A DNA stretch of 63,580 nucleotides, filler included, from Folioceros fuciformis (lineage: Eukaryota), in NCBI GenBank assembly GCA_049999805.1. It is 8 parts of 8 records of this genome, joined end to end, with 100 filler letters (N's around TTAATTAATTAA, not from the genome) between each part and the next. Parts side by side here need not be neighbours in the genome. Positions count along the whole stretch, not along the records: positions 21,413 to 40,887 come from JBNGIO010001000.1; 7 more parts are not named here. One strand, written 5' to 3'. The translations under genes and the position numbers were made by a program. A model generated the notes under the pieces. That model ran no database searches. It was not told the DNA's origin and worked only from the letters and a program-made list of their open reading frames with translations. Shown one piece after another: positions 1 through 63,580 of the stretch. Positions within the stretch are counted from its first letter, which is position 1, and every line of letters begins with the position of its first letter.

Positions 1-203
1 CCTTTGCATACTCATTATCCCGGGCAAATTCATGCCCTCCAATCCCTTTGCATACTCATTATCCCGGGCAAATTCATGCCCTCCAATCCCTTTGCATACT
101 CATTATCCCGGGCAAATTCATGCCCTCCAATCCCTTTGCATACTCATTATCCCGGGCAAATTCATGCCCTCCAATCCCTTTGCATACTCATTATCCCGGG
201 CAA
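1..203. repeat. Perfect 44-bp tandem minisatellite, about 4.6 copies, truncated by window start
   Basis: Unit CCTTTGCATACTCATTATCCCGGGCAAATTCATGCCCTCCAATC repeats head-to-tail with no spacers. It explains the repetitive ORFs 4..708 and 48..449. Confidence 0.97.
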
Positions 204-3200
204 CATGCTAGGCTTGCACAAAACACAAAACGTTGTGGACAACTTAGGTTTGGGACTACGATACGTACATGCAACCTACAAGGCACTTGTAAGTTTATAT
301 GGTATTACACAAACAAGGTGGGAGGCATTCTACAAGGGCTTCTCGGGTTTCTTACATCCCGTCATCTACAATGTGGTGTCCATGGGTTCTACAAGCCCTC
401 GACCAAGCAAACCTTCAACCTACACCTGCAGGGCTGTGTCCAACGTTGAATATGTTATGCAGACAGAAACGCAAACCACTGCCACACCCTTCATGACAAC
501 TTGCATTTCCACTCATCACATTCAACTTCCACATGTGGCTTACAACTGCACGGTGCAAGCTGCGACACACACTGCACCTGACACCTACAATGACATCTAT
601 ACTTACAATCACCATACAATCACCATCTATACACTACTCTTCCAACCCCTTATGACATGCAAGCCCCTCTGCACTCTGCACTCTGCACTCTGCATGTGCC
701 ATTTGTAGCGCAGTGTGCCACCCACTTTGTAGTGACAATTCTCATGGTCACTGTAGTCCACAGGGGCAAGCTAGAAGGTCATCTCTCTCTACAGGTCCAT
801 TTTGCAGGTGTGAGACAATCTGCAGGGACTATGTCTAAGAGCACCGCATCTTGCCACGGCAATCTACAAGTTCCGCTCTATTTGCAAGGGTTTACGCTGC
901 CTTCAACCTCAAATTCTATTACCTCATCATCCTCAAATACCCCTTGCACCTCTTGCCTCCCTGTTTTACTAGGAACACCAGCTGCCAGGCTATCTCAACC
1001 CAACACCATCCACGCAGTTTCACACTGCAGTCAGCACTGTGCCTCCACAATCTATACAATTCCTTAGGCAATCTGCAATGCCATCTGCAAGTCTCCCTCA
1101 GCAAAGAACAAAACCCATCCACCCCTACATTGCTAATGCTGTTGTTGAGGTTTGCACAGGAGTTATGCCTCTTCCACTGCGCATGCCCAGCAAACTCTAA
1201 CCACCATCGACATTAAAGCAGCAATGCAGCATGCACCAGTCTTATTCCTCACCCCATCAAGCAAGTCAATACTCCTTAGCGGTGGCATCTTCGGTGCCAC
1301 ATTCTATGCATATTGTGGGCCAGGCATAGCATACTCCTCTCCATCATTGTTCACTCCACCGTATGGAGGTGGCTGCACTAACCCCTGCAAACGTTTTTCT
1401 TCCTGGAAAGCAATTGCAGCATGACCAAGGATGTCCCGGTTTGCAGCTCTCATTCGCCGCACCCAACAACATGAGTGCAAAAGTTAAAGATGGAGAGGTG
1501 TGAGGGTTGGTACAGCGTTGTCAGGGTTGGAACAGAATTGCGATGGCAATGTGCAGCCAAGGGAGGGAGGTGAGCCCGAGGGGAGTGGAGGTGAGGATGG
1601 CGGCGGGGATGGCAAAGTCCAGCTTTGGGACAGAGGCTGGCCCAAGGGGGGTGGAGGCGAGGATGGCGGCGGCGATGCTAGAGTCCAGCCCTAGGAGGGA
1701 GGTAAGCGTAAGGGGGTTGGAGGCAAGGCCGGTAGCGATGAAGGCAATGTCCAGCCTAGGTGGCGAAGGCGGCGGGTCGAGGGGGTGAAGGAGAGGTCGT
1801 AGTCGGCCATGGTGGAGGGCAGCCTTGGTAGGGGTGGCGACTTCACCAAGGTGGAGAAGAGGCCACACATGGCCATGGTGGAAGGCAGCCCTGGCGGCGG
1901 CCGCAAGGGCTTGGAGGAGAGGCCAGCGACAATTATGGCAATGTGTAGCCCTGGTGGCAGTGGCAGCGGCGATGGAGGGTTCATGGAGGGGCAGGAGGTG
2001 GGGATGGTGTGCAAACCTGGAGGCATCACTATGGCAGGATGCAGAGGCCCAGATGTTGGGGCAAGCTACTGGGAGGCTGCACATGGAGGGGAGGCAGCCC
2101 ATGGAAGACGGACAGCCACCTTCACAGCAGCGCTGATCAGCGAAGGGGAGGGCAAGGAGTGCATTGGCATCGTTGACTCCCCCTATAAGGAATGCAAGGA
2201 AGGCCGTGAGACAATAGTTGCAGCGACAGGGACAGAAGGTGATGGTGCAACGCAGTTGCTGGAGGAGGCAAGTGCATTTGCAGAGGGGAATAGGGCATCT
2301 ACCATAGGTGAGGAGGATGGGAACACTGCGGGGGGCAATGAGGTTGGCAGCCCTGACCCTGCAGCAGTTGGGGAGGCAACACTGGAGGTGATTGGAAGCA
2401 TTGCTGGAGGGAAGTGGAATTGGGGAGTGGGACCTAGGCTGGGGAAGTCTCTGTATGATGCAGCAGGCCAATTTGTGCATTGTAGATATTTGGATGTGCA
2501 GCAGAAGCAACTATTGAACAAGAGGGTTGCCAAGCCCAGTTGTCACGGAGGGGAACGGAAAGCCATGTAGGCGGAGCTGGACGTTGTGGAGCGCAGCATT
2601 CAAGGGCACATGCAAACCAGCGTAGATGGAGGTCGGAGCACTCCTCAGAAAAGGGTGGGGCATGATGGTGTCTCGGGAGGGGAGGGTGGGCGAAGCTCTG
2701 GTTGCAGTGGGCTATAAGGGAGGAGTGCGAGGAAGAGGAAGGGGGCGCTCTCATACTCGGAGGCACCGTCCTCAGAGGAGGATGAGGAGGAGGCCGTTGC
2801 GCGCGTAGGGCCTGGAAGCGAAAGGGTCACTGCAACCCAACTTGCAGCACGGGGAGGAGGCCGCGGTGGCAGGAGCGCAACGCAGAAGTTGGCAGATGCC
2901 GTCCGGCAGTTGCACAGCAGTTTGGGCATGGTGGAGACATTGGATGGAATTGTGTAGAAGCCGAGGACGACCATAAAAGGAGGTGTGGCAGAAGTGGAGG
3001 TTGTGACTAGGGCTAGAGGAGCAGAGGGTTAGGACGGGGAAGGCAGTGGCTGCCAATTTTGAATGGTTCTGTGTTCATGTGTGTGCAGCCGGGAACATTT
3101 TGGTTTTGTGCTTAAGCTGCAAAGCTCGTTTCCCTGTAGCAGAACTTATGGTCATGTGACCTTTGAATTGAATGAAATGTGTGTTAAACTTTGGGACACT

Positions 3201-3652
3201 GAATTGTGTCCAAATCCTTGTTCACTTGATCAACTAGAAAGAGTTTGTGGGATGTAGGTTTGTGCACGTACCCCGATGCTCTGCAAAGGGGGTTGCAAAT
3301 ACTCTAAGGCAATATCCAAGTGCAGGATGTGGGCCTTGTAGTTTTGGATAATCAAAGGCCTGTGGCTAGCCTTCAGAATATCAATCACATTGCACTGAAG
3401 TTGCATACGCTTGTTGCAGACATATGAGGGAAGCTAACCTGGTTGATGTTGCAGTATGGTGTGGGTTGCAGCCACAGATGACACCCATGGCCTTGACAAG
3501 GATTGAAAGGGAGGAGGTTGAGTGTGGGCAAAGTGAAGGAACATTTTCGTAGAATCAGTACACGTAGAGGAACCCTTGGAACCGCAATGAGCACTGAACC
3601 CAATACATATGTAATGGAAGCCAATACAGCCTCTGATTGTATTGCAATACAG

Positions 3653-3888
3653 CCCTATGAACGCGTTTGTGGACAACGCATTCGTGGACTGAGGAGCAAA
3701 GATTGAGATTCACTGGAATTGCGAATCCTTCGTGCGCGGTACGTGCTTGCCTGGCCATGGTAGTGTTGCAAGCAACCCTATGAACGCGTTTGTGGACAAC
3801 GCATTTGTGGACTGAGGAGCAAAGATTGAGATTCACTGGAATTGCGAATCCTTCGTGTGCGGTACGTGCCTGCCTGGCCATTGTAGTG
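3653..3888. repeat. Tandem duplication, 123-bp period, about 2 copies
   Basis: CCCTATGAACGCGTTTGTGGACAACGCATT... starts at 3653 and 3776, near-identical. Confidence 0.95.
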
Positions 3889-4119
3889 AACCCTAAAATC
3901 CTTTGCTGAGCTAGTGCAGACCAATACTTGTCCGTCCGCTAAGCAAGTGCAAACGAACAGTCGTTCCTCCGCTGAGCAAGGGGGGAAAGGGGAATCCCTG
4001 AACCTGTATGAGCATGTTGAGCATGGAGGATTGGCGATTGGTTCGCCCGCTGAGCGTGCAAGAATGGTGGTCGTATCAGACACTGAGCGTGGACGAATGG
4101 TGGTTGGTTTGAAGGGGCA

Positions 4120-4191
4120 AAAAAAGCATAGGAAGAAGCTTTTTGCATGCAGAAACTAAAAAAAAGCATAGGAAGAAGCTTTTTGCATGCA
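4120..4191. repeat. 40-bp period direct repeat, 2 copies
   Basis: AAAAAAGCATAGGAAGAAGCTTTTTGCATGCA occurs twice. Confidence 0.9.
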
Positions 4192-6708
4192 AAAACTTTG
4201 TGAATAGCAAAGAAAAAGAGAAGGTGCCTAAGGAAGATTCTTTTGGTTTCATCGGTCCACTTTATGGAATACCGATACGAACAGGGGCGACGGTATACGG
4301 TGCAAAGATAAGAGACATAAAGTTTGTGCCCGCTTCGGTCTCGGACACAAAGTAGGTGTCCGATTGGGACACATACTTTGTAACGAAGAGTAGAGTAGCA
4401 TTCGTTTAGTGCATCGTATCGAGGAATGAATTGTCCCATCCAAGAAGCAAGTCGGGTATCCTCAACAACCGTTCTACACAAGGTGCTGTGGTGGAGAACA
4501 CAAAGCAGGCCCAGCCACTTACAACATCAGGTCTGATTCTCAACACCAGCCACCCTCCATGCGCCATGGCAAGAAGCGTGGTCCCTACTCCTGTAAATTT
4601 GGAGGTAATTCAGCTCCTGTTTGTACCTACTTCTAGCTTGAGAATCCTCATCCAATTTGCCAAAATCAGCACTGTAGGATTGGCCTACATGAGAGGCACG
4701 CAAACTGCACATCAAGCACGCCTACTCGTTCTACCCGATAAGACCAGATTCTCCACAACGAAGCTATCTCCACAACAATTTCCTCCGCATGCTACGCACA
4801 CCCCAGGCTCATGTTGTCACTCATGGCTGCGACACGATTTGGGGGCAGTTCTCCGGGGACTGAGCGCACTCACGAAATTTAGCATCTCTGCCGTATTGTC
4901 ACCTATTCAATAGCAAGCACAAGTTGAGCTTTAGCAGGCATGGAGGCAGGAGCAAGCAAAGCAAGACCAAGACAGGCTAGGCCGGGCATCGGAGCGCACT
5001 AGATGCCAGCACAATCAAAGTGCGCAGAGCACGTCCGCTCTCGTCCACAATTGGGAGCTCCCAGACGATTCTTTAAAGACTTTGTCCCTTTCAGTCCACA
5101 AAGAGTTAGAGATATTTAAAAAAAAATTCTGTATGGTATATACGTAGGGTTGGATGATGTGGCAAGGTAGAGTAAATCTACTCTATCTATGCGATCTACT
5201 CTACCTATGCCAATATATGCGAATATTCCTTAGATGCCATAGAATATTTGCATATAAAATACGTATTCCAACAAAAAAAAACATGAGTATGTAGTCCTGT
5301 TCCGCATCGTGTTTAAGCAACAAAGATAGAAGAAGAAAAATGTCGCATCCGTGTTTAAGTAACAATGATAGAAGAAAAAAAAACTTCGCACCTATGGTAG
5401 CTGGAGAAGTGATGTGGAGCCCTAAAATTCATATGTACAAGGAAGATTCTGAGGAATATTCATGTAAAGCATATGATTGAATAAAAAAACCTCATGGGAG
5501 ACAGTATATCCGTACAAATATTCCACAGTCTTGTCATTGAGGGGATTTTACTTTTTGATTCAACTAGGGATACAAGACAAGTCACATTTAAAGTAATGTT
5601 ATATGGTTAGGTCTACTATATGTATAAAACGGAGGATTAGTTACCATAGTCTTCAGGGTGGGCGACATGCATTGCATCACGGCTGTCAGCCATAGTCCTT
5701 ACTGATGCTAAGACGACGGCAATGTCGCTGACTTGGTACCTCACATCCACAACAACAGGCCTTCTTTATCCAGCTATATACGTATGTACAACGTCACACC
5801 ATCCCCAGGCGCACCTGGAGACAGAGGACGTCACGACGTCCGCTGTTCCCACGTCCCCCATTGGGCACTACCTGATACCGAGGCTGGGCATGCTGCCAAA
5901 CAATATACCAAGTGTACAAGTCCATGCAGAAGTCTGGTGTTTATGCGTTGGGAAGACGGTCACAACAACATCTTCGAATGATCCCGAAGATGGAGGCTTC
6001 ACGGGTAGTAGCATTCACTTCGGATGCACCTCAACCGCTGCCATTCCCTCATACTAAACTCGTGTGAGTTCTACTGCCTTCTGGTCGCTCTGTCGTGAGG
6101 TAAAGATCGTCCTCCCACGGCCCCGGTCGTGCAAAACTGCGAGAGATAAGACACAGCATCTCTGGAGATTGCTCCTCTCCACTGCTTGCTCCACCTTCCA
6201 TTCCAGTCGGGAGCCTAGTAAGGAATACTCAGGAGTGATGAGACTACGATAGTCAAGCTGAGGAAGAATGCCTTGCCGCGTCTAGGTCATGCGCAGCCGA
6301 GAGACGAGAGCCACGTCACGAGGACCGCACACTCTCGAACTGCTCTACCGGAAATCGTGTATTGCAACTGTACTGACAACAGTCGGGGACCGTGTACAAA
6401 ACCAGCTTGGATTGAAATTGAGCTTGCACGCTATCAGACGAGTCTAGCGGTGGATATAAACCTAAGGTTTATGAGCATGACTGTTCTCCGCTCCCGCTGT
6501 TTGCTGGGAATTGTGTAGGTGACGCGGTCGGGTTGCACAGCTCACAACAGATCCCGGGCTGTGGCCTCAATGGGTGGTCCACCGGCAGATTTGGAGTTTT
6601 ACTGAAGTCGATCGGGTGCTGAAGTGGGAGGAAGCTGCTCATCTCTGGACCGAGCCAGTGGGCGATGGATGGTGGAGTCCGAGCTGCAGCTCAGAAAACA
6701 GCATTGTG

Positions 6709-9157
6709 ATGGGCTTGACGTATCTTCTTCGAAGGACTTCTCAGCCCGTGGTGGCAGCTGTGACAATCAACCCTTCTGGCCCAATGCCTGCGCAGGAGGC
6801 TAGTACCAAAAGGGACTATCTTTTCATCGTCAATCCCAACGGTTGGTTCCCGTCTTCTCCACCTCTTCTGATGCCTTGAAGATCTCCTCATTGCCTCATC
6901 GCTTCCTTATCCTGCTCAGAAGGGCAAACCCAGCCCACGCGTGCTGTCTTTGTCTCGTTGCAGCCTCTTTCCTTTTCTTTTCTTTTTTTCTTTAGGGGAT
7001 TTTCGTACGGAATGAATTGGGCTGGATCCGTTTTCCAGAATCCCAAGCTGTGTGCTTGGCTGATGGTGGACTGTATGGACGTAGGTGCCAACGGGTATAC
7101 TGGGAAAGAATGGAAGCGCATTTTTCCCAAGCTCCAGTCCCGGTTGGGGAGTGACTGGAATGTGAGCTGTGGCAGACCCAATGCCTTTCGCCCGTAGCCA
7201 AGCTTGAAGTTCTTGCTGCCCGGCTCCTAACCTTTGCCATCTTTACTGCACTCAGGTGTGTCAAGCTTTTACGTCCGGCCCTTCCCATGCTGTTGAGATT
7301 GCTCGAGAGGTAAGGACATCCCCTCTCTTTCAACTGCCTTACGCGACGAGTGCTCATGACTGACCACGTTGCTTCTGGCATGGCCACGTCCTTGCTGCAT
7401 TGCTCATCGTAGGCAGTACAAGATGGAGCAGCTGCAGTGATTGCTGTAGGAGGTGATGGAACACTGCATGAGGTTGGTTGTTAACCTAAGATCCTAGCTG
7501 TGAAAAGTTCCATCTTAAGACATCAGGGAGGGGGGGCTCGTTTCGTCTTCTGCAAGGTTTGCTGTTTAGGCAATGAGTAGACATGTGAATCTACCCTGCT
7601 TCTTGATCAGGTGCTCAATGGTTTTTTTGCGGATGGCGAACTGGTTCAATCTAAAGAGCTATCTCAGCCTAGGACTGCTCTTGGGGTAAGACTACAAATC
7701 GTTAGCTGCATGCAATACTGAGACGTGTGCAAGGTAGGCGATGTATTTGGTTCGATGTGGAAAAGTAATTCCTGGATTTGACACTGCAGCTTATCCCATT
7801 GGGCACTGGCTCTGACTTTGCAAGAACCTTTGGCTGGTGTGTATCCTTCCCCTGGCTGTTCCTCTTGGGAGTACGCTTATGTGCCTTTTGAGGTGCTGGA
7901 TCTGTGGAATCTGGGCAAGCTCTTGATACAAAGGATTTGTCGACGTGGTTTGGTTTTGTCTAACAGGAAGAATGATCCCTATCAGGCCATTGACCGTATA
8001 GTAAAAGGTATGGAAAGTAGGATAGATTGGTGCGCCCATCAAGCTAGGTTTCTTTAACGTGCTTCTCCTGTCAACACGAGGGCCCTTGTTCCCGATGATA
8101 GCGAAACCTCCTGCAATAGAAAATATTTTGAACTTTGCCAATTGCTGAGATGTTGGAACCTGCTTTACAGGTCACCGGCGCAAAATAGATGTAGGTCGTG
8201 TTCTGTATGGCGATAATCTTGACCGTTACTTTCTGAATGTTGCTGACGTGCATTTGTAAGTTGGAGCTGTCCTCTTCCCCCCATGAAAAAAATGTTTGTC
8301 GTGTCAATGGCTGTGTGGCTGGAGAGTTCCTTGCATAGCGTGAATGGATGCATCTTAATGTTGGTTGGTGGCTGGAGAGTGACAGCTTCCATAACAATAT
8401 CGGTTGCAGGAGTGCAAAAGCCGGATTCTATGCTGCGAAATGGAAAAGGTTTGGCAACTTTTGCTACGTGATCGGTGCTCTGCAAGGGTTTGTTGGCCAT
8501 CAGAACCGGGACCTGAACGTCAGAGTAAGGCATCACTCCATAACGGATGGTGAATGAATACCCTTCCTTGTCAAACAGATTCTGATAGCATGTTTGCCGT
8601 GCTGACAACAGATAAATGGTGGAGAGTGGTACTTGATCCCCAAGGTAACAGCGATAGCAATAGGCAACGCACGATTCTTTGGAGGAGGGATGAAAATCAC
8701 TCCCACTGCAGATCCTTTCAGTGGTTCCTTGGAGGTACTGTGATCTCTTCCAACACCCCAGACTTCTTTTCCTACATGAAAGGCGGAGGATTGGAGTGGT
8801 TGCGTACTCAGCTGTGCGCTGTTGTGGACTTTCAAGGTGGTTACGTTGCGGAATTTCAAGTGGTACGATTTCGTTCTTCGGCTGTACAATCTGTACCAAG
8901 GAACGCATGTTCAACTGAAAAACGTGTCTGTGCAGAGGTATGTAGAAGTCGGTCCTCAGCACTGCTGTACACCTTGGGGTGGATGCCCTTCTCTCAACGG
9001 CCTTCTTGTTACTTGCAGTGTCCATACCATTGAGATAGAGGAGGCTGGTGACCATGCAAACCTAAGCGAGACGTTTGTGCAAGCGGACGGTGAATATTTA
9101 GGGTATCTGCAAGCCACATTCTCAGTTATTCCAGGCTGCGTGGACTTCCTGGTGTAG
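6709..9157 (+). CDS. LCBK2: Sphingoid long-chain base kinase 2-like (DAGK-catalytic/YegS family), 12 exons
   Basis: Manually spliced GT-AG exons (6709-6841, 7085-7161, 7256-7309, 7413-7472, 7611-7685, 7790-7836, ... last exon ending TAG 9157) give [88 protein letters not shown]. These are the diagnostic DAGK-family motifs. The start ATG is inferred. Confidence 0.92.
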
Positions 9158-9418
9158 CTTTCCTTCAGGCTCCCTCTCAGCGGCCAGGGCGGGGACACAA
9201 GTCCAAGGCCCAGATTGAGCTGCTGATGGTGGTGTACAAATAGTCTATAGCCGTTGCTGCTGGCTTCCCTCTGAATGCAGAACTGTTCACCTCACGTCTT
9301 AGCTGCGCATCGGCTCGATGAAGATCCTGCTGGCCATGGTTCCTTTCTGCTGCACTAGGCGGTACAGATCGAAGGGTGGCCAAGGACTGGTGAGTATCTC
9401 CACAGGGACAGGTAGCTG

Positions 9419-10040
9419 TTATCCAGGACTATTTTCTATTACGTTCCCCATTGGAACTGTTTCCAAAGCGAGGCGAGGCTCCCTGGACATGCGAGCTCTG
9501 GGTTGGTAGCACCGTGTGGAATACCCTGTAGGTTTTCTACACACTCTTCCGGCACGAGGCCGACTCCTGTACATATGTCGGGTAATGGATTTCGGTATCA
9601 CACCTCGATTTCGCTGTTCCCTTTCAAGCAGGTGAGGTCGAGCCAAGGCGAGCACATCCGTGAGATGATGCGGCCTGGGGAAGCGAGTCCGCTCCGGAGG
9701 CTGTCCAATCAACGGAGGCAATGGAGGCTCGGTGTCAGGAGCAAGGACAGTTCCAACGGCTGGTGGTGGCTCTGGCTCTCTCACCTCTGGCATTCGGCTG
9801 GCGGCCTCCACATTGCAGCTCCTGGCATAGACGCATCACGCATCACAACATTGATGCGGGCGGCCCAATCATGGCCATGGCCGCACCCAGCAACAGGTGT
9901 GTGCAGCACACATTGGAATGCAAGATCGGAGATGAGGTTGTTCGAACTTGCGCAGAGCGGTGCAGTCAAACTTCTCTTTGCTTCCTGCACGGATCTCCAC
10001 AGTTGCATACAAACGTAAAAGGTGAGCCGGTGAGGGAAGG
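9419..10040 (-). CDS. Possible 3' part of an unidentified gene, cut by contig end
   Basis: Pro/Arg-rich open frame ending TAA at 9419, preceded by a plausible GT..AG intron and an upstream open frame (KEKFDCTALRKFEQPHLRSCIPMCAAHTCCW). No family recognised. Confidence 0.3.
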
Positions 10041-10140
10041 NNNNNNNNNNNNNNNNNNNNNNNNNNNNNNNNNNNNNNNNNNNNTTAATTAATTAANNNN
10101 NNNNNNNNNNNNNNNNNNNNNNNNNNNNNNNNNNNNNNNN
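10041..10140. other. Artificial contig linker
   Basis: N44-TTAATTAATTAA-N44 (six-frame stop spacer), exactly 100 nt. Confidence 0.99.
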
Positions 10141-10491
10141 CACCCTGACCTTGCTCCTCCAACCTTCGGTTCTTGATTCCCTGGACAGCTGGTTCTCGTT
10201 CTGCCTCATGCTAACCTGTCTGCTCCAAGAGGGACTTTGGGCATAAACGCCCTGGTCTTATTTACCTACTAAGCCGATTCGCCTATACCTTCACAAAAAA
10301 AATCACAACCTGCTCATTCCGTCGCTCAAAATGGGGGTTCCGAAAGTTTTTTTCGTTCACAGCCTGTAATGAAATTTCTCACTCGAGTGATTTTATTTTA
10401 GAATGAACTCTCAATTGTGAAGTCAACGTCTAGATGTATGGTGGAGAATAGTGGAACTTTCTTAGTCACGTAGTACTCAGGTACATATGCT

Positions 10492-10676
10492 TAATGGAAC
10501 CACTCATGCACGTGAAGACAACATATCACTATCTCAATTTTCTTGGTCAAGTTTGAGGTTGCACCCAAAATGAGGCTCCTCAACCTAATGGAACCACTCA
10601 TGCACGTGAAGACAACATATCACTGTCTCAATTTTCTTGGTCAAGTTTGAGATTGCGCCCAAAATGAGGCTCCTCA
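10492..10676. repeat. Tandem duplication, 94-bp period, 2 copies
   Basis: TAATGGAACCACTCATGCACGTGAAGACAACATATCAC... at 10492 and 10586. Confidence 0.95.
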
Positions 10677-10899
10677 TTTACTGCAAGCCTAGTAAGCTAC
10701 CTTCCCTAGTTAGCCTAATTAGGGCTCTATTATGCATGTTGTCACAATTTTCATTGTTGGTTTGATGGAAAAATTGGACTATTAGAGTTACTCACAGTGC
10801 CTCCTTACTGCTTACCACTGTCCTGTAAATTGCTTTTGCTAACACCCTTTGTAGGATAATGAATACCCTGTAAAAAAAAAGGTCACAATACCAGATAAA

Positions 10900-11020
10900 T
10901 AAAGACCAACTTCATTCTTCCTCCAATGGTATATCTTAGAACAAGTCTTAAGAAACTTGGAGAATGTTTTATATGTGACAACACAAGTATAATATCAAAG
11001 GGGATGAAGATATATCCATG
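10900..11020 (-). mobile_element. Short degenerate fragment of the RLE-type non-LTR retroelement family
   Basis: AAGAAACTTGGAGAATGTTTT...GGGGATGAAGATATATCC resembles 19770-19845 (AAAAACTTGGAAAATGTTTT...AGGGATGAAGGTGTGTCT). Confidence 0.45.
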
Positions 11021-11230
11021 CTGGCTATCGAGACTAAGTGCCTTCGTACTTTTCTTTTGTAAAGAAAAATCTTTTATATATTTTAGAAAAACAAGATGGA
11101 AAACCCATCTACCTCTAGAGAGGAAGATATACCATGATAGGGATACCAGGGGCTAACCCTTGAAGCCTAATGACCCCTAGTAGCACCCACAACATCATGG
11201 TTTGAAAGGAGAATGGGTCTACCTACCACT

Positions 11231-11378
11231 GGAGTTGTTGACATCACCTCTCATGCTAACGTTACCATTGGAGTTGTTGACATCACCTCTCATACTAACG
11301 TTACCAATGGAGTTGTTGACATCACCTCTCATGCTAACGTTACCATTAAAGTTGTTGACATCACATCTCTTATTAACG
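11231..11378. repeat. 39-bp tandem repeat, about 3.8 copies
   Basis: GGAGTTGTTGACATCACCTCTCATGCTAACGTTACCATT repeated. Confidence 0.95.
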
Positions 11379-12045
11379 CTGTTGTCCTGTATATGACATT
11401 AGCCAATGCTTGCTATAAGGCAATGTAAACCCTCTGCCCACCCTCTGCCCAAAGAACACTACAACACACAAAAGAGCAAGACCAAGCCCATTTTTCCTCC
11501 TATAAACCGCCTTGCGCAGGACTTTAAAAAATTAGAAAATGCCTTGCACATAATCCTATGGGTCTCAATGGCAAGGAGGATAAAGGTGTATCCAACCAGC
11601 AGAGAGGTGTACTTGTCAACCTTGGCTGATGCGTGTACTTGTCAAACTTGACCAATGCGTGTACTTGTCAACCTTGGCCGATGCGTGTACTTGTCAAACT
11701 TGACCGATGGGTGTACTTGTCAACCTTGGCCGATGCGTGTACTTCTCAAACTTTCGATGCGTGTACTTGTCAACCTTGGCCGATGCACTTCCCTCTGTTG
11801 CCCAACCTGGAGAGTTGAGGACAACATGTTTGCAGACTGTGACCTATATGGGATCAATTACAACCATGTTAGCAATAAAAACTTGGTGACCTCCTTGGAT
11901 AAGGAAAAGGTTAACTCGAAGAGAAACAACATTAAGTAGAGTGTATGGGTGCTCCATATAAAGTAGAATAGCATAGCAACCTATTGAACATCAATTGGGT
12001 AACGGACAAGATGAGTACCAAAGTTGTCTAATAGCATGCCCTACA
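11375..12045 (-). mobile_element. Non-LTR retrotransposon 3' remnant (CCHC knuckle + restriction-like endonuclease, CRE/R2-type)
   Basis: Collinear with 19625-20190. Minus strand gives LDNFGTHLVR, ASAKVDKY and FILLAIETH. Frameshifts and stops present. Confidence 0.7.
11607..11786. repeat. 26-bp tandem repeat x7 with alternating variants (52-bp higher-order unit)
   Basis: GTGTACTTGTCAACCTTGGCCGATGC alternates with GTGTACTTGTCAAACTTGACC[A/G]ATG[C/G]. Starts at 11607, 11633, 11659, 11685, 11711, 11737, 11761. Confidence 0.95.
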
Positions 12046-12903
12046 ACTACAACTGCAAGAGAAGAGAGAGTAGGCCAAAGGTTGGACCAAACCAAAACAA
12101 TACCTTATTGCACGAGAGAATGTCATTGTTGTAAATGTTTTTGATAATAGATACTAGCTTCATAACAACTATAAAGGGTCGTGTTTTATGTCGCGTTATA
12201 TCTTGGAGTCGTATCTTCTCCTGCACATCACCATGCAGGAAAAGCTGTGGCAAGCATTGTGCACAGCATATCATCCAATAGACTGTAATCAGTCCCAGAT
12301 TTAAACGGGACACCATTTTGTCAATGACAAGGATTGGGACAAAGCGTCGTCTCCCCTTTATCTCCACCAACAGCAAAAAGGGGTCTGAACCCAGGCCTAC
12401 CAGACCAGAGCTTGGAACGCTCGGCTCAGATATGTTTGTCTATCAGGTGGTGTCGAATGAGGTTTGGGGCAAGCTTTTGCCTGTCTTTGATGACCAAAGG
12501 AGATGTGGTCACTGTATGATGTAACCTATCAAGGGCCGTACTCCTCGGCGGATGCCAAGGCCTTACTCACAACGGTGAGATGGGTCCCGATTCCATATTC
12601 CAGAAGGATTCCGCAGTTCCCTGGCAGAACCGTGGTGGGTTCCTGGACTTTTCCAAGTGCCTCAGGTGCGCCGAGCTGTGTCTACAGTCTGCACATGCCT
12701 GCCAAAAAGGATAGGCAGGCCCAAGGATGACGCCACGGGCATCGGTCCATTTACTTGTAGAACTGTCTTGGGCCCATCCCTGGGCCAAGGGCCTGTCATG
12801 TTTGCCGTAAAGCCCATCTTCACTTTCTCCTACCCGCTGTCTCCATGCAGGTAAGAGTAGGGGCGACAGCGTTGACAAGACGACGGGGCTCCAACAGGCA
12901 GTG

Positions 12904-15900
12904 TCAGTTAAAATCCCCACAGGAGCAGACGCCATCCTTAAAGTGATGAACACGGTGTGCATCTCGGATGATGATCTCGCGGTTTTCAATCTTAGAGATG
13001 GCTTTGGTTCCGTTGTGGCAGTGATCACACATCCGCAGATTCTTGTTCAAGAGCAACGTCGAGCCTTCCGGAGTGTTGAGGAGGCCAAAAGCCAAGGCCA
13101 GCTTCTCAGCATGTCCACACAAGGCATCATCCTCCTCTAGGTCGTACGGTGGCTTGGATGCTGGGTCAAATTGGGACTCCCGTTTCTGCTTCTCTGCTTC
13201 TACATTCAAGCTTTTAAGCTTGGCAGATAGATCATCCCTCATTTCACCCACAGTGAACTCGTGAACCGTGTCATTGACTTGAATCACAGCCTTTGCAAGC
13301 TTCTTTACAGCACCGGTGCTTCTCATGGATTTGTCAATGGAGTCTGCGTCCTCTTGCATGCCAGCCTCGGCATAGAGTTTCGACATGAGAACGTACGCAG
13401 AAGCCTCTTCGGGGTCCTGTTCCACAAGCATATCAAAGCATAGTCTTCCTCGTTCCACCGCACCGTGACTTCTGCATGAACTCAGCAAAGATATCCACCT
13501 GGCACTCGCAGGTGTGAAGGAGCTCACCAAGCTATGGGCGTCCTCGAGGTAGCCTGACCTGCCGAAAAGATCGACTACACAGGTGTAGTGTTCGTCTGTA
13601 GGCACGATGCCGTGGTCGTCGATCATGAGCTTGAAGTAGTGAAGACCCTCCTTCACCAGTCCCACATGACTGCATGCTACAAACAGAGAGGTGAATGTTG
13701 CAGCATCTGGCAGAACCCTATGCCTCTGCATGGCTTCAAAGCATTTAATGGCCAACCCACATTCATTATGCTGCCCGTAGCCGTTGATGAGGGCGTTCCA
13801 TGTCACCACATCCTTCACCAAGAGTCTGTCAAAGAGTGACTGAGCATCGGACAGGCTCCCACATTTCGCATACATGTCCACAAGCGAGTTTCCCACTGTT
13901 ACTTCGGCCTCCAGCCCGCTCTCCAGGATATCGTCGTGGATGTGCCTGCCCTCCTTCAAGGCACCTATGCTAGCACAGGCTTTCAGGATGCTCAGGTAGG
14001 TGATAACATCTCGGGTAACACCATTCTGCTGCATCCCTTCATATAGTTTGAGCGCCTCCCTACCAAGTCCACACTGCACGTATCCAGCGATCATCGTGTT
14101 CCATATCACCTCAGTCTTGGTCTGCAGTACGTCGAAAACACTGCGGGCCGCCTCAAGGTCCCCACATTTCGAATACATGTCGATCAGCGAGCTGCTGACA
14201 GATGCATCTTTGAGCAGCCTCCTCTCCAAGATGTGGTCATGGATCTGTTTGCCTTCTTGTAATGCTCCTATGCTGCTACAAGCTTTCAAAACACTTACGA
14301 ATGTCGCACCGTCTGGTATCATGCCTCCATGTCGCATGATCATGTACAGGGCCAACGCTTCTTGGCCAAGCCCCTGGCGACCATATCCAGCTATCATGGT
14401 ATTCCAGGTTACCAGATTTCTGTTGCACAGTTTGTCAAAGACTCCACGAGCATCATCCAGGCTCCCACATTTAGCATACATGTCTACCAATGCACTACCT
14501 ACAAACACCTCCGACTCTAATTTCTGGTGTGAAATTTGCACATGGACCTGCCTGCCCTCCTGGATGGCTCTCAAACTTCCACATGCTTTCAGCACACTTA
14601 AGAAAGTGACACCGTCAGCAGTTACTCCATTGGAAAGCATTCTCGAATAGAGGTCAAGAGCCTCTTGAAAACGTCCGTGTTGTACATAGCCTGCGATCAT
14701 TGCATTGAAGGTCACCACATTTTTCTTCGACATTCTGTCAAACACTCTACAGGCATCTTGCAGGCTCGCACATTTGGCATACATGTCTACAAGTGTGTTC
14801 AGAACCGAGGTATCTACTTGCCCTGATCCCTGCAGAATTTCCTCATGGACTTGCCTGCCCTCCTTGATGGCTCCAACGCTGCTGCATGCTTTAAGAACAC
14901 TGACAAATGTGGCACTGTCCGGTGTCGTGCCATCCCGTTGCATGGCCTGATACAGTTTCAGAGCTTCATGACCCAGCCCATTGAGAACATAACCTGAGAT
15001 CATGGTGTTCCACGTGACCACATTCTTTGTCACCAAGCCATCGAACACCCTACGAGCATCCTCCATGCTCCCGCACTTGGCGTACATATCAATCAACGTG
15101 CTCCCGACAAACACATTCGACTCCAACTCGCTGTCCACAACGTCAGCATGGACAAGCTTCCCAGATGTCAAATCGCCTCCAGTAGCACACGCTTTCAGGA
15201 CAGCGACTAATATATAATCGGTTGGCCTCACATTGGAAGCTCGCATCTGCCAGTAAAGCTGTATCCCATCGAAGGGCCTCTTGTTCTCTGCATGAGCAGA
15301 GATGATAGAAGCCCACACAAATTCATTAGGTGCGGGTAGCTTTCTGAACACCCGGTTTGCTTCATCCATGATTCCATGAGAAGCATACATGCGAATCATG
15401 TGGTTTCCCAAGAAAGCATTGGAGCCATGCCCCGTCCTCACCGTGAGGTCATGAACCTTTCTGCCAAAATCCAAGTCCTTCCTGGCCATGCACCCTTTCA
15501 ACAGAGCGTACAGCATGTCCCTCGACACAGCACTTCCATGCTGCCACAGGAGATCCACCTCCTGAAAGGCCTCATCCCACTGCCCTCGCTCACACAATTT
15601 GCTCCACGATGCTTCAGCCTCCACCACCCTGATTTGTGAAAAGGGCTGGTAAGTTTCCACCCAACCGACCAGCACCAGCATAAGCCACAAACCATGACAA
15701 ATGAAATCAGCTGCAAGCATACTGCCTGCACCTCCCAAGCCCGTAACAGACACGGCTAGACTCCAAAGCAGAATCCCCGCTCCGCTGCTGCAAGGATGCA
15801 GTAGTTGGCCAGGGCTTTGGGCGGTGCACATTGCTGCCCTTGAAATGAGCCCCAACTCCATCCAAGGGCCTCAGGCTCGCCAAGCCCCTCCTCCTGCAGG

Positions 15901-15964
15901 GCCATCCCTGCAGCTGCCTCAACGACCCACAAGACAGCAGCAGCCCAGGCCCGCGTTTCCTCAT
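12904..15964 (-). CDS. PLS-class PPR protein with E1/E2 and DYW:KP-type domain ending DFN; candidate U-to-C editing factor
   Basis: P-L-S arrays (VVTWN..., TF.SVLKAC..., LVDMYAKCGS...). C-terminus KKLAKAVIQV...HAEKLALAFGLLNTP...KNLRMCDHCH...CSCGDFN. Proposed model: exon1 15964-15723, 94-nt intron (GTATGC...AATCAG), exon2 15628-12904; phases match. Confidence 0.93.
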
Positions 15965-16004
15965 CCGGACACAGGGTCATCCAAGTCATCCAGCTCCTGT
16001 CAAC

Positions 16005-16087
16005 ACCAGCCCAGCTCAGCGCAGACCAGCCCAGCCCAGCTCAGCGCAGACCAGACCAGCCCAGCCCAGCCCAGCCCAGCCCAGCCC
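16005..16087. repeat. (CCCAG)n-like pentanucleotide microsatellite upstream of the PPR gene
   Basis: CAGCCCAGCTCAGCGCAGACCAGCCCAGCCCAG... imperfect 5-bp array. Confidence 0.85.
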
Positions 16088-17374
16088 GTTCTGCTGCTGC
16101 CAGTAGTCAGCCCGTGACAATCAGGCGAAGTAGAGAAAGGAATCTTGTCAGGGCCTCGCTTTGTTGCACAATCCTCGACCTCCGGCAATAGAATAAATTC
16201 GAAAAGCGGGTGATTTTACCCATGAGTGAAAACGGTACTTCCTGCCTCGCTGCGTCCTCGGAGAAAGGCGCCCATCTGCCTCTTCTCCTTCTCTTCTCCT
16301 GCAGCTGCTGCTCCTCCTCCTTCTCCTTCTCCTTCCCCCATCTCTGCCCCCCACCACACACACAACACCCGAGACTCGTCACTCTGTGCTGACGTGCTCT
16401 GCTTCTCTTCCACTTACTCTGCTGTTGCTGCTGTTGCCGAATGTATCGCACACATTCTGCAACGCCCACATCAGACCGTCATCCTTTTGCAACGTGAATC
16501 AGCCATCGAAGGACATCGTAAACGGGCAGCCCGCCGTCAATGCGCTGATCCTTGTAAGCACACTCCCATTTTTCTCCGCCGGCAGGCAGGCAGTCGATGT
16601 TCCCCCCTGTCGGTTGCAGCTCCTCCAACCTGCCGCCTTTGCTGAACTGGCTTCTTGGATGCACACAGATTCCTTGGCTCAATCCCTGAGATATGCATAG
16701 ATTCCTCTTCCCAAGCTTAGAGTGCAGCTTTCTTCTACTCTTGTATTCCGCTCTGTTGTTTTTTTCGTGCGCACTTGCTGCCGATTGCTCTCCTTTCTCG
16801 ATTACTCATCCAAGGTTCTGATCCGAACGAGCTTGTGGCAATTTTGTGTCAGCTCTCGCTGATAGATTTTGGGAATCTGTGCAGGGGATAGCATGGGCTT
16901 CCCAGTCCCCATCTCCCTGAGGTAGCATGGAAAAATGATTTTTTTTTCTTCTCTCTTCAGCAATGCAGTGCAGCATCCCCATGCACGAGGCTGCTGTAGA
17001 TTGTGACTCTGCTTCGCGAATTCCTCCCATCGCTGAATAGTGTCTGTCCTGCGTGCTTGTATCCCAGTCCCCGCATGCTACCATCGCTGAAGGCGGTGCT
17101 CGAATTCCTGCCCGCTCTGCTTTTTCCTCGCTCACTGTATCCAGCTGAGCTGATCGTGTGATGCCGTCGTGTGATGCCGTCGTGACACGACTGATCTTGC
17201 AAGCAGGCCAGCAGATGATCTGAATCCCGTCGTACGGCCTTGCAATTTCCCGGAATGTGCGGCATGTGTTGCTTCCAGAATGTGCAATTGGGTGTCGTGC
17301 GTCTTGTACGATGGTGATCGGAGGACTAAGAGGTTGCTGGTGTGCGGGTGTTCCTTTGCGTGGATGTGTTGCAG

Positions 17375-17803
17375 ATGGGGCGCACGAAGAAGAGATTGGC
17401 TGTGGCTCCCTCGAAGCAGACGACGTTGGCAGCTGCGGAGCCCGGAGCCCCCGCCCCCGTACAAAGAAAGCGGGGGAGGCCCCGGAAGGTGGTGAAGGAG
17501 GAGGCTGCTGTGGAGGTTGCGGACACCAAGACGGATGACGGGAGCAGCAAGGGCAAAAAGCTTCCCAAGCTGGCAGCGGACACAGCTCCCGGCACACAGG
17601 GGCGGAATCGCAGCAGGCCTGGGAAGAAGGACGCCGACCTCCTCTCTCCCAAGTCCGAATCCGACAAGCTGCTGGCCATGGAGAGCAGCAACAGCGGCAA
17701 CCATCTGGAGGAGGTGGTGAAGGTGAACGCCAGCCAGCGAGTGGGCAGGAGGCGCAAGAGCGAGCCTCGCAGGGCAGCCGGCACGTTTCCCGAAGGCTCC
17801 TGA
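17375..17803 (+). CDS. Small basic AT-hook protein (142 aa)
   Basis: ATG directly after a TTGCAG acceptor (5'UTR intron). AT-hook RKRGRPRK, and C-terminal GRRRKSEPRRAA typical of a small plant AT-hook family. Divergent from the PPR gene. Confidence 0.8.
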   Translation: MGRTKKRLAVAPSKQTTLAAAEPGAPAPVQRKRGRPRKVVKEEAAVEVADTKTDDGSSKGKKLPKLAADTAPGTQGRNRSRPGKKDADLLSPKSESDKLLAMESSNSGNHLEEVVKVNASQRVGRRRKSEPRRAAGTFPEGS

Positions 17804-19624
17804 TCTTCCTGCTGCCTGCTTTGCCCAGCGTTCTCTTTTCTTCGTCAGGAAAGCCGATTCCGTCTTCCGGCCAATCCTTGCCCCAGTTTTTGCACTACCT
17901 GACCTTCCGTCTCACAGGAAGCGGCTGCTATTGTTCCTGCTGCTGCTGCTTCTTCTCCTGCAGTTTAGGCAGGGGGAGGCACATGGTGATTCGCATGTGA
18001 GCTGCTGGGTTCCTTCACATGGCAAGGCACATGGGGCAGGTACATACATTGCTGGCTTGCAAGGGGAGGCAAGTTTTTCCACCACCACAACCTTGTTTGG
18101 GTAGAGGATTGGTAGACTGTGTTGGATGATCCCTGGCAGGAAATTTTCCTGTGACCACGTCACTGAAGCCCTGCACATACAGGATGATCCGCTGCAGCTC
18201 CTGGCCTCCCAGACAGTGAGCAGCTTGTGTAGATCCATCCCCTTCCATCTTCACCGCTCACAATGGAGGCAGGCCTGTTGCTCCTTCCTTTGTTGTCGGG
18301 ATTAGAACCTGCAGCTTTCCAAGATTGCAACGTTCGGCTTCCTTGCCTTCGCCTTGCCTAGGAAGGAGTGTCATTATTTATCTAATATGCCATGCCCAGC
18401 CCTTGTCGACAGCAATCGGCTGTGGCTGGCCACGATGCAGCTCGGTTTAGAGCTTCCGTACCTGCTGTCTGCAAAAAGTCACCATGGACACCAAGAAGCA
18501 GGTGCAGGTCTCCCATCTCTTTTTGCAGCTGCCTTCCCCACGCCTCGTCTATCTTGTCTGGCTTCATGTCTGTGAGTAGAGAGTAGGCTTGGCTTGGTTT
18601 GGTTTGGCTTGGCTTTCCTGAAAGCAGAAAGAAAGGGAAGAGAGACAGCCGCATTTCTTGCCTGATCCATGGCTGCCGCGGGTCCATACAAGTCTACGTG
18701 CTGGGTGGTTGGTATGACATAGAACAGCTCATTTGGCCACAAGCTCAAGACGATGGGATACATAGAGGCCTGATTCAACGTGGTTTCGTGTCAGTGGCCT
18801 TCAAATGACAGGAAGCAGTGTGGGCATCCAGATGGGTGGCTACCGCCTGTAGCAGCAGCAGCGTTATGGGCCTTGTCCTGACCAGACACCACCGTCTTCT
18901 CTGGGGGCGAAACGTATGACTGTATGTATTTCTGTCCTGCAAACGAATTCTACCTACATACGTCCGTAGGGGTAGAGTACAGAAAATCGCCATCTGCCAG
19001 ATTTGACGACAGAGATTCGCTGTCTGCATGGGCTTAAAGCCCTCCACTCCCACGACACCCTTGCTCATCATGTGCTCGCTGCGTTTATCCTTATCATGTT
19101 CCTGCACTGTTCATATCCATCTACCTATCCGGTTGGTGGCCCAATCAACACGGTTTCTAATCACCACCCGTCGCTTTTAGTCTGCCCTTCTCTTTCTCAC
19201 TAGTGATGTCCCGCTTTATGAGCTGCTTAAGCACCTTTGCATAATTTGTTTTCTTAATTGTCTACATTACATAAATAAATCAGGAAGCCCCACTCCATGA
19301 TTGAATCAAGGTACATTTTTTTCACTTCTCCGTATTAGGGCACAGCATTACTACCCACGATGCCATTCCTTTCTTTCTTTTCCTTTCCAAGTTCATGGAG
19401 ACATGGACTAAGAGGAGTACCATTGCTTAAGGTGTGGGATTGGTCTCCCTCGTTCTTTCATGTATGGCAGCATACTACAAACAAGACAAAGAGTGTCCAT
19501 CGCTATGCAACAATGAGTGTCCATAGCTATGCAACATTTGTTGGCCATAGCGGTGTCCAAGGCCATAGCGAAGGCAAGACACGTGACTACCAATAGCACC
19601 TAAAATATCAAGTTGCTGACGTCG

Positions 19625-20190
19625 TCGTCTCTCTTGCCAATGTTGTCAATGTTGTCATCCTGTGTATGGCATTAGTCAACGCTTGTTGTAGAACAATGAA
19701 AAGAAAGCTACAATACATGAAAAAGAAAGAAGCCTATTTTTCTTGCTATGAACCCCCTTGACACAAGACTTCAAAAACTTGGAAAATGTTTTGCACATGG
19801 TCTCGTGGGTCTCAATGGCAAGAGGGATGAAGGTGTGTCTATCCCATACATAGGTGTACTTGTGAATCTTGGTCAATGCACTCCTCTCAGCCGCCTAACT
19901 CGCGGAGTTGAGCACAACATACTTGCAAATCAAGACTCATGTGGGGTCAGTTACAACTATGTCGGAAAAGGTCAAAAGGAAGAGAAGAAAAAGCTCAACC
20001 CCAAAGACATGGAAAAGCTCAACCGAAGAGAAACTCCTTTAAGTAGAATGTAGCACCCTTAACTAGAGTGTATAGGCATAAACCCAGTCTCCTTGGCCAA
20101 AGAAAACATGACATCTCGCACAATGTCATGTGCGTAGCAATCATTGATCTCCAATCGAGCAACGAGCAAGATGAGTACAAAGAGTTGTCT
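19625..20190 (-). mobile_element. Non-LTR retrotransposon 3' remnant (CCHC knuckle + restriction-like endonuclease, CRE/R2-type)
   Basis: Minus-strand frames give THLARCSIG...HDIVRDVMFSLAKETG, DIVVTDPT...AAERSALTKIHKY, FIPLAIETH...FSKFLKSC. Frameshifted. Confidence 0.75.
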
Positions 20191-21312
20191 TATGGCCTAT
20201 TTAAAAAGAGGAATAGATCTATAAATAGATAGATATTTAGATGAAATATGGTTTGTACTTTGATTGAAAATAGAGTTTGGTACTAAAGGGAAAAAAGAAA
20301 GAAAAATCTAACATTTATAATCTACAAAAGAAGGAGGCGGAAGGAGTTGGATAGAGAAAAAAAGTTTGAATTGTTCTCATCTATTATATTGTTCATCTTA
20401 CATTCTTTAGACTCTTATCTATTAGTCTTTGTAACAAACACTAGGCTAACAAGATCTAGACTTGTTAAAATCGCGGCATTCACCCAAGAAATTAAGAAAG
20501 GTCACTACGATAATGTTGTCCTTTTTCAACTACGGAAGTGATAAGCCATGATAAGCCATGTGAGCACATTCATTATTGCTATGGCTTCAGAGACTTACCA
20601 ATATTTTTAAAGTGCATGGTCATAGCTCATGCTATACACACTTTGTACAAAGTGTTACAAATATGTAGTCAAATTGTAACCAAGTTTGCCAATGAAAAGA
20701 GCTAATGACATAGCTTCGTTAATCATTATAATATCGTTAACTTACAATATATCATTAACTTACGTTTCAACAATCTATCTTTTGAATTAGTTCGAATACA
20801 TGTTAAGAAACTCGTTGTTTGCTAGATTTTGTTCCAACAATCTATCTTGTGGTAGCTTGGATTTCAAATAACATTTGTTTCAGTAATTTTGCTTTTATAA
20901 GGAAGTATTAGGTAGGTTCCACACCTTAATGGTGTGAGGCCTTGATATATTGTCTCTTTGCTTAAAACATATACAGTTTGCGGCATTTAATGTATACTCT
21001 TTATATCCAAGGGATGTTAAATTACATACACAAGGTTAACAACCTTGTTACAAACAATGTTTGTAACAAACTATATGTTATTATATCGTGTTTTTGAGAT
21101 ATGCCTCATCGGATCTTGCAAAAGGCGTCTCAATTTCGGGGTGGAAGAAATCTGTTACAAGCTCATACGTGAATCGAAGGATTGTTGCCCTTCTTACAAT
21201 GTGGCAATTCATAGACAAATATGCGGTCGAATAAGAAACAACATTGTCTTCAATTTTTCCAGACGAGTCTTCGTCCAAATAGTTGTGTAATAATCGATGT
21301 GCCGCTCGCACC

Positions 21313-21412
21313 NNNNNNNNNNNNNNNNNNNNNNNNNNNNNNNNNNNNNNNNNNNNTTAATTAATTAANNNNNNNNNNNNNNNNNNNNNNNNNNNNNNNN
21401 NNNNNNNNNNNN
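21313..21412. other. Artificial contig linker
   Basis: N44-TTAATTAATTAA-N44. Confidence 0.99.
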
Positions 21413-22512
21413 ACACTAAATTGGGCCATTTTGTTTTGGTGTAATAATTGTTATGCATGTTTTTGTGATATTCTTTCTATGATTCTGAAACAAATAACAA
21501 GTAAATTATGAACACTATGTAGATTTTCATTAGCTAAAAAATGATAATAATTCATTAAATTTTAAATAAAGCTTGTAGATGGAAGATCTAATGTAGCTTA
21601 GGTTTACACTTTCTCTGTAAGTACTATGATCTTTCTATCAAATCTAAAACTTAGCTTACCAGCAAATTCAAAACCTAGTAGTATGCACTTCTTTGGTTGG
21701 AAGAGTGGTAGCAGGCTTGTTTCGTAGTAGAAGAGAGGTAGGTAGAAAAAATAGGTTATGTGAATTGTTAACACATTGTTAGAGCCATATATGGTTACTT
21801 AACAACTAAACTAATTGGTGTATTAGATTAGATGGGATGGGAGCTTTGGGGGAGCTGATGGGCTGTGGCCTACACACACGTTGCGGCAAGGGCAAGTGCC
21901 TGACAGCAACAAGTCCGTTCCAATCGCCCATAATAGAGCCTGTGACTTTTTTTACGCAGGAAAGGCGATGAAAAAAAGGGAGGAGAAAGGAAGCGTGGCA
22001 CTTTGTGACGTAATGTAGGCCAGGAAAGGAGAAGTGCATCGGAGAGGGCGAGAATGTGGGCGAGGCGAGGAACCAGACTAGTTTATTATTACTGTAGGCA
22101 AGTCAAGGGGATCCACATCGCTGGCTCAGATCTACGTTACCCGGTGAATAAGAGAGAGGGAGGTGGGGACTCCAGGTGGGCTGCAGAAAAATCAGAAATG
22201 TGCTGTGGAGCACTGAGAAGTACTGTGTGTTGGACTTTTCCCAGATCAGCGTCGGATTTAGCTTGGGGGTGTGCTATGACCTGTGGCTGTACGAATGGAC
22301 AAAGAATATGGCAGACTGTCATCTGACATTCAGATTAGTGCACTTGTCAACCTCCTCCCATTCTCGCCATCCCATTGGCCTGCACCTCATAGCTTACATC
22401 ACAGCACCACTGTCAGGATGTCACGATGTTGCAACAGAGGCTGGCAGAATGGTAGACCTCATCAGACTTGGACTAGATGCAACCCGGACAAAGACACAAA
22501 ATGGCCACCCAC

Positions 22513-25500
22513 TCAATGCTCATCCCCACACGAGCAAGACCCCTCCACGAAACGATGCACTCGGTGTGCATCTCGGACTAGGATCTCTCGTTGCTCCAAA
22601 CGAGACATGATTTTGGTGCTGCTGTGACAGTCACTACACATCCGCAGGTTTTTTGTGACCAGCAGAGTGGTGCCATCTGGAGTGTTGAGCAGGCCATAGG
22701 CCAGGGCTAGTTTCTCTGCGTGCCCACACAGGGCGTTTTCCTTCTCCCGCTCCGACACAGCTTTCAGCACTAGCTCCGTTTGTGCCACATGCCCTCCCTC
22801 TTCCTTCGCCTTTGCACTCATGCTCCTCAGCTTCCATGAGATGTCGGACCTGTCTTCCCCCACCGTGAACTCGTGCACCTTCTTCTGCACTTCAATGCAC
22901 GCCTTGGCAGGTTTCTTGCAGGCACCTGCAGACTTCCTCATGCTCTCTACCTTGACCACGTCCTTCCACCTCCCCTCACTGGCCAGGATGTTACTCAAGA
23001 GAACGTATGGAGTTGCGTTGCCGGGTTCCAGTCTCACCAGGTGATCGAAACATCGTCTTCCCCGCTCTAGATCACCGTGCCCCTTGCAAGCACTCAGCAG
23101 ACACGTCCAGCCCACAGCATGGTGTTCCATGGAGACTGTCTGCAGCATGTTTTCTGCCTCGTCAAGATGGCCTGATCGTGCCAGAAGATCCACCATGCAA
23201 TTTCTGTGATAGTCGCTGGGTGTGAGACCATAATCCTCCAGCATCATTCTGAAGTACTCCTGGCCCTCACGCACCAGGCCCGCATGACTGCAAGCCACCA
23301 GCACACATATGAAGGTCGTCTCATCCGGCTCCATGCCTCGCTCACGCATCTCTTCGAAACATTGTACGGCCATACGACCGTCGCCATTCTCAGCATAGCC
23401 TTTGAGGAGAGCACTCCAGGTCACCACGTCTCCAACGGCACTCCTGTCAAGTACTCTGCGTGCATCTACTAAGCTCCCACACTTGCAGTACATGTCTATT
23501 AGGCTGCTGGCAACATGGTCATCACATTCCAGCCCTCGTTCACGGATCTGTGCATGCAGCAGCTTCCCGTTGTGTAGCGCTCCCACACTTCCACATGCTT
23601 GAAGGAGACACAGAAATGTGACACGATTGGCCAAGGTCGCACCCTCCTCCTGCATCTTTTCATAAACAGCAAGGGCTCCTCCACCCATACCCTGCCGCAT
23701 ATACCCTGCAATCATAGAATTCCACGTCACCACGTCTCTACTTGGCAGTCTTTCAAAGACCATGCGAGCATCATCCAAGCTCCCACACTTCACGTACATG
23801 TCCACCAAGCAGTTGCCCACTGATACCTCGGCTTCTAATCCTCTTTCCTGGATCCGTGAATGAAGCTGTTTCCCGAGGTGCAGATCCCCGATTCTTGCAC
23901 ATGCTTGGAGCAGGCACACGAATGTAACACGGTTAGCAGACTGAGCACCCTCAAGTTCCATGCTTTCATACAGATCAAGCGCTTCCTGACCAAACCCATC
24001 ATGAGCATACCCTGCGAGCATGGCCGTCCATGTCACCAGATTTTTCTTGGGCAGTCTGTCAAACACTACGCGGGCATCTTCTAAGCTCCCGCATTTTGCA
24101 TACATGTCAACCAAGGAGCTACCAACGAAAAGATCAGCTTCTAGTCCCCTTTCCAGGACCTGTACATGAAGTGCCTTTCCATGGGGCAGAGCTCGAACTC
24201 CTGCACATGCTTGAAGGAGGGCCACAAATGTGACCTCGTTGGCTGGGGTGATGCCCTCCTGCTGCATTCTTGCATGCAGGCCAAGAGCCTCATAACCCAT
24301 GCCCTGCTCAGCGTATGCTGTCACCATGGCCGTCCACGTCACCACATCTCTCCTGGGAAGGCTGTCAAACACTCTACGAGCATCCCTCAGGCTCCCACAT
24401 TTTGAATACATGTCCACCAGGGAGTTTCCTACTAGTGTATCAGTATCTAGGCCCCTCTCCTCAATTTCTGCATGGAGCTGCTTCCCCTCGTGCAGTGCTC
24501 CCACGCTGGCACACGCTTGAAGCAGGCACGCGAAGGTAACATGGTTGGCAGAAGATATGCCTTCCTGTTGCATACTGGCATACAAAGCCAGGGCTTCATG
24601 ACCAAGACCCTGCTGCACATATCCTGAGACCATGGCGTTCCATGTGACCACATTTCTCGTGGGCAGTCTGTCAAGTACTGCCCGGGCATCCACTAGGGTC
24701 CCACATTTGCAATACATGTCCACCAAGCTGGTGCCAACAGACACATCAGCTTCCAGATCTCTTTCATGAATCTGGAGATGGAACTGCTTGCCCTGTTCCA
24801 ACTCTCCCACGATGGCACACGCTTGCAGGAGGCACACAAACGTCACCTGATTGGGTGGAGTGCCCTCCTGCTGCATGTTAGCATACAAAGCCAATGCCTC
24901 CCGGCCTAGCCCTTGCTGATTATACCCTGCGATCATGGCATTCCATGTCACCACATCTCTCCTCGGCAACCCACGAAACACCCTGCCCGCATCCTCCAAG
25001 CTCCCACATTTAGCATACATGCTCACCAGACTGTTCCCAACGAACATATTGACCTTAACAGCACTAGCCACTATCTCAGCATGGACTTCCTTGCCGCAAC
25101 CAAGATCCTCTGCAGCGGCACAAGCCTTGAGACCTGCCACAAACACATGGTTGTCTGGCTCCACACTTGAAGCCCGCATACGTCGATAAAGCTTTATACC
25201 TTCCACGGGCTCCCCACAACGAACATGAGCCAAGATGACGGTGGCCCATAGATAGGCATCGGGTTGTGTGACTCCATGAAACACCTCCACTACATCATCC
25301 AGCCTGCCGTGGGCAGCATACATGCTAACAATCTGGTTGGCCAGGACGGGATTCGTCTCACACCCACTTGTAGCGGCAATTTTGTGAACCCGAGCGGCAA
25401 GAGCCATATCCTTTTGTGCAATGCACCTGCTCAGGACACGGTAGAAAACAGAGGTCCTGACGGAAAGTCCTCGTTGCACCTGGAGGTCTAGGGCTCCAAC

Positions 25501-25872
25501 AACGTCCCTCAGCTTGGCCCCCTCACAGCGTTCTATCAGGACACTCTCCATGGCAGCCTTTTTATCCACTGCGCAAGCAGGCTTGTCTTTGGTTTCCATG
25601 GTTGCGATGCGCTTGAAGGCAGAATACCGGAGGCTTCGGTGAGTAACCTGACCATTGGGGAGGAGGCCATGCTTGGACACCCGTCTCCCCTCAACACTTG
25701 TTTCTTCGGTGGAACAGGTTTGGGAAAGCGTTGAGCTTGCCTGCAACCGTAACGTCTGTTCGGACTCGAGAGCAGAGCTTGCCTGCACGCATAGGGTGTG
25801 CTGGGACTTGGACCGAGACTTCGAGAGCGGAAGGATCGATGGCAACTCCAGCACCTTTGCCATCCGCTCCAT
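22513..25872 (-). CDS. PLS-class PPR protein with DYW:KP domain ending DEH (DRH-like); candidate U-to-C editing factor
   Basis: Intronless 1119-aa ORF with a Ser-rich N-terminal extension and about 23 PPR motifs. C-terminus KKPAKACIEV...HAEKLALAYGLLNTP...KNLRMCSDCH...CSCGDEH. Confidence 0.95.
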   Translation of the reverse strand: MERMAKVLELPSILPLSKSRSKSQHTLCVQASSALESEQTLRLQASSTLSQTCSTEETSVEGRRVSKHGLLPNGQVTHRSLRYSAFKRIATMETKDKPACAVDKKAAMESVLIERCEGAKLRDVVGALDLQVQRGLSVRTSVFYRVLSRCIAQKDMALAARVHKIAATSGCETNPVLANQIVSMYAAHGRLDDVVEVFHGVTQPDAYLWATVILAHVRCGEPVEGIKLYRRMRASSVEPDNHVFVAGLKACAAAEDLGCGKEVHAEIVASAVKVNMFVGNSLVSMYAKCGSLEDAGRVFRGLPRRDVVTWNAMIAGYNQQGLGREALALYANMQQEGTPPNQVTFVCLLQACAIVGELEQGKQFHLQIHERDLEADVSVGTSLVDMYCKCGTLVDARAVLDRLPTRNVVTWNAMVSGYVQQGLGHEALALYASMQQEGISSANHVTFACLLQACASVGALHEGKQLHAEIEERGLDTDTLVGNSLVDMYSKCGSLRDARRVFDSLPRRDVVTWTAMVTAYAEQGMGYEALGLHARMQQEGITPANEVTFVALLQACAGVRALPHGKALHVQVLERGLEADLFVGSSLVDMYAKCGSLEDARVVFDRLPKKNLVTWTAMLAGYAHDGFGQEALDLYESMELEGAQSANRVTFVCLLQACARIGDLHLGKQLHSRIQERGLEAEVSVGNCLVDMYVKCGSLDDARMVFERLPSRDVVTWNSMIAGYMRQGMGGGALAVYEKMQEEGATLANRVTFLCLLQACGSVGALHNGKLLHAQIRERGLECDDHVASSLIDMYCKCGSLVDARRVLDRSAVGDVVTWSALLKGYAENGDGRMAVQCFEEMRERGMEPDETTFICVLVACSHAGLVREGQEYFRMMLEDYGLTPSDYHRNCMVDLLARSGHLDEAENMLQTVSMEHHAVGWTCLLSACKGHGDLERGRRCFDHLVRLEPGNATPYVLLSNILASEGRWKDVVKVESMRKSAGACKKPAKACIEVQKKVHEFTVGEDRSDISWKLRSMSAKAKEEGGHVAQTELVLKAVSEREKENALCGHAEKLALAYGLLNTPDGTTLLVTKNLRMCSDCHSSTKIMSRLEQREILVRDAHRVHRFVEGSCSCGDEH

Positions 25873-26421
25873 ACATGGGCTCCAATCCAGGCACCATGTC
25901 CTCCTCTACGTCGGCGGCGGGATGAAAGGGTCTACACATGGAGAACCAAATATCTGGGCTTCGGACCGAGGGGATTGGACGTCACGGACCCAACTTGATG
26001 GCAACGTGCAAAAAAGTGGAGAGAACTCGAACGACAAAATACACTCGTGCAGATATGCGGGAGCTCACGAAAGACGCCACGATCGACCACAGAAGGAAGA
26101 CTTGCAAGACAGCAACACGGACAGGGAAGGTCGGGGAAGATCACTACCATCACAGCCATTTAATAGCTCGTACACAAAGCTGCATCAAATACTACTGAGC
26201 TGAGCTAATTCACTCCCCAAGAACACAAGGCCGGCTACAAACTCGTAGCCCTTTCAAATCAAGGTTGGCGGTCAAAATTTGAGCTCCGCCACTCTCCACA
26301 ACCAGTCCCAATGATACGCAGTGGCGCGGGCAAAATTGATTCAGTCCAAACCACTATTGGTATACCACAAACAGTATCAAAAAAAGGGCAGAAACTACCC
26401 GTGGACTGTCCTACCACATAT

Positions 26422-27127
<706 letters not shown>

Positions 27128-27208
27128 CTTGCTGGCCGCCGGAGCACGAAGAGCAAGCAAAGACGGTATGTCGCAGCGCTGCCGACGGTCGTCTTCAGAG
27201 ACAAAGAG

Positions 27209-27391
27209 AAACCCTAATTCCTCAGTGCCGAAATAAATAGGGCTGCAGCGCTAGGGTAGGTGGGGTGGGCAAATATAGCCCACGGTTTACGTTCGCGAGA
27301 TATTATTTATCTCGCAACGCTCAGGTATGAATGAGGTAGCGACCGTAGAAATAGAGCTACAGAGTTAGGGTATAGCCACATATATAGCCCA
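27209..27391 (-). promoter_or_regulatory. Telo-box plus two site II motifs upstream of RPS23
   Basis: AAACCCTAA at 27209-27217; AGCCCA (TGGGCT on minus) at 27277 and 27386. This combination is typical of plant ribosomal-protein promoters. Confidence 0.6.
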
Positions 27392-27686
27392 TGGGTTCGC
27401 TTTGGGAGATGGTACTTTCCTCAAAAGGCTTTGAGGTACCCGCTAGCGTTCGTCACTTAATAGTCTGTCTTATACGAACCAAAATGGTAAATATGCGTCA
27501 GGGTATCTAGGATTTAGATTTACCTATCGGGGAACAGGTAAATACTAAATGAAAATTTTCAATTCATGACAATAAATTCTATATGCAGTCAATAAATCGA
27601 AATGGAAAGACTTGCCAATTCCATCTAGACTAGTCCAGGTAGCCCGAGGAACACCTAGGTAGGTTTTGTGGTGGTGTTTTTGGGAC

Positions 27687-29126
27687 ATGGCGGACAGCAG
27701 ACCGCATCTACTCGTGTATGCCTTGAGAGGAGGCTTGGAAGGAGCTATCAGCGCAGCGAACAACGGATTCTTGAGTCCAGCAGTATGGAGCGCGCTTCCG
27801 GACCATCTCGTGGAAAGGGTGCTGCTTGTCCTGCCCCGCGGAGTCCAGCACAGGTTCCGTGTGGTTTGCAAGAAGTGGCTTGCATTGCTAACCTCTCCAA
27901 GATTCCTGTGGCTGAGCGAATCTTTGGCCCCTCGTCCTGCTGCTCCTCTGGTTTGTGCGTTCGAGTACTGGAACGGAGTGGAACCGGAGACACGGATGTA
28001 CAGTCCCAACCCTAACAGGCCGTGCACCAGATCATCCTTTTCTGAATCAGCTCTTGGCAAAGCGTACAGGCTGGACCTGTCATACCTTCCCCAGAAATTT
28101 CACGAATGGTTTGAAATGTGGGGTACTGGTGACAAGAGGGCAAAGCTGCGGCGTGATGCAAGGACTTGGGAGCTGCGGCGTGACTATTCCTCTCAGGTTT
28201 GCGGCTCGGTAGGAGGATTGATCTACCTGCTCAATGATGACGATGGATGGGAACTCAAAGGACATCGTATTCTTTCCGTATGCGTGCTGAATCCTTTCAC
28301 CAGAACATGGAGGGAGCTTCCACAGCTGCTTATTTTCAAAGAGTGGACCTGCTGGACGGTCAAGCTGGAGGTTGACGACCCTGATGGCAGTGGCTTTAGG
28401 TTCACTGCCGTATGTGGATCTAGTATCATGTGCATGGATTACCGGGTGCCTTTCAACTGGAGCGTGTATGTATACAGTTCTGCCGAGGGTAAGAATGGCT
28501 GGGAGGTTACCGTGGGGCAGCCTGCGAGCGAATGGCCCAAGGAGCGCGTGCTGGCAGGAGGTTTGATGTATGGTTACCAGGTTCCAAGCGGAGGGCTGAT
28601 AGTTCACAGCCTTCTTGATGGTTGTCTTGTTGCGAGGGAGAGTTATCCGAGTGCACTTCAGCGTGAACTTTCCCTGGACGAAAGGATCGGTCGCCCTTTC
28701 CATCCATACGCTCCCAAGCCATCCCTTTTGGAGCATATGGGAGCAGTGTATCTGGTAAGAGATTTTTTCGATCCCGAAGAAGAGTGGCAGATAGGAATCT
28801 GGAAGCTCGATTGGGATGTATCGGCAATGCATTGGGAGCTCAGGTCAGTGTTCCCTCGTGAGGTAGTGGATTTTGGGGAAGGTACTAGACAGTCACGTTT
28901 GCCTCTGGAGAGTTTCGACGCTGTCGTCATCGGCGACGAAATTTTTTTCATGCTGCCAGTCATGCACGCATGTCGAAATGGAGTTCCTGCTATATCATCC
29001 AGTTTGGTGGCTTTCAACCTGCGGGATGATTGTTGGCAGTTGGTGGCTGACAAAATGATTAGTCTAACTATGGCAACTGGCCGAAGCTACGGTCTGCTTG
29101 AACCTAAATTCAATCTGCGGATTTGA
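27687..29126 (+). CDS. F-box protein with divergent kelch/FBA-like C-terminal region, intronless
   Basis: F-box WSALPDHLVERVLLVLP...FRVVCKKW...SPRF, followed by GSVGGLI, VLNPFTRTWRELP, FEPK-like end (LLEPKF). Confidence 0.88.
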   Translation: MADSRPHLLVYALRGGLEGAISAANNGFLSPAVWSALPDHLVERVLLVLPRGVQHRFRVVCKKWLALLTSPRFLWLSESLAPRPAAPLVCAFEYWNGVEPETRMYSPNPNRPCTRSSFSESALGKAYRLDLSYLPQKFHEWFEMWGTGDKRAKLRRDARTWELRRDYSSQVCGSVGGLIYLLNDDDGWELKGHRILSVCVLNPFTRTWRELPQLLIFKEWTCWTVKLEVDDPDGSGFRFTAVCGSSIMCMDYRVPFNWSVYVYSSAEGKNGWEVTVGQPASEWPKERVLAGGLMYGYQVPSGGLIVHSLLDGCLVARESYPSALQRELSLDERIGRPFHPYAPKPSLLEHMGAVYLVRDFFDPEEEWQIGIWKLDWDVSAMHWELRSVFPREVVDFGEGTRQSRLPLESFDAVVIGDEIFFMLPVMHACRNGVPAISSSLVAFNLRDDCWQLVADKMISLTMATGRSYGLLEPKFNLRI

Positions 29127-29909
29127 TCATAGAAGACCCTTGCGGTTCAATGAACCAGGCTATGGCCCTTTGCATTGAAAGCACATTGTAGAAGGTTTAT
29201 GTTACCGCTTCTTGGAAAAGCGATGTGTAAATCCTTCAGGCAATCCAGTTCATTGAGAGGTACAAACAACAGACGCTGGGTACTACCAAGAGTCTGCAGG
29301 TATGGGACCTGTGCTTTGCAGTTGAGTCGAGCATTGGTGATGGGAACCTGTGACAAAATGGGCGCCTTGCTAGCCATGCTGCACTGATCCCAGTTCAGCG
29401 CCCTGCCACTTGGCAGCCGCAACCATTGCCATCCATGGATGTGTGAAAGCACTGATCACTGCAGCAAGTTGCAGCTTCTCGGAAGTTCCTTAGGCTAATC
29501 TATACCTGATACGATGGAGGCAAACTTTATGAATTAGATACCGAGAGGAAGCCACAATGCCTTCATGCTCTTAGCTCCGCACAAAGTGACCAACCAGCAA
29601 AAGACAATCGCTTACTCGGTATCGGTGATGCGCCCATTATCTCAACTCATAATTCTGTGGCATATTTACATGGAAAACAAACCTGCAGACATCCGCAGTA
29701 AGAGTCTGACATCAAAGCAGTGGCAAATTTCAAGAGCCTAAACCCGCACACCGGATACGTTCTCCAAAACTCACAGCTGAAGATCTCACAGTGAACCTTC
29801 ATTTCCATGCAAATTAAGGAGAGAATATGTTTGAACCCTTTCAAGACCGGAACATACAGGCCTACAAGAAAACACGGGCAGCAAGTGTAATCCAAGGATA
29901 CTCTGAATG

Positions 29910-30186
29910 GATCATTTAGCAACCAATGAGCGATCTGTTGTATATACTTAGACATGGGATTGCATGTACACATATATACATCTTCTTACGTAGCAGCTGG
30001 AACACTAAGGTATATATTGATCCATTCAGCAACCAATGAGCGATTTGTTGTATATACTTAGGCATGGGGTTGCATGTACACATATATACATCTTCTTACG
30101 TAACATGTTAGCTTGCCATGTGGATTGACTATGCATTGAGACAAGAGGCATGGATCATCAGCAGCTGGAACACTGAGGTATATATT
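29910..30186. repeat. Interrupted local duplication (~110-bp period)
   Basis: AGCAACCAATGAGCGAT.TGTTGTATATACTTAG.CATGGG.TTGCATGTACACATATATACATCTTCTTACGTA occurs twice; GCAGCTGGAACACT.AGGTATATATT occurs twice. Confidence 0.85.
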
Positions 30187-30228
30187 TATTTTTCGCATCT
30201 CCTCGTTGCAAAGACGACTAAAGCTTCC

Positions 30229-30770
30229 TATGGCATACTAATGAGAACAAAAGGGGATTCTTTTCTTTATATCTGTTTCAGGGTATCTATATACTCTCAA
30301 TGGCCATGACCGGTCATGGACTTTCCCAAAGTGGTCGTTGTCCCATAGTGGGATTAACCAGTGCAAGGATGTTGCCAAACCATAGTGGGGATTAACCAAT
30401 ACAAGGGTGTTGCCAAATCAAGGATATCGTCTCGATGTGCCCGAGACTATTACCACACAAAGGCCATGGCCTCAGGCTTTCATCTCCCATGAGCGGAACC
30501 ATGAAGAATACTGCATGTCAAGGTTGAGGCCTCGTGCCTCAAGCCCTTGTTTCAAGGTGAGGCCTTATGCCTCGCAACATTAGCTTCCTAAAGTCTGAAC
30601 TCAACTCAACTCGAAATTGCTTGCACTTCGAATGAGGTTAGACCATGTCATATGGCTTTTTTTTGACGGGGCAAATCTTGGTGGTAGGCACCACAACTAG
30701 TACCACAACCATCATATGTAGAGTTAAGAAAAAGTTCTAACACTCCACCTGTCCTCTTTGGTATGCCATA
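30229..30770. mobile_element. Non-autonomous TIR element (MITE-like) with 6-bp flanking direct repeat
   Basis: Left end TATGGCATACTAATGAGAAC; right end GTCCTCTTTGGTATGCCATA (17/20 inverted match). Flanked on both sides by GCTTCC. Confidence 0.7.
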
Positions 30771-32271
30771 GCTTCCACATCATTGTGTATGATGTCTAAA
30801 TTGAACTCACGTCACCTTAGTATATGAAAGGTTAAGGTGAAGCAACTAAAGCTTCTTGTCTGCTAATGGATGCCAAAGTTCACATACCTCTCTTGGTGGT
30901 TGTTGACAAAATGAATCTGTTCACAAACACAGTGTTGATCAAGAGGAAGGAAATAGAATGAGTACATAGAGATTGCAAAGCTAGGATGATTTTGCTTACA
31001 TGGTTGCATATAAGGCAAAACCTCGACTTTCTTGTTATTGTACTTTGTGATGATTGCGGAGGCAATTGGACACCTGCACTTTCTAGCGCGGGAGTCATGT
31101 GATCTATCAACTACATGCGAACACAAAAGAGTGAAGCGAGTGTGATCTAGTTTAGGGTTTAGGGTACCCTGAACCCTTTCTATGAGGGGTGAATTGTGCA
31201 TCTTTGGTCATAGCATTTGCCTCGTCTAAAGTTATCAACTTAATGTTTGAGGTGGTATTGCCATGAAGAAACATCCAGCATAGATGATATCAAAACACAA
31301 GTTTGCATCACACTAGGAAGCCCCCACTATCTGCACACAAATAACATCAGAACACAAGTCTGCATCGCACCAAGAAGCCCCCACTATGTGAACAACCAAA
31401 TTCCGAACAGTCACCTAAAGCCCATGCATTGAGTGTTGGCAAAGACTTGTGCTTGCTGATGGACAACATCAACATAGGGACAACCTTCACCAAGTCTCGT
31501 TGCAGCAAGGAGGATGAGTATTGTCCAACTTTCACCAAATCTAGCTGAGGAAAGAGGATGAGAAGCACACAACATTCACCAAATCCCAAGGATGAAGGAG
31601 GTTTTGCGACAAATCTAGCTCACAACCTTCACCAAATCTTGTCGAGGTTGGACAATGAGCACCACACAACCTTCACCAAGGATTGGGGTACCGCACTCAT
31701 TTTAAGCTTCCTTGAAAAATGGGATTGGGGTACTCCAATCCCATTTTAAGCTTCCTTTAAACCCTAAACCCTAATCCTGTGTTGATTGTCCTACGTCCAG
31801 TGTTTTGTTCCTTTAGTCATTACTACATTTCTATTTTATCTTCTCGAACTTTGGGAATTGAATTGAATGAAATTGAATGCGTAATATATATTCCGAATGG
31901 TTTGAGACGTGTTCATCTTCGCAGGTTTTTTCTTGTTGGCCGTCGATTGTGGTGCTTGGATAGCTGCCTACCTGGGTTGTTATGGCTGCCCATGCCGATC
32001 CTCGTTGGAAGGATCGTGGTAGGGAACCTCCCGATTTTACAGATCTGAGATTGAGATCCGGAGCGGCAGCAAGTAGGCATGGGCCGGATTTGTTCGTACA
32101 TGGAGGGTGTCTAAAAGGACGTTCGTTATCACGGTGGATATCGCTTCCCAGGCGAGAGATGAGGAGGGTGGAGAGGCGCACTCTTGGTCTTGATGGACAT
32201 ATGCGAACGCCAACCATACATGTGTAGGTAGTCTCTTGATACTCGGATTGTCCGACAACTGTTCCTGAACG

Positions 32272-35200
32272 ATGGCCTCAGTATGGCAAACGGACCCGGC
32301 GTGGACCCAGCAAATATTGGTGTGTCCAGGGGTTCTACCAGGAGCTCCCGCTCACCTCAGCTTAGGGGTTCAGCTCCTGGCAAACAAAGCCTCCAGGTGT
32401 AGCAGCGTAAGAAGCCTAGCACTTCCACTTCCACTTCCGACAGAATGTGTGGGTCGGGACGGGTTCTCCAGAGATGGTCGTTGCCAACAGCAGGAGCACT
32501 TGTGGCAACAATTCTTTCTGGACCCTTCTATGTGGTGGGACAACAGGCGAGATAAGAGGAGCTCCCGTTCGCCGGACTTTCGGCGTAAGGGGTCCGGGGA
32601 GGTCCTGTGGTTAAATGACATGTTTAAGCCAGCTTGGGTTGATGAGCAGCTCTATTCCTTGGATACGGAGATGGGTAATGGTGCCTCTCCTTCCGAGTCC
32701 AGGTCTCTGGACATGCCTGAACCTGGCAGGCGTGCAGGTTTGGAAATGGGCGTCGTTTGGGCTGTGCCAGTGAGCTTGTTATGTCAGCAGGGGAGGCTTT
32801 CTGAGGCCGTTGGTGTCCTGGAATCTCTGGCGGAGACACACTGTGCTATTCCTCAGTCTCTGTTTTGCACTGTGCTGAAGCTGTGTACCGCAAAGAAGGA
32901 TCTGGTTGTGGGGCGACGAGTTCATGGCATCATTGTGAGACTTGGGTACGAGTTGGATGCACACGTGGGGAACCATATCCTGCGCATGTATGCATCTGGA
33001 GGTAGGCTGCAGGAGGCCATGGATGTGTTCACCAGGGTCGGCAAACCGAATGCCTTCATGTGGTTTTCCATAATCTCTGCATATGCCAAGCATGGGAAAC
33101 CTAATGAAGCTATTCAGCTGTACCATAAGATGCGCAGGTCAGGAGTGAAGGCAGATGCTCACGTCTTTGCGGCTGCCCTTCAAGCTTGTGCATTTGCTGC
33201 TGACCTGGAATCTGGCAGAAAAGTGCACCATGATGTGTTGCACAGTGGCAGTCCTCTTGCCTTATATGTTGGCAACTCCCTGGTGAACATGTATGCAAAA
33301 TGTGGCGAACTGAAAGATGCGCGCCAGGCCTTTGACAGCTTGGCCACAAAGGATGTGGTGACATGGAATGCATTGATATCTGCATATACGAAATGTGGTG
33401 AACTGAGAGATGCACGCCAGGTGTTCAACAGGATGGACACAAAGAATGTGGTGACGTGGAATGTCCTGATAGCTGGGTACGCCCAGCAAGGGCTCGTACA
33501 TGAGGCGCTTGCTCTGTATGGACAAATGGAGCAGGAGGGCCTGGTTTTGGCTAATCATGTCACTTTTACTTGCCTTCTGAAGGCCTGTGCAAGCACTGGG
33601 GCTTCACAGGCGGGCAGGCAGTTGCACTCACAGATTGTTGAAAGAGGGCTGCTGGAGGGTGTTTCGTTGGGCAACTGCCTGGTGGATATGTATGCAAAAT
33701 GTGGTGAACTGAAAGACGCACGCCAGGTTTTCGAAAGCTTGGCCACGAAGGACGTGGTTACATGGACTGCGCTGATTGCTGGCTATGTGCAGCACGGGCT
33801 AGGACATGAGGCGCTTGCTGTGTATGGGCAAATGGAGCACGAAGGCCTGGTTTCGGCTAACCATGTTACTTTTGCTTGCCTTCTGAAGGCCTGTGGAAGC
33901 ACTGCTGCCTTACAAAAGGGCAGACAGCTGCATTCCCAGATTGTCAAAACGGGTCTCCTGGATGACGTAGACGTGGGCTCCTGCCTGGTGGACATGTATG
34001 TAAAATGCGGCGAAATGGAAGATGCACGCCAGGTTTTTGACAGTTTGGCCACAAAGAAGGTAGGGACGTGGACTACTCTGATTGCTGGATATACACGGCA
34101 AGGACTCAACCAAGAGGCGCTGGTTGCGTATGGACAAATGGAGGAGGCAGGCCTAACTTGGGCTGACAAAGTTCCTTTTGCTTGCCTTCTGAAAGCCTGT
34201 GGAAGCACTGGTGCGTTACAGAAGGGCAGGCAGTTGCACTCACTGATAGTCGAAAGAGGACTGCAAGATGACGTAGTAGTGGGCACCTGCTTGGTGGACA
34301 TGTATGCAAAATGTGGTGAGCTGAAGGATGCACGCCAGGTATTTGACAGCTTGGCCACAAAGAATGTGGTGACATGGACTGCTCTGATTGCAGGGTATAC
34401 ACAGGAGGGACTCGGCCAAGAGGCGCTGCTTGTGTACGGACAAATGGAGGAGTCAGGCCTTATTCTGGCCGACCACATTACTTTTGCTTGTCTTCTTAAG
34501 GCGTGTGGAAGCACTGGTGCCTTACAGATGGGCAGGCAGCTGCACTCACAGATTGTCGAAAGAGGACTGCTGGCTGATGTCGTCTTGGGCAGCTGCCTGG
34601 TGGATATGTTTGCCAAATGTGGGGAAATGGAAGATGCCCGCCAGGTTTTTGATAGCCTGGCCACAAAGAATGTGGTGACATGGACCGCCCTGATTGCTGG
34701 ATATGCCCAGCAAGGGCTCGGACATGAGGCGCTTTGTGTTTATGGAAATATGGAGCAGGAGGGCCTGCTTTTAGCTAACCACGTAACTTTTGCTTGCCTT
34801 GTGAGGGCCTGTGGCAGCACTGGTGCATTACAGAAGGGCAGGCAACTGCACTCACAGATTGTTGGACGAGGACTGCTGGATAACGTAGTGTTGGGCACCT
34901 GCCTGGTGGACATGTATGCAAAATGTGGTGAAATGAAAGATGCACGTCAGGTTTTTGACAGCATGAACACAAAGAATGCGGTGACATGGAATGCTCTAAT
35001 ATCTGGATATGGTACTTGTGATGATGGCCAAAGAGCACTAGCTTGTTTTGAGGAGATGTTAGTGGCCGGGATTCAGCCTGATGGTGCTACGTTCACTTCC
35101 ATTCTAGCAGCATGCAGTCATAGGGGACTGGTGTGCGAGGGCTGCAAGCACTTTGACTCAATGGCTGCAAAGCATGGCATCAAACCTAGTATTGAGCATT

Positions 35201-35892
35201 ACACCTGCATGGTAGATCTTCTTGGGCGTGCTGGCCGTTTAGATGAGGCGGAGAAAATGCTACTATCATGTGAGGGCCAAAGTGATATTGTTGTCTTGAC
35301 GTCTTTGTTGAATGCCTGCAGAATTCATGGGGATGTCGAGAGGGCTATGTGGTGCTTTGATAGCATTGTTAAGCTGGATTCTCAGGATGCGACCGCATAT
35401 GTGCTCATGGCAAATACCTACGCAGACGCCGGTAGGTGGACCGATGTAGACAGGATTGAGACGCACAGAAGGTTAGCAGGAGCGAACAAGAAACCTGCGG
35501 TTACTACCATCGAGGTGAATAGGCAGGTACACAGATTTCTGGTGGGAGAACGGAGAGAGGATATCGCGCTCAAGGTGGAGAGCACCAACGCGCGTCTGAA
35601 GCACGAAGGAGGCCATGTACCTCACACGAACTTGGTGTTGAAGCCACTGTCTGAGAAGGAAAAGGAAGATGCTCTTTGTGGACATGCTGAGAAGCTGGCT
35701 CTGGCTTTTGGTCTCTTGAACACTCCTTGTGGAACACCTCTGGTGGTAACCAAGAATCTCCGCATGTGCAACGATTGTCACAGCTCCACGGAGATCATGT
35801 CAAGGCTTGAACAAAGGGACATTGTTGTAAGAGATGGCTACCGTGTGCATCGATTCACAAATGGTCGTTGCACTTGTCAGGGGCGGCCGTGA
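32272..35892 (+). CDS. PLS-class PPR protein with N-terminal OSB-type PDF motif and DYW:KP domain ending GRP; candidate U-to-C editing factor
   Basis: 1206-aa ORF containing WQQFFLDPSMWWDNRRDKRSSRSPDF...LWL...PAWV, about 24 PPR motifs including one SS motif, and KKPAVTTIEV...HAEKLALAFGLLNTP...KNLRMCNDCH...CTCQGRP. The true start may involve an upstream exon. Confidence 0.95.
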   Translation: MASVWQTDPAWTQQILVCPGVLPGAPAHLSLGVQLLANKASRCSSVRSLALPLPLPTECVGRDGFSRDGRCQQQEHLWQQFFLDPSMWWDNRRDKRSSRSPDFRRKGSGEVLWLNDMFKPAWVDEQLYSLDTEMGNGASPSESRSLDMPEPGRRAGLEMGVVWAVPVSLLCQQGRLSEAVGVLESLAETHCAIPQSLFCTVLKLCTAKKDLVVGRRVHGIIVRLGYELDAHVGNHILRMYASGGRLQEAMDVFTRVGKPNAFMWFSIISAYAKHGKPNEAIQLYHKMRRSGVKADAHVFAAALQACAFAADLESGRKVHHDVLHSGSPLALYVGNSLVNMYAKCGELKDARQAFDSLATKDVVTWNALISAYTKCGELRDARQVFNRMDTKNVVTWNVLIAGYAQQGLVHEALALYGQMEQEGLVLANHVTFTCLLKACASTGASQAGRQLHSQIVERGLLEGVSLGNCLVDMYAKCGELKDARQVFESLATKDVVTWTALIAGYVQHGLGHEALAVYGQMEHEGLVSANHVTFACLLKACGSTAALQKGRQLHSQIVKTGLLDDVDVGSCLVDMYVKCGEMEDARQVFDSLATKKVGTWTTLIAGYTRQGLNQEALVAYGQMEEAGLTWADKVPFACLLKACGSTGALQKGRQLHSLIVERGLQDDVVVGTCLVDMYAKCGELKDARQVFDSLATKNVVTWTALIAGYTQEGLGQEALLVYGQMEESGLILADHITFACLLKACGSTGALQMGRQLHSQIVERGLLADVVLGSCLVDMFAKCGEMEDARQVFDSLATKNVVTWTALIAGYAQQGLGHEALCVYGNMEQEGLLLANHVTFACLVRACGSTGALQKGRQLHSQIVGRGLLDNVVLGTCLVDMYAKCGEMKDARQVFDSMNTKNAVTWNALISGYGTCDDGQRALACFEEMLVAGIQPDGATFTSILAACSHRGLVCEGCKHFDSMAAKHGIKPSIEHYTCMVDLLGRAGRLDEAEKMLLSCEGQSDIVVLTSLLNACRIHGDVERAMWCFDSIVKLDSQDATAYVLMANTYADAGRWTDVDRIETHRRLAGANKKPAVTTIEVNRQVHRFLVGERREDIALKVESTNARLKHEGGHVPHTNLVLKPLSEKEKEDALCGHAEKLALAFGLLNTPCGTPLVVTKNLRMCNDCHSSTEIMSRLEQRDIVVRDGYRVHRFTNGRCTCQGRP

Positions 35893-36449
35893 GAAAAATA
35901 GGGGGCTATCCAGTGCTCCACCGTGCACGGCATTTGAGGATGGCTCTGCTCCCGTGCGAATTCCCATCGAACGGTTGCTCTTTGGTTTTCACAGGATTGA
36001 AGGATGCGGTAGGCTACATACCTCACTTTGATGCCTTGGGAGTTGGAAACCCAACCTCAGTGAATTCCAGCTTCCGTGTCAATCTTGCATGGAACCTGAG
36101 ACGTCTTCGTTTTGCGTCTCATACTTCGCGAAAATACTCCGAAAATACAACCGAGAGCCGAATGCTGGCCTTGTATAGATGAACTTACCAGGAATCACGG
36201 CGCACTGCTCTAGGCTTGCATGACACGTTCCTCGGACGTCCAGCCGGTCAGTTCCCCCATGTGTCTCTGAACTGGGTGTAGGGCTCGTTTAACAAGATTT
36301 TGCCTCGCTCAATATAAGTGGCTCTGAACTAAAGCTTAGGGCTCGTTTAAGAAGCGTTTGTCAAGCTCAATACATAGGTCGACGTTTTGAGCTCACAAGA
36401 GCCTATGTACTTAGTTGGCTTCTGCGCGCAGCAGAGTGTGCTCGTGTCC

Positions 36450-37570
36450 ATGGATTTGCAGGGAAAATTGGCTCTATACCACAAGCAGCAGGCGAAGCTG
36501 CAGACCTCGCTTTCCAAGACAGGTCGTCCTGCCGGTCAGCAGACCAAGCCTTCCACTTCCGCTTCCAAGAAGCCGCTTCAGCCCCCTCCGTCAACACAGC
36601 CCGTGGTGCCCTTTGCCAATCGGTTCTCCTTCACCAACGACCAAGACAAGCTGCAGCAGATTGCTACCATCCGGAAGTCTCCAGTGGGAGCACAGATCAA
36701 GCGGGTGCTAGGGGTTCTGTTAGAGGCAAGCTCTTGTCCCTTCTGGTGAAGAGGAAGGGGTTTAAGGTTGAGGAGGAGGAGGAGGGGAAGTGTTCACATC
36801 GTGCTTTGTTGCTTTCCAGACTCGGCAGAATCTACTGCCGGAGGAAATCAATGATTTGTGCTATGTCGACGTCAAGGCAAACAAGGGAGTGTTCGAGAGC
36901 CTGCAGAACAATCCCAAGGTCGCCTATGACGGACGACGCTTTTGCTACAAGGTAGGGAGAGAAAAACGTGCCACGTCGGGTTGTTTATCTCGCTCAGCGG
37001 TGAGCTGACGGAGATGCGGGCCTTGCTGCGCAGTCTAAACATGACCTGAAGAATAAGGCGGAGCTGCTTAGATGCATTCGGACAGATCCCCATGGCATAC
37101 CTCTGGCAGATTTGAAGGACTCTTATGTGGGAGTGGAGCAGGATGTGCAGGTGGAATTGGTGGTTATTTTGTGACATTTCCTGTCAGGAGGAAGTGGTAT
37201 CTCACGGATGGCCCTTCTTCCGATGCAGGAATTGAAGGCTGCTGGCGAGGTATGGGTTCTCACGAACAGCGACTCGCAGGAAGACGTAGTGTATCCCAAT
37301 GACCCCAATGTCAAGATCAAGGTGGACGAGGACCTCAAGCAACTCGTCAGGGGCGTTGAGTTGCCTAGGGAGTTTGTCGACGTAGAGCGGGAGTTGATGA
37401 AGACGGGCATGAAGCCAGCCTCCAGCTCTGCAAGACGGAACGCCATGGCTGGCATACCCAGATCGGAACAGAAGCCAAAGGAGAAGCCTAAGAGACGCGA
37501 ATCTAAACGCACCAAATACACGAACGCTCACATCCCTGAGATCTTTTCAATCCCTTTGAACCCCTCCTAA
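36450..37570 (+). CDS. GTF2E2: General transcription factor IIE subunit beta, 4 exons, 288 aa
   Basis: Exons 36450-36725, 36820-36951, 37034-37150, 37229-37570 total 867 nt. IRKSPVGAQIKRV, VFESLQNNPKV, YKSKHDLK, DLKDSY, YPNDP, RTKYTNAH. First intron is GC-AG. Confidence 0.93.
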
Positions 37571-38664
37571 AGGCATCCAGAAAAACTCAGGTCTAGTTAG
37601 GATCACTTTTCATTCCCAACGCTTCCCTCCTAAAGAGTCCACAGGCCTGACGAAAAACGGAGTCTCCTCTCAAACAAGTCCGCAGATGAGTACGTTAGGT
37701 AGGGGTACACCACACTGTGGCAGTGAGTAATTTTAGGATTTCTGACTTCGTGTATAACAGTAGAAATCGGCATTGGAGGCCGATATGTGCGTCAAGTCAG
37801 GATGAATCCAGGTGTGGAGGACTGTTGATTGGTTGCGGAGTTTAATGGAAGGAGTAACTGCTGACGTCTGATACGAGTAGTGAAGGACAACGATGTCTCG
37901 CGGCGGCTGAGCCTAGAGGGCCACATCCATGGCGGATGTGATCGACGCATCCCCGATTGCTGAGCCCGTCTGCCAGCCGAGGACGAAGTGGCAAGACTCG
38001 GAAGGCCTTCCTGCCCAAGGAGGCATGCGGAAGAAGCCGAGCCTGTATGCGCAAGAACGGGCCGCAATCGTGCGAGGGAAGGGGAATGCAGCTCAGATAA
38101 GACGAGTGTCGGAAACTGGCGACGATGTGCCCCGAGCTGACCACGTTCCAGACACGCCAGCATGGTGAAGGGAAAACGAGCTGGTGCGGTTTCGGCAGAT
38201 AGTGCGGATACTCGGGCAATGTGAACTTGGCGGATGCTGTTGCAAGGATCTACTCACAGTAGGGGACGAGACCAAGAATGGGCGCATGCGCAGCAATCAA
38301 GAGGAGCTTCTATCGCAGAGCGAAATCTGAGGCCTTGCCTTCACTCCAAAAGGTGTCACTGCTGCCTCCCTTTCCGAGGTGGCCAATCACTTTGTCTGAT
38401 GGATGCTACGCACTACATTATTTGCCGGACTGCAGTTCTCAGCTTGAGTTGGTCCGCCATCTACCCACCTGCAGAGAAGCGCTTGCCATCCTTACTTCTC
38501 GAGGAAGAGGACAAAGGTTGGCCTGTGGTTGGATCATCGGGTTGCTGTTGTTGATACTCAATTGCGGGCAGTCAGGCGTTCCACAGCCAGTAGAAGGTAT
38601 CTGAAATGTTTGTGCCATCTGCAAGCATGGCACCTGCCCTTCGTTTGTAGCTAATATCGCACGT

Positions 38665-40650
38665 GTGCGAAGAATAATTTTGTACTTCAACCTCACCTGC
38701 GGGATTGCCTACCTTGTCTTTTGCAGCGTCCGAACTGCGGCCCAGTTTTTACGGGAATTAGAGACTTTGAGTAAGGAGGGGTTTCTTGACAAGGCTGTAG
38801 CTATATTGCATCTCCTGGATGAGCGAGAGGTGGTCGCCTCTGTGCGCACCTATAGGAACCTCTTGCAGGCATGCATGAAAAGGAAGGCTCTTGCTCAGGC
38901 AAAGCAGGTACATGCTCATTTGCTGAAGAATGGGTTGGAGACCGACAAACTTCTGGGTGATCTGGTTGTCACAACACTGGTTCACTGTGGAAGCCTTGCA
39001 GATGGGCTCCAGTTGTTTGGACGTCTGTCACACAGAACAGTTTACTCCTGGACAGCGGTCATTTCAGGCTACAACAATGCTGGGTTATCTCTGGAGGCCC
39101 TCTCCTGCTATGATCAGATGAAATGCGAAGTAGACCCTAATAACTATACTTTTGTCAGCTTACTGAAGGCATGCAGTAAACTGGAGGACTTGGAAGCTGG
39201 CAAGCGGATACATACAGACGCTGTTGCACAGGGTTTCGGTTCAGACATTTTCATTGGCAGCACTTTGATCAGTATGTATGCGAAATGTGGGGTGATTGAG
39301 GAAGCCCGGCAGGTATTCGATGGACTGTCCCAGCGTAATGTAGTCGTATGGAATGCAATGCTTGCTGCTTATGCTCAGGTGAAAGATGGAGAAACAGCCC
39401 TGAGGACATATCTGCAAATGCGAGAGGAAGGTGTCAGTCCAAATGCTCGGACGCTCGTAAGTGCTCTCCAAGCTTGTAGTCTAGAGGCGGAAAAAGAGTG
39501 CTGTGCTGTAGTAAATGCGCAGGCTGTCAAGGCGAGTTCCCTGCGACGGGGCAAGATCCTACATTCTGAAGCTGTGATCCTGGGTCTGGAAACGGATATG
39601 TTTGTTGGTAGTTGTTTGGTTAGTATGTATGCAAAGTGTGGCAGCATCAGGGATGCGGAAGATATTTTTGCCCGCCTACCCGAGCAGGATGTGGTGTCGT
39701 GGACTGCCATGATCACAGCTTATGCGGAGCAAGAGTGTGGAGACAAGGCTTTGCAGCTGTACGCCGAAATGCAAGCTCAGGGTGTGAGGCCAGATGAAGG
39801 AACATTTATCTCGGTGCTGGAGGCATGCAGCAGTACAGGGGCCATAGATGTGTGCAAGCGCATCCACCAAAGTATGACGGATAGAGGATGGGATGTCAGC
39901 TCATCCCTGCCAACCAGTCTGATACATGCGTATGGGAAATGTGGGAGTATGGTGGATGCTCGTAGTGTGTTTGATTCCCTTCCTCGGCCTGATGTGGCAG
40001 CATTTAATGCACTACTTGCTGGATATGCCCGAGTGGGAGCTTGTGAATTAAGTATGCAATGCTACGAGGACATGTGTCGGGCAGGCATGAAACCAAATGC
40101 AGTCACCTTCTTGTCGCTCCTGTCCTCGTGCTGTCATGCGGGTGAAGTCGACAAAGGATTGGAGTACTTCGAAAACATGAGCAGGCTTCACGGCATTTGT
40201 GCCGGACTTGAGCACTATGCTTGTGTGATTGATCTCGTCGGTCGTGCCGGGCTTTTCAGCAAGGCAGAAGAGTTACTGGCATGTATGCCAATGCAGCCCG
40301 ATTTGCCAGTCTGGCTGTGCTTGCTGGGAGCGTGCAGGAAGTATGGTAACGTCATTGTGGGAGAGCGTGCCTTTGATGGCGCTGTCCACTTGAATCGTGG
40401 TCATGCTGCAGCTTATGTACTGATGTCAAACATCTATGCTGATGCTGGCCTATGGAACTCTGCCAGAGAAGTGGACGAGTTAAGACAGAATGCGGTTAAA
40501 TGGAAGAAGCCTGGGCGAAGCTGGATTGAGCATGGGCAGGAGGTGCACTCCTTTGAGGTGGGGGACAAAAGGCATGAACAAGAAGCAGAGCTGTCGAAAT
40601 TTTTGAAAGCCTTAAGCGTAGAGCTTGAAGATTCTCGCAATTACCTGTAA
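38665..40650 (+). CDS. PLS-class PPR E+ protein (PG box, no catalytic DYW core); N-terminus probably on upstream exon(s)
   Basis: PLS motifs including a long LL-type motif, then E1/E2, ending KKPGRSWIEHGQEVHSFEVGDKRHEQ...RNYL* with no HxE/CxxC. Likely splice acceptor at 38726. Confidence 0.88.
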   Translation: MRRIILYFNLTCGIAYLVFCSVRTAAQFLRELETLSKEGFLDKAVAILHLLDEREVVASVRTYRNLLQACMKRKALAQAKQVHAHLLKNGLETDKLLGDLVVTTLVHCGSLADGLQLFGRLSHRTVYSWTAVISGYNNAGLSLEALSCYDQMKCEVDPNNYTFVSLLKACSKLEDLEAGKRIHTDAVAQGFGSDIFIGSTLISMYAKCGVIEEARQVFDGLSQRNVVVWNAMLAAYAQVKDGETALRTYLQMREEGVSPNARTLVSALQACSLEAEKECCAVVNAQAVKASSLRRGKILHSEAVILGLETDMFVGSCLVSMYAKCGSIRDAEDIFARLPEQDVVSWTAMITAYAEQECGDKALQLYAEMQAQGVRPDEGTFISVLEACSSTGAIDVCKRIHQSMTDRGWDVSSSLPTSLIHAYGKCGSMVDARSVFDSLPRPDVAAFNALLAGYARVGACELSMQCYEDMCRAGMKPNAVTFLSLLSSCCHAGEVDKGLEYFENMSRLHGICAGLEHYACVIDLVGRAGLFSKAEELLACMPMQPDLPVWLCLLGACRKYGNVIVGERAFDGAVHLNRGHAAAYVLMSNIYADAGLWNSAREVDELRQNAVKWKKPGRSWIEHGQEVHSFEVGDKRHEQEAELSKFLKALSVELEDSRNYL

Positions 40651-40887
40651 AATGTTTTCACCCTGAACGGGAAAACTGTGCACGTTTTGCCATGTCATTA
40701 AGGAAATGCCAAGGAGGGGAGTTCTGTTTTAGCGTCACCGATCGCTGGGTGGAGTGTCTCAAGTCCTTACGATAAGCTTTATGCACAACTCTGGACCTTG
40801 CTGCATGGCCGACATCGCTGTAGAATTGAAATTTATGATTGATTCTTGCTCGAATCCTGTAAAGCAGAGAATGTCTTCTTGTTTGTG

Positions 40888-40987
40888 NNNNNNNNNNNNN
40901 NNNNNNNNNNNNNNNNNNNNNNNNNNNNNNNTTAATTAATTAANNNNNNNNNNNNNNNNNNNNNNNNNNNNNNNNNNNNNNNNNNNN
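40888..40987. other. Artificial contig linker
   Basis: N44-TTAATTAATTAA-N44. Confidence 0.99.
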
Positions 40988-41080
40988 CCCACAGTGCAAG
41001 AAAGAGACGGACATCCTTGACGACCACAATACGGGAGACATCGTTTGCAAAGAGTGCGGCAACGATGGCCCCCACACCAT
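40988..41080 (+). pseudogene. TFIIB-type zinc-ribbon coding fragment abutting an LTR
   Basis: Frame from 40989: PQCKKETDILDDHNTGDIVCKECG, matching the CxxC...D...GD.VC..CG TFIIB ribbon pattern. Cut by the contig edge at left. Confidence 0.55.
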
Positions 41081-41477
41081 TGTGAACCCGCCTAGTCCCC
41101 CCCTTCCTTCCTCCCTCCTTACTCTCAATCATGTCCAACCTATAGCTTTGGCCACATGGATGGCTCCGTTGTACCATGCACTCCTTGAAGCATCGCTAGA
41201 GGAGCCACATGGTGAAGGAGGAGAGGAGGAAGCAAAGAGGAGTGGAGAAAGAGAGGTCTCACACTCTCACACAATGTCTCTATTGCAAGGGAGCTCAAGG
41301 GGGCATTTATACCCTCTAGAAGAGCTCCAAAGGAAGCTTCACAAGAAGCGCACAGGAAGCTGCGAGAGAAGCTTCTTATAGATTAGCTTAAGCTAATCTA
41401 AACAAATGATATTTAACTATACATTAATCTTAGACTAAGCACATTGGGCTTTAATAACCCTACACTCCCTACCCCTT
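41081..41477 (-). mobile_element. 3' LTR (384 bp, TG...CA) with adjacent polypurine tract of an LTR retrotransposon; decayed internal sequence extends to about 42350 or beyond
   Basis: Minus strand reads AAGGGGTAGGGAG (PPT, 41477-41465), then TGTAGGG...GGTTCACA (41464-41081), with internal TATAAAT at about 41310-41304. CEWCG knuckle-like remnant near 42200. Confidence 0.65.
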
Positions 41478-43217
41478 CATACCTTTTTCCCGGTCTATTG
41501 GTTGCACCAAGCTCAATGCCAAACACAACAAAACATTCAGGCTTCTCTGCTTCTACTCAACCAGAATATGGTTTCAGTTTGCTCAAAACCAATCTACAAC
41601 CAACATCATTTCCATTACAATTGTTCGTTCACATTGTCGCGCTCGGCATCTCACTCACAACACAAACAAGCTAGCATCCTCTCCCTCTCCACATACACAC
41701 TGTCCACTATGCAGTTCGACAAGCACCTGTCGCTACCCGTCCCAATTGTGTTTCTTCCAGTTGCACTTTACCACATTGCTTTGCTACGACATCCATCAAG
41801 CACACTCATACTATTTTCACAAGATGTTCACACCCCGTCACGTCCACACTCAGCAATCATCCTCCATCCACACCCATAACTGCTCTTCCTCGGTCTACAA
41901 TAGAGATAGACAACCGTTAGAGCCCAATGCAGTCGACACATGTCAAGGACGTAGTTTGTGCACTTCAGCCCGACCTCAATTGCCCTGTCCCTTACATCTT
42001 TTAACTCCAGCACACTGGCGCAAGCTGTTAGTGGTAGTTCATATTCTCCCTCTTATACACATTGATGTGGGATCGGTGGTTGTACAAATGTCTTAACCCA
42101 GTTCACAATGTATCCACCTGTGCTTCAAGTGCATCGTTGCAACCAAATTGTGGTCCCAAAATGCAATAGTTGCCATTGTCCTCATAGTCCACACCATTCA
42201 CAGATGGTGCCACTATCCTTGCACGCCTTTTTGCCTCTTGAAATGCCTTTGCAGGAAAGTGTCCAAGAATGTTCCTATCTCCATATTTCTCCGAATATGC
42301 AAGGGAGGGCTAGTATAGGCTAGATAGGCTATGCTAGGGAGAGGGAGTGAGGACTCGGCATGTGATGCTGAGGAAGGAAGATCCAATTTTGGTACATTTA
42401 TGCTTTGTTTTTTTTTTTTTTGTTGAAACCCTACATCGTGGAGTTTGTGTTGTGGTATTTGGTCTTGGTGAAGTGCCACGGGGCTTGATCACTGGTCGCA
42501 AAGCCATGTGCCTACAAAAGGTGATGAATGCTTGAGGCATGCTCGAATCCTAGTAGGTAGTAGGTAATGTGCTTGATGCGCGAGGGTTGAGGCCCATTCT
42601 AGTAGGTGGCAAGAAAGCAGCACGAGCACGTCCTCAACCTGAATTTGCTTGGGTTGTTGAAATTTGTGTCTTCTATGAAGTGTCGTGAAAGATGTGGCGA
42701 TGGCCATGAGGGTTAGCCTAAACCCTAGTTACGATGACTACAATGTAGGATGGCTGAGCCTTGCGCCTCCACAGCCGTGTGCGATGAAGAAACCCTAATC
42801 CGTGAAAGCTCGATGGATGAATGTAGAATGACATTGAACATCCATCTCAGAATTGTTCTCGGTAAAATCTCTAAAACATCTGAGCAACTTTGAGTGTCCA
42901 ATATGATAAAATGTCTGTTTCTGGGTGATGGCCAGACCAGACACAGCCAAAACATGCATCTAGGGGTATATGCCCTTAGATACTTGAGGTAAAAACCCTA
43001 AAATAGTCCAACCTCCCGTCTATTCGGTTTGGTATGCCATAGAATAAGAATGTCATATGAATTTGTTTTTGTACTATATTGTACTAGAATATGCTCTAAC
43101 ATTTTTTTTCATACTATACTTACCATCCACTATGATACGTGTAGTCCATGAAAAGTTTCATGATCTACATGTTTAAACTATGTCAAACGCAAGTGCTTCT
43201 TTTAGACTTCAAAACTT

Positions 43218-43388
43218 ATAGTCCGAAAGGATGCAAGTGTTTCCTTTCTTCTAGAATTCAACAGAAAACACACAATAGTCCGAAAGGACACAAGTGTTTC
43301 TTTTCTTCTAGAATTCAAAAGAAGACATACAATAGTCCAAAAAGATGCAAGGATTTCTTTTCTTCTAGAATTCGAAAGAAGACACAAT
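43218..43388. repeat. 57-bp tandem repeat x3
   Basis: ATAGTCC.AAA.GA..CAAG..TTTC.TTTCTTCTAGAATTC... starts at 43218, 43275, 43332. Confidence 0.92.
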
Positions 43389-44281
43389 GGTTTGCATGAT
43401 CATCAATTCATCAATTTATGCATGAATGAAGGACATACGATTCTCGATTAGGATTGTTTTTTTTCCAATCATATATTTTACATGAATATTCTATGACATT
43501 GTCCGCATACATACATATCTTAGAGCTCCCTGTCACATTATGAGCTGCCATACGATATTTTTTTCAGTCTATCATTGTCACTTCAATGGATTGACCAAAA
43601 GAATTAGAAGAATCTTCTCCAGTCCAAAACTTTATTTCTTCTATATTCAGGATCTTTTTTAGTTTTTTAGTCCATACCTGTCTTTCTTCTCCATGCATAA
43701 GCTTCGTCGTATATTTTTTTCACCCCCATCATGCCTTGGACTTCGGACCACCTTTCTTACACACTTCGCCCTAAAGCTTAGCATGTAGAGGGTGACACCT
43801 ACATTCTATGCCCAGGTATTCTTTCCATCCATGCAGGGATGGATGGTTTAGGGTGAGGGTGCGCCCAACGATCCTCTATGTCTACTTTGCATAATAACAA
43901 CACACATGCAGTGGAGGAACATGGCATGAGAGGCCTTCAAGTCTTGGTTTGTAATTGCTCACTCTTCTCTAAGCAAGGGCACACGCGCACTTGGAGCCAT
44001 AGTCTAGGAACCTAGGAACGGGTACACAAGGTTGCTTGCAATACTACCAGAGGCTACATTGGCTTACATAACACATGTGCTTGGTTCGGTGCTCCTCAAG
44101 GTTCCACAGGTTCCTTCAAGTAAAGTGAATCTATCGAAACAGCCGTTCAATCTGCCCACCATTAAGCTCCTCTATTTCATTCTTTGTGATAAGGTTGGAT
44201 ATGGGCATGAGTGTTGCAAGGGCTGCAACGTTAACCCACACCATATTGCACAAACAACAATACTAACTTTCCTTCTAAGTT

Positions 44282-44484
44282 TGCAAGAAGCCCATGCAAT
44301 TGCGTGCATTCTCGGCTCACATTCAATGCTGTAGGACCTGAACTTCACTACAATGTCATTGCTAAACTGAAGCTTGACCAAACCATGCAAGAAGCCCATG
44401 CAATTGCGTGCATTCTCGGCTCACATTCAATGCTGTAGGACCTGAACTTCACTACAATGTCATTGCTAAACTGAAGCTTGACCA
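44282..44484. repeat. 104-bp period tandem duplication x2
   Basis: TGCAAGAAGCCCATGCAATTGCGTGCATTCTCGG... at 44282 and 44386, essentially identical. Confidence 0.95.
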
Positions 44485-44852
44485 CAACCCACTGGTTTGG
44501 CATATCCTCAATCCCCACCTTCTGCACTTGCAACGTTCTCCAACAGCTATTGCAGGCCTCTTGGGTGTCATGGGTACCTACACAACAGTTGGCTCCCACA
44601 AACCCTTTGGATTTGATCAATTGAACCCCATTTCGCGTGGGATTTGGGTGCGATTACATAAACCAAAGGTGTACACAATTCATTCATTTCCAAGGTTACA
44701 TAACCATAGGTTCTAGTGGAGGGAAACAATCGCCTCGAGCTCAAACACAACCTTCATTCTAACAAGATGTTTTCTCCAACACTCACAAATGAACATACAA
44801 GCAGTCAAAATGGGCGACCGCTACCTTCCTTGTCCTAACCCTTTGCTCGTCT

Positions 44853-45080
44853 AGCCCCATTTGTAGCCTCCACTTTTGCCACACCTCCTTTGATGGTTGT
44901 CCTTAGCTTCTGCACAATTTTGTCCCAACCAGCCCCATTTGCAGCCTCCACTTCTACCACACCTTCTTTGATGGTTGTCCTTAGGTTTTGCACAATCCCA
45001 TCCTAGATAGTCCCATTTGCGGCCTCCACTTCTACCACACCCTCTTTAATGATTGTCCTTAGCTTTTGCACAATTCCATC
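44853..45080. repeat. 78-bp tandem repeat x3
   Basis: AG.CCCATTTG..GCCTCCACTT.T.CCACACC... at 44853, 44931, 45009. Confidence 0.9.
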
Positions 45081-45257
45081 CCACGCTGTCATGCAATTGG
45101 TGAAAAAGAAAAAAAAAGAAGAAGTCTTGTATGTCATGTGATGGTTGGATCAGGATGGCCACATTGGGATGCCCTAGTAGCTGCGCACTACCCATACGAG
45201 CATGCCCATTAGCTTCAAAATATGGGACCATATACTATACGATCATATCCATAGAGA

Positions 45258-45342
45258 AGCACATGATTGATGAACTTAATAAACTAGCACATGATTGATG
45301 ACCTTAATAAACTAGCACATGATTGATGACCTTAATAAACTA
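45258..45342. repeat. 28-bp tandem repeat x3
   Basis: AGCACATGATTGATGA[A/C]CTTAATAAACT repeated. Confidence 0.95.
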
Positions 45343-45810
45343 AATTATACTTCATTGGTGTAAGGAGGAACACAAGTTTTATTCTATTTCTTACCAACTA
45401 TGAAGAATCATGGGTGCTGTTTTGTTTCCTCCCACCAAGAAAAAGCACGGGATATAGGGAAACCATCCATACCACTTTCAATTTGATTTATACAATTTAA
45501 AGCTTTATGTGCAATTTACAGAGAGCTAAACGCTTTTCGTGGGTCATCCCTTCAACGAGGGCAGTCTCCAGCCGAACTCCATGTCTCGTACCGTATACCA
45601 CTCATATTGACGAACCGTGAAACCGCTCCATTGGAGCATGTTCGTAAGTTAGAGTTTAACATAGGGTTTCTGTTTAAGTTACAGCTCAGGATCAGCTAGA
45701 AACTTGGAAAAGTGATCCTCACGAAGACCAACCATAGCATTTATGCCGCTGTTCCCCACCGGCGTGGGCAAGAGGATAATCAACCCATCCCAGCCGGAGT
45801 TTGGAATGCC

Positions 45811-45910
45811 NNNNNNNNNNNNNNNNNNNNNNNNNNNNNNNNNNNNNNNNNNNNTTAATTAATTAANNNNNNNNNNNNNNNNNNNNNNNNNNNNNNNNNN
45901 NNNNNNNNNN
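45811..45910. other. Artificial contig linker
   Basis: N44-TTAATTAATTAA-N44. Confidence 0.99.
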
Positions 45911-46052
45911 CCACTAAGACACCACTAAGCACAAACCCCCTAAATGAAGGAACCCTAAGTCTGAAGTTGCAAGATGGCACCTCCAACTACCACCAAGGCC
46001 AAGCTTTAAACACTAAAGTATGACTTGCCAGCCCTAAACAACGAGCATGCAC

Positions 46053-46283
46053 TATGGCAAAACAAAGAGGCTAGTGCTCATGTTTTACTAAACCGTACCC
46101 ATATTTCTTTGCAAAGGGCCCGAATGGCCGATTTATATTTTTTTATTAGGCGACCATTCTTGTTGCTTAAAGAAAGATTTCCAAGACACCCCCTTGCCAG
46201 TTTGGAATTTTTTAGTAGGAGACCATTCGTGTTTCTTTAAGAAAGATTTCGAAGACACCCATTCTCCAGTTTGGTATGCCATA
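46053..46283. mobile_element. Shorter member of the TATGGCATACCAAA-TIR MITE family
   Basis: Left end TATGGCAAAACAAAGAGG; right end GTTTGGTATGCCATA; internal ~70-bp duplication. No clear TSD. Confidence 0.5.
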
Positions 46284-46681
46284 TTATTCCACAAGAATCA
46301 TCAGATTTATAAATAATATCAATTATTTAATATTATTTATAAATAATATAATTTTATCATAATTTTAGATTAAACTAAATTATAATATTTAATAACATAA
46401 AAATATATCTCTTTTTTTAATGATTTCACTTGGCTACATGATATTTAAAACATGGTAGCTTAAGTTTGGACTAGGCAAAATAACACTTCATCTGATAAGT
46501 GATCTTTATCATAAATTATACATATATATTGAAATAACTCTTAAAACGTAATATCATCAATGGGACGGTGGCATCAATTTACCGTAAAGAATGATTCTAG
46601 CGCCTATGTATCCAGGTATGATACAAGAAACATAACCTGCACGCACCGTTCACGCCGCCTTCCTAGTCCTTGTGAATCATT

Positions 46682-46765
46682 CATGTGCAGACGAACTAAC
46701 CCTTCACATGTGCAGAAGAACTAACCCTTCACATGTGCAGAAGAACTAACCCTTCACATGTGCAG
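46682..46765. repeat. 25-bp tandem repeat, about 3.4 copies
   Basis: CATGTGCAGAAGAACTAACCCTTCA repeated. Confidence 0.95.
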
Positions 46766-47128
46766 GATTTGGCCCTATCCTTCGGGAATGAATCAGGGGA
46801 AAGGGACCCATAGGTATACTAGTGTACAGAACTCTCATTTTCGAGTCCCCAACCAGGACTCCACGGTGAGTGCCATAATCCGAGAAGCAAGGGGATTGAA
46901 GACCTCACTGCTCTTCGCTCTACAGGCAATAGCTTCCAAAAAACTTGGACTGCGCTTCCTGCATTTAGCCCACAACAAGAGATTATTCTTCGCCAGGCGG
47001 TGGACAAGAATTTGAGAGAGGTAAGATATGGTGAGGATGGTACCGAAGGCAATCAGAAGCCTCAAGTCGGAGGCGTCCAGTTTCACTTCTAAGTCTGCTG
47101 ATGTCACCAGAACCGCGCTCCTTGCATC

Positions 47129-50100
47129 TTAATCTATGGCAGGCTTGGAACCTGACAGCAATCGGACCTTCTCCTTGCCATATCTTACGACTCGTGATTC
47201 ACCATCATCATACAGGACTGTGAATTGTGACTTTTGTGGAGCAACACCAGCAACAGTGCCCCTGTACCTGCAGAATAACACATTCCACCAAGTTGTAACG
47301 AGCTTCCTCACAACTTTATCACACTTCATGATGCGACAGGAAGACCAAGGTGTGCTCTCCAAACCTCAGGAGAGGCCCTCACCAGGCACCATCGGTTGGC
47401 CAGTACACCTCAATCTTCTTGCTAATTGCATCCCTGCCCAGCCTCTCAAGAATCCAGCAATCATCCCCCACAGCATCTTCCTTTGCCCCGCGTCGGCTAC
47501 GGCTATGAAGGTCCTTGTCTGCGGGAAGCTTTTCACTCTTCTCCTTTTTGTCAACTGCCTCTGGTCTTTTCCTCTTGGATCTCTGCCCTCTTATTGCTGC
47601 CCTATCATCCTCATCCAAAAGCTCCACGTCTCCATTATGATCTTCCGGTAAAGTGCCATTCTTTCTGAACTTCAGCCTCAACGGCATTGATTGGGATTCT
47701 GATTCAACTGCGAACACCTTTGACTTTTTTTGTTTGCTGCTTTTCTTCCCACCGATGTCCACAACCTTTACTCTCCTCCGTGGCATCTCAGGTGAATCAT
47801 CGTCTGCAGCAGTCTGTGACATCAGATCGTCCTCTAGTTCATCAAACTTCCGTTTTCTGTCAGCAGGTGCATCTGAGGAAACCTGCCCGGAAGGACTTTC
47901 ATCTCTGGACGCTACACCATCTGAGTCATCATCATCCTTTGTGCTGACTACGGCAGATCTGGCCTTTTCCTCTGTAGCCGGTGGTCCATCTTTGGACCCT
48001 TTCCAACGCCAGCTCACGCTTGTGTCCATGTCCCGGTACTTTGAGCTTGGTATTCTACGCCGTCGAACACTCTCCGAATGCAGTGCCCATGATTGCGGAG
48101 GAGAGGCTGCCAGAATGAGACGGCAGATCAGAGAGGTCACCTCTATCTTCACCACATGTCGAGTAAGTTACCCAACATTAGTTCACACTTCCAACGGCTG
48201 CATGGAAAACATACCTCCGTGCTGCATAGAAAGATCATCTTCACTGTCTGGTCTCAAGCTCGTATTTCTTGGAGCGGTGACTGCTGACTTCGAACCTTCC
48301 TTCCCTTTCTCATCCTCCAAGGCGGAGGGTACATCCACTTTTCTCTTTTTGTCCTTCGGGATGCTCAGAACTAACTTACCTTTTCCACCCTCTGCTTTGT
48401 CAACTTGACCATCTGCCGTGATCTCCTTGCCTTTGCCGTGGCTCTTTTTAGAGTTCCAATTGCTTGTATTCTTGCTTCCACCATCCAAAGGACCAGCACC
48501 ACTGACTTCTTTTCCATCATTCAGTATGACCCCAGCCTTCGTTGCATTTAACTTCTTCAACTTCCTTTTGGCTAGGTCGTCGCCCGATTGTTGAGCACTT
48601 CCAACCTCACCAGATTGTGCCAGATCTGTTACAAGGCCAGCGTCTGGTTTACCTGTACGCCCAGGGTTATCTGACATTTCAGGAGTCATACTGAGCTTCT
48701 TAACTTTAGTTAGCTTGATTTTGAGGGAGATCTCTTCCTTCGGCTCATCTCCACCATCTGCAATAGGCTGCTTTTTTGATTTTGATTTGGACTTCTTCGA
48801 GAGTTTTTTTAATATGTCCTTTGTCCACTCTGAAGGGGCTTCCTGCTTCTCATCATCCGACGGACATAACCTTAGCAATTCCTCCTGAGATGGTAATTTA
48901 GCAGCAGCTCTTGCTTCTGCAATCTTTTCAGCATCAGCCTCATCCCTCCGCCTCCACAACTCCCGAATAGCGTCATCTGTATCTTCTATCTGCACAGAAT
49001 GTCAGATTTGCTGTAGACCTGGGCAGCATCCAGCCAAATCGCTTCAAAGCTGAAGACCACCACGACAGGCTAGTTAACAAACCTTGTAGTTCTCGCCCCG
49101 ACACACTGGACATTTGTATCTTAAGTTACCGTCATGCTGAAACATCTCATAGCGCTCCTCACTGCAAGTTTTTCGAGGCAACATCAGAACCGATATGCAC
49201 ACTTCCAAGAGAGACTGGCAGAAAATGAAGCAAGCACTAACCCCATTCTTCAAAACATTGTCATGATCTTGTACAAACATTAAACTACAGGAATAGAAGC
49301 CTGATCTAACCTGATGCCATCACAACCAATATGCACCCAATGCTCGCATATGTCACAGCACACCATTGGTAATGGTTCTGAATCCCTGTATACCTGTTCA
49401 ATGGTGCCGCACTGTTGTTAGCCAGCAAACTCCAAATAAAAGTTCAACCCCAAGAGTAGGTAGAATAATGTCTACCTTCAGGCAGACAGGGCAGTACTTT
49501 TGCTTTACAAACAATCTTCCACATGCGTCACAGAAACTGTAACAAAGAAACCACCTGATACCAAACAGAACTTCCAAGTATTTAACATTGCCGTTGAACA
49601 AGAATGAGAATCAAGAAAGGGATACACGGAAATTTCAGAGAAAATATTTTCAACAAGACGTAATTGTAGTAATATCAAGCTAAACCACCAAAAAAACATG
49701 CTCGATGGCATACCTTGAACTGACGCCACTTCCAGGAACAAGAGATGCACAGCTGTGACACTGTGTGTGCTTGGGGCATAGGAAAGGACCTTTCGCCACT
49801 TGCTGCATACAGAGGCTCCAAGTTTAGTGCTGCGAAGGTCACAGCAGGACACCACAGAGGAAGCGAAGGCCTGCACCTGGTAGCAAGAACGAACATACCT
49901 TTATAGCAGGTTGCTGACAGTAAGTGTGATAAGCTCCATCACACCTCTTGCAGAACATTAACTTGTTTGGTTCACCAGAACGGTTGCAAACCTGAAGTCC
50001 AGAACAAGGTTAAGCCTTGCTATCGTGATGGCTCCAAATCATTGATCAGTGCTTCAAAAAAGTGGTCCGTATCTGACCTCACAACGTCTGCAGGCGCCGC

Positions 50101-51016
50101 AAACCCAAGAAGCCCAGTTGAATAAATCTGTGAAGCAGAACAACATAAAGTTCAAAAACGGAATGTTACAAACGTGGAAAGCATGAGAACAGATAGAAAA
50201 ATTGCAAACCTCGGTCCCCTGCCCATTGTTTGATGCATTTTCTGTGGTACTTTTTGGAGCATTCTGAGCAGCCGAGCATTCTGTCCACTTTCTTGCTACC
50301 CGCATTTTCACTAAAGAGACATATCTCACAGACAACTTGGGCACCCAGAGACCTTGGCTCAGTCGACAGTTCTCCAACCTCGGCAATCAGAGCTAGTCCA
50401 TTGGCCCCTTCAGCTTTCATAAGAGCTTCAGCATCTGCAATCTGCATGCAACGCAAACTAGATGTCAGCAGACTTGACCTCCGATGGCCATAGATAAGGA
50501 AAAATGAAGTTAGACATGAAAACCCTAACGAGGTTAATATTCAGTGATTCTCGGGTTTTTTAAGCACTTTCATTTCAAACCCTGCGACGGATGGAATGAT
50601 CATGGATCGAACGAGCGAACGAACAATGAATGCAAGTGTAGATTACTTGGCGAGCTGCGGCGAGGCGAGCTGCATCTGCTGCCTTCTTGGCTTGTTCGGC
50701 CTTTGCTGCAGCTTCGGCCGCGGCGATGGTAGCCACGGTGACTTTCCTCCGCATGACTGCCCTCTTAGCCAGCGTCCCATCTTCCTCTGCATCAGCATCT
50801 GCGACACTATGGCCTGGGGCCTTTGGTTTTTTCTTCCTCTGCTCCTTAGTGATGCGCGGAACCAAGACCTCCACGGTGTCCGCACCGCCCGCCAGCATGA
50901 ATTGCGCATTGGCCAACAGTCGCTGCAGCGCCAGGGCATTTTCCACGAAGTATTGCTTCCCTGCCGGTGTCTGTACCGCTCCAGGGGCTCCCAGAGTGCA
51001 GCGACAAATTTTACGA
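47129..51016 (-). CDS. Multi-PHD-finger protein with C-terminal Tudor-like domain (At3g08020-like), at least 11 exons, 5' end unresolved
   Basis: Spliced motifs RKICRCTLG, CEICLFSE...CSECSKKYHRKC, WVCGACRRCEVC, FCDACGRLFVKQKYCPVCLKVY, CCDICEHWVHIGCDGI, YKCPVCRGE, WILERLGRDAISKKIEVYW...WYRGTV. All internal junctions are GT-AG. Confidence 0.88.
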
Positions 51017-51414
51017 CTGTACAGCAGGGAAGAAGCGATTGGAGTCAACAATGGCAGGCCGGCACTTTCGAAGCACAATCACGGAGAGCTCAAAACCAGG
51101 CAAGCCTAACATCACTACTGCAGCTCCAACAGCACAGTCCGCAAGCAGACTGACGCCCGGAACAGTCCAAGCCTCCCAGCCACATATCAGAGACAGCAAT
51201 GCAGAATCAGAGAGCAGCAGAAGCAGAGAGCAGCAGAAGCAGAGAGCAGCAGAAGATGTGGAACATTTGCACTCTGCCGGACCAAGACCCCAGCAGGATC
51301 CAGCAAATTGGAAAATGCGTCAGGCCAATTACGGGCATGCAGGCTGCAAGAAGAGACTGAATGCGCAGGATTGGCACAAAAAGACGGATATTTAGAGCGG
51401 GTCAAGGTCCAAGA

Positions 51415-51514
51415 NNNNNNNNNNNNNNNNNNNNNNNNNNNNNNNNNNNNNNNNNNNNTTAATTAATTAANNNNNNNNNNNNNNNNNNNNNNNNNNNNNN
51501 NNNNNNNNNNNNNN
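51415..51514. other. Artificial contig linker
   Basis: N44-TTAATTAATTAA-N44. Confidence 0.99.
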
Positions 51515-54309
51515 GAATATTAGTGTCGGAACCCGCATGTTTTAAACACCAAGATAAGAGCTCTTCACCACAAAATTGTCCAGAGCCTAAAACAATTTGG
51601 CTTATCTTAGAGTGGTAGAGAGTGTGGGTACATTCTAGAACTCCTCGTAATATAAATAACATTCTTCGAATTGGATCCCCTTCTCTTATTACCTAGAGCG
51701 GATAAATCCATACTTAAAATTAGAATAGATTACAACAAGATTAAATGGACACAACATCCTTGTGTTTGTTCGATAGGTTGTTACCAATTCATTCTTTATG
51801 AAAAGAAATGGTTTGAGACGATCACACATATTATCCAACACAAGATCATCAAGATGTTGAAAAATTGGCACCTGAATAAATACAAGAATACTAAATTAAC
51901 ATTTTGAGAGAATAAATCTTAAAATATTGAACAAAGATTTTTTTCTTTATACTTTCTTAGGTGAACATAAAAAATTCCTTTTATTCTTGGGAGACCTTAG
52001 CTAAGTTTTATTATTTCAAATGTGCAACATCAATATATACCTGTTGTATAAGATCTATGCATAAGTGTCTCTTAACATCTCGTCTCAATCCTTCAGGAAG
52101 GTCTTGTAATAATTCTTCTTCGTCCACACCCCTCATAGCTGCCCATTTTTCTCGTTCATAATGAAAAACTCTTTTTCTCAAACGAGAAGATATGCGTCGT
52201 CTTTTCATCCACCACCCTAGATCTCTAACCCTTAACTGCATTGCCTCTTTCCTTGTATTCATAGCTTGAAGAAATACCTACTTAAACTTGACGATAGATT
52301 TTGGTCAAGATATTATCAAAACATAATTCCACACAACTAGATATTCATTTACTCAGTCTTCGACAAATGACAATAATTAAACTAAATTTGGATGCCTACT
52401 TGTATGTTACCGATGAGGAGCATGAAAAGAAGTAATCCACATATTACAATGAGAAGGCAAAACACAGTTTCTAGTAAATTATCTGTTGGTGCCAAATTAT
52501 TGCCAAATGTGCTGCCATCAATTAAAAAAATATGCAATAGGTATTACAAGAATTAATTCACACCAAAGTACTGTGAAAGCTGTTTATGCGGCAAGAAAAT
52601 AAAACCTACCTGAAAGTCATTAATCCCCAAAATAATGGATACAGAACACGCTGAACATGATTTTGTTCTGTCACCAATGGGACAGCTGATTCATAGATTC
52701 CATAGTTGTAAGAAGGACTTGATCCAAAACAAGTAGATAAGATAGTAGCATCGGTGCTCCAAGTCGTTTGTTGGCTGTTTGGAATTAAATTTTTATTATA
52801 AAGTGTTCCACCAGGACAACCTATTACTTTGTGATCACATACTGAGATATTGTCACACATTTTGCGCATACACCTTGAAACTCTTTGCATTGTGAGGAGA
52901 TACCATATCGAACCAGCAACCTACATTAATGTAATCAAGAGCATTGATTTCATTACGTAGTATGCATGAAGATAATTAGTATAACTTTTGTAGAGCTTTT
53001 GCACAATTTTGAATAGTCCAAATTCTAATCGTCTTACAAAGGACAGTAATAAAAAAATGTTGAACTACCTCATTATTGAATAGGTGAAATTTGTTATTGA
53101 CCTTACATGGGCACTTATGGAATATGCTATGGCATTGAGAGCGAAACCCCACCATGGTGTTCCAAAGATATATCCGGTCACACGTTGCAATCTTCGCATT
53201 AAGTGAAAAATATGAAATATTTTGATGCTATAATGGCAACAAAAAGTGACTAAAATCACACTTATTATGTAAGTAGATTTCACTCCTTCTCGAATCATCT
53301 TAGGAACAATTACCCAAAGAGTGCACTGCATTAGACAAAACAAGCATTGTCAAGGAGCGGTGGCTTAGTGATTTCTGTATGAACACGTCAAAGCAAGCAA
53401 GGCTTGATAGTGCTTGACAGTGCAAAAATTAAGTACCTCTGCGACTGGCAAAATCATGATAATGTCAAATGCAAATGGGCCTCTAAGATAATGTTTCACT
53501 ATGCGAATTGGATCGAAGATCAACTCCCCTCTTCCTAAACGCATAGAATCCACATACAAATAACTCAATCTACATTGTTGTCTCATGTAGAAAATGATCA
53601 TACCATTGTTTATATTCTTCAGAAGACTCAACACAATTAGAGATTGACCCTCCATATAAACGCACTTAAGATCATGGTGCACAGCAATAACATACAGAAA
53701 TAGTGGATCAATGGCGGCCCCTATGGCGTATGATATAAGCAATGCTTTGTTAATACTTTGAACCCAGTGGCTTCGAGGATCAAGCACCTTTCCAAATACC
53801 CAAGTCTTTAAAGGCTCAGAGAATCTTGGCTTCCACCAATCTCGACGGTTGGATTGAGAGTTTGCTAGAGCACGTCTTCCCGTGCTAATCTCATTATCAA
53901 TGTTCTTTCGGTTTGCCAGCAGAAACACATCATTGAATCGCTCTGCTGTGGCTCTTCTAAGCTTTGTTTGATAGTCCGCTTTCTTGAAACTTCCCTTTTT
54001 TTCTCTGCACATGAAGGAATGAAGGAAAGGAAAAACTTCTGTCATTTTTTGCATGGCTTGATAACACAGGACATTGTCATGTGTTTCAATGTCTTACTTA
54101 TTTAGAGCTTCTTTAGAAGTCTTGTTATTGTGTTCTTGTTCCTCTACTATCTCTTGTTGTGGTGGGGGTTGTGAAATCTCAGGTATTGTTGTTGATCTTG
54201 TCTCAGATTCTTGTACCTCTTCTTCTTCTTGTAGTGGAGTCTCCAACATGAGTTCTTCCACTTCTCTTGATCCTGTCTCTAGCTCCGAGGAGAAATGTGG
54301 GTGGCGCAT
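51515..54309 (-). CDS. Cyclic nucleotide-gated channel, group IVb (CNGC2/CNGC4-like), 3' truncated by contig end
   Basis: VLDPRS...AIDPLFLY, VTGYIFGTPWWGFALN, YPLFWGLMTFSTFGNNL, WWMKRRRISSRLRKRV, RGVDEEELLQDLPEGLRRDVKRHLC, LDNMCDRLKP, VIREGDP, GQFCGEELLSWCL. Confidence 0.92.
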
Positions 54310-55201
54310 ACTTGATATCTACCAAGTTCTTGAATATGTATTAAGATGAATTATATGGTTAAAATTCTTGGATATACACTCTTGCTTGGATATTTTTTTG
54401 CTTATATTATTCATTATTTGTATAAGTAGGTGATTATGTTCTGGCTCAAACTTTCATCCCGTATCATAATGCTCCATATTCGAATTGTTGGTCGTTTACC
54501 TCGCGAGGATCGCTTGGCCTGAATGATTCATGTCCAGCCACTTTTACAGATCTTGTGTTCGAATCAAGAAAGCATGAAGCTGAGGACCTGGATACAAATT
54601 TTATTAACGTTTTCACCTGTTGCTTGTCGGACATTAGGGGAACTGGACATTGCCGGTGACTGACGACGAGGCGACCGGTGATGAGCGGTAAACAAACCGT
54701 CTCACGGTGTCTGGAGCTCAGGTGCGATCTTGGCTTCGGATTGTCTTGAAGCGAGCGAACATCCGGAGGCGATCGTGACGTGGTGCTTCATGCCCGCTCC
54801 GTACAACTGCTCTAAGGACTTGCCGTGTCAGGCTCTTGTGAAGTGTGGAAGATTTCTCCGGTGAGCGTTGGAGCTCTGGATTTCGTGTTGGAAACACGGG
54901 GCTCCAAGTCCAGCTTGAACAATCATTATGCTGCCGACACCTGCTTGATCGTTGCACAAGTTGAGCCGAGCCAACAGAACTTGTGGAGCCCGACGTTCGG
55001 ATCACCTTAGGCAATGCGGCCTTCGTGCATGTGGTAGAAGGGCATGCAAGATTGATGAGCTAGGCAAGGAACATGGTGATGTGCGCCGTGGAGACGGCAT
55101 GTGGGCAGCGTGGGATCGGTTTAGAGGTGGGTGAGGCCATGTTGTCAATGCTGTGGTGCGCCGGAGACGGAGTTTGTGTGTAGTGCTGGGAAAGGCTGGA
55201 A

Positions 55202-57501
55202 ATGGCAGACGCTGTGCTGGAGAAGCTCAATCTGACGCAAGAGGTATTGAGAAGCCGTCTTGGAGAGAATGCTGTGAAGAGCAGCTAGAATTTGAGTTTC
55301 ACACTAGTCACTGCTTGACGATGCCGCAGGAACTGGGCAGGCTGACCAAGGCCATGAAAGACCCTAAGTTCATGGAGTTGCTGGACGAGTACGCCAAGGA
55401 AATCTCGGAGCCTGCGAGCAAGGAGGTTAGGGTGTGGGAGGCTTCGGATTGCAAGGTGCTTGGATTTGCATTGCGAATGGTGATCAACAATGTTTACGTG
55501 GGCAGGAGGCGGAGGGCTACATTAAGATGATGGAGGAGAGGTCCAATTTTTCCATGGATGGCAAGGAACTCATTATTCCTCAGGTTGATTTTTGTGCCAA
55601 GACCAAAAACAAGATCTCCAATGGCAAGGTAAGGTAGAGACGGTTGGCTTGTATGATGGACATGAATTTTCTTCCTGAAGAGCGAGAAGAATTGCAAATG
55701 TTGACAATCTTTCAGGCTCTGGGCAACAATCGGATCTCAGGTGTTCATCAACATATGCCATTCGGACAAAGTAGCTAAACCCACGCCCACTCCAAGGAGC
55801 GACCAGAGTGGAGTTCAGTGGGAGATACCATACAGCTTGGCACCCACCCGGCGGGATAAGGACAAAGGTGGTGCAATTTCTTACAGCGATGCTAGCCACC
55901 AACTGGCCTCGGATTTGTGCATCGTGTGCTGATGACATTCAATTGTCCTCAATTTGTGGGCGCGGATAATGTGTGTTGCAGCGGGGAACGATTGCGAAGT
56001 GCATGACTTCGTGGTGAACACAGAAACGCACACTCGGGCTGAAGAGAGCCTGCGGTTCAAGAACTTCCTGGTGGAAACAGCCATGGATGCTATTGAGAAG
56101 CAGCGGGGCGTGAAGCTGGACAGAGGTAGTACGCACGGCCTGTGGATTGGCTGGGTGCAGCGGGAGGATGATGTCGCATTTGACAACGCACTGTGTCTTG
56201 ACTGCAGACTTCGCTCTGCCCAAGCTGTCATACAAGGGGCCCAACAAGGTTCCAAAGTTGCTTACTGTCTCCAAAGACAAGCTGGCTGCCTCGAACGACA
56301 CGAAAGACAGAGCGGCCGTTTCTGAGGACAAGGTTTCCCCAACACGGGAGAAGGCTGTCGCAAAAGATCCAAGAGGTACAGGACAGTGCCATGCAACCCC
56401 GGTCAGCTTCGTACAGGAGCTCTTGTCATGCATGCCATGACGCTACGAGAGGCTTGACAATATCCCTTCAGAACAGGAGCAAGGAAGAAAAAGGCTGACA
56501 TGGAGAGGCCTAGCGTTCCCAGGTCAAGCCGTTCTAAAGTGAGCAGCGCGGCCCCCAGTGCCCCTAGTCCATGTGCTCGGGGTGGAGATTCCTCTAAGCG
56601 CTCCAGCAATGCATCACCTGAGATGGACAATGCGAGCGAAGCAAGCTATCTGGCCTCCACCTCAGAAGCGTCGGGATCCCACAACTGCCAGGAGGCCAAT
56701 GTGGGCAACGAGGATGATGCCATCGATCCCTCCTACTGCACAAGCCTCATGTCTGGAAAGGAGTCAGGGCCCGTCGAACCGCCCTACGAGCTCGTCTACA
56801 GAAACAAGGTGGACTACGGCGATTTCTGGTAAGTTGATCTGTTGGTGTGCAGCATATGTCTGAGTCCTCCGGGCAATGTCTGTTTCATCACACCACGTTT
56901 CTTGCAGGAACGACAACACGAGACTAGCGAAGGGACAGCCATCGGGCCCTGAAGAAATTTTGCTCCGCGTCTTCCTTCCCGAAGTGGTATTGTCTGCTAC
57001 GTCCATTTCATGAGGAATCCGTGTCGGAAAAATGCTTGCTCTTCTCTTGTCTTGGTAATGTCTTGTCACTCACATACTCTTAATACCCGCTAATTGCCAT
57101 TCTCCACAGAAGTCAGCTGACGACATACAATTGGATGTCTGCGATCGGGACATAGTCTTAAAGGTTCCTGACAAGTACTATCTCAAGGTACAAACAAGTA
57201 GCCCCCACTGTAGTGTGCCTCTGCACCCCTTGCTGCCACCAGTTCGTTCCCCTGATGCCTGCCAATGCATGCCCATGCCCTGTGGACGCAGGTCGGCCTA
57301 TCATACGCTGTGGACGAGTCCCAGAGTGTGGCCAAGTTCGACAAAAACAAGATGAAGCTGGAGGTGACTCTGCCTACTTGCATGTCGGCAAGTCAAAGTG
57401 AAATGGACTCCGTCATTTCGTCGTGCAAGGACTCATCCGAGTCCAACGACATGTCTGAGAAGAATTACGAGGAGGGAGTCGACCAGGAGGAACCCAAGTA
57501 G
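55202..57501 (+). CDS. DNAAF2: Kintoun/PF13 (PIH1 + CS domain) axonemal dynein assembly factor, multi-exon
   Basis: Spliced MADAVLEKLNLTQE|ELGRLTKAMKDPKFMELLDEYAKEISEP, VFINICHSDKV, WEIPYSLAPTRRDKDK, C-terminal CS domain (YAVDESQSVAKFDKNKMKLEVTLP). Stop at 57501. Confidence 0.85.
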
Positions 57502-57633
57502 TCTGGCGATCGGCCCTGCTAGTGTGTGCAAGTGCAAGTGCGAATCCCCGCGCAAAGCAGCACCTGGATAAACAGTTGTAGGCGCTCTTGGCAAAGGAGG
57601 GGCGGATGGTGGTTCACTCACTCGTGTGCCCCA

Positions 57634-59046
57634 CTAGTATATCCCAGCAACAACCTGCAGCCCGGTACGTGGCATGTCGGGGCAAGGCTTGAGAAACGGC
57701 AGCTCCTTGAAGGGGTCGTCAATCCGGAAGCCGTCCGCCCGGCACGCGACCTTGCGAGGCCCGAAATGAAAGCAAGGCTCGCTGGAGGCCCCGAGCCAGC
57801 ACGGATTGTCGGCCCAGGGCTTGAGCTGGTAGGGCACCAAGCCCGACACCCCGTGCGCGAAGTAGCCGAATGTGGACATGTGGCTTGTCATGAGCACGTC
57901 GCTCAAGCTTAGCACCCACATATCCACCAGCGCCTTCTTCAAATGCCCGATATCGTCCATCTGCTCACCGTCCCCGTCCTGCGAGAAGAGGCGGAATCGC
58001 ATCCCTGTGTCCTCCTCTAACTTACCCATGCTGCTCCGCAAGAGCGCCACATGCCGGTTCTCCAGCGACGCCATGAAAACGGAGACGTATTCACGGTTCG
58101 CGGTGGAATTGGCACCTGATCCAGCCGCGGCCCGCTCCAAGGCCTCCTCCACCTCGATGGGGCAGAGGCCGGACTTGGCCTGGATGCAGAGGGGCGCGGC
58201 CTGGTCGTAGTAGGCATGGTACTCGCCCTTGAACTCCCGGACCTGCACCCCGATCCTCCGCACGGCGCCGGACAGGTATTCCCGGTGGAAGGCGTCCACG
58301 GAGCTCCACACCTGGTCGCCGGGATGCAAGATCGCCCGGGCCAGGAGATGGAACACGTTCCGGTCCGGGAAGAGGAGCTCCAGCAGCGGGCGCACCGCGG
58401 GATTGAGGTAGTAGCCCGCCGCGAAGTGCTGGTTGCTGTTGCGGAAATTGAGAAAGGCCACGTCCCTCACCCGCGCCATCTCCGAGGGGCACACCTGAAA
58501 GCCATAGTCCGTGGCGTTCATGTCCGACGAGAACACCACGGACACCACGTCGGCGTCGCACACGCCAGCGCTGCTGGCCCCGCCCCGCCTCCGGCCGCGC
58601 CGGCCTTTGCCGTTCCTTGCTCCCCCGCACTGCCGCGCGCGGAAGCTCGAGAAGGACGGGGACTCGTAGTCCTCCGCCAAGGAGAAGCCCGGGGGCACCT
58701 GCCACCGCGATCCGGGAAACGGCTCACACCACAGCGCCTCCCAGCCGGGGTGATCCACCAGGAGCACCCTCTGTGACAGCACGGCGTGCAGGAAGGCGGA
58801 GGTGAGCGACATAAGTTTGTTCCCCAGCCCGAACGTGCAGCTCCACACCAGGTACTTGCACGTCGGGGTCGAACCCCCTGACGCAGACCGCTTCTTTCCC
58901 TTGCCCGCCATCTCCCGTAGCCTCCCCCGCTCTAGCGCCGTGCAGGAAGCGTGCATCTCAGCGTACTCCCGCAACACCGCCTGCAAATCGGGGATCGCCT
59001 CCGTCGCATAGCGATGCAGCCCCGCGCCCCGCTCCCTCCTGAACCT
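57634..59046 (-). CDS. GT37 xyloglucan-type alpha-1,2-fucosyltransferase, 5' truncated by contig end
   Basis: CKYLVW...GLGNKLMSLTSAFLHAVLSQRVLLVD, CEPFPGSRW, RIGVQVR, KALVDMWVLSLSDVLMTSHMSTFGY, SSEPCFH. Frame is open to the contig edge. Confidence 0.92.
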   Translation of the reverse strand, partial: RFRRERGAGLHRYATEAIPDLQAVLREYAEMHASCTALERGRLREMAGKGKKRSASGGSTPTCKYLVWSCTFGLGNKLMSLTSAFLHAVLSQRVLLVDHPGWEALWCEPFPGSRWQVPPGFSLAEDYESPSFSSFRARQCGGARNGKGRRGRRRGGASSAGVCDADVVSVVFSSDMNATDYGFQVCPSEMARVRDVAFLNFRNSNQHFAAGYYLNPAVRPLLELLFPDRNVFHLLARAILHPGDQVWSSVDAFHREYLSGAVRRIGVQVREFKGEYHAYYDQAAPLCIQAKSGLCPIEVEEALERAAAGSGANSTANREYVSVFMASLENRHVALLRSSMGKLEEDTGMRFRLFSQDGDGEQMDDIGHLKKALVDMWVLSLSDVLMTSHMSTFGYFAHGVSGLVPYQLKPWADNPCWLGASSEPCFHFGPRKVACRADGFRIDDPFKELPFLKPCPDMPRTGLQVVAGIY

Positions 59047-59146
59047 NNNNNNNNNNNNNNNNNNNNNNNNNNNNNNNNNNNNNNNNNNNNTTAATTAATT
59101 AANNNNNNNNNNNNNNNNNNNNNNNNNNNNNNNNNNNNNNNNNNNN
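59047..59146. other. Artificial contig linker
   Basis: N44-TTAATTAATTAA-N44. Confidence 0.99.
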
Positions 59147-59259
59147 GCGCCGGTCTACCGGCGCACACCCACCATCTACCCAGATGACAAAGTGTGCCGG
59201 TCAACCGGCGCACTTCCAATGCCTACATGAAACCTACTTAAAAAAACACGCTTACATAC

Positions 59260-60040
59260 CTTGTTTCTTCTTATTAGACTCGGTTCTTATGTTCCTTTTC
59301 AGGTAATCGCAGGTTGTACATAGCGAAAACCTATTGGTCTTCGGAATTCGCACTTTGTGGAAATGTGAAGCCCACAATTGACATAAATAAGTAACACACA
59401 CTGTATTGTTCCGCTCGTTGCATTTGCTGGTTGTACTCTAAAAAAAATTCCTCTTTTGTGTACGAGTCTGGAAGATGGTACACTTCAATGTTCAGCATGC
59501 GTTCTGCTAGTAGCAAAAATAATTGATCCATCCCACCATAGCGTGGTCTTGGGTGCGCTTCTCTGCACGGACAGAGCCCACCCACACAATGTTATCCAAA
59601 GCTCTTTCTTTCGCAGCCTCGTACCTGTTCACACCGATACAGAAAACTTGTTTAAAGGCGTCCCGACAACAACGTATCTTGGCAGATCCAATAAAAAAGT
59701 CTCCGCTGTACAGCGTCCATCAGTAGCACGATTGACATCGAACAAGGTCTGCAAAAACATTTCTTGCTCTATCCTGCACATGTTTAAAAATTGGTACCTC
59801 AAATCCCGAAAGCCTGGTTTACCTAAGGATCTAAGACACTGCTTTGCACAACATATCCTGCGGTAATCTGCAAAAATACGGATGTCAGAGCACTTTGCCT
59901 CAGGTACAGTCAAGATTTTTTTCTTTCGACTGCGTCGATGATCTCCAGGAGCTTCAATCAGAGATTCGGATGATGGTTTCAGATTGTATGATCTTTGCAC
60001 CGTTGTGCCAATTGTCCTGCCAGCTTCTTCGGACAACACA
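59260..60040 (-). pseudogene. Frameshifted DNA-transposase-like remnant (resembles DUF7869/Sola-like family)
   Basis: Joined frames give CCAKQCL...EQEMFL, CCRDAFKQVFCIG, AERM...YHLP, LWASHFHKVRIPKTNRFSLCTTCDYLK. At least three frameshifts. Family name is from memory, not a search. Confidence 0.5.
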
Positions 60041-60809
60041 TTTGCTCCTTCACCTTCAGCATGGAAGCGCTCCCCACTTGATGTTCCTGGTACCTAGCTT
60101 CCACTCGCATTTCCTTCCACATCCAGCTTAACAAGGTTACCGTGCAAGATTGTGCTCTTCGCATTCCGCTTCATAGGTGTTGTTTTCCGAATCACTGGCT
60201 TGAAAGGTGATTGTAAGCGCAATGGGCTTGTTGAAGTGTGGATGTCGTCGAGAAGACTAACGCATACAGGCGACGCTCGAAAGTCGATGTCGGTACCTTC
60301 TGAATCATCGACTACAAAGCATCATGACGCGAACAGAGAACTCTAACATAGACTTCCAACTAGAACACACGAATGCCCTTCGCAAACCGAATTCCTCGCC
60401 TACCTTGAGAGTTGAACTCCGCTGTTGTCATCGCCACCATCTCGCGTGAGGAAGAAGCCTGCCAATCCATGCCAATGTCTCAAGGATTGCTTGCAAATGA
60501 CCTTCCTTACAGGATGCAAGCTAACGTCACTCGAAGTTTGATTGAAGACAAAGTTACACTGGCATAATTAAGCCACCACTTGCATATGAACGTTTGATCA
60601 CGATAACAAATAGCGGTTGTTGGTTTGAAACGACACCTACAATCGTTGATGTGGCATAAATGCTGGAGACGTAGTTCAAACACCCTTGCTATTTCAGGTT
60701 ACAAAAATTCAACTTCACATTTGACTTCAAATCTCATCGTTCAATGCTTAAGGCATTCTTCTGTCCTTCGGGATCAGACCAGGTTTTTTGAAGTTCCATT
60801 GTTCACAAG

Positions 60810-61493
60810 CTCTCCAGCGCAATCGAAATGGAGAAGGTTCCATACTCATCAGCTGTAGGGAGTTTGATGTATGCAATGATTGCTACACATCTTGACATTG
60901 CCTTTGCAGTGGGAGTGGTTAGCAGGTTTATGTCAAACCCTGGCAAGAAGCATTGAGAGGCAGTGAAAGGAGTTATGAAGTACTTGAATGGTACGAACGC
61001 TTTGTGCATATGTTTTGGTAGTGAAGATGCATCTATCGTGGGATATACGGATGCTGATTTTGCCGGGGATATGGACAAAAGGAGGTCCACATCAGGTTAT
61101 GTATTCATGTGCATTGGAGGGGCAGTCTCATGGCGATCTCGTTTGCAATCGTGCATAACGCTATCTACCACAGAGGCCGAGTATGTTGCAGCGACTGAGG
61201 CGTGCAAGGAAGCCATGTGGCTTGCTCGTTTAGTGGGAGCTTTGGGGATCAAGGTTGAGCTGCCAGTGTTGCATTGTGATAGCCAGAGTGCTATCCAATT
61301 GGCAAAGAATCCAGTGTTTCATGTGAAGACCAAACATGTGGAAGTGAAGTATCACTTCATTCGAGAGGTGTTGGAAGACAAGAGGGTACAACTTGTCAAA
61401 GTTCACACTAGTCAGAACCCTGCAGATGTTCTTACCAAGGGGCTCTCTACGGAGCAATTCGCACAAGCTCGGACACTCATAGGCATAAGGTAG
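60810..61493 (+). mobile_element. Ty1/copia pol fragment (RT C-terminus + RNase H), pseudogenised
   Basis: VPYSSAVGSLMYAM, GYTDADFAGDMDKRRSTSGYVF, LSTTEAEY, CDSQSAI, KTKHVEVKYHFIRE, NPADVLTK. In-frame TGA at 60954 replaces a conserved Trp. Confidence 0.95.
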
Positions 61494-61704
61494 ATGTGGA
61501 GGCAAAAGCCCGGGCACTGATTGCCAACGGGTTCCACCTTTAGTGGCCACACTTATCCCACTGTCATTGAGACATTGGGTTTCATTCCCACGAAGGAGCG
61601 ATGGGGTTCCTTGCTGTTGTGGATGGAGGGTCGGACTTGATCGACTCGATGACGGATTCGAGGGCTCCCCTCCAGCTCCGATCAGGCGTAGGACAGGCCT
61701 CGCT

Positions 61705-61804
61705 NNNNNNNNNNNNNNNNNNNNNNNNNNNNNNNNNNNNNNNNNNNNTTAATTAATTAANNNNNNNNNNNNNNNNNNNNNNNNNNNNNNNNNNNNNNNN
61801 NNNN
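61705..61804. other. Artificial contig linker
   Basis: N44-TTAATTAATTAA-N44. Confidence 0.99.
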
Positions 61805-63580
61805 CAAAACAAGCTAGCGCCTTGCGACCTTCATCACAAGCACCATACCCAGCAATCAGGGCATTCCATGTCACCACATCTTTAGTGGCCATGCTGTCAA
61901 AAACCTGGCGTGCATCTTCCACCTCACCACATTTTGCATACATGTCCACCAGGCAGGTGCCCACCACTCCATTATCCAGCAGTTCTCTTTCGACAATCTG
62001 TGAGTGCAGCTTCCTGCCCTTCTGCAAGGCACCACTGCTTGCACACGCCTTCAGAAGGCAAGCAGAAGTAACATCATTAGCCAAAATGAGGCCTGCCTTC
62101 TCCATCTGTTCATACACAACAAGGGCCTCTTGGCCGAGTCCTTGCTGTGCATACCCAGCAATCAGGGCCGTCCATGTCACCACATCCTTCGAGGCCATGG
62201 TGTCAAAAACCTGGCGTGCATATTCAAGCTCACCACATTTTGCATACATGTCCACCAGGCACGTTCCCACAACTACATCATCCAGCAGACCTCTGTGGAC
62301 AATTTGTGAGTGAAGCTTCCTGCCCTTCTGCAAGGCACCAGTGCTTCCACACGCCTTCAGAAGGCAACCAAAAGTAACACCATTAGCCAAAACGAAGCCT
62401 CCCTCCTCCATCTGTCCATACACAACAAGCGCCTCTTGGCCGAATCCTTGCTGTGCATACCCATCGATCATGGCTGTCCATGTCACCACATCCTTGGAGG
62501 CCAAGCCATCGAAAACCTGGCGGGCATCTTCCAGCTCACCACATTTTGCATACATGTCCACCAGGCTGTTTCCCACAACTATATTATCCAGCAGTTCTCT
62601 GTGGACAATCAGTGAGTGAAGCTCCCTACCCTTCTGCAAGGCACCAGTGCTTGCACACGCCTTCAGAAGGCAAGCAAAAGTAACACAGTCAGCAAAAACG
62701 AGGCCCGCCTCCTCCATTTCTGCATATACAACAAGCGCCTCTTGGCCGAGTCCTTGCTGTGCATACCCTGCAATCAGGGCATTCCAAGTCACCACATCCT
62801 TCGTGTCCATGCTGTCAAAAACCTGGCGGGCATCTTCCAGCTCACCACACTTCGCATACATGTCCACCAGGCAAGTTCCCACCACTACATCATCCAACAG
62901 ACCTCTGTGGACAATCTGTGAGTGAAGCTCCCTGCCCTTCTGTAAAGCACCAGTGCTTGCACACGCCTTAAGAACGCAGGAAAAAGTAACCCGGTCAGCC
63001 ACCACGAGGCCCGCCTCCTCCATTTGTCCATACACAACAAGTGCCTCTTGCCCGAGTCCTTGCTGTACATACCCAGCGATCAGGGCCGTCCATGTCACCA
63101 CATTCTTCGTCTTCATACTATCAAAAACCTGGCGTGCATCTTTCATTCGGCCACATTTTGCATACATGTCCACCAAGCAGCCGTTAACAAACAAGTCAGA
63201 ACGGAAGCCACTGCGCAACACGTCGCGGTGCACTGTTCTGCCAGATTCTAAGTCGGCAGCAAATGCACAAGCTTGAAGGGCGGCTACAAAGACATAACCA
63301 TTCGCCTTCACTTCTGACCTACGCATTTCATGGTATAGTTGTATGGCCTCCTTCGGCTTCCCGTGCTTAGCATGTGCAGAGATTATGGAAACCCACATGA
63401 AGACATTCGGTTTCCCTACCCTGTTGAACACATCCACCGCCTCCTTTAGCCTACCTCCACATGCATACATGCGCAAGATATGGTTCCCCAAATATGCATT
63501 CGACTCGTACCCAAGCTTGACAGTGAGATCATGAACTCGTCGCCCCACCACCAAATCCTTCTTAGCTGCACAGAGTTTTA
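61805..63580 (-). CDS. PLS-class PPR protein, partial at both ends; close paralog of the GRP-type gene at 32272
   Basis: Open frame across the whole contig with 306-bp P-L-S units. Shares KKDLVVGRRVH, ALQACAFAADLESGR and the P2 start GYG.CD.G..ALACF with 32272..35892. Confidence 0.93.

Follow-up and report, generated by a model that had tools for sequence, protein, structure and literature searches.

Introduction

The DNA described here raises the question of whether three pentatricopeptide repeat (PPR) genes encode native enzymes that edit organellar transcripts in the U-to-C direction, and whether they would do so singly or together. The genes lie in a 63,580-nucleotide stretch of Folioceros fuciformis DNA (the window), and a first-pass annotation had proposed that their DYW:KP domains mark them as a candidate reverse RNA-editing system. 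Its premise agrees with the literature; the DYW:KP class has been linked to U-to-C organelle editing in hornworts, ferns, and lycophytes (PMC9478123, PMC11845758), and KP genes are described as confined to lineages that carry out U-to-C editing (PMC9478123, PMC13386178).

Integrity and Architecture of the Three Genes

Genes 1, 2, and 3 are uninterrupted open reading frames of 985–1206 codons, each running from ATG to stop (Table 1). Given the base composition of the window, the probability that the three frames would stay open by chance is 1e-21 to 1e-26, with the value of 1e-21 belonging to gene 1. Pfam identifies PPR families, E_motif, and DYW_deaminase in all three proteins, the last at 2e-31 (gene 1) to 4.5e-35. 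A tblastn search of the window with the three C-termini recovers three stretches that code for DYW domains and no more (12907–13326, 22516–22935, and 35470–35889), which bears out the first-pass count of three complete genes with DYW domains. The domain coordinates given in that annotation fall in the right places, but each of them spans the stop codon, the domain, and one extra N-terminal K.

Table 1. Features of genes 1–3, in positions of the window.
Feature	Position	Strand	Remark
Gene 1 (P0001, 985 aa), PLS-class PPR with DYW:KP-like domain, tail DFN	12904-15861	-	open from ATG to stop
Gene 2 (P0002, 1119 aa), PLS-class PPR with DYW:KP domain, tail DEH, DRH-like subgroup	22513-25872	-	
Gene 3 (P0003, 1206 aa), PDF motif, PLS-class PPR tract, and DYW:KP domain, tail GRP	32272-35892	+	
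Gene 1 DYW:KP-like domain, 132 aa	12907-13302	-	KP numbering
Gene 2 DYW:KP domain, 133 aa	22516-22914	-	KP numbering
Gene 3 DYW:KP domain, 133 aa, GRP subgroup	35491-35889	+	KP numbering
Gene 1 PPR tract: (L-S-P) triplets, P2-L2-S2, E1, E2	13303-15522	-	motif-by-motif segmentation
Gene 2 PPR tract including E1 and E2	22915-25458	-	motif-by-motif segmentation
Gene 3 PPR tract including E1 and E2	32854-35490	+	motif-by-motif segmentation
Gene 3 N-terminal PDF motif (OSB-type), aa 70-130	32479-32661	+	WWDNR...PDFRRK...LWL pattern

Motif-by-motif segmentation yields 20, 23, and 24 PPR motifs in genes 1, 2, and 3, respectively, and in each protein the canonical order P2-L2-S2-E1-E2 precedes the DYW domain. 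Several P motifs of gene 2 are 36 residues long and end in AN. The PPR tract of gene 3 contains a 306-bp tandem repeat (33391–35011; 5.3 copies with 80% matches) that corresponds to P-L-S triplets, together with a second tandem repeat of 93 bp in 1.9 copies (33298–33475) and a hybrid 31-residue motif at residues 362–392. Many of the joints seen within 32400–35400 also occur in DNA-like runs, and they were read as cross-matches between repeated PPR motifs and not as introns.

Diagnostic Residues of the DYW:KP Domains

The domains begin with KLAKAV in gene 1, KPAKAC in gene 2, and KPAVTT in gene 3, and the PG-box glycine is replaced by alanine in all three. The Lys–Pro pair is present in genes 2 and 3, both of which read KPA; the first description needs correcting for gene 1, which reads KLA and thus has KL rather than KP. 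After VGE, each domain has four residues fewer than the PG-type synthetic PPR-DYW protein 9kfx and OTP86 (7o4e) in HMMER alignments (1.5e-42 to 2.5e-33), confirming the reported loss of the SHP segment; the missing segment is xHP, with three to four residues deleted. Relative to OTP86, the four absent residues belong to the gating insertion (H837–G891 in the numbering of the original paper), at about 843–846 by alignment count.

The remaining motifs can be read directly in all three domains and are as the first-pass annotation gave them. HAEKLA stands in place of HSEKLA, with Ala for Ser in the HxE motif; the CxxCH motifs are CDHCH, CSDCH, and CNDCH, and the terminal CxC motifs are CSC, CSC, and CTC within the ends CSCGDFN, CSCGDEH, and CTCQGRP, in genes 1, 2, and 3, respectively. 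H65, E67, K68, K88, C93, C96, and H97 (KP numbering) are kept in every case, K88 of gene 1 lying in the context KNLRMC. The two lysines, K68 and K88, are both critical in the designer protein KP6; they were mapped according to PMC11713852, in which K693 of KP6 directly follows HxE, and K713, 20 residues further on, aligns with OTP86 K915. PG-type domains conserve Lys88 and the zinc ligands too, so these residues cannot tell the two reaction directions apart.

Compared with canonical DYW:PG proteins, genes 1–3 have KPA or KLA for the PG box, HAE for HSE, and a non-DYW tail, and each domain retains none of the four canonical features (PG box, SHP segment, HSE, and DYW tail). The neighbouring protein P0191, encoded on the same contig, keeps a PG box (KKPGRSWIE), so the loss of this box in genes 1–3 is not genome-wide drift. 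Genes 2 and 3 fit the definition of DYW:KP domains, which comprises the KP start, the xHP deletion, a length of 132–133 residues, Ala or Cys in HxE, and a non-DYW tail; gene 1 fits it without the proline. Hornwort DYW:KP subgroups are reported to end in GRP or DRH (PMC9478123); the tail of gene 3 is a literal GRP, whereas DEH (gene 2) and DFN (gene 1) are not literal DRH.

Phylogenetic Placement and Predicted Fold

A comparison set of 190 proteins gave 181 DYW domains after nine had been dropped because they contained no matchable HxE motif or were cut short. The rows were classed by motif, not by published HMMs, a PG row being one with HSE and a G in the PG box, and the 181 domains include 111 PG rows and 43 KP rows under this scheme. 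The four-residue segment is kept in 107 of the 111 PG rows, whereas it is down to one or two residues in 34 of the 43 KP rows; the domains of genes 1–3, in which one residue is left, all fall among these 34.

Trees of 181 and 115 DYW domains were built by a quick method with SH-aLRT as the sole measure of support, and they place genes 1–3 in a clade composed entirely of HAE domains, apart from PG-type domains. The clade descending from the last ancestor that genes 1–3 have in common holds 30 tips (SH-aLRT 85), with 28 KP rows, two mixed rows, and no PG rows, and a 64-tip clade (SH-aLRT 88) contains all 43 KP rows. With the diagnostic columns removed, support for the two clades is 83 and 96, respectively. 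Gene 3 lies in a five-tip clade whose tails are all GRP (SH-aLRT 97 and 95), and gene 2 groups with rows ending in DRH, DAH, or DHH. P0004 is a closer relative of gene 3 than gene 1 or gene 2 is (72% over the C-terminus), and the first named database matches, at 57% and 51% identity, are from ferns and stand behind 21 nearer matches. By both motifs and phylogeny, the three genes are members of the known DYW:KP class, as the first reading had proposed.

The C-terminus of gene 3 is predicted to be a cytidine deaminase-like fold with a DYW gating insertion. The AF2 model of residues 1048–1206 has a pLDDT of 93.5, and its best Foldseek match is 9kfx_A (E 6e-18, TMq 0.89, rmsd 1.8), with 7o4e, 7o4f, and 7w86 among the further matches (TMq range 0.63–0.89). 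With OTP86 (7o4e/7o4f), DYW1 (7w86), and the synthetic 9kfx, the KP genes share the fold, the catalytic Glu, the zinc ligands, and the lysine of KNLR, as well as the P2-L2-S2-E1-E2 series ahead of the domain.

Candidate U-to-C Editing Factors

The three nuclear genes probably encode one organellar RNA-editing factor each, specific for its own sites and belonging to the PPR-DYW:KP class; by analogy, these factors would act in the U-to-C direction. Organelle targeting, target sites, and reaction direction are what we infer here. The protein would be imported into the plastid or the mitochondrion, where its PLS tract of 20–24 motifs would read about 20–24 nucleotides upstream of a single target site or a small number of them, at one motif per base, with S2 opposite position −4. 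The DYW:KP domain, a zinc-dependent deaminase fold whose gating insertion is shortened, would then work on the position-0 pyrimidine. If it behaves as the designer KP proteins do, Lys88 would attack C4 of the uridine, aided by Glu67 and the catalytic zinc, to form a Schiff-base conjugate that would be converted to cytidine in planta.

The analogy derives from seven consensus designs, of which the active ones are KP2 and KP3, both GRP-based, and KP6, the DRH-based KP1 not being among them (PMC9478123). K88A abolishes U-to-C editing by KP2, KP3, and KP6 (PMC11845758), and the active-site lysine Lys88 has been implicated as the nitrogen donor (PMC11845758, PMC11713852), by which the first-pass remark that the amino donor is poorly resolved has become outdated. 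The U-to-C product has been reported to stay crosslinked to the enzyme in bacteria (PMC11845758), so full turnover may need plant factors.

As KP2 and KP3 are GRP-based and KP1 is not among the active designs, direct precedent covers gene 3 only, and U-to-C activity seems likely for this protein. Gene 3 corresponds to the hornwort GRP consensus of KP2 and KP3 (Ichinose et al. 2022, PMC9478123) in its GRP tail, KPA start, xHP deletion, HAE motif, Lys88, and length of 133 residues, a match made by the published description; in KP2 and KP3 a consensus domain follows a short designer tract, (P1-L1-S1)3, whereas the natural gene 3 protein has 24 PPR motifs of its own, a PDF motif, and a presumed transit peptide. 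Gene 2 resembles the hornwort DRH-type DYW:KP domains and KP1 in its KPAKAC start and deletion and differs in the middle residue of the tail (E versus R). Since KP1 is not one of the three active designs among the seven, the subgroup of gene 2 is without even a consensus-level demonstration; U-to-C activity of gene 2 is still favoured, a little less firmly than that of gene 3. For gene 1, the chance appears about even, and none of the designer proteins found described in the accessible portions of the literature represents its KL subgroup.

A rival reading, which is unlikely, takes the three proteins as organellar editing factors that deaminate C to U in vivo, or edit both ways, their KP-type sequence notwithstanding. 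In its favour, no catalytic HxE, CxxC, or zinc-2 residue is missing, the modelled fold of gene 3 matches that of C-to-U enzymes, and KP6 performs C-to-U editing in human cells (PMC11845758) and in vitro, with single substitutions reported to flip the direction (PMC11845758, PMC11713852); moreover, the activity of natural KP proteins was stated to be unknown in February 2025 (PMC11845758), and we found no later report of editing by a natural KP protein in the literature. In E. coli, however, KP2 and KP3 edit U-to-C with no C-to-U activity, and HAA and AxxA mutants abolish this editing (PMC9478123). All three genes have Lys88, on which U-to-C editing by designer KP proteins depends and which limits their C-to-U editing, the substitution of HAE for HSE reduces the deaminase activity of PG-type domains (PMC9478123), and the reported restriction of KP genes to U-to-C lineages also speaks for U-to-C editing.

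Slightly less probable still is that at least one gene, with gene 1 the foremost suspect, has lost catalysis or is decaying, either as a non-editing RNA binder or as a young pseudogene that is still open. Gene 1 has KL for KP; the segment before its HAE motif diverges and lacks one residue that genes 2 and 3 have there, and the segment aligning with the gating beta-finger is atypical. In addition, its S2 motif is 30 residues long versus the usual 32, the first 80 residues from the predicted start are hydrophobic-looking and atypical, and its Pfam DYW match begins at profile position 15 instead of 1. Against decay stand the open frame of 985 codons, with the chance value given above, and the intact zinc ligands, Glu67, K68, and K88. 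The rows nearest to gene 1, P0025 and P0027, also start with KLAKAV, and KL is therefore a conserved subgroup trait and not a lesion.

Genomic Context and Read Support

The first-pass annotation called the three genes a candidate "system" and noted that they lie on two contigs; that they co-operate in U-to-C editing or are physically clustered is very improbable. Genes 2 and 3 do share a contig at a distance of 6.4 kb, with a fourth PPR gene 2.7 kb beyond, but they are separated by an RPS23 gene and an F-box gene, and gene 1 is on another contig, across the N-spacer at 21313–21412. The three are independent paralogues with 44–52% whole-protein identity that each have closer relatives elsewhere (P0004 for gene 3), the PLS-DYW factors known so far each work alone at sites of their own, and close neighbours are expected where 1,583–2,308 PPR genes per hornwort genome are reported (PMC13386178). 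That genes 2 and 3 arose by a recent tandem duplication was likewise rejected, their DYW domains being just 69% identical. Contamination or a prokaryotic origin was set aside as well, since the window carries PPR, F-box, xyloglucan fucosyltransferase, and spliced RPS23 genes. A neighbouring gene is of the E+ type, and this, with the GRP and DRH tails, makes a hornwort the probable source (PMC9478123, PMC13386178).

Contigs of run X1 cover gene 2 at 22160–24102 and 24074–24951 with no differences, and this run contains a fraction of 0.65 of the sampled words of the gene 3 stretch. For RPS23, a neighbouring gene, X1 contains joined forms without introns, which are absent from runs X2 and X3; together with the cover of gene 2, these forms are a hint of transcription. 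The stretch 29863–31812 has no cover in X1 and is covered in X2 and X3, an observation that carries no evidential weight.

The PDF Motif of Gene 3

Upstream of its PPR tract, gene 3 carries a PDF motif (Table 1). A profile built from five such motifs matches proteins named OSB1, OSB2, and OSB3 (1e-20 to 9e-61; for example, Amborella OSB3 at 9e-61, Ricinus OSB2 at 1.8e-37, and Linum OSB1 at 3.5e-35), as well as many PPR proteins. A single-sequence search with shorter lengths of the motif gave no match, and no Pfam model matched the PDF region at E values up to 10; within residues 1–193, Pfam found neither an OB-fold/SSB domain (PF00436) nor any other non-PPR family. The OSB proteins, which bind single-stranded DNA in organelles, have the PDF motif, of about 50 residues, in common with gene 3. 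In these proteins, the motif is C-terminal to an OB fold, whereas in gene 3 it stands N-terminal on a PPR editing factor that has no OB fold. Gene 3 thus carries the motif yet, as judged from its domain content, is not an OSB protein.

Many other PPR proteins from non-seed plants carry the PDF-PPR fusion, of which no description was found in the literature. Tentatively, the motif may be a functional accessory nucleic-acid-binding module, and PDF-PPR(-DYW) proteins, both KP- and PG-type, may represent a widespread architecture, so far without a description, among proteins of hornwort-like, lycophyte, moss, liverwort, and fern origin, a reading that we regard as possible and rather doubtful.

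Implications for U-to-C Editing

With about 1,500–2,300 PPR genes reported per hornwort genome (PMC13386178), genes 1–3 are, on their sequences, ordinary members of a very large family, within its candidate U-to-C editor class. Such genes are abundant in every published hornwort genome, and these three add little beyond examples. Programmable RNA editors for U-to-C conversion are still immature, the available tools being consensus designs that stall as enzyme–RNA crosslinks in bacteria. Full-length natural genes are concrete test material in this respect, gene 3 most of all, as GRP is the sole hornwort subgroup with demonstrated consensus activity, and genes 1 and 2 sample the KL-type and DRH-like subgroups. 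The PDF-PPR fusion is the one point here that may be new; if the PDF motif is indeed a functional module, it might help to tether the editor to single-stranded RNA or nucleoid DNA, and could matter for how natural KP editors complete U-to-C turnover.

Domain Architecture and Diagnostic Motifs

Three genes, designated gene 1 (P0001), gene 2 (P0002), and gene 3 (P0003), encode PPR proteins that end in a DYW:KP-type domain, and they are exactly the three DYW-coding stretches detected in the window by tblastn. Matches to PPR families, E_motif, and DYW_deaminase were found in all three by Pfam (DYW_deaminase at 2e-31, 4.5e-35, and 4e-32, respectively). Motif-by-motif segmentation resolved each protein into regular L-S-P triplets (35, 31, and 35–36 aa), followed by P2 (35 aa), L2 (36 aa), S2 (30–32 aa), E1 (34 aa), and E2 (34 aa) motifs and the DYW:KP domain. 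The domain is 132 aa long in gene 1 and 133 aa in genes 2 and 3, which are the two KP domain lengths quoted in the accessible text of PMC11845758.

The motifs listed in the first-pass annotation, which had proposed the three genes as a candidate U-to-C editing system, were all recovered: the altered PG box, a 4-residue gap after VGE relative to the solved PG-type structures 9kfx and 7o4e (OTP86), the shared HAEKLA, CxxCH, and CxC motifs, and the C-terminal tails DFN (gene 1), DEH (gene 2), and GRP (gene 3). The KP-type start holds for genes 2 and 3 (KPAKAC and KPAVTT) but not for gene 1, which begins with KL (KLAKAV). Gene 1 also has a divergent segment, one residue shorter, preceding HAE, and its Pfam DYW match begins at profile position 15. 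By our own count along the alignment, the 4-residue deletion falls at approximately OTP86 residues 843–846, inside the gating insertion delimited by Takenaka et al., as far as that work is quoted, as OTP86 H837–G891.

In KP numbering, K1, P2 (Leu in gene 1), A3, G64, H65, A66, E67, K68, K88, C93, C96, and H97 are present in all three domains. According to the accessible text of PMC11713852, the designer consensus protein KP6 loses U-to-C activity without either K693, directly after HxE, or K713, which lies 20 residues further on and aligns with OTP86 K915. The equivalent residues, K68 and K88, are kept in all three genes; as PG domains likewise keep both lysines and the zinc ligands, these residues are necessary rather than diagnostic. 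The C-terminal 159 residues of gene 3 were modelled with AlphaFold2 at a mean pLDDT of 93.5, and the best Foldseek matches to the model were the RNA-bound synthetic PPR-DYW protein 9kfx_A (TMq 0.89, rmsd 1.8 Å), OTP86, and DYW1.

In genes 2 and 3 (22915–25458, minus strand, and 32854–35490, plus strand), most P motifs in the central part of the tract are 36 aa long and end in (S/L)AN, the usual form being 35 aa with PD or PN. Within 33298–35011 (plus strand), gene 3 contains 5.3 tandem copies of a 306-bp unit with 80% matches; the unit corresponds to whole P-L-S triplets, which points to internal duplication as the way the tract grew. A 93-bp repeat (1.9 copies) in the same gene coincides with a hybrid motif of 31 aa (aa 362–392), giving two consecutive S-length motifs. 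PPR-code strings, predicted from the segmentation with the PPR code and written 5′ to 3′ to end at position −4 (a dot marks an L motif, n no prediction, and Y C/U), are.Yn.AU.YU.AU.nU.UU.n for gene 1,.Un.UY.AY.UA.AA.UY.GG.n for gene 2, and.Yn.UYY.UA.nG.AG.AA.AU.G for gene 3.

Classification within the DYW:KP Class

When 1.84 billion representative proteins were searched with a profile built from the three C-termini, 2,926 matched at E ≤ 0.001, 1,907 at ≤ 1e-10, and 430 at ≤ 1e-30. The best 150 of the 2,926 profile matches and the 41 matches of a separate search, the two sets overlapping in part, gave a comparison set of 190 proteins, 181 of them with a usable domain. By our own motif rule rather than the published HMMs (PG, HSE with Gly in the PG box; KP, HAE or HCE without that Gly), these 181 comprised 111 PG, 43 KP, and 27 mixed rows. 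In a tree built by the IQ-TREE quick method, with SH-aLRT support only, the last common ancestor of the three window proteins defines a 30-tip clade (28 KP, 2 mixed, and 0 PG; support 85), which is nested in a 32-tip clade (support 95) and enclosed by a 64-tip clade (support 88) holding all 43 KP rows, 19 mixed rows, and 2 PG rows.

Because the diagnostic columns could themselves drive this grouping, a second tree, of all 70 non-PG rows and 45 randomly chosen from the 111 PG rows, was built without the PG box, the segment lost in KP domains, the central position of HxE, and the C-terminal triplet. The same three clades were recovered (supports 83, 92, and 96), so the expected clustering with KP rather than PG domains was borne out, and membership of the three genes in the KP class is well supported. 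Gene 3 falls in a 5-tip clade whose tails are all GRP (support 97 in the full tree and 95 without the diagnostic columns), gene 2 is placed among proteins with DRH, DAH, or DHH tails, and gene 1 groups (support 73–87) with P0025 and P0027, both of which likewise begin with KLAKAV. The two fern proteins, from Ceratopteris and Adiantum, lie within a sister group of six. The closest match is 72% identical over 157 aa, and the fern matches (57% and 51%) follow 21 better ones. Hornwort KP proteins are described in the accessible text of PMC9478123 as two subgroups, DRH and GRP, named from their last three residues, a split with which the KP clade found here agrees.

Genomic Context and Possible Transcription

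The 63,580-base window is plant nuclear DNA made up of eight contigs, with spacers composed of N44, TTAATTAATTAA, and N44. It contains five PPR-coding stretches (tblastn).

Features of the window, with supporting evidence
Feature	Position	Strand	Evidence
Spacers between contigs	10041-10140, 21313-21412, 40888-40987, 45811-45910, 51415-51514, 59047-59146, 61705-61804		
Gene 1 ORF	12904-15861	-	ATG to stop, 985 aa
Gene 2 ORF	22513-25872	-	ATG to stop, 1119 aa
Ribosomal protein S12/S23 (RPS23) gene, between genes 2 and 3	26120-26999	-	Pfam 3.9e-20 and 2.2e-16, two exon ORFs
F-box and KIB1-4 beta-propeller-like ORF	27687-29126	+	Weak, 5e-05 and 3e-05
Gene 3 ORF	32272-35892	+	ATG to stop, 1206 aa
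Fourth PPR gene, P0191	38605-40650	+	Ends shortly past canonical PG box, KKPGRSWIE...VHSFEVGDKRH
Xyloglucan fucosyltransferase ORF	57634-59046	-	5e-58
PPR-coding fragment	61805-63580	-	Whole 1.8-kb contig open, 591 aa, at least 8 PPR repeats, cut at both ends

Given the base composition of the window, the chance probability of frames as long as those of the three genes staying open is 1e-21 to 1e-26. As first described, the genes are spread over two contigs, with gene 1 on contig 2 and genes 2 and 3 on contig 3. Their reading as a single system did not hold up: the whole proteins are 44–52% identical, each has closer relatives elsewhere, and genes 2 and 3 are separated by unrelated genes. Hornwort genomes carry 1,583–2,308 PPR genes each, according to the accessible text of PMC13386178. 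PPR genes reportedly account for ~7.9% of Anthoceros angustus genes.

P0191 stops just past the PG box and therefore belongs to the E+ type, a truncated form of DYW:PG, although it adjoins the KP genes; such proteins are enriched in hornworts, as the accessible text of PMC13386178 states. Together with the GRP and DRH-like tails, this neighbour makes a hornwort the likely source of the window. A contig of sequencing run X1 skips 38595–38724, so P0191 has a 5′ intron and a start upstream of the ORF.

None of the three runs compared with the window (X1, X2, and X3) is recorded as RNA. Within the RPS23 gene, X1 contigs run straight from 26561 to 26641 and from 26768 to 26882. The segments left out are bordered by CT..AC, equivalent to GT..AG in minus-strand reading; they are introns, 79 and 113 bp long, that are removed in an X1 contig whose word depth is high. 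As the same joints were absent from runs X2 and X3, X1 behaves like RNA. X1 contigs cover gene 2 at 22160–24102 and 24074–24951 with zero differences, and X1 contains a fraction of 0.65 of the words sampled from gene 3, a hint rather than proof that genes 2 and 3 are transcribed. At 27885–28071, X2 and X3 depart from the window at 13 positions at which X1 agrees with it; these differences may reflect different strains or alleles.

Likely Function and Subgroup Precedent

From class membership and analogy, graded by subgroup, we infer that each gene most likely encodes a site-specific organellar editing factor. The PLS tract would read the bases upstream of the editing site and the KP domain would turn U into C, with the catalytic Glu helping to rearrange an enzyme–RNA conjugate, the hydrolysis of which would free cytidine in planta. 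A designer KP conjugate persists in bacteria, according to the accessible text of PMC11845758 and PMC11713852; the earlier description of the amino donor as poorly resolved is outdated, as the question has since advanced.

In the accessible text of PMC9478123, three of seven consensus designs are active: KP2 and KP3, built on GRP-type domains, and KP6, built on fern domains. Gene 3 shares the GRP subgroup with KP2 and KP3 and thus has a direct subgroup precedent, whereas gene 2 resembles the DRH subgroup, whose design KP1 is absent from the active ones named there; the KL-type subgroup of gene 1 is not named among the designs in that text. The activity of natural KP proteins is stated as unknown in the accessible text of PMC11845758, and no later report on it was found in a literature search mostly covering journals outside subscription.

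A PDF Motif Fused to the PPR Tract of Gene 3

N-terminal to its PPR tract, gene 3 carries at aa 70–130 (32479–32661, plus strand) the motif W..FF.DPS.WWDNR...PDF(R/K)(R/H)K...LWL...P.WV, which we take to be the PDF motif of the OSB organellar ssDNA-binding proteins. Six of 191 proteins, gene 3 included, matched a regular expression for the motif, namely KP-type P0003, P0004, and P0015 and PG-type P0091, P0155, and P0178. A single-sequence search with the motif gave no matches; of 703 candidates, 252 matched a five-motif profile at E ≤ 0.01, among them proteins that bear the names OSB1, OSB2, and OSB3, together with many PPR proteins, some with a DYW domain and some lacking one, from Diphasiastrum, Sphagnum, Calypogeia, Selaginella, and Adiantum. 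The layout was surveyed in 121 proteins (116 new ones among the matches listed and the five query proteins); 59 of these look PPR-type by a crude PPR-motif count, again among the matches listed, and in them the first of one to three PDF motifs starts at residue 8–187. P0004, to which gene 3 is most closely related, shows the same PDF–PPR layout, so the fusion is not an artefact of ORF calling. The PDF motif, of ~50 aa, is sufficient for ssDNA binding in AtOSB1, according to the accessible text of PMC6963530. Among the papers covered by a full-text literature search, none was found to link the motif with PPR proteins. The three genes add to a known kind, and the PDF–PPR fusion may be the one lead here that is new.

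What the first reader, a model, noticed from the sequence alone, without database searches (positions are those of the whole stretch)
32494..32652. OSB-type PDF motif fused in front of the GRP-type editing PPR array
Seen: EHLWQQFFLDPSMWWDNRRDKRSSRSPDFRRKGSGEVLWLNDMFKPAWVDEQL lies in frame between the N-terminal extension and the first PPR motif. It is absent from the other two complete DYW:KP proteins here. Established: WWDNR..K.....PDF.....G..LW is the PDF motif of plant organellar ssDNA-binding (OSB) proteins and binds single-stranded DNA. Inference: it may tether the editor to nucleoids or transcription bubbles, aid RNA binding, or recruit a cofactor for amination. I know of no functional test of such a fusion, though it may have been noted in surveys.
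Basis: partly seen in the sequence, partly recalled or inferred. Interest (0 to 1): 0.75.

Follow-up and report, generated by a model that had tools for sequence, protein, structure and literature searches.

The report
OSB-type PDF motif on PPR editor
A plant RNA-editing protein carries, in front of its RNA-reading repeats, a small motif otherwise known from organelle single-stranded-DNA-binding proteins, and the same combination recurs in many related genes, so it looks like an overlooked accessory module of editing factors.

Summary
Window 32494-32652 (+) encodes the quoted 53 residues. They lie in one 1206-aa ORF (32272-35892) that continues into a PLS-type PPR array, an E motif and a DYW deaminase domain with a KP box, ending in GRP.

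The stretch is a real PDF motif. A 65-residue query found 642 proteins at E<=1e-3 among 1.84 billion. These include proteins that their sources name OSB1 and OSB3, with an SSB-like fold ahead of PDF repeats. A profile of 405 motif copies finds one copy in the six-frame window (E 3.6e-25).

The fusion is not unique and not GRP-specific:
- 12 of the best 150 representatives are PDF+PPR proteins.
- In a metagenome scan, 37 of 53 distinct loci have PDF followed directly by a PPR array. Every DYW domain that could be read was the canonical PG/DYW type.
- The PPR-linked motif is under purifying selection (median dN/dS 0.14).

No searchable paper mentions the combination. Function is untested. I favour an accessory single-strand nucleic-acid binder at the 5' end of the PPR footprint.

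The parts
32272..35892 (+). Whole ORF (1206 aa plus stop): presequence, PDF motif, linker, PLS-PPR array, E motif, DYW:KP domain ending in GRP
   Evidence: ORF listing. Pfam domains. In-frame stop at 32266-32268 just upstream.
32272..32493 (+). N-terminal 74 residues, probably an organelle-targeting presequence (inferred)
   Evidence: Composition: 5 R, 1 K, 3 D, 1 E, rich in L, A, S and P. Intact relatives L004 and L017 have Ser/Arg-rich leaders of 114 and 77 residues before the motif. No targeting predictor was available.
32485..32652 (+).
   Evidence: Translation. phmmer against 1.84 billion representatives. Profile hit at 76.3 bits, E 3.6e-25, profile positions 4-58 of 60. AF2 model of residues 56-143 has pLDDT 86-95 over model residues 21-80 (protein residues 76-135; 81 for model 11-20), with a helix-strand-strand-helix layout.
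32653..32748 (+). Variable linker (about residues 128-159) between the PDF motif and the first PPR-like helix pair
   Evidence: About 28 residues longer than in ten PPR-linked relatives (alignment). Summed paralogue depth drops here in all four runs laid. pLDDT is 55 for model residues 81-88. Boundaries are approximate.
32749..35325 (+). PLS-type PPR array (boundaries approximate)
   Evidence: Pfam PPR/PPR_2/PPR_1: 16, 10 and 13 stretches, E down to 3e-118.
35326..35514 (+). E motif (residues 1019-1081)
   Evidence: Pfam PF20431, E 1.2e-16.
35611..35889 (+). DYW-family deaminase domain, KP variant: a KKPA... box in place of the PG box, HAE and CxDCH motifs, last three residues GRP
   Evidence: Pfam PF14432, E 4e-32, residues 1114-1204. 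Alignment with the two other DYW proteins in the window and with the PG-type P0108.

Best explanation
Shown:
- The stretch is a genuine OSB-type PDF motif, about 55 residues long. It is a small helix / beta-hairpin-like / helix module.
- It is encoded in the same ORF as a PLS-class PPR editing factor, directly upstream of the PPR array.
- The gene belongs to a conserved subfamily with the layout presequence - PDF - PLS-PPR - E - (DYW). This subfamily exists in several plant lineages, and most readable members carry canonical DYW:PG domains. The window's gene is a member whose deaminase domain is the hornwort KP/GRP variant linked to U-to-C editing.

Inferred mechanism, about 45% likely:
- After import and removal of the roughly 74-residue presequence, the PDF module stays on the mature protein.
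- PPR arrays bind RNA in parallel, so the N-terminal repeats read the 5' nucleotides (established knowledge). The PDF module would therefore sit at the 5' edge of the footprint.
- There it would act as a sequence-unspecific single-strand nucleic-acid binder, raising affinity or keeping the target single-stranded.

Alternative mechanism, about 25% likely: it tethers the editor to single-stranded DNA of the nucleoid so that editing is co-transcriptional.
For: Identity of the motif:
- 642 proteins at E<=1e-3, 167 at <=1e-10 and 17 at <=1e-30.
- Hits P0036 and P0050 are named OSB1-like and organellar single-stranded DNA binding protein 3 by their sources.
- 7 of 10 non-PPR hits scanned have an SSB-like match at E<=0.01, upstream of the PDF repeats in six and near the C-terminus in P0002. 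Only one is above Pfam's cut-off.
- The window copy scores 79.4 bits against the 405-copy profile.

One gene: a single ORF. X1 contigs match exactly over 31937-32517 and over 32623-32922, with no joint supported there.

Subfamily:
- 12 of 150 listed representatives also have PPR arrays. Two short fragments show a weak PPR match right after the motif.
- 37 of 53 distinct metagenome locus groups have PDF followed by PPR within 400 nt on the same strand.
- L004 (788 aa) and L017 (855 aa) have uninterrupted ORFs running Met-PDF-PPR-DYW.

Constraint:
- dN/dS over 38 ungapped motif codons in 37 PPR-linked loci has a ratio of means of 0.22 and a median of 0.14. 194 of 199 usable pairs are below 1.
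- In the runs laid, paralogue similarity begins at about 32488 and falls again in the linker. At single positions of the motif, 17-20 contigs of X1 and 34-51 of X2 show the same other letter at 90% likeness or more.

Function of PDF: passages say it is sufficient for ssDNA binding in AtOSB1 (PMC6963530; PMC6451138).
Against: - No binding, localisation or editing data exist for any PPR-linked PDF motif.
- AtOSB1 and AtOSB2 are reported to prefer ssDNA over dsDNA or RNA (PMC4166229 passage). This speaks against a simple RNA-binding role.
- Transcription and the 5' end of this gene are not shown. No run is on record as RNA, and 8 ATGs lie between 31937 and the proposed start.
- Only 2 of the 37 PDF-PPR locus groups show one uninterrupted ORF from Met to the terminal DYW. 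About 17 have an ORF of 400 aa or more through the motif. Several carry in-frame stops, so part of the family may be pseudogenes or poorly assembled.
- The metagenome loci are the 80 most similar to this PPR-linked copy, so 37 of 53 is not an unbiased frequency.
- Presequence cleavage upstream of the motif is inferred, not predicted by any tool.
Confidence: 0.8

Rival explanations
1. Nucleoid tether. The PDF module binds single-stranded DNA (non-template strand, R-loops, replication or recombination intermediates). This concentrates the editing factor at the nucleoid so that it meets nascent transcripts.
For: Literature passages attribute ssDNA binding to the PDF motif and a preference for ssDNA over RNA to AtOSB1 and AtOSB2. 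The PPR-linked copies keep every invariant column of the motif.
Against: There are no data on PPR-linked copies. In most relatives the motif is separated from the first PPR by only about 12 residues. That geometry places it next to the bound RNA rather than free to reach DNA.
Confidence: 0.25
2. Protein-interaction or structural cap. The module has lost nucleic-acid binding. It instead caps the N-terminal end of the PPR solenoid, or recruits another protein such as an OSB, another PDF protein or an editosome partner.
For: The link to the first PPR is short and conserved in ten relatives. PPR-linked copies form a distinct group: all 16 fall in one clade of 30 tips with support 0.954, and labels need 10 changes on the tree against a mean of 17.7 (minimum 15) in 1000 shuffles.
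Against: The same residues are conserved as in OSB copies, which suggests a retained ancestral function. No partner is known.
Confidence: 0.15
3. Functionless passenger. The motif was captured once and is merely carried along by duplication or retroposition of PPR genes.
For: PPR families in such plants expand massively (PMC13386178 passages). Many related loci have broken frames.
Against: dN/dS is far below 1 in the motif. All invariant residues are kept across representatives that are each under 50% identical to one another. In the runs laid, similarity is high in the motif and low in the flanking leader and linker.
Confidence: 0.07
4. Gene-model artefact. The motif belongs to a separate upstream gene, an untranslated leader or a cleaved presequence, and is not part of the working editor.
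For: The RNA status of the only strong holder is a guess. There are 8 upstream ATGs if the contig end at 31937 is a transcript end.
Against: There is one open frame with no stop between motif and PPR array. The same order and frame appear in 12 representatives and 37 locus groups from other sources. The ATG has A at -3 and G at +4. A folded, conserved 55-residue module is not what presequences look like.
Confidence: 0.03

Closest known systems
PDF motif of plant organellar ssDNA-binding proteins (OSB1-OSB4 of Arabidopsis and their relatives)
   Same: The roughly 50-residue motif is the same, with its WWD.R, PDF and LW signatures. There is significant sequence homology to proteins named OSB1 and OSB3. 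All invariant columns are kept.
   Different: In OSBs, one to several PDF motifs follow an OB-fold-like (SSB-like) domain at the C-terminal end. Here a single motif sits at the N-terminal side of a PPR array and no OB fold is present. The protein is therefore not an OSB; only the motif is shared.
Hornwort PPR-DYW:KP editing factors of the GRP variant (candidate U-to-C editors; basis of designer proteins KP2 and KP3)
   Same: PLS array, E motif, a DYW domain with a KP box in place of the PG box, and terminal GRP. The GRP and DRH variants and the U-to-C activity of designer GRP proteins (26% and 22%) are described in PMC9478123 (passages).
   Different: The passages I read of that paper (terms GRP, DRH, N-terminal, OSB, Anthoceros) mention no N-terminal accessory motif, and 'OSB' occurs 0 times. 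The designer proteins start with the PLS array behind a tag.
PDF-PLS-PPR-E-DYW:PG genes found here in metagenome contigs (for example L004, L017) and representative P0108
   Same: The same order of modules is seen: presequence, one PDF motif, PPR array, E, DYW. The motif is 40-54% identical in its best segment.
   Different: Their deaminase domain is the canonical C-to-U type, with a PG box and terminal DYW. The linker between PDF and the first PPR is about 28 residues shorter.
Other accessory nucleic-acid-binding partners of PPR editors (RRM-PPR fusions in ORRM proteins; MORF proteins)
   Same: The analogy is by function only: an extra domain or partner that supports RNA binding by PLS-PPR proteins. 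RRM-PPR fusions, and the view that hornwort and moss editosomes comprise mainly PPR and ORRM proteins, are described in PMC13386178 (passages).
   Different: There is no sequence relation. That survey's passages do not mention OSB or PDF ('OSB' occurs 0 times).

Membership tests
PDF motif (as defined for OSB proteins) | Motif of about 50 residues with a conserved Pro-Asp-Phe signature | tested here: met
   PDF at residues 101-103 inside a 55-residue profile match. The definition comes from passages of PMC6963530 and PMC4166229.
PDF motif (as defined for OSB proteins) | Significant sequence similarity to the PDF repeats of proteins named OSB | tested here: met
   P0036 (OSB1-like, Populus nigra) at E 6.9e-23 and P0050 (OSB3, Euphorbia peplus) at E 3.6e-20.
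PDF motif (as defined for OSB proteins) | Binds single-stranded DNA | not testable with these tools
   Known for AtOSB1 only, from literature passages.
OSB protein family | OB-fold-like (SSB-like) domain upstream of the PDF motif(s) | tested here: not met
   No SSB or other Pfam match in residues 1-209 at E<=1. OSB-type hits do show SSB matches. The protein is not filed as an OSB.
OSB protein family | Organelle-targeting presequence | not tested
   Only the composition of residues 1-74 was inspected. No predictor was available.
PLS-class PPR-E-DYW editing factor | Tandem PPR array followed by an E motif and a DYW deaminase domain with HxE and CxxCH | tested here: met
   Pfam PPR (16 stretches), E_motif at 1.2e-16 and DYW_deaminase at 4e-32. 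HAE and CNDCH are seen in the alignment.
DYW:KP, GRP variant | KP-type box in place of the PG box, and GRP as the last three residues | tested here: met
   A KKPA... box is aligned against the PG box of P0108, and the C-terminus is GRP. The naming follows PMC9478123.
DYW:KP, GRP variant | U-to-C editing activity | not testable with these tools
   Shown only for designer proteins (PMC9478123 passages).

The most novel reading that the evidence does not exclude
The N-terminal PDF module is a built-in helper of PLS-PPR editing factors in lineages reported to run editing mainly with PPR and ORRM proteins. It either couples editing to the nucleoid, making it co-transcriptional, or supplies the unspecific single-strand grip that separate helper proteins supply elsewhere. 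Adding it would then raise the low efficiency of designer GRP-type U-to-C editors.
Probability: 0.2. Interest if true: 0.8.

Novelty: new variant of a known kind. Interest (0 to 1): 0.6.

Why it matters
PPR editing factors are usually described as a PPR array plus E and DYW domains. An extra, conserved N-terminal module that is known elsewhere to bind single-stranded DNA would add a part to that picture.

Pfam has no model for the motif, so domain surveys based on it cannot see the combination. The latest OSB family survey I could read required an OB fold and never mentions PPR.

The idea is cheap to test in the bacterial editing assays already used for PPR56 and for designer KP proteins (PMC10482289 listing only; PMC9478123 passages). 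If the module helps, it could improve programmable U-to-C and C-to-U editors.

Tried and rejected
**Searches that gave nothing**
- Two word-index searches with residues 66-130, for shorter and for similar-length proteins, found no hits. The full HMMER scan then found 642, so these blanks mean nothing.
- The protein atlas gave no usable hit.

**RNA evidence**
- No RNA holder is listed. All four runs laid are contigs of unrecorded kind.
- X1 gives no cover over 31500-31883. This is not used as evidence for a transcript start.
- The joints listed have short sides (19-38 letters), are carried by one or two contigs each and have non-canonical ends. I read them as paralogue mismapping, not as introns.

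**Fold comparison**
- Foldseek against the PDB gave no match at E<=1e-3.
- VIA-align against 48,161 chains gave a best Z of 4.6, in generic helical pairs. No conclusion about the fold is drawn.

**A possible second motif**
- A half-motif at about 38478-38564 (+), upstream of the E-type PPR ORF 38875-40650, scored only 5.2 bits for the domain (6.4 bits for the whole frame) and tblastn E 0.084. It is rejected as not significant.

**Papers**
- Not held: Zaegel 2006, Gerke 2020 and Gutmann 2020. Any mention of the fusion there, or in supplements (closed), would escape me.
- Term searches that found no paper on a PDF-PPR fusion.

**Not attempted**
- No second structure job and no complex prediction were run.

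Full report
**Observation**

The stretch lies in one open frame, 32272-35892 (+), 1206 aa.
- An in-frame stop sits at 32266-32268, so the frame cannot begin further upstream without splicing.
- The ATG has A at -3 and G at +4.
- Pfam finds 16 PPR stretches, an E motif (residues 1019-1081) and a DYW deaminase domain (1114-1204). It finds nothing in residues 1-160.
- An alignment with the two other complete DYW proteins in the window and with a PG-type relative shows a KP-type box where the PG box would be. It also shows HAE and CxDCH, and the terminal residues are GRP.
- GRP and DRH are the names used for the two hornwort DYW:KP variants (PMC9478123, passages).
- The window holds one copy of the motif only, by regex and by profile search of all six frames with filters off (76.3 bits, E 3.6e-25; next best 6.4 bits).

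**Is it a PDF motif?**

Residues 66-130 were scored by phmmer against 1.84 billion representative proteins.
- 642 proteins scored E<=1e-3, 167 scored <=1e-10 and 17 scored <=1e-30. Many have 2-13 matched stretches in proteins of 250-500 residues.
- Of ten non-PPR hits scanned with Pfam, seven show an SSB-like match at E<=0.01, upstream of the repeats in six of them and near the C-terminus in P0002. Only P0013 is above the curated cut-off, and three show none.
- A search with hit P0036 returned the names its sources give. P0036 is 'protein OSB1, mitochondrial-like' and P0050 is 'organellar single-stranded DNA binding protein 3'. Dozens of relatives are named OSB1.
- A profile built from 405 copies in 151 proteins aligns the window's copy over positions 4-58 of 60, at 79.4 bits.
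- In a 35-sequence alignment the window's copy keeps all 10 invariant and all 7 nearly invariant columns.

Homology to the OSB PDF motif is therefore established. The protein is not an OSB, because it has no OB-fold-like domain.

**Structure**

AlphaFold2 was run on residues 56-143 with that alignment. Mean pLDDT is 82.4, and 86-95 over model residues 21-80 (81 for 11-20). The model has a helix, two short strands and a second helix. Foldseek against the PDB gave nothing at E<=1e-3. VIA-align against 48,161 chains gave a best Z of 4.6. I draw no conclusion about the fold's relatives.

**The fusion recurs**

- Twelve of the 150 listed representatives also match the window protein's PPR part at E<=1e-5. 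Nine of the ten scanned with Pfam are PPR proteins. The tenth, P0044, has three PDF motifs ahead of a kinesin motor.
- P0108 has the layout PDF, PPR, E and a complete canonical DYW domain ending in DYW. The others show no DYW domain at E<=1e-5; their ends look to me like E-type or truncated ends (my reading).
- Two short fragments have a weak PPR match directly after the motif.
The best 80 were kept. They fall into 53 groups at 97% nucleotide identity or more:
  - 37 have the motif followed within 400 nt by a PPR array on the same strand;
  - 10 have an OB-fold match upstream, which is the OSB type;
  - 6 could not be classed: four have little sequence after the motif, and two (L067/L068, L071) had room but showed no PPR or OB match.
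- These 80 are the loci most similar to a PPR-linked copy, so the proportion is biased upward.
- Of 21 groups read through the DYW region, 17 end in DYW and the other four could not be read. None is KP-type. A PG-type box could be read in 19 of the 21, degenerate in several and carrying an in-frame stop in two.
- Only L004 (788 aa) and L017/L020 (855 and 817 aa) have one uninterrupted ORF from Met through PDF and PPR to DYW. About 17 groups have an ORF of 400 aa or more through the motif. The rest are cut by contig ends, stops or frame changes.

**Constraint**

- Over 38 ungapped motif codons in 37 PPR-linked loci, 199 of 666 pairs had dS between 0.05 and 2 and were used; the rest were dropped. 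The ratio of mean dN to mean dS is 0.22, the median dN/dS is 0.14, and 194 of the 199 pairs are below 1.
- On a tree of 388 motif copies, all 16 PPR-linked copies fall in one clade of 30 tips (support 0.954). The clade also holds short fragments and PDF copies (mostly the last copy) of several OSB-like proteins.
- The PPR label needs 10 changes on the tree, against a mean of 17.7 (minimum 15) in 1000 shuffles. With 60 columns this is suggestive only, and copies within one protein are not independent.

**Reads**

- One run (X1) holds 66% of the sampled words of 31700-36300. No run is on record as RNA.
- X1 contigs match exactly over 31937-32517 and over 32623-32922. The stretch between them is where many near-identical contigs pile up.
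- At single positions of the motif, 17-20 contigs of X1 and 34-51 of X2 carry the same other letter at 90% likeness or more.
- Loose ends show that similarity starts at about 32488, and summed depth drops again over the linker, 32652-32779.
- This fits a conserved motif block, shared by tens of paralogues in at least three coded organisms, flanked by unconserved leader and linker. It does not show transcription.

**Mechanism (inferred)**

- The literature passages I read say the PDF motif is sufficient for ssDNA binding in AtOSB1 (PMC6963530; PMC6451138). They also say AtOSB1 and AtOSB2 prefer ssDNA to dsDNA or RNA (PMC4166229).
- PPR arrays bind RNA with their N-terminal repeats on the 5' side (established knowledge, not tested here).
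- In ten relatives the motif is joined to the first PPR by only about 12 residues; in the window's protein the link is about 28 residues longer.
- I therefore favour an unspecific single-strand grip at the 5' edge of the PPR footprint (about 45%).
- The other readings are a nucleoid ssDNA tether (about 25%), a protein-interaction or capping role (about 15%), a passenger without function (about 7%) and a gene-model artefact (about 3%).

**Comparison and novelty**

- The motif is known and the editor family is known. I could not find the combination in print.
- 'PDF motif' occurs in 5 held papers, none about PPR. 'PDF domain' and 'OSB-like' searches gave an OSB survey of 182 genes that required an OB fold and has 0 mentions of PPR or hornwort.
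- 'Organellar single-stranded DNA' together with 'DYW' gave 0 papers.
- A kingdom-wide survey of editing-factor domain fusions has 0 mentions of OSB.
- Zaegel 2006, Gerke 2020, Gutmann 2020 and all supplements could not be read.
- I rate it a new variant of a known kind. It is not unique to this gene and not specific to GRP-type editors, but it is a conserved and apparently overlooked module that can be tested with existing assays.

Noticed in passing
window 38478-38564 (+), upstream of ORF 38875-40650: A weak half-match to the second half of the PDF profile (5.2 bits; tblastn E 0.084) lies about 300 nt upstream of an E-type PPR ORF. That ORF's PPR-like frame extends upstream of its first ATG. 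It could be a decayed PDF-PPR gene, but the match is not significant.
   Followed up: partly
window 12904-15861 (-), 22513-25872 (-), 32272-35892 (+), 38875-40650 (+), 61749-63578 (-): Five PLS-type PPR genes lie in 63.6 kb. The last one is a close paralogue of the gene studied (similar first PPR motifs). It runs off the window end, so its N-terminus, and any PDF motif it may have, cannot be seen.
   Followed up: no
window 31937-32271 (+): Eight ATGs with short ORFs (3-81 codons) lie between the start of the exact X1 contig and the proposed start codon. If that contig end is a transcript end, the leader carries many upstream ORFs.
   Followed up: partly
P0044, P0002, P0003 (representatives): PDF motifs occur in other architectures. 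P0044 has three copies ahead of a kinesin motor domain. P0002 (1160 aa) has 13 copies with a weak SSB match near its C-terminal end. P0003 has nine copies and no SSB match.
   Followed up: partly
L006, L011, L043, L044 and other metagenome loci: Many PDF-PPR-DYW loci have stops or frame changes between the motif and the DYW domain. Two carry an in-frame stop inside the PG box. Part of this family may be pseudogenes or poorly assembled.
   Followed up: partly
window 10041-10140, 21313-21412, 40888-40987, 45811-45910, 51415-51514, 59047-59146, 61705-61804: There are seven pairs of 44-base N runs, each pair 12 bases apart. One pair interrupts the partial PPR ORF at 61749-63578.
   Followed up: no
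window 27687-29126 (+): A 479-aa ORF of unexamined family lies between the PPR genes.
   Followed up: no
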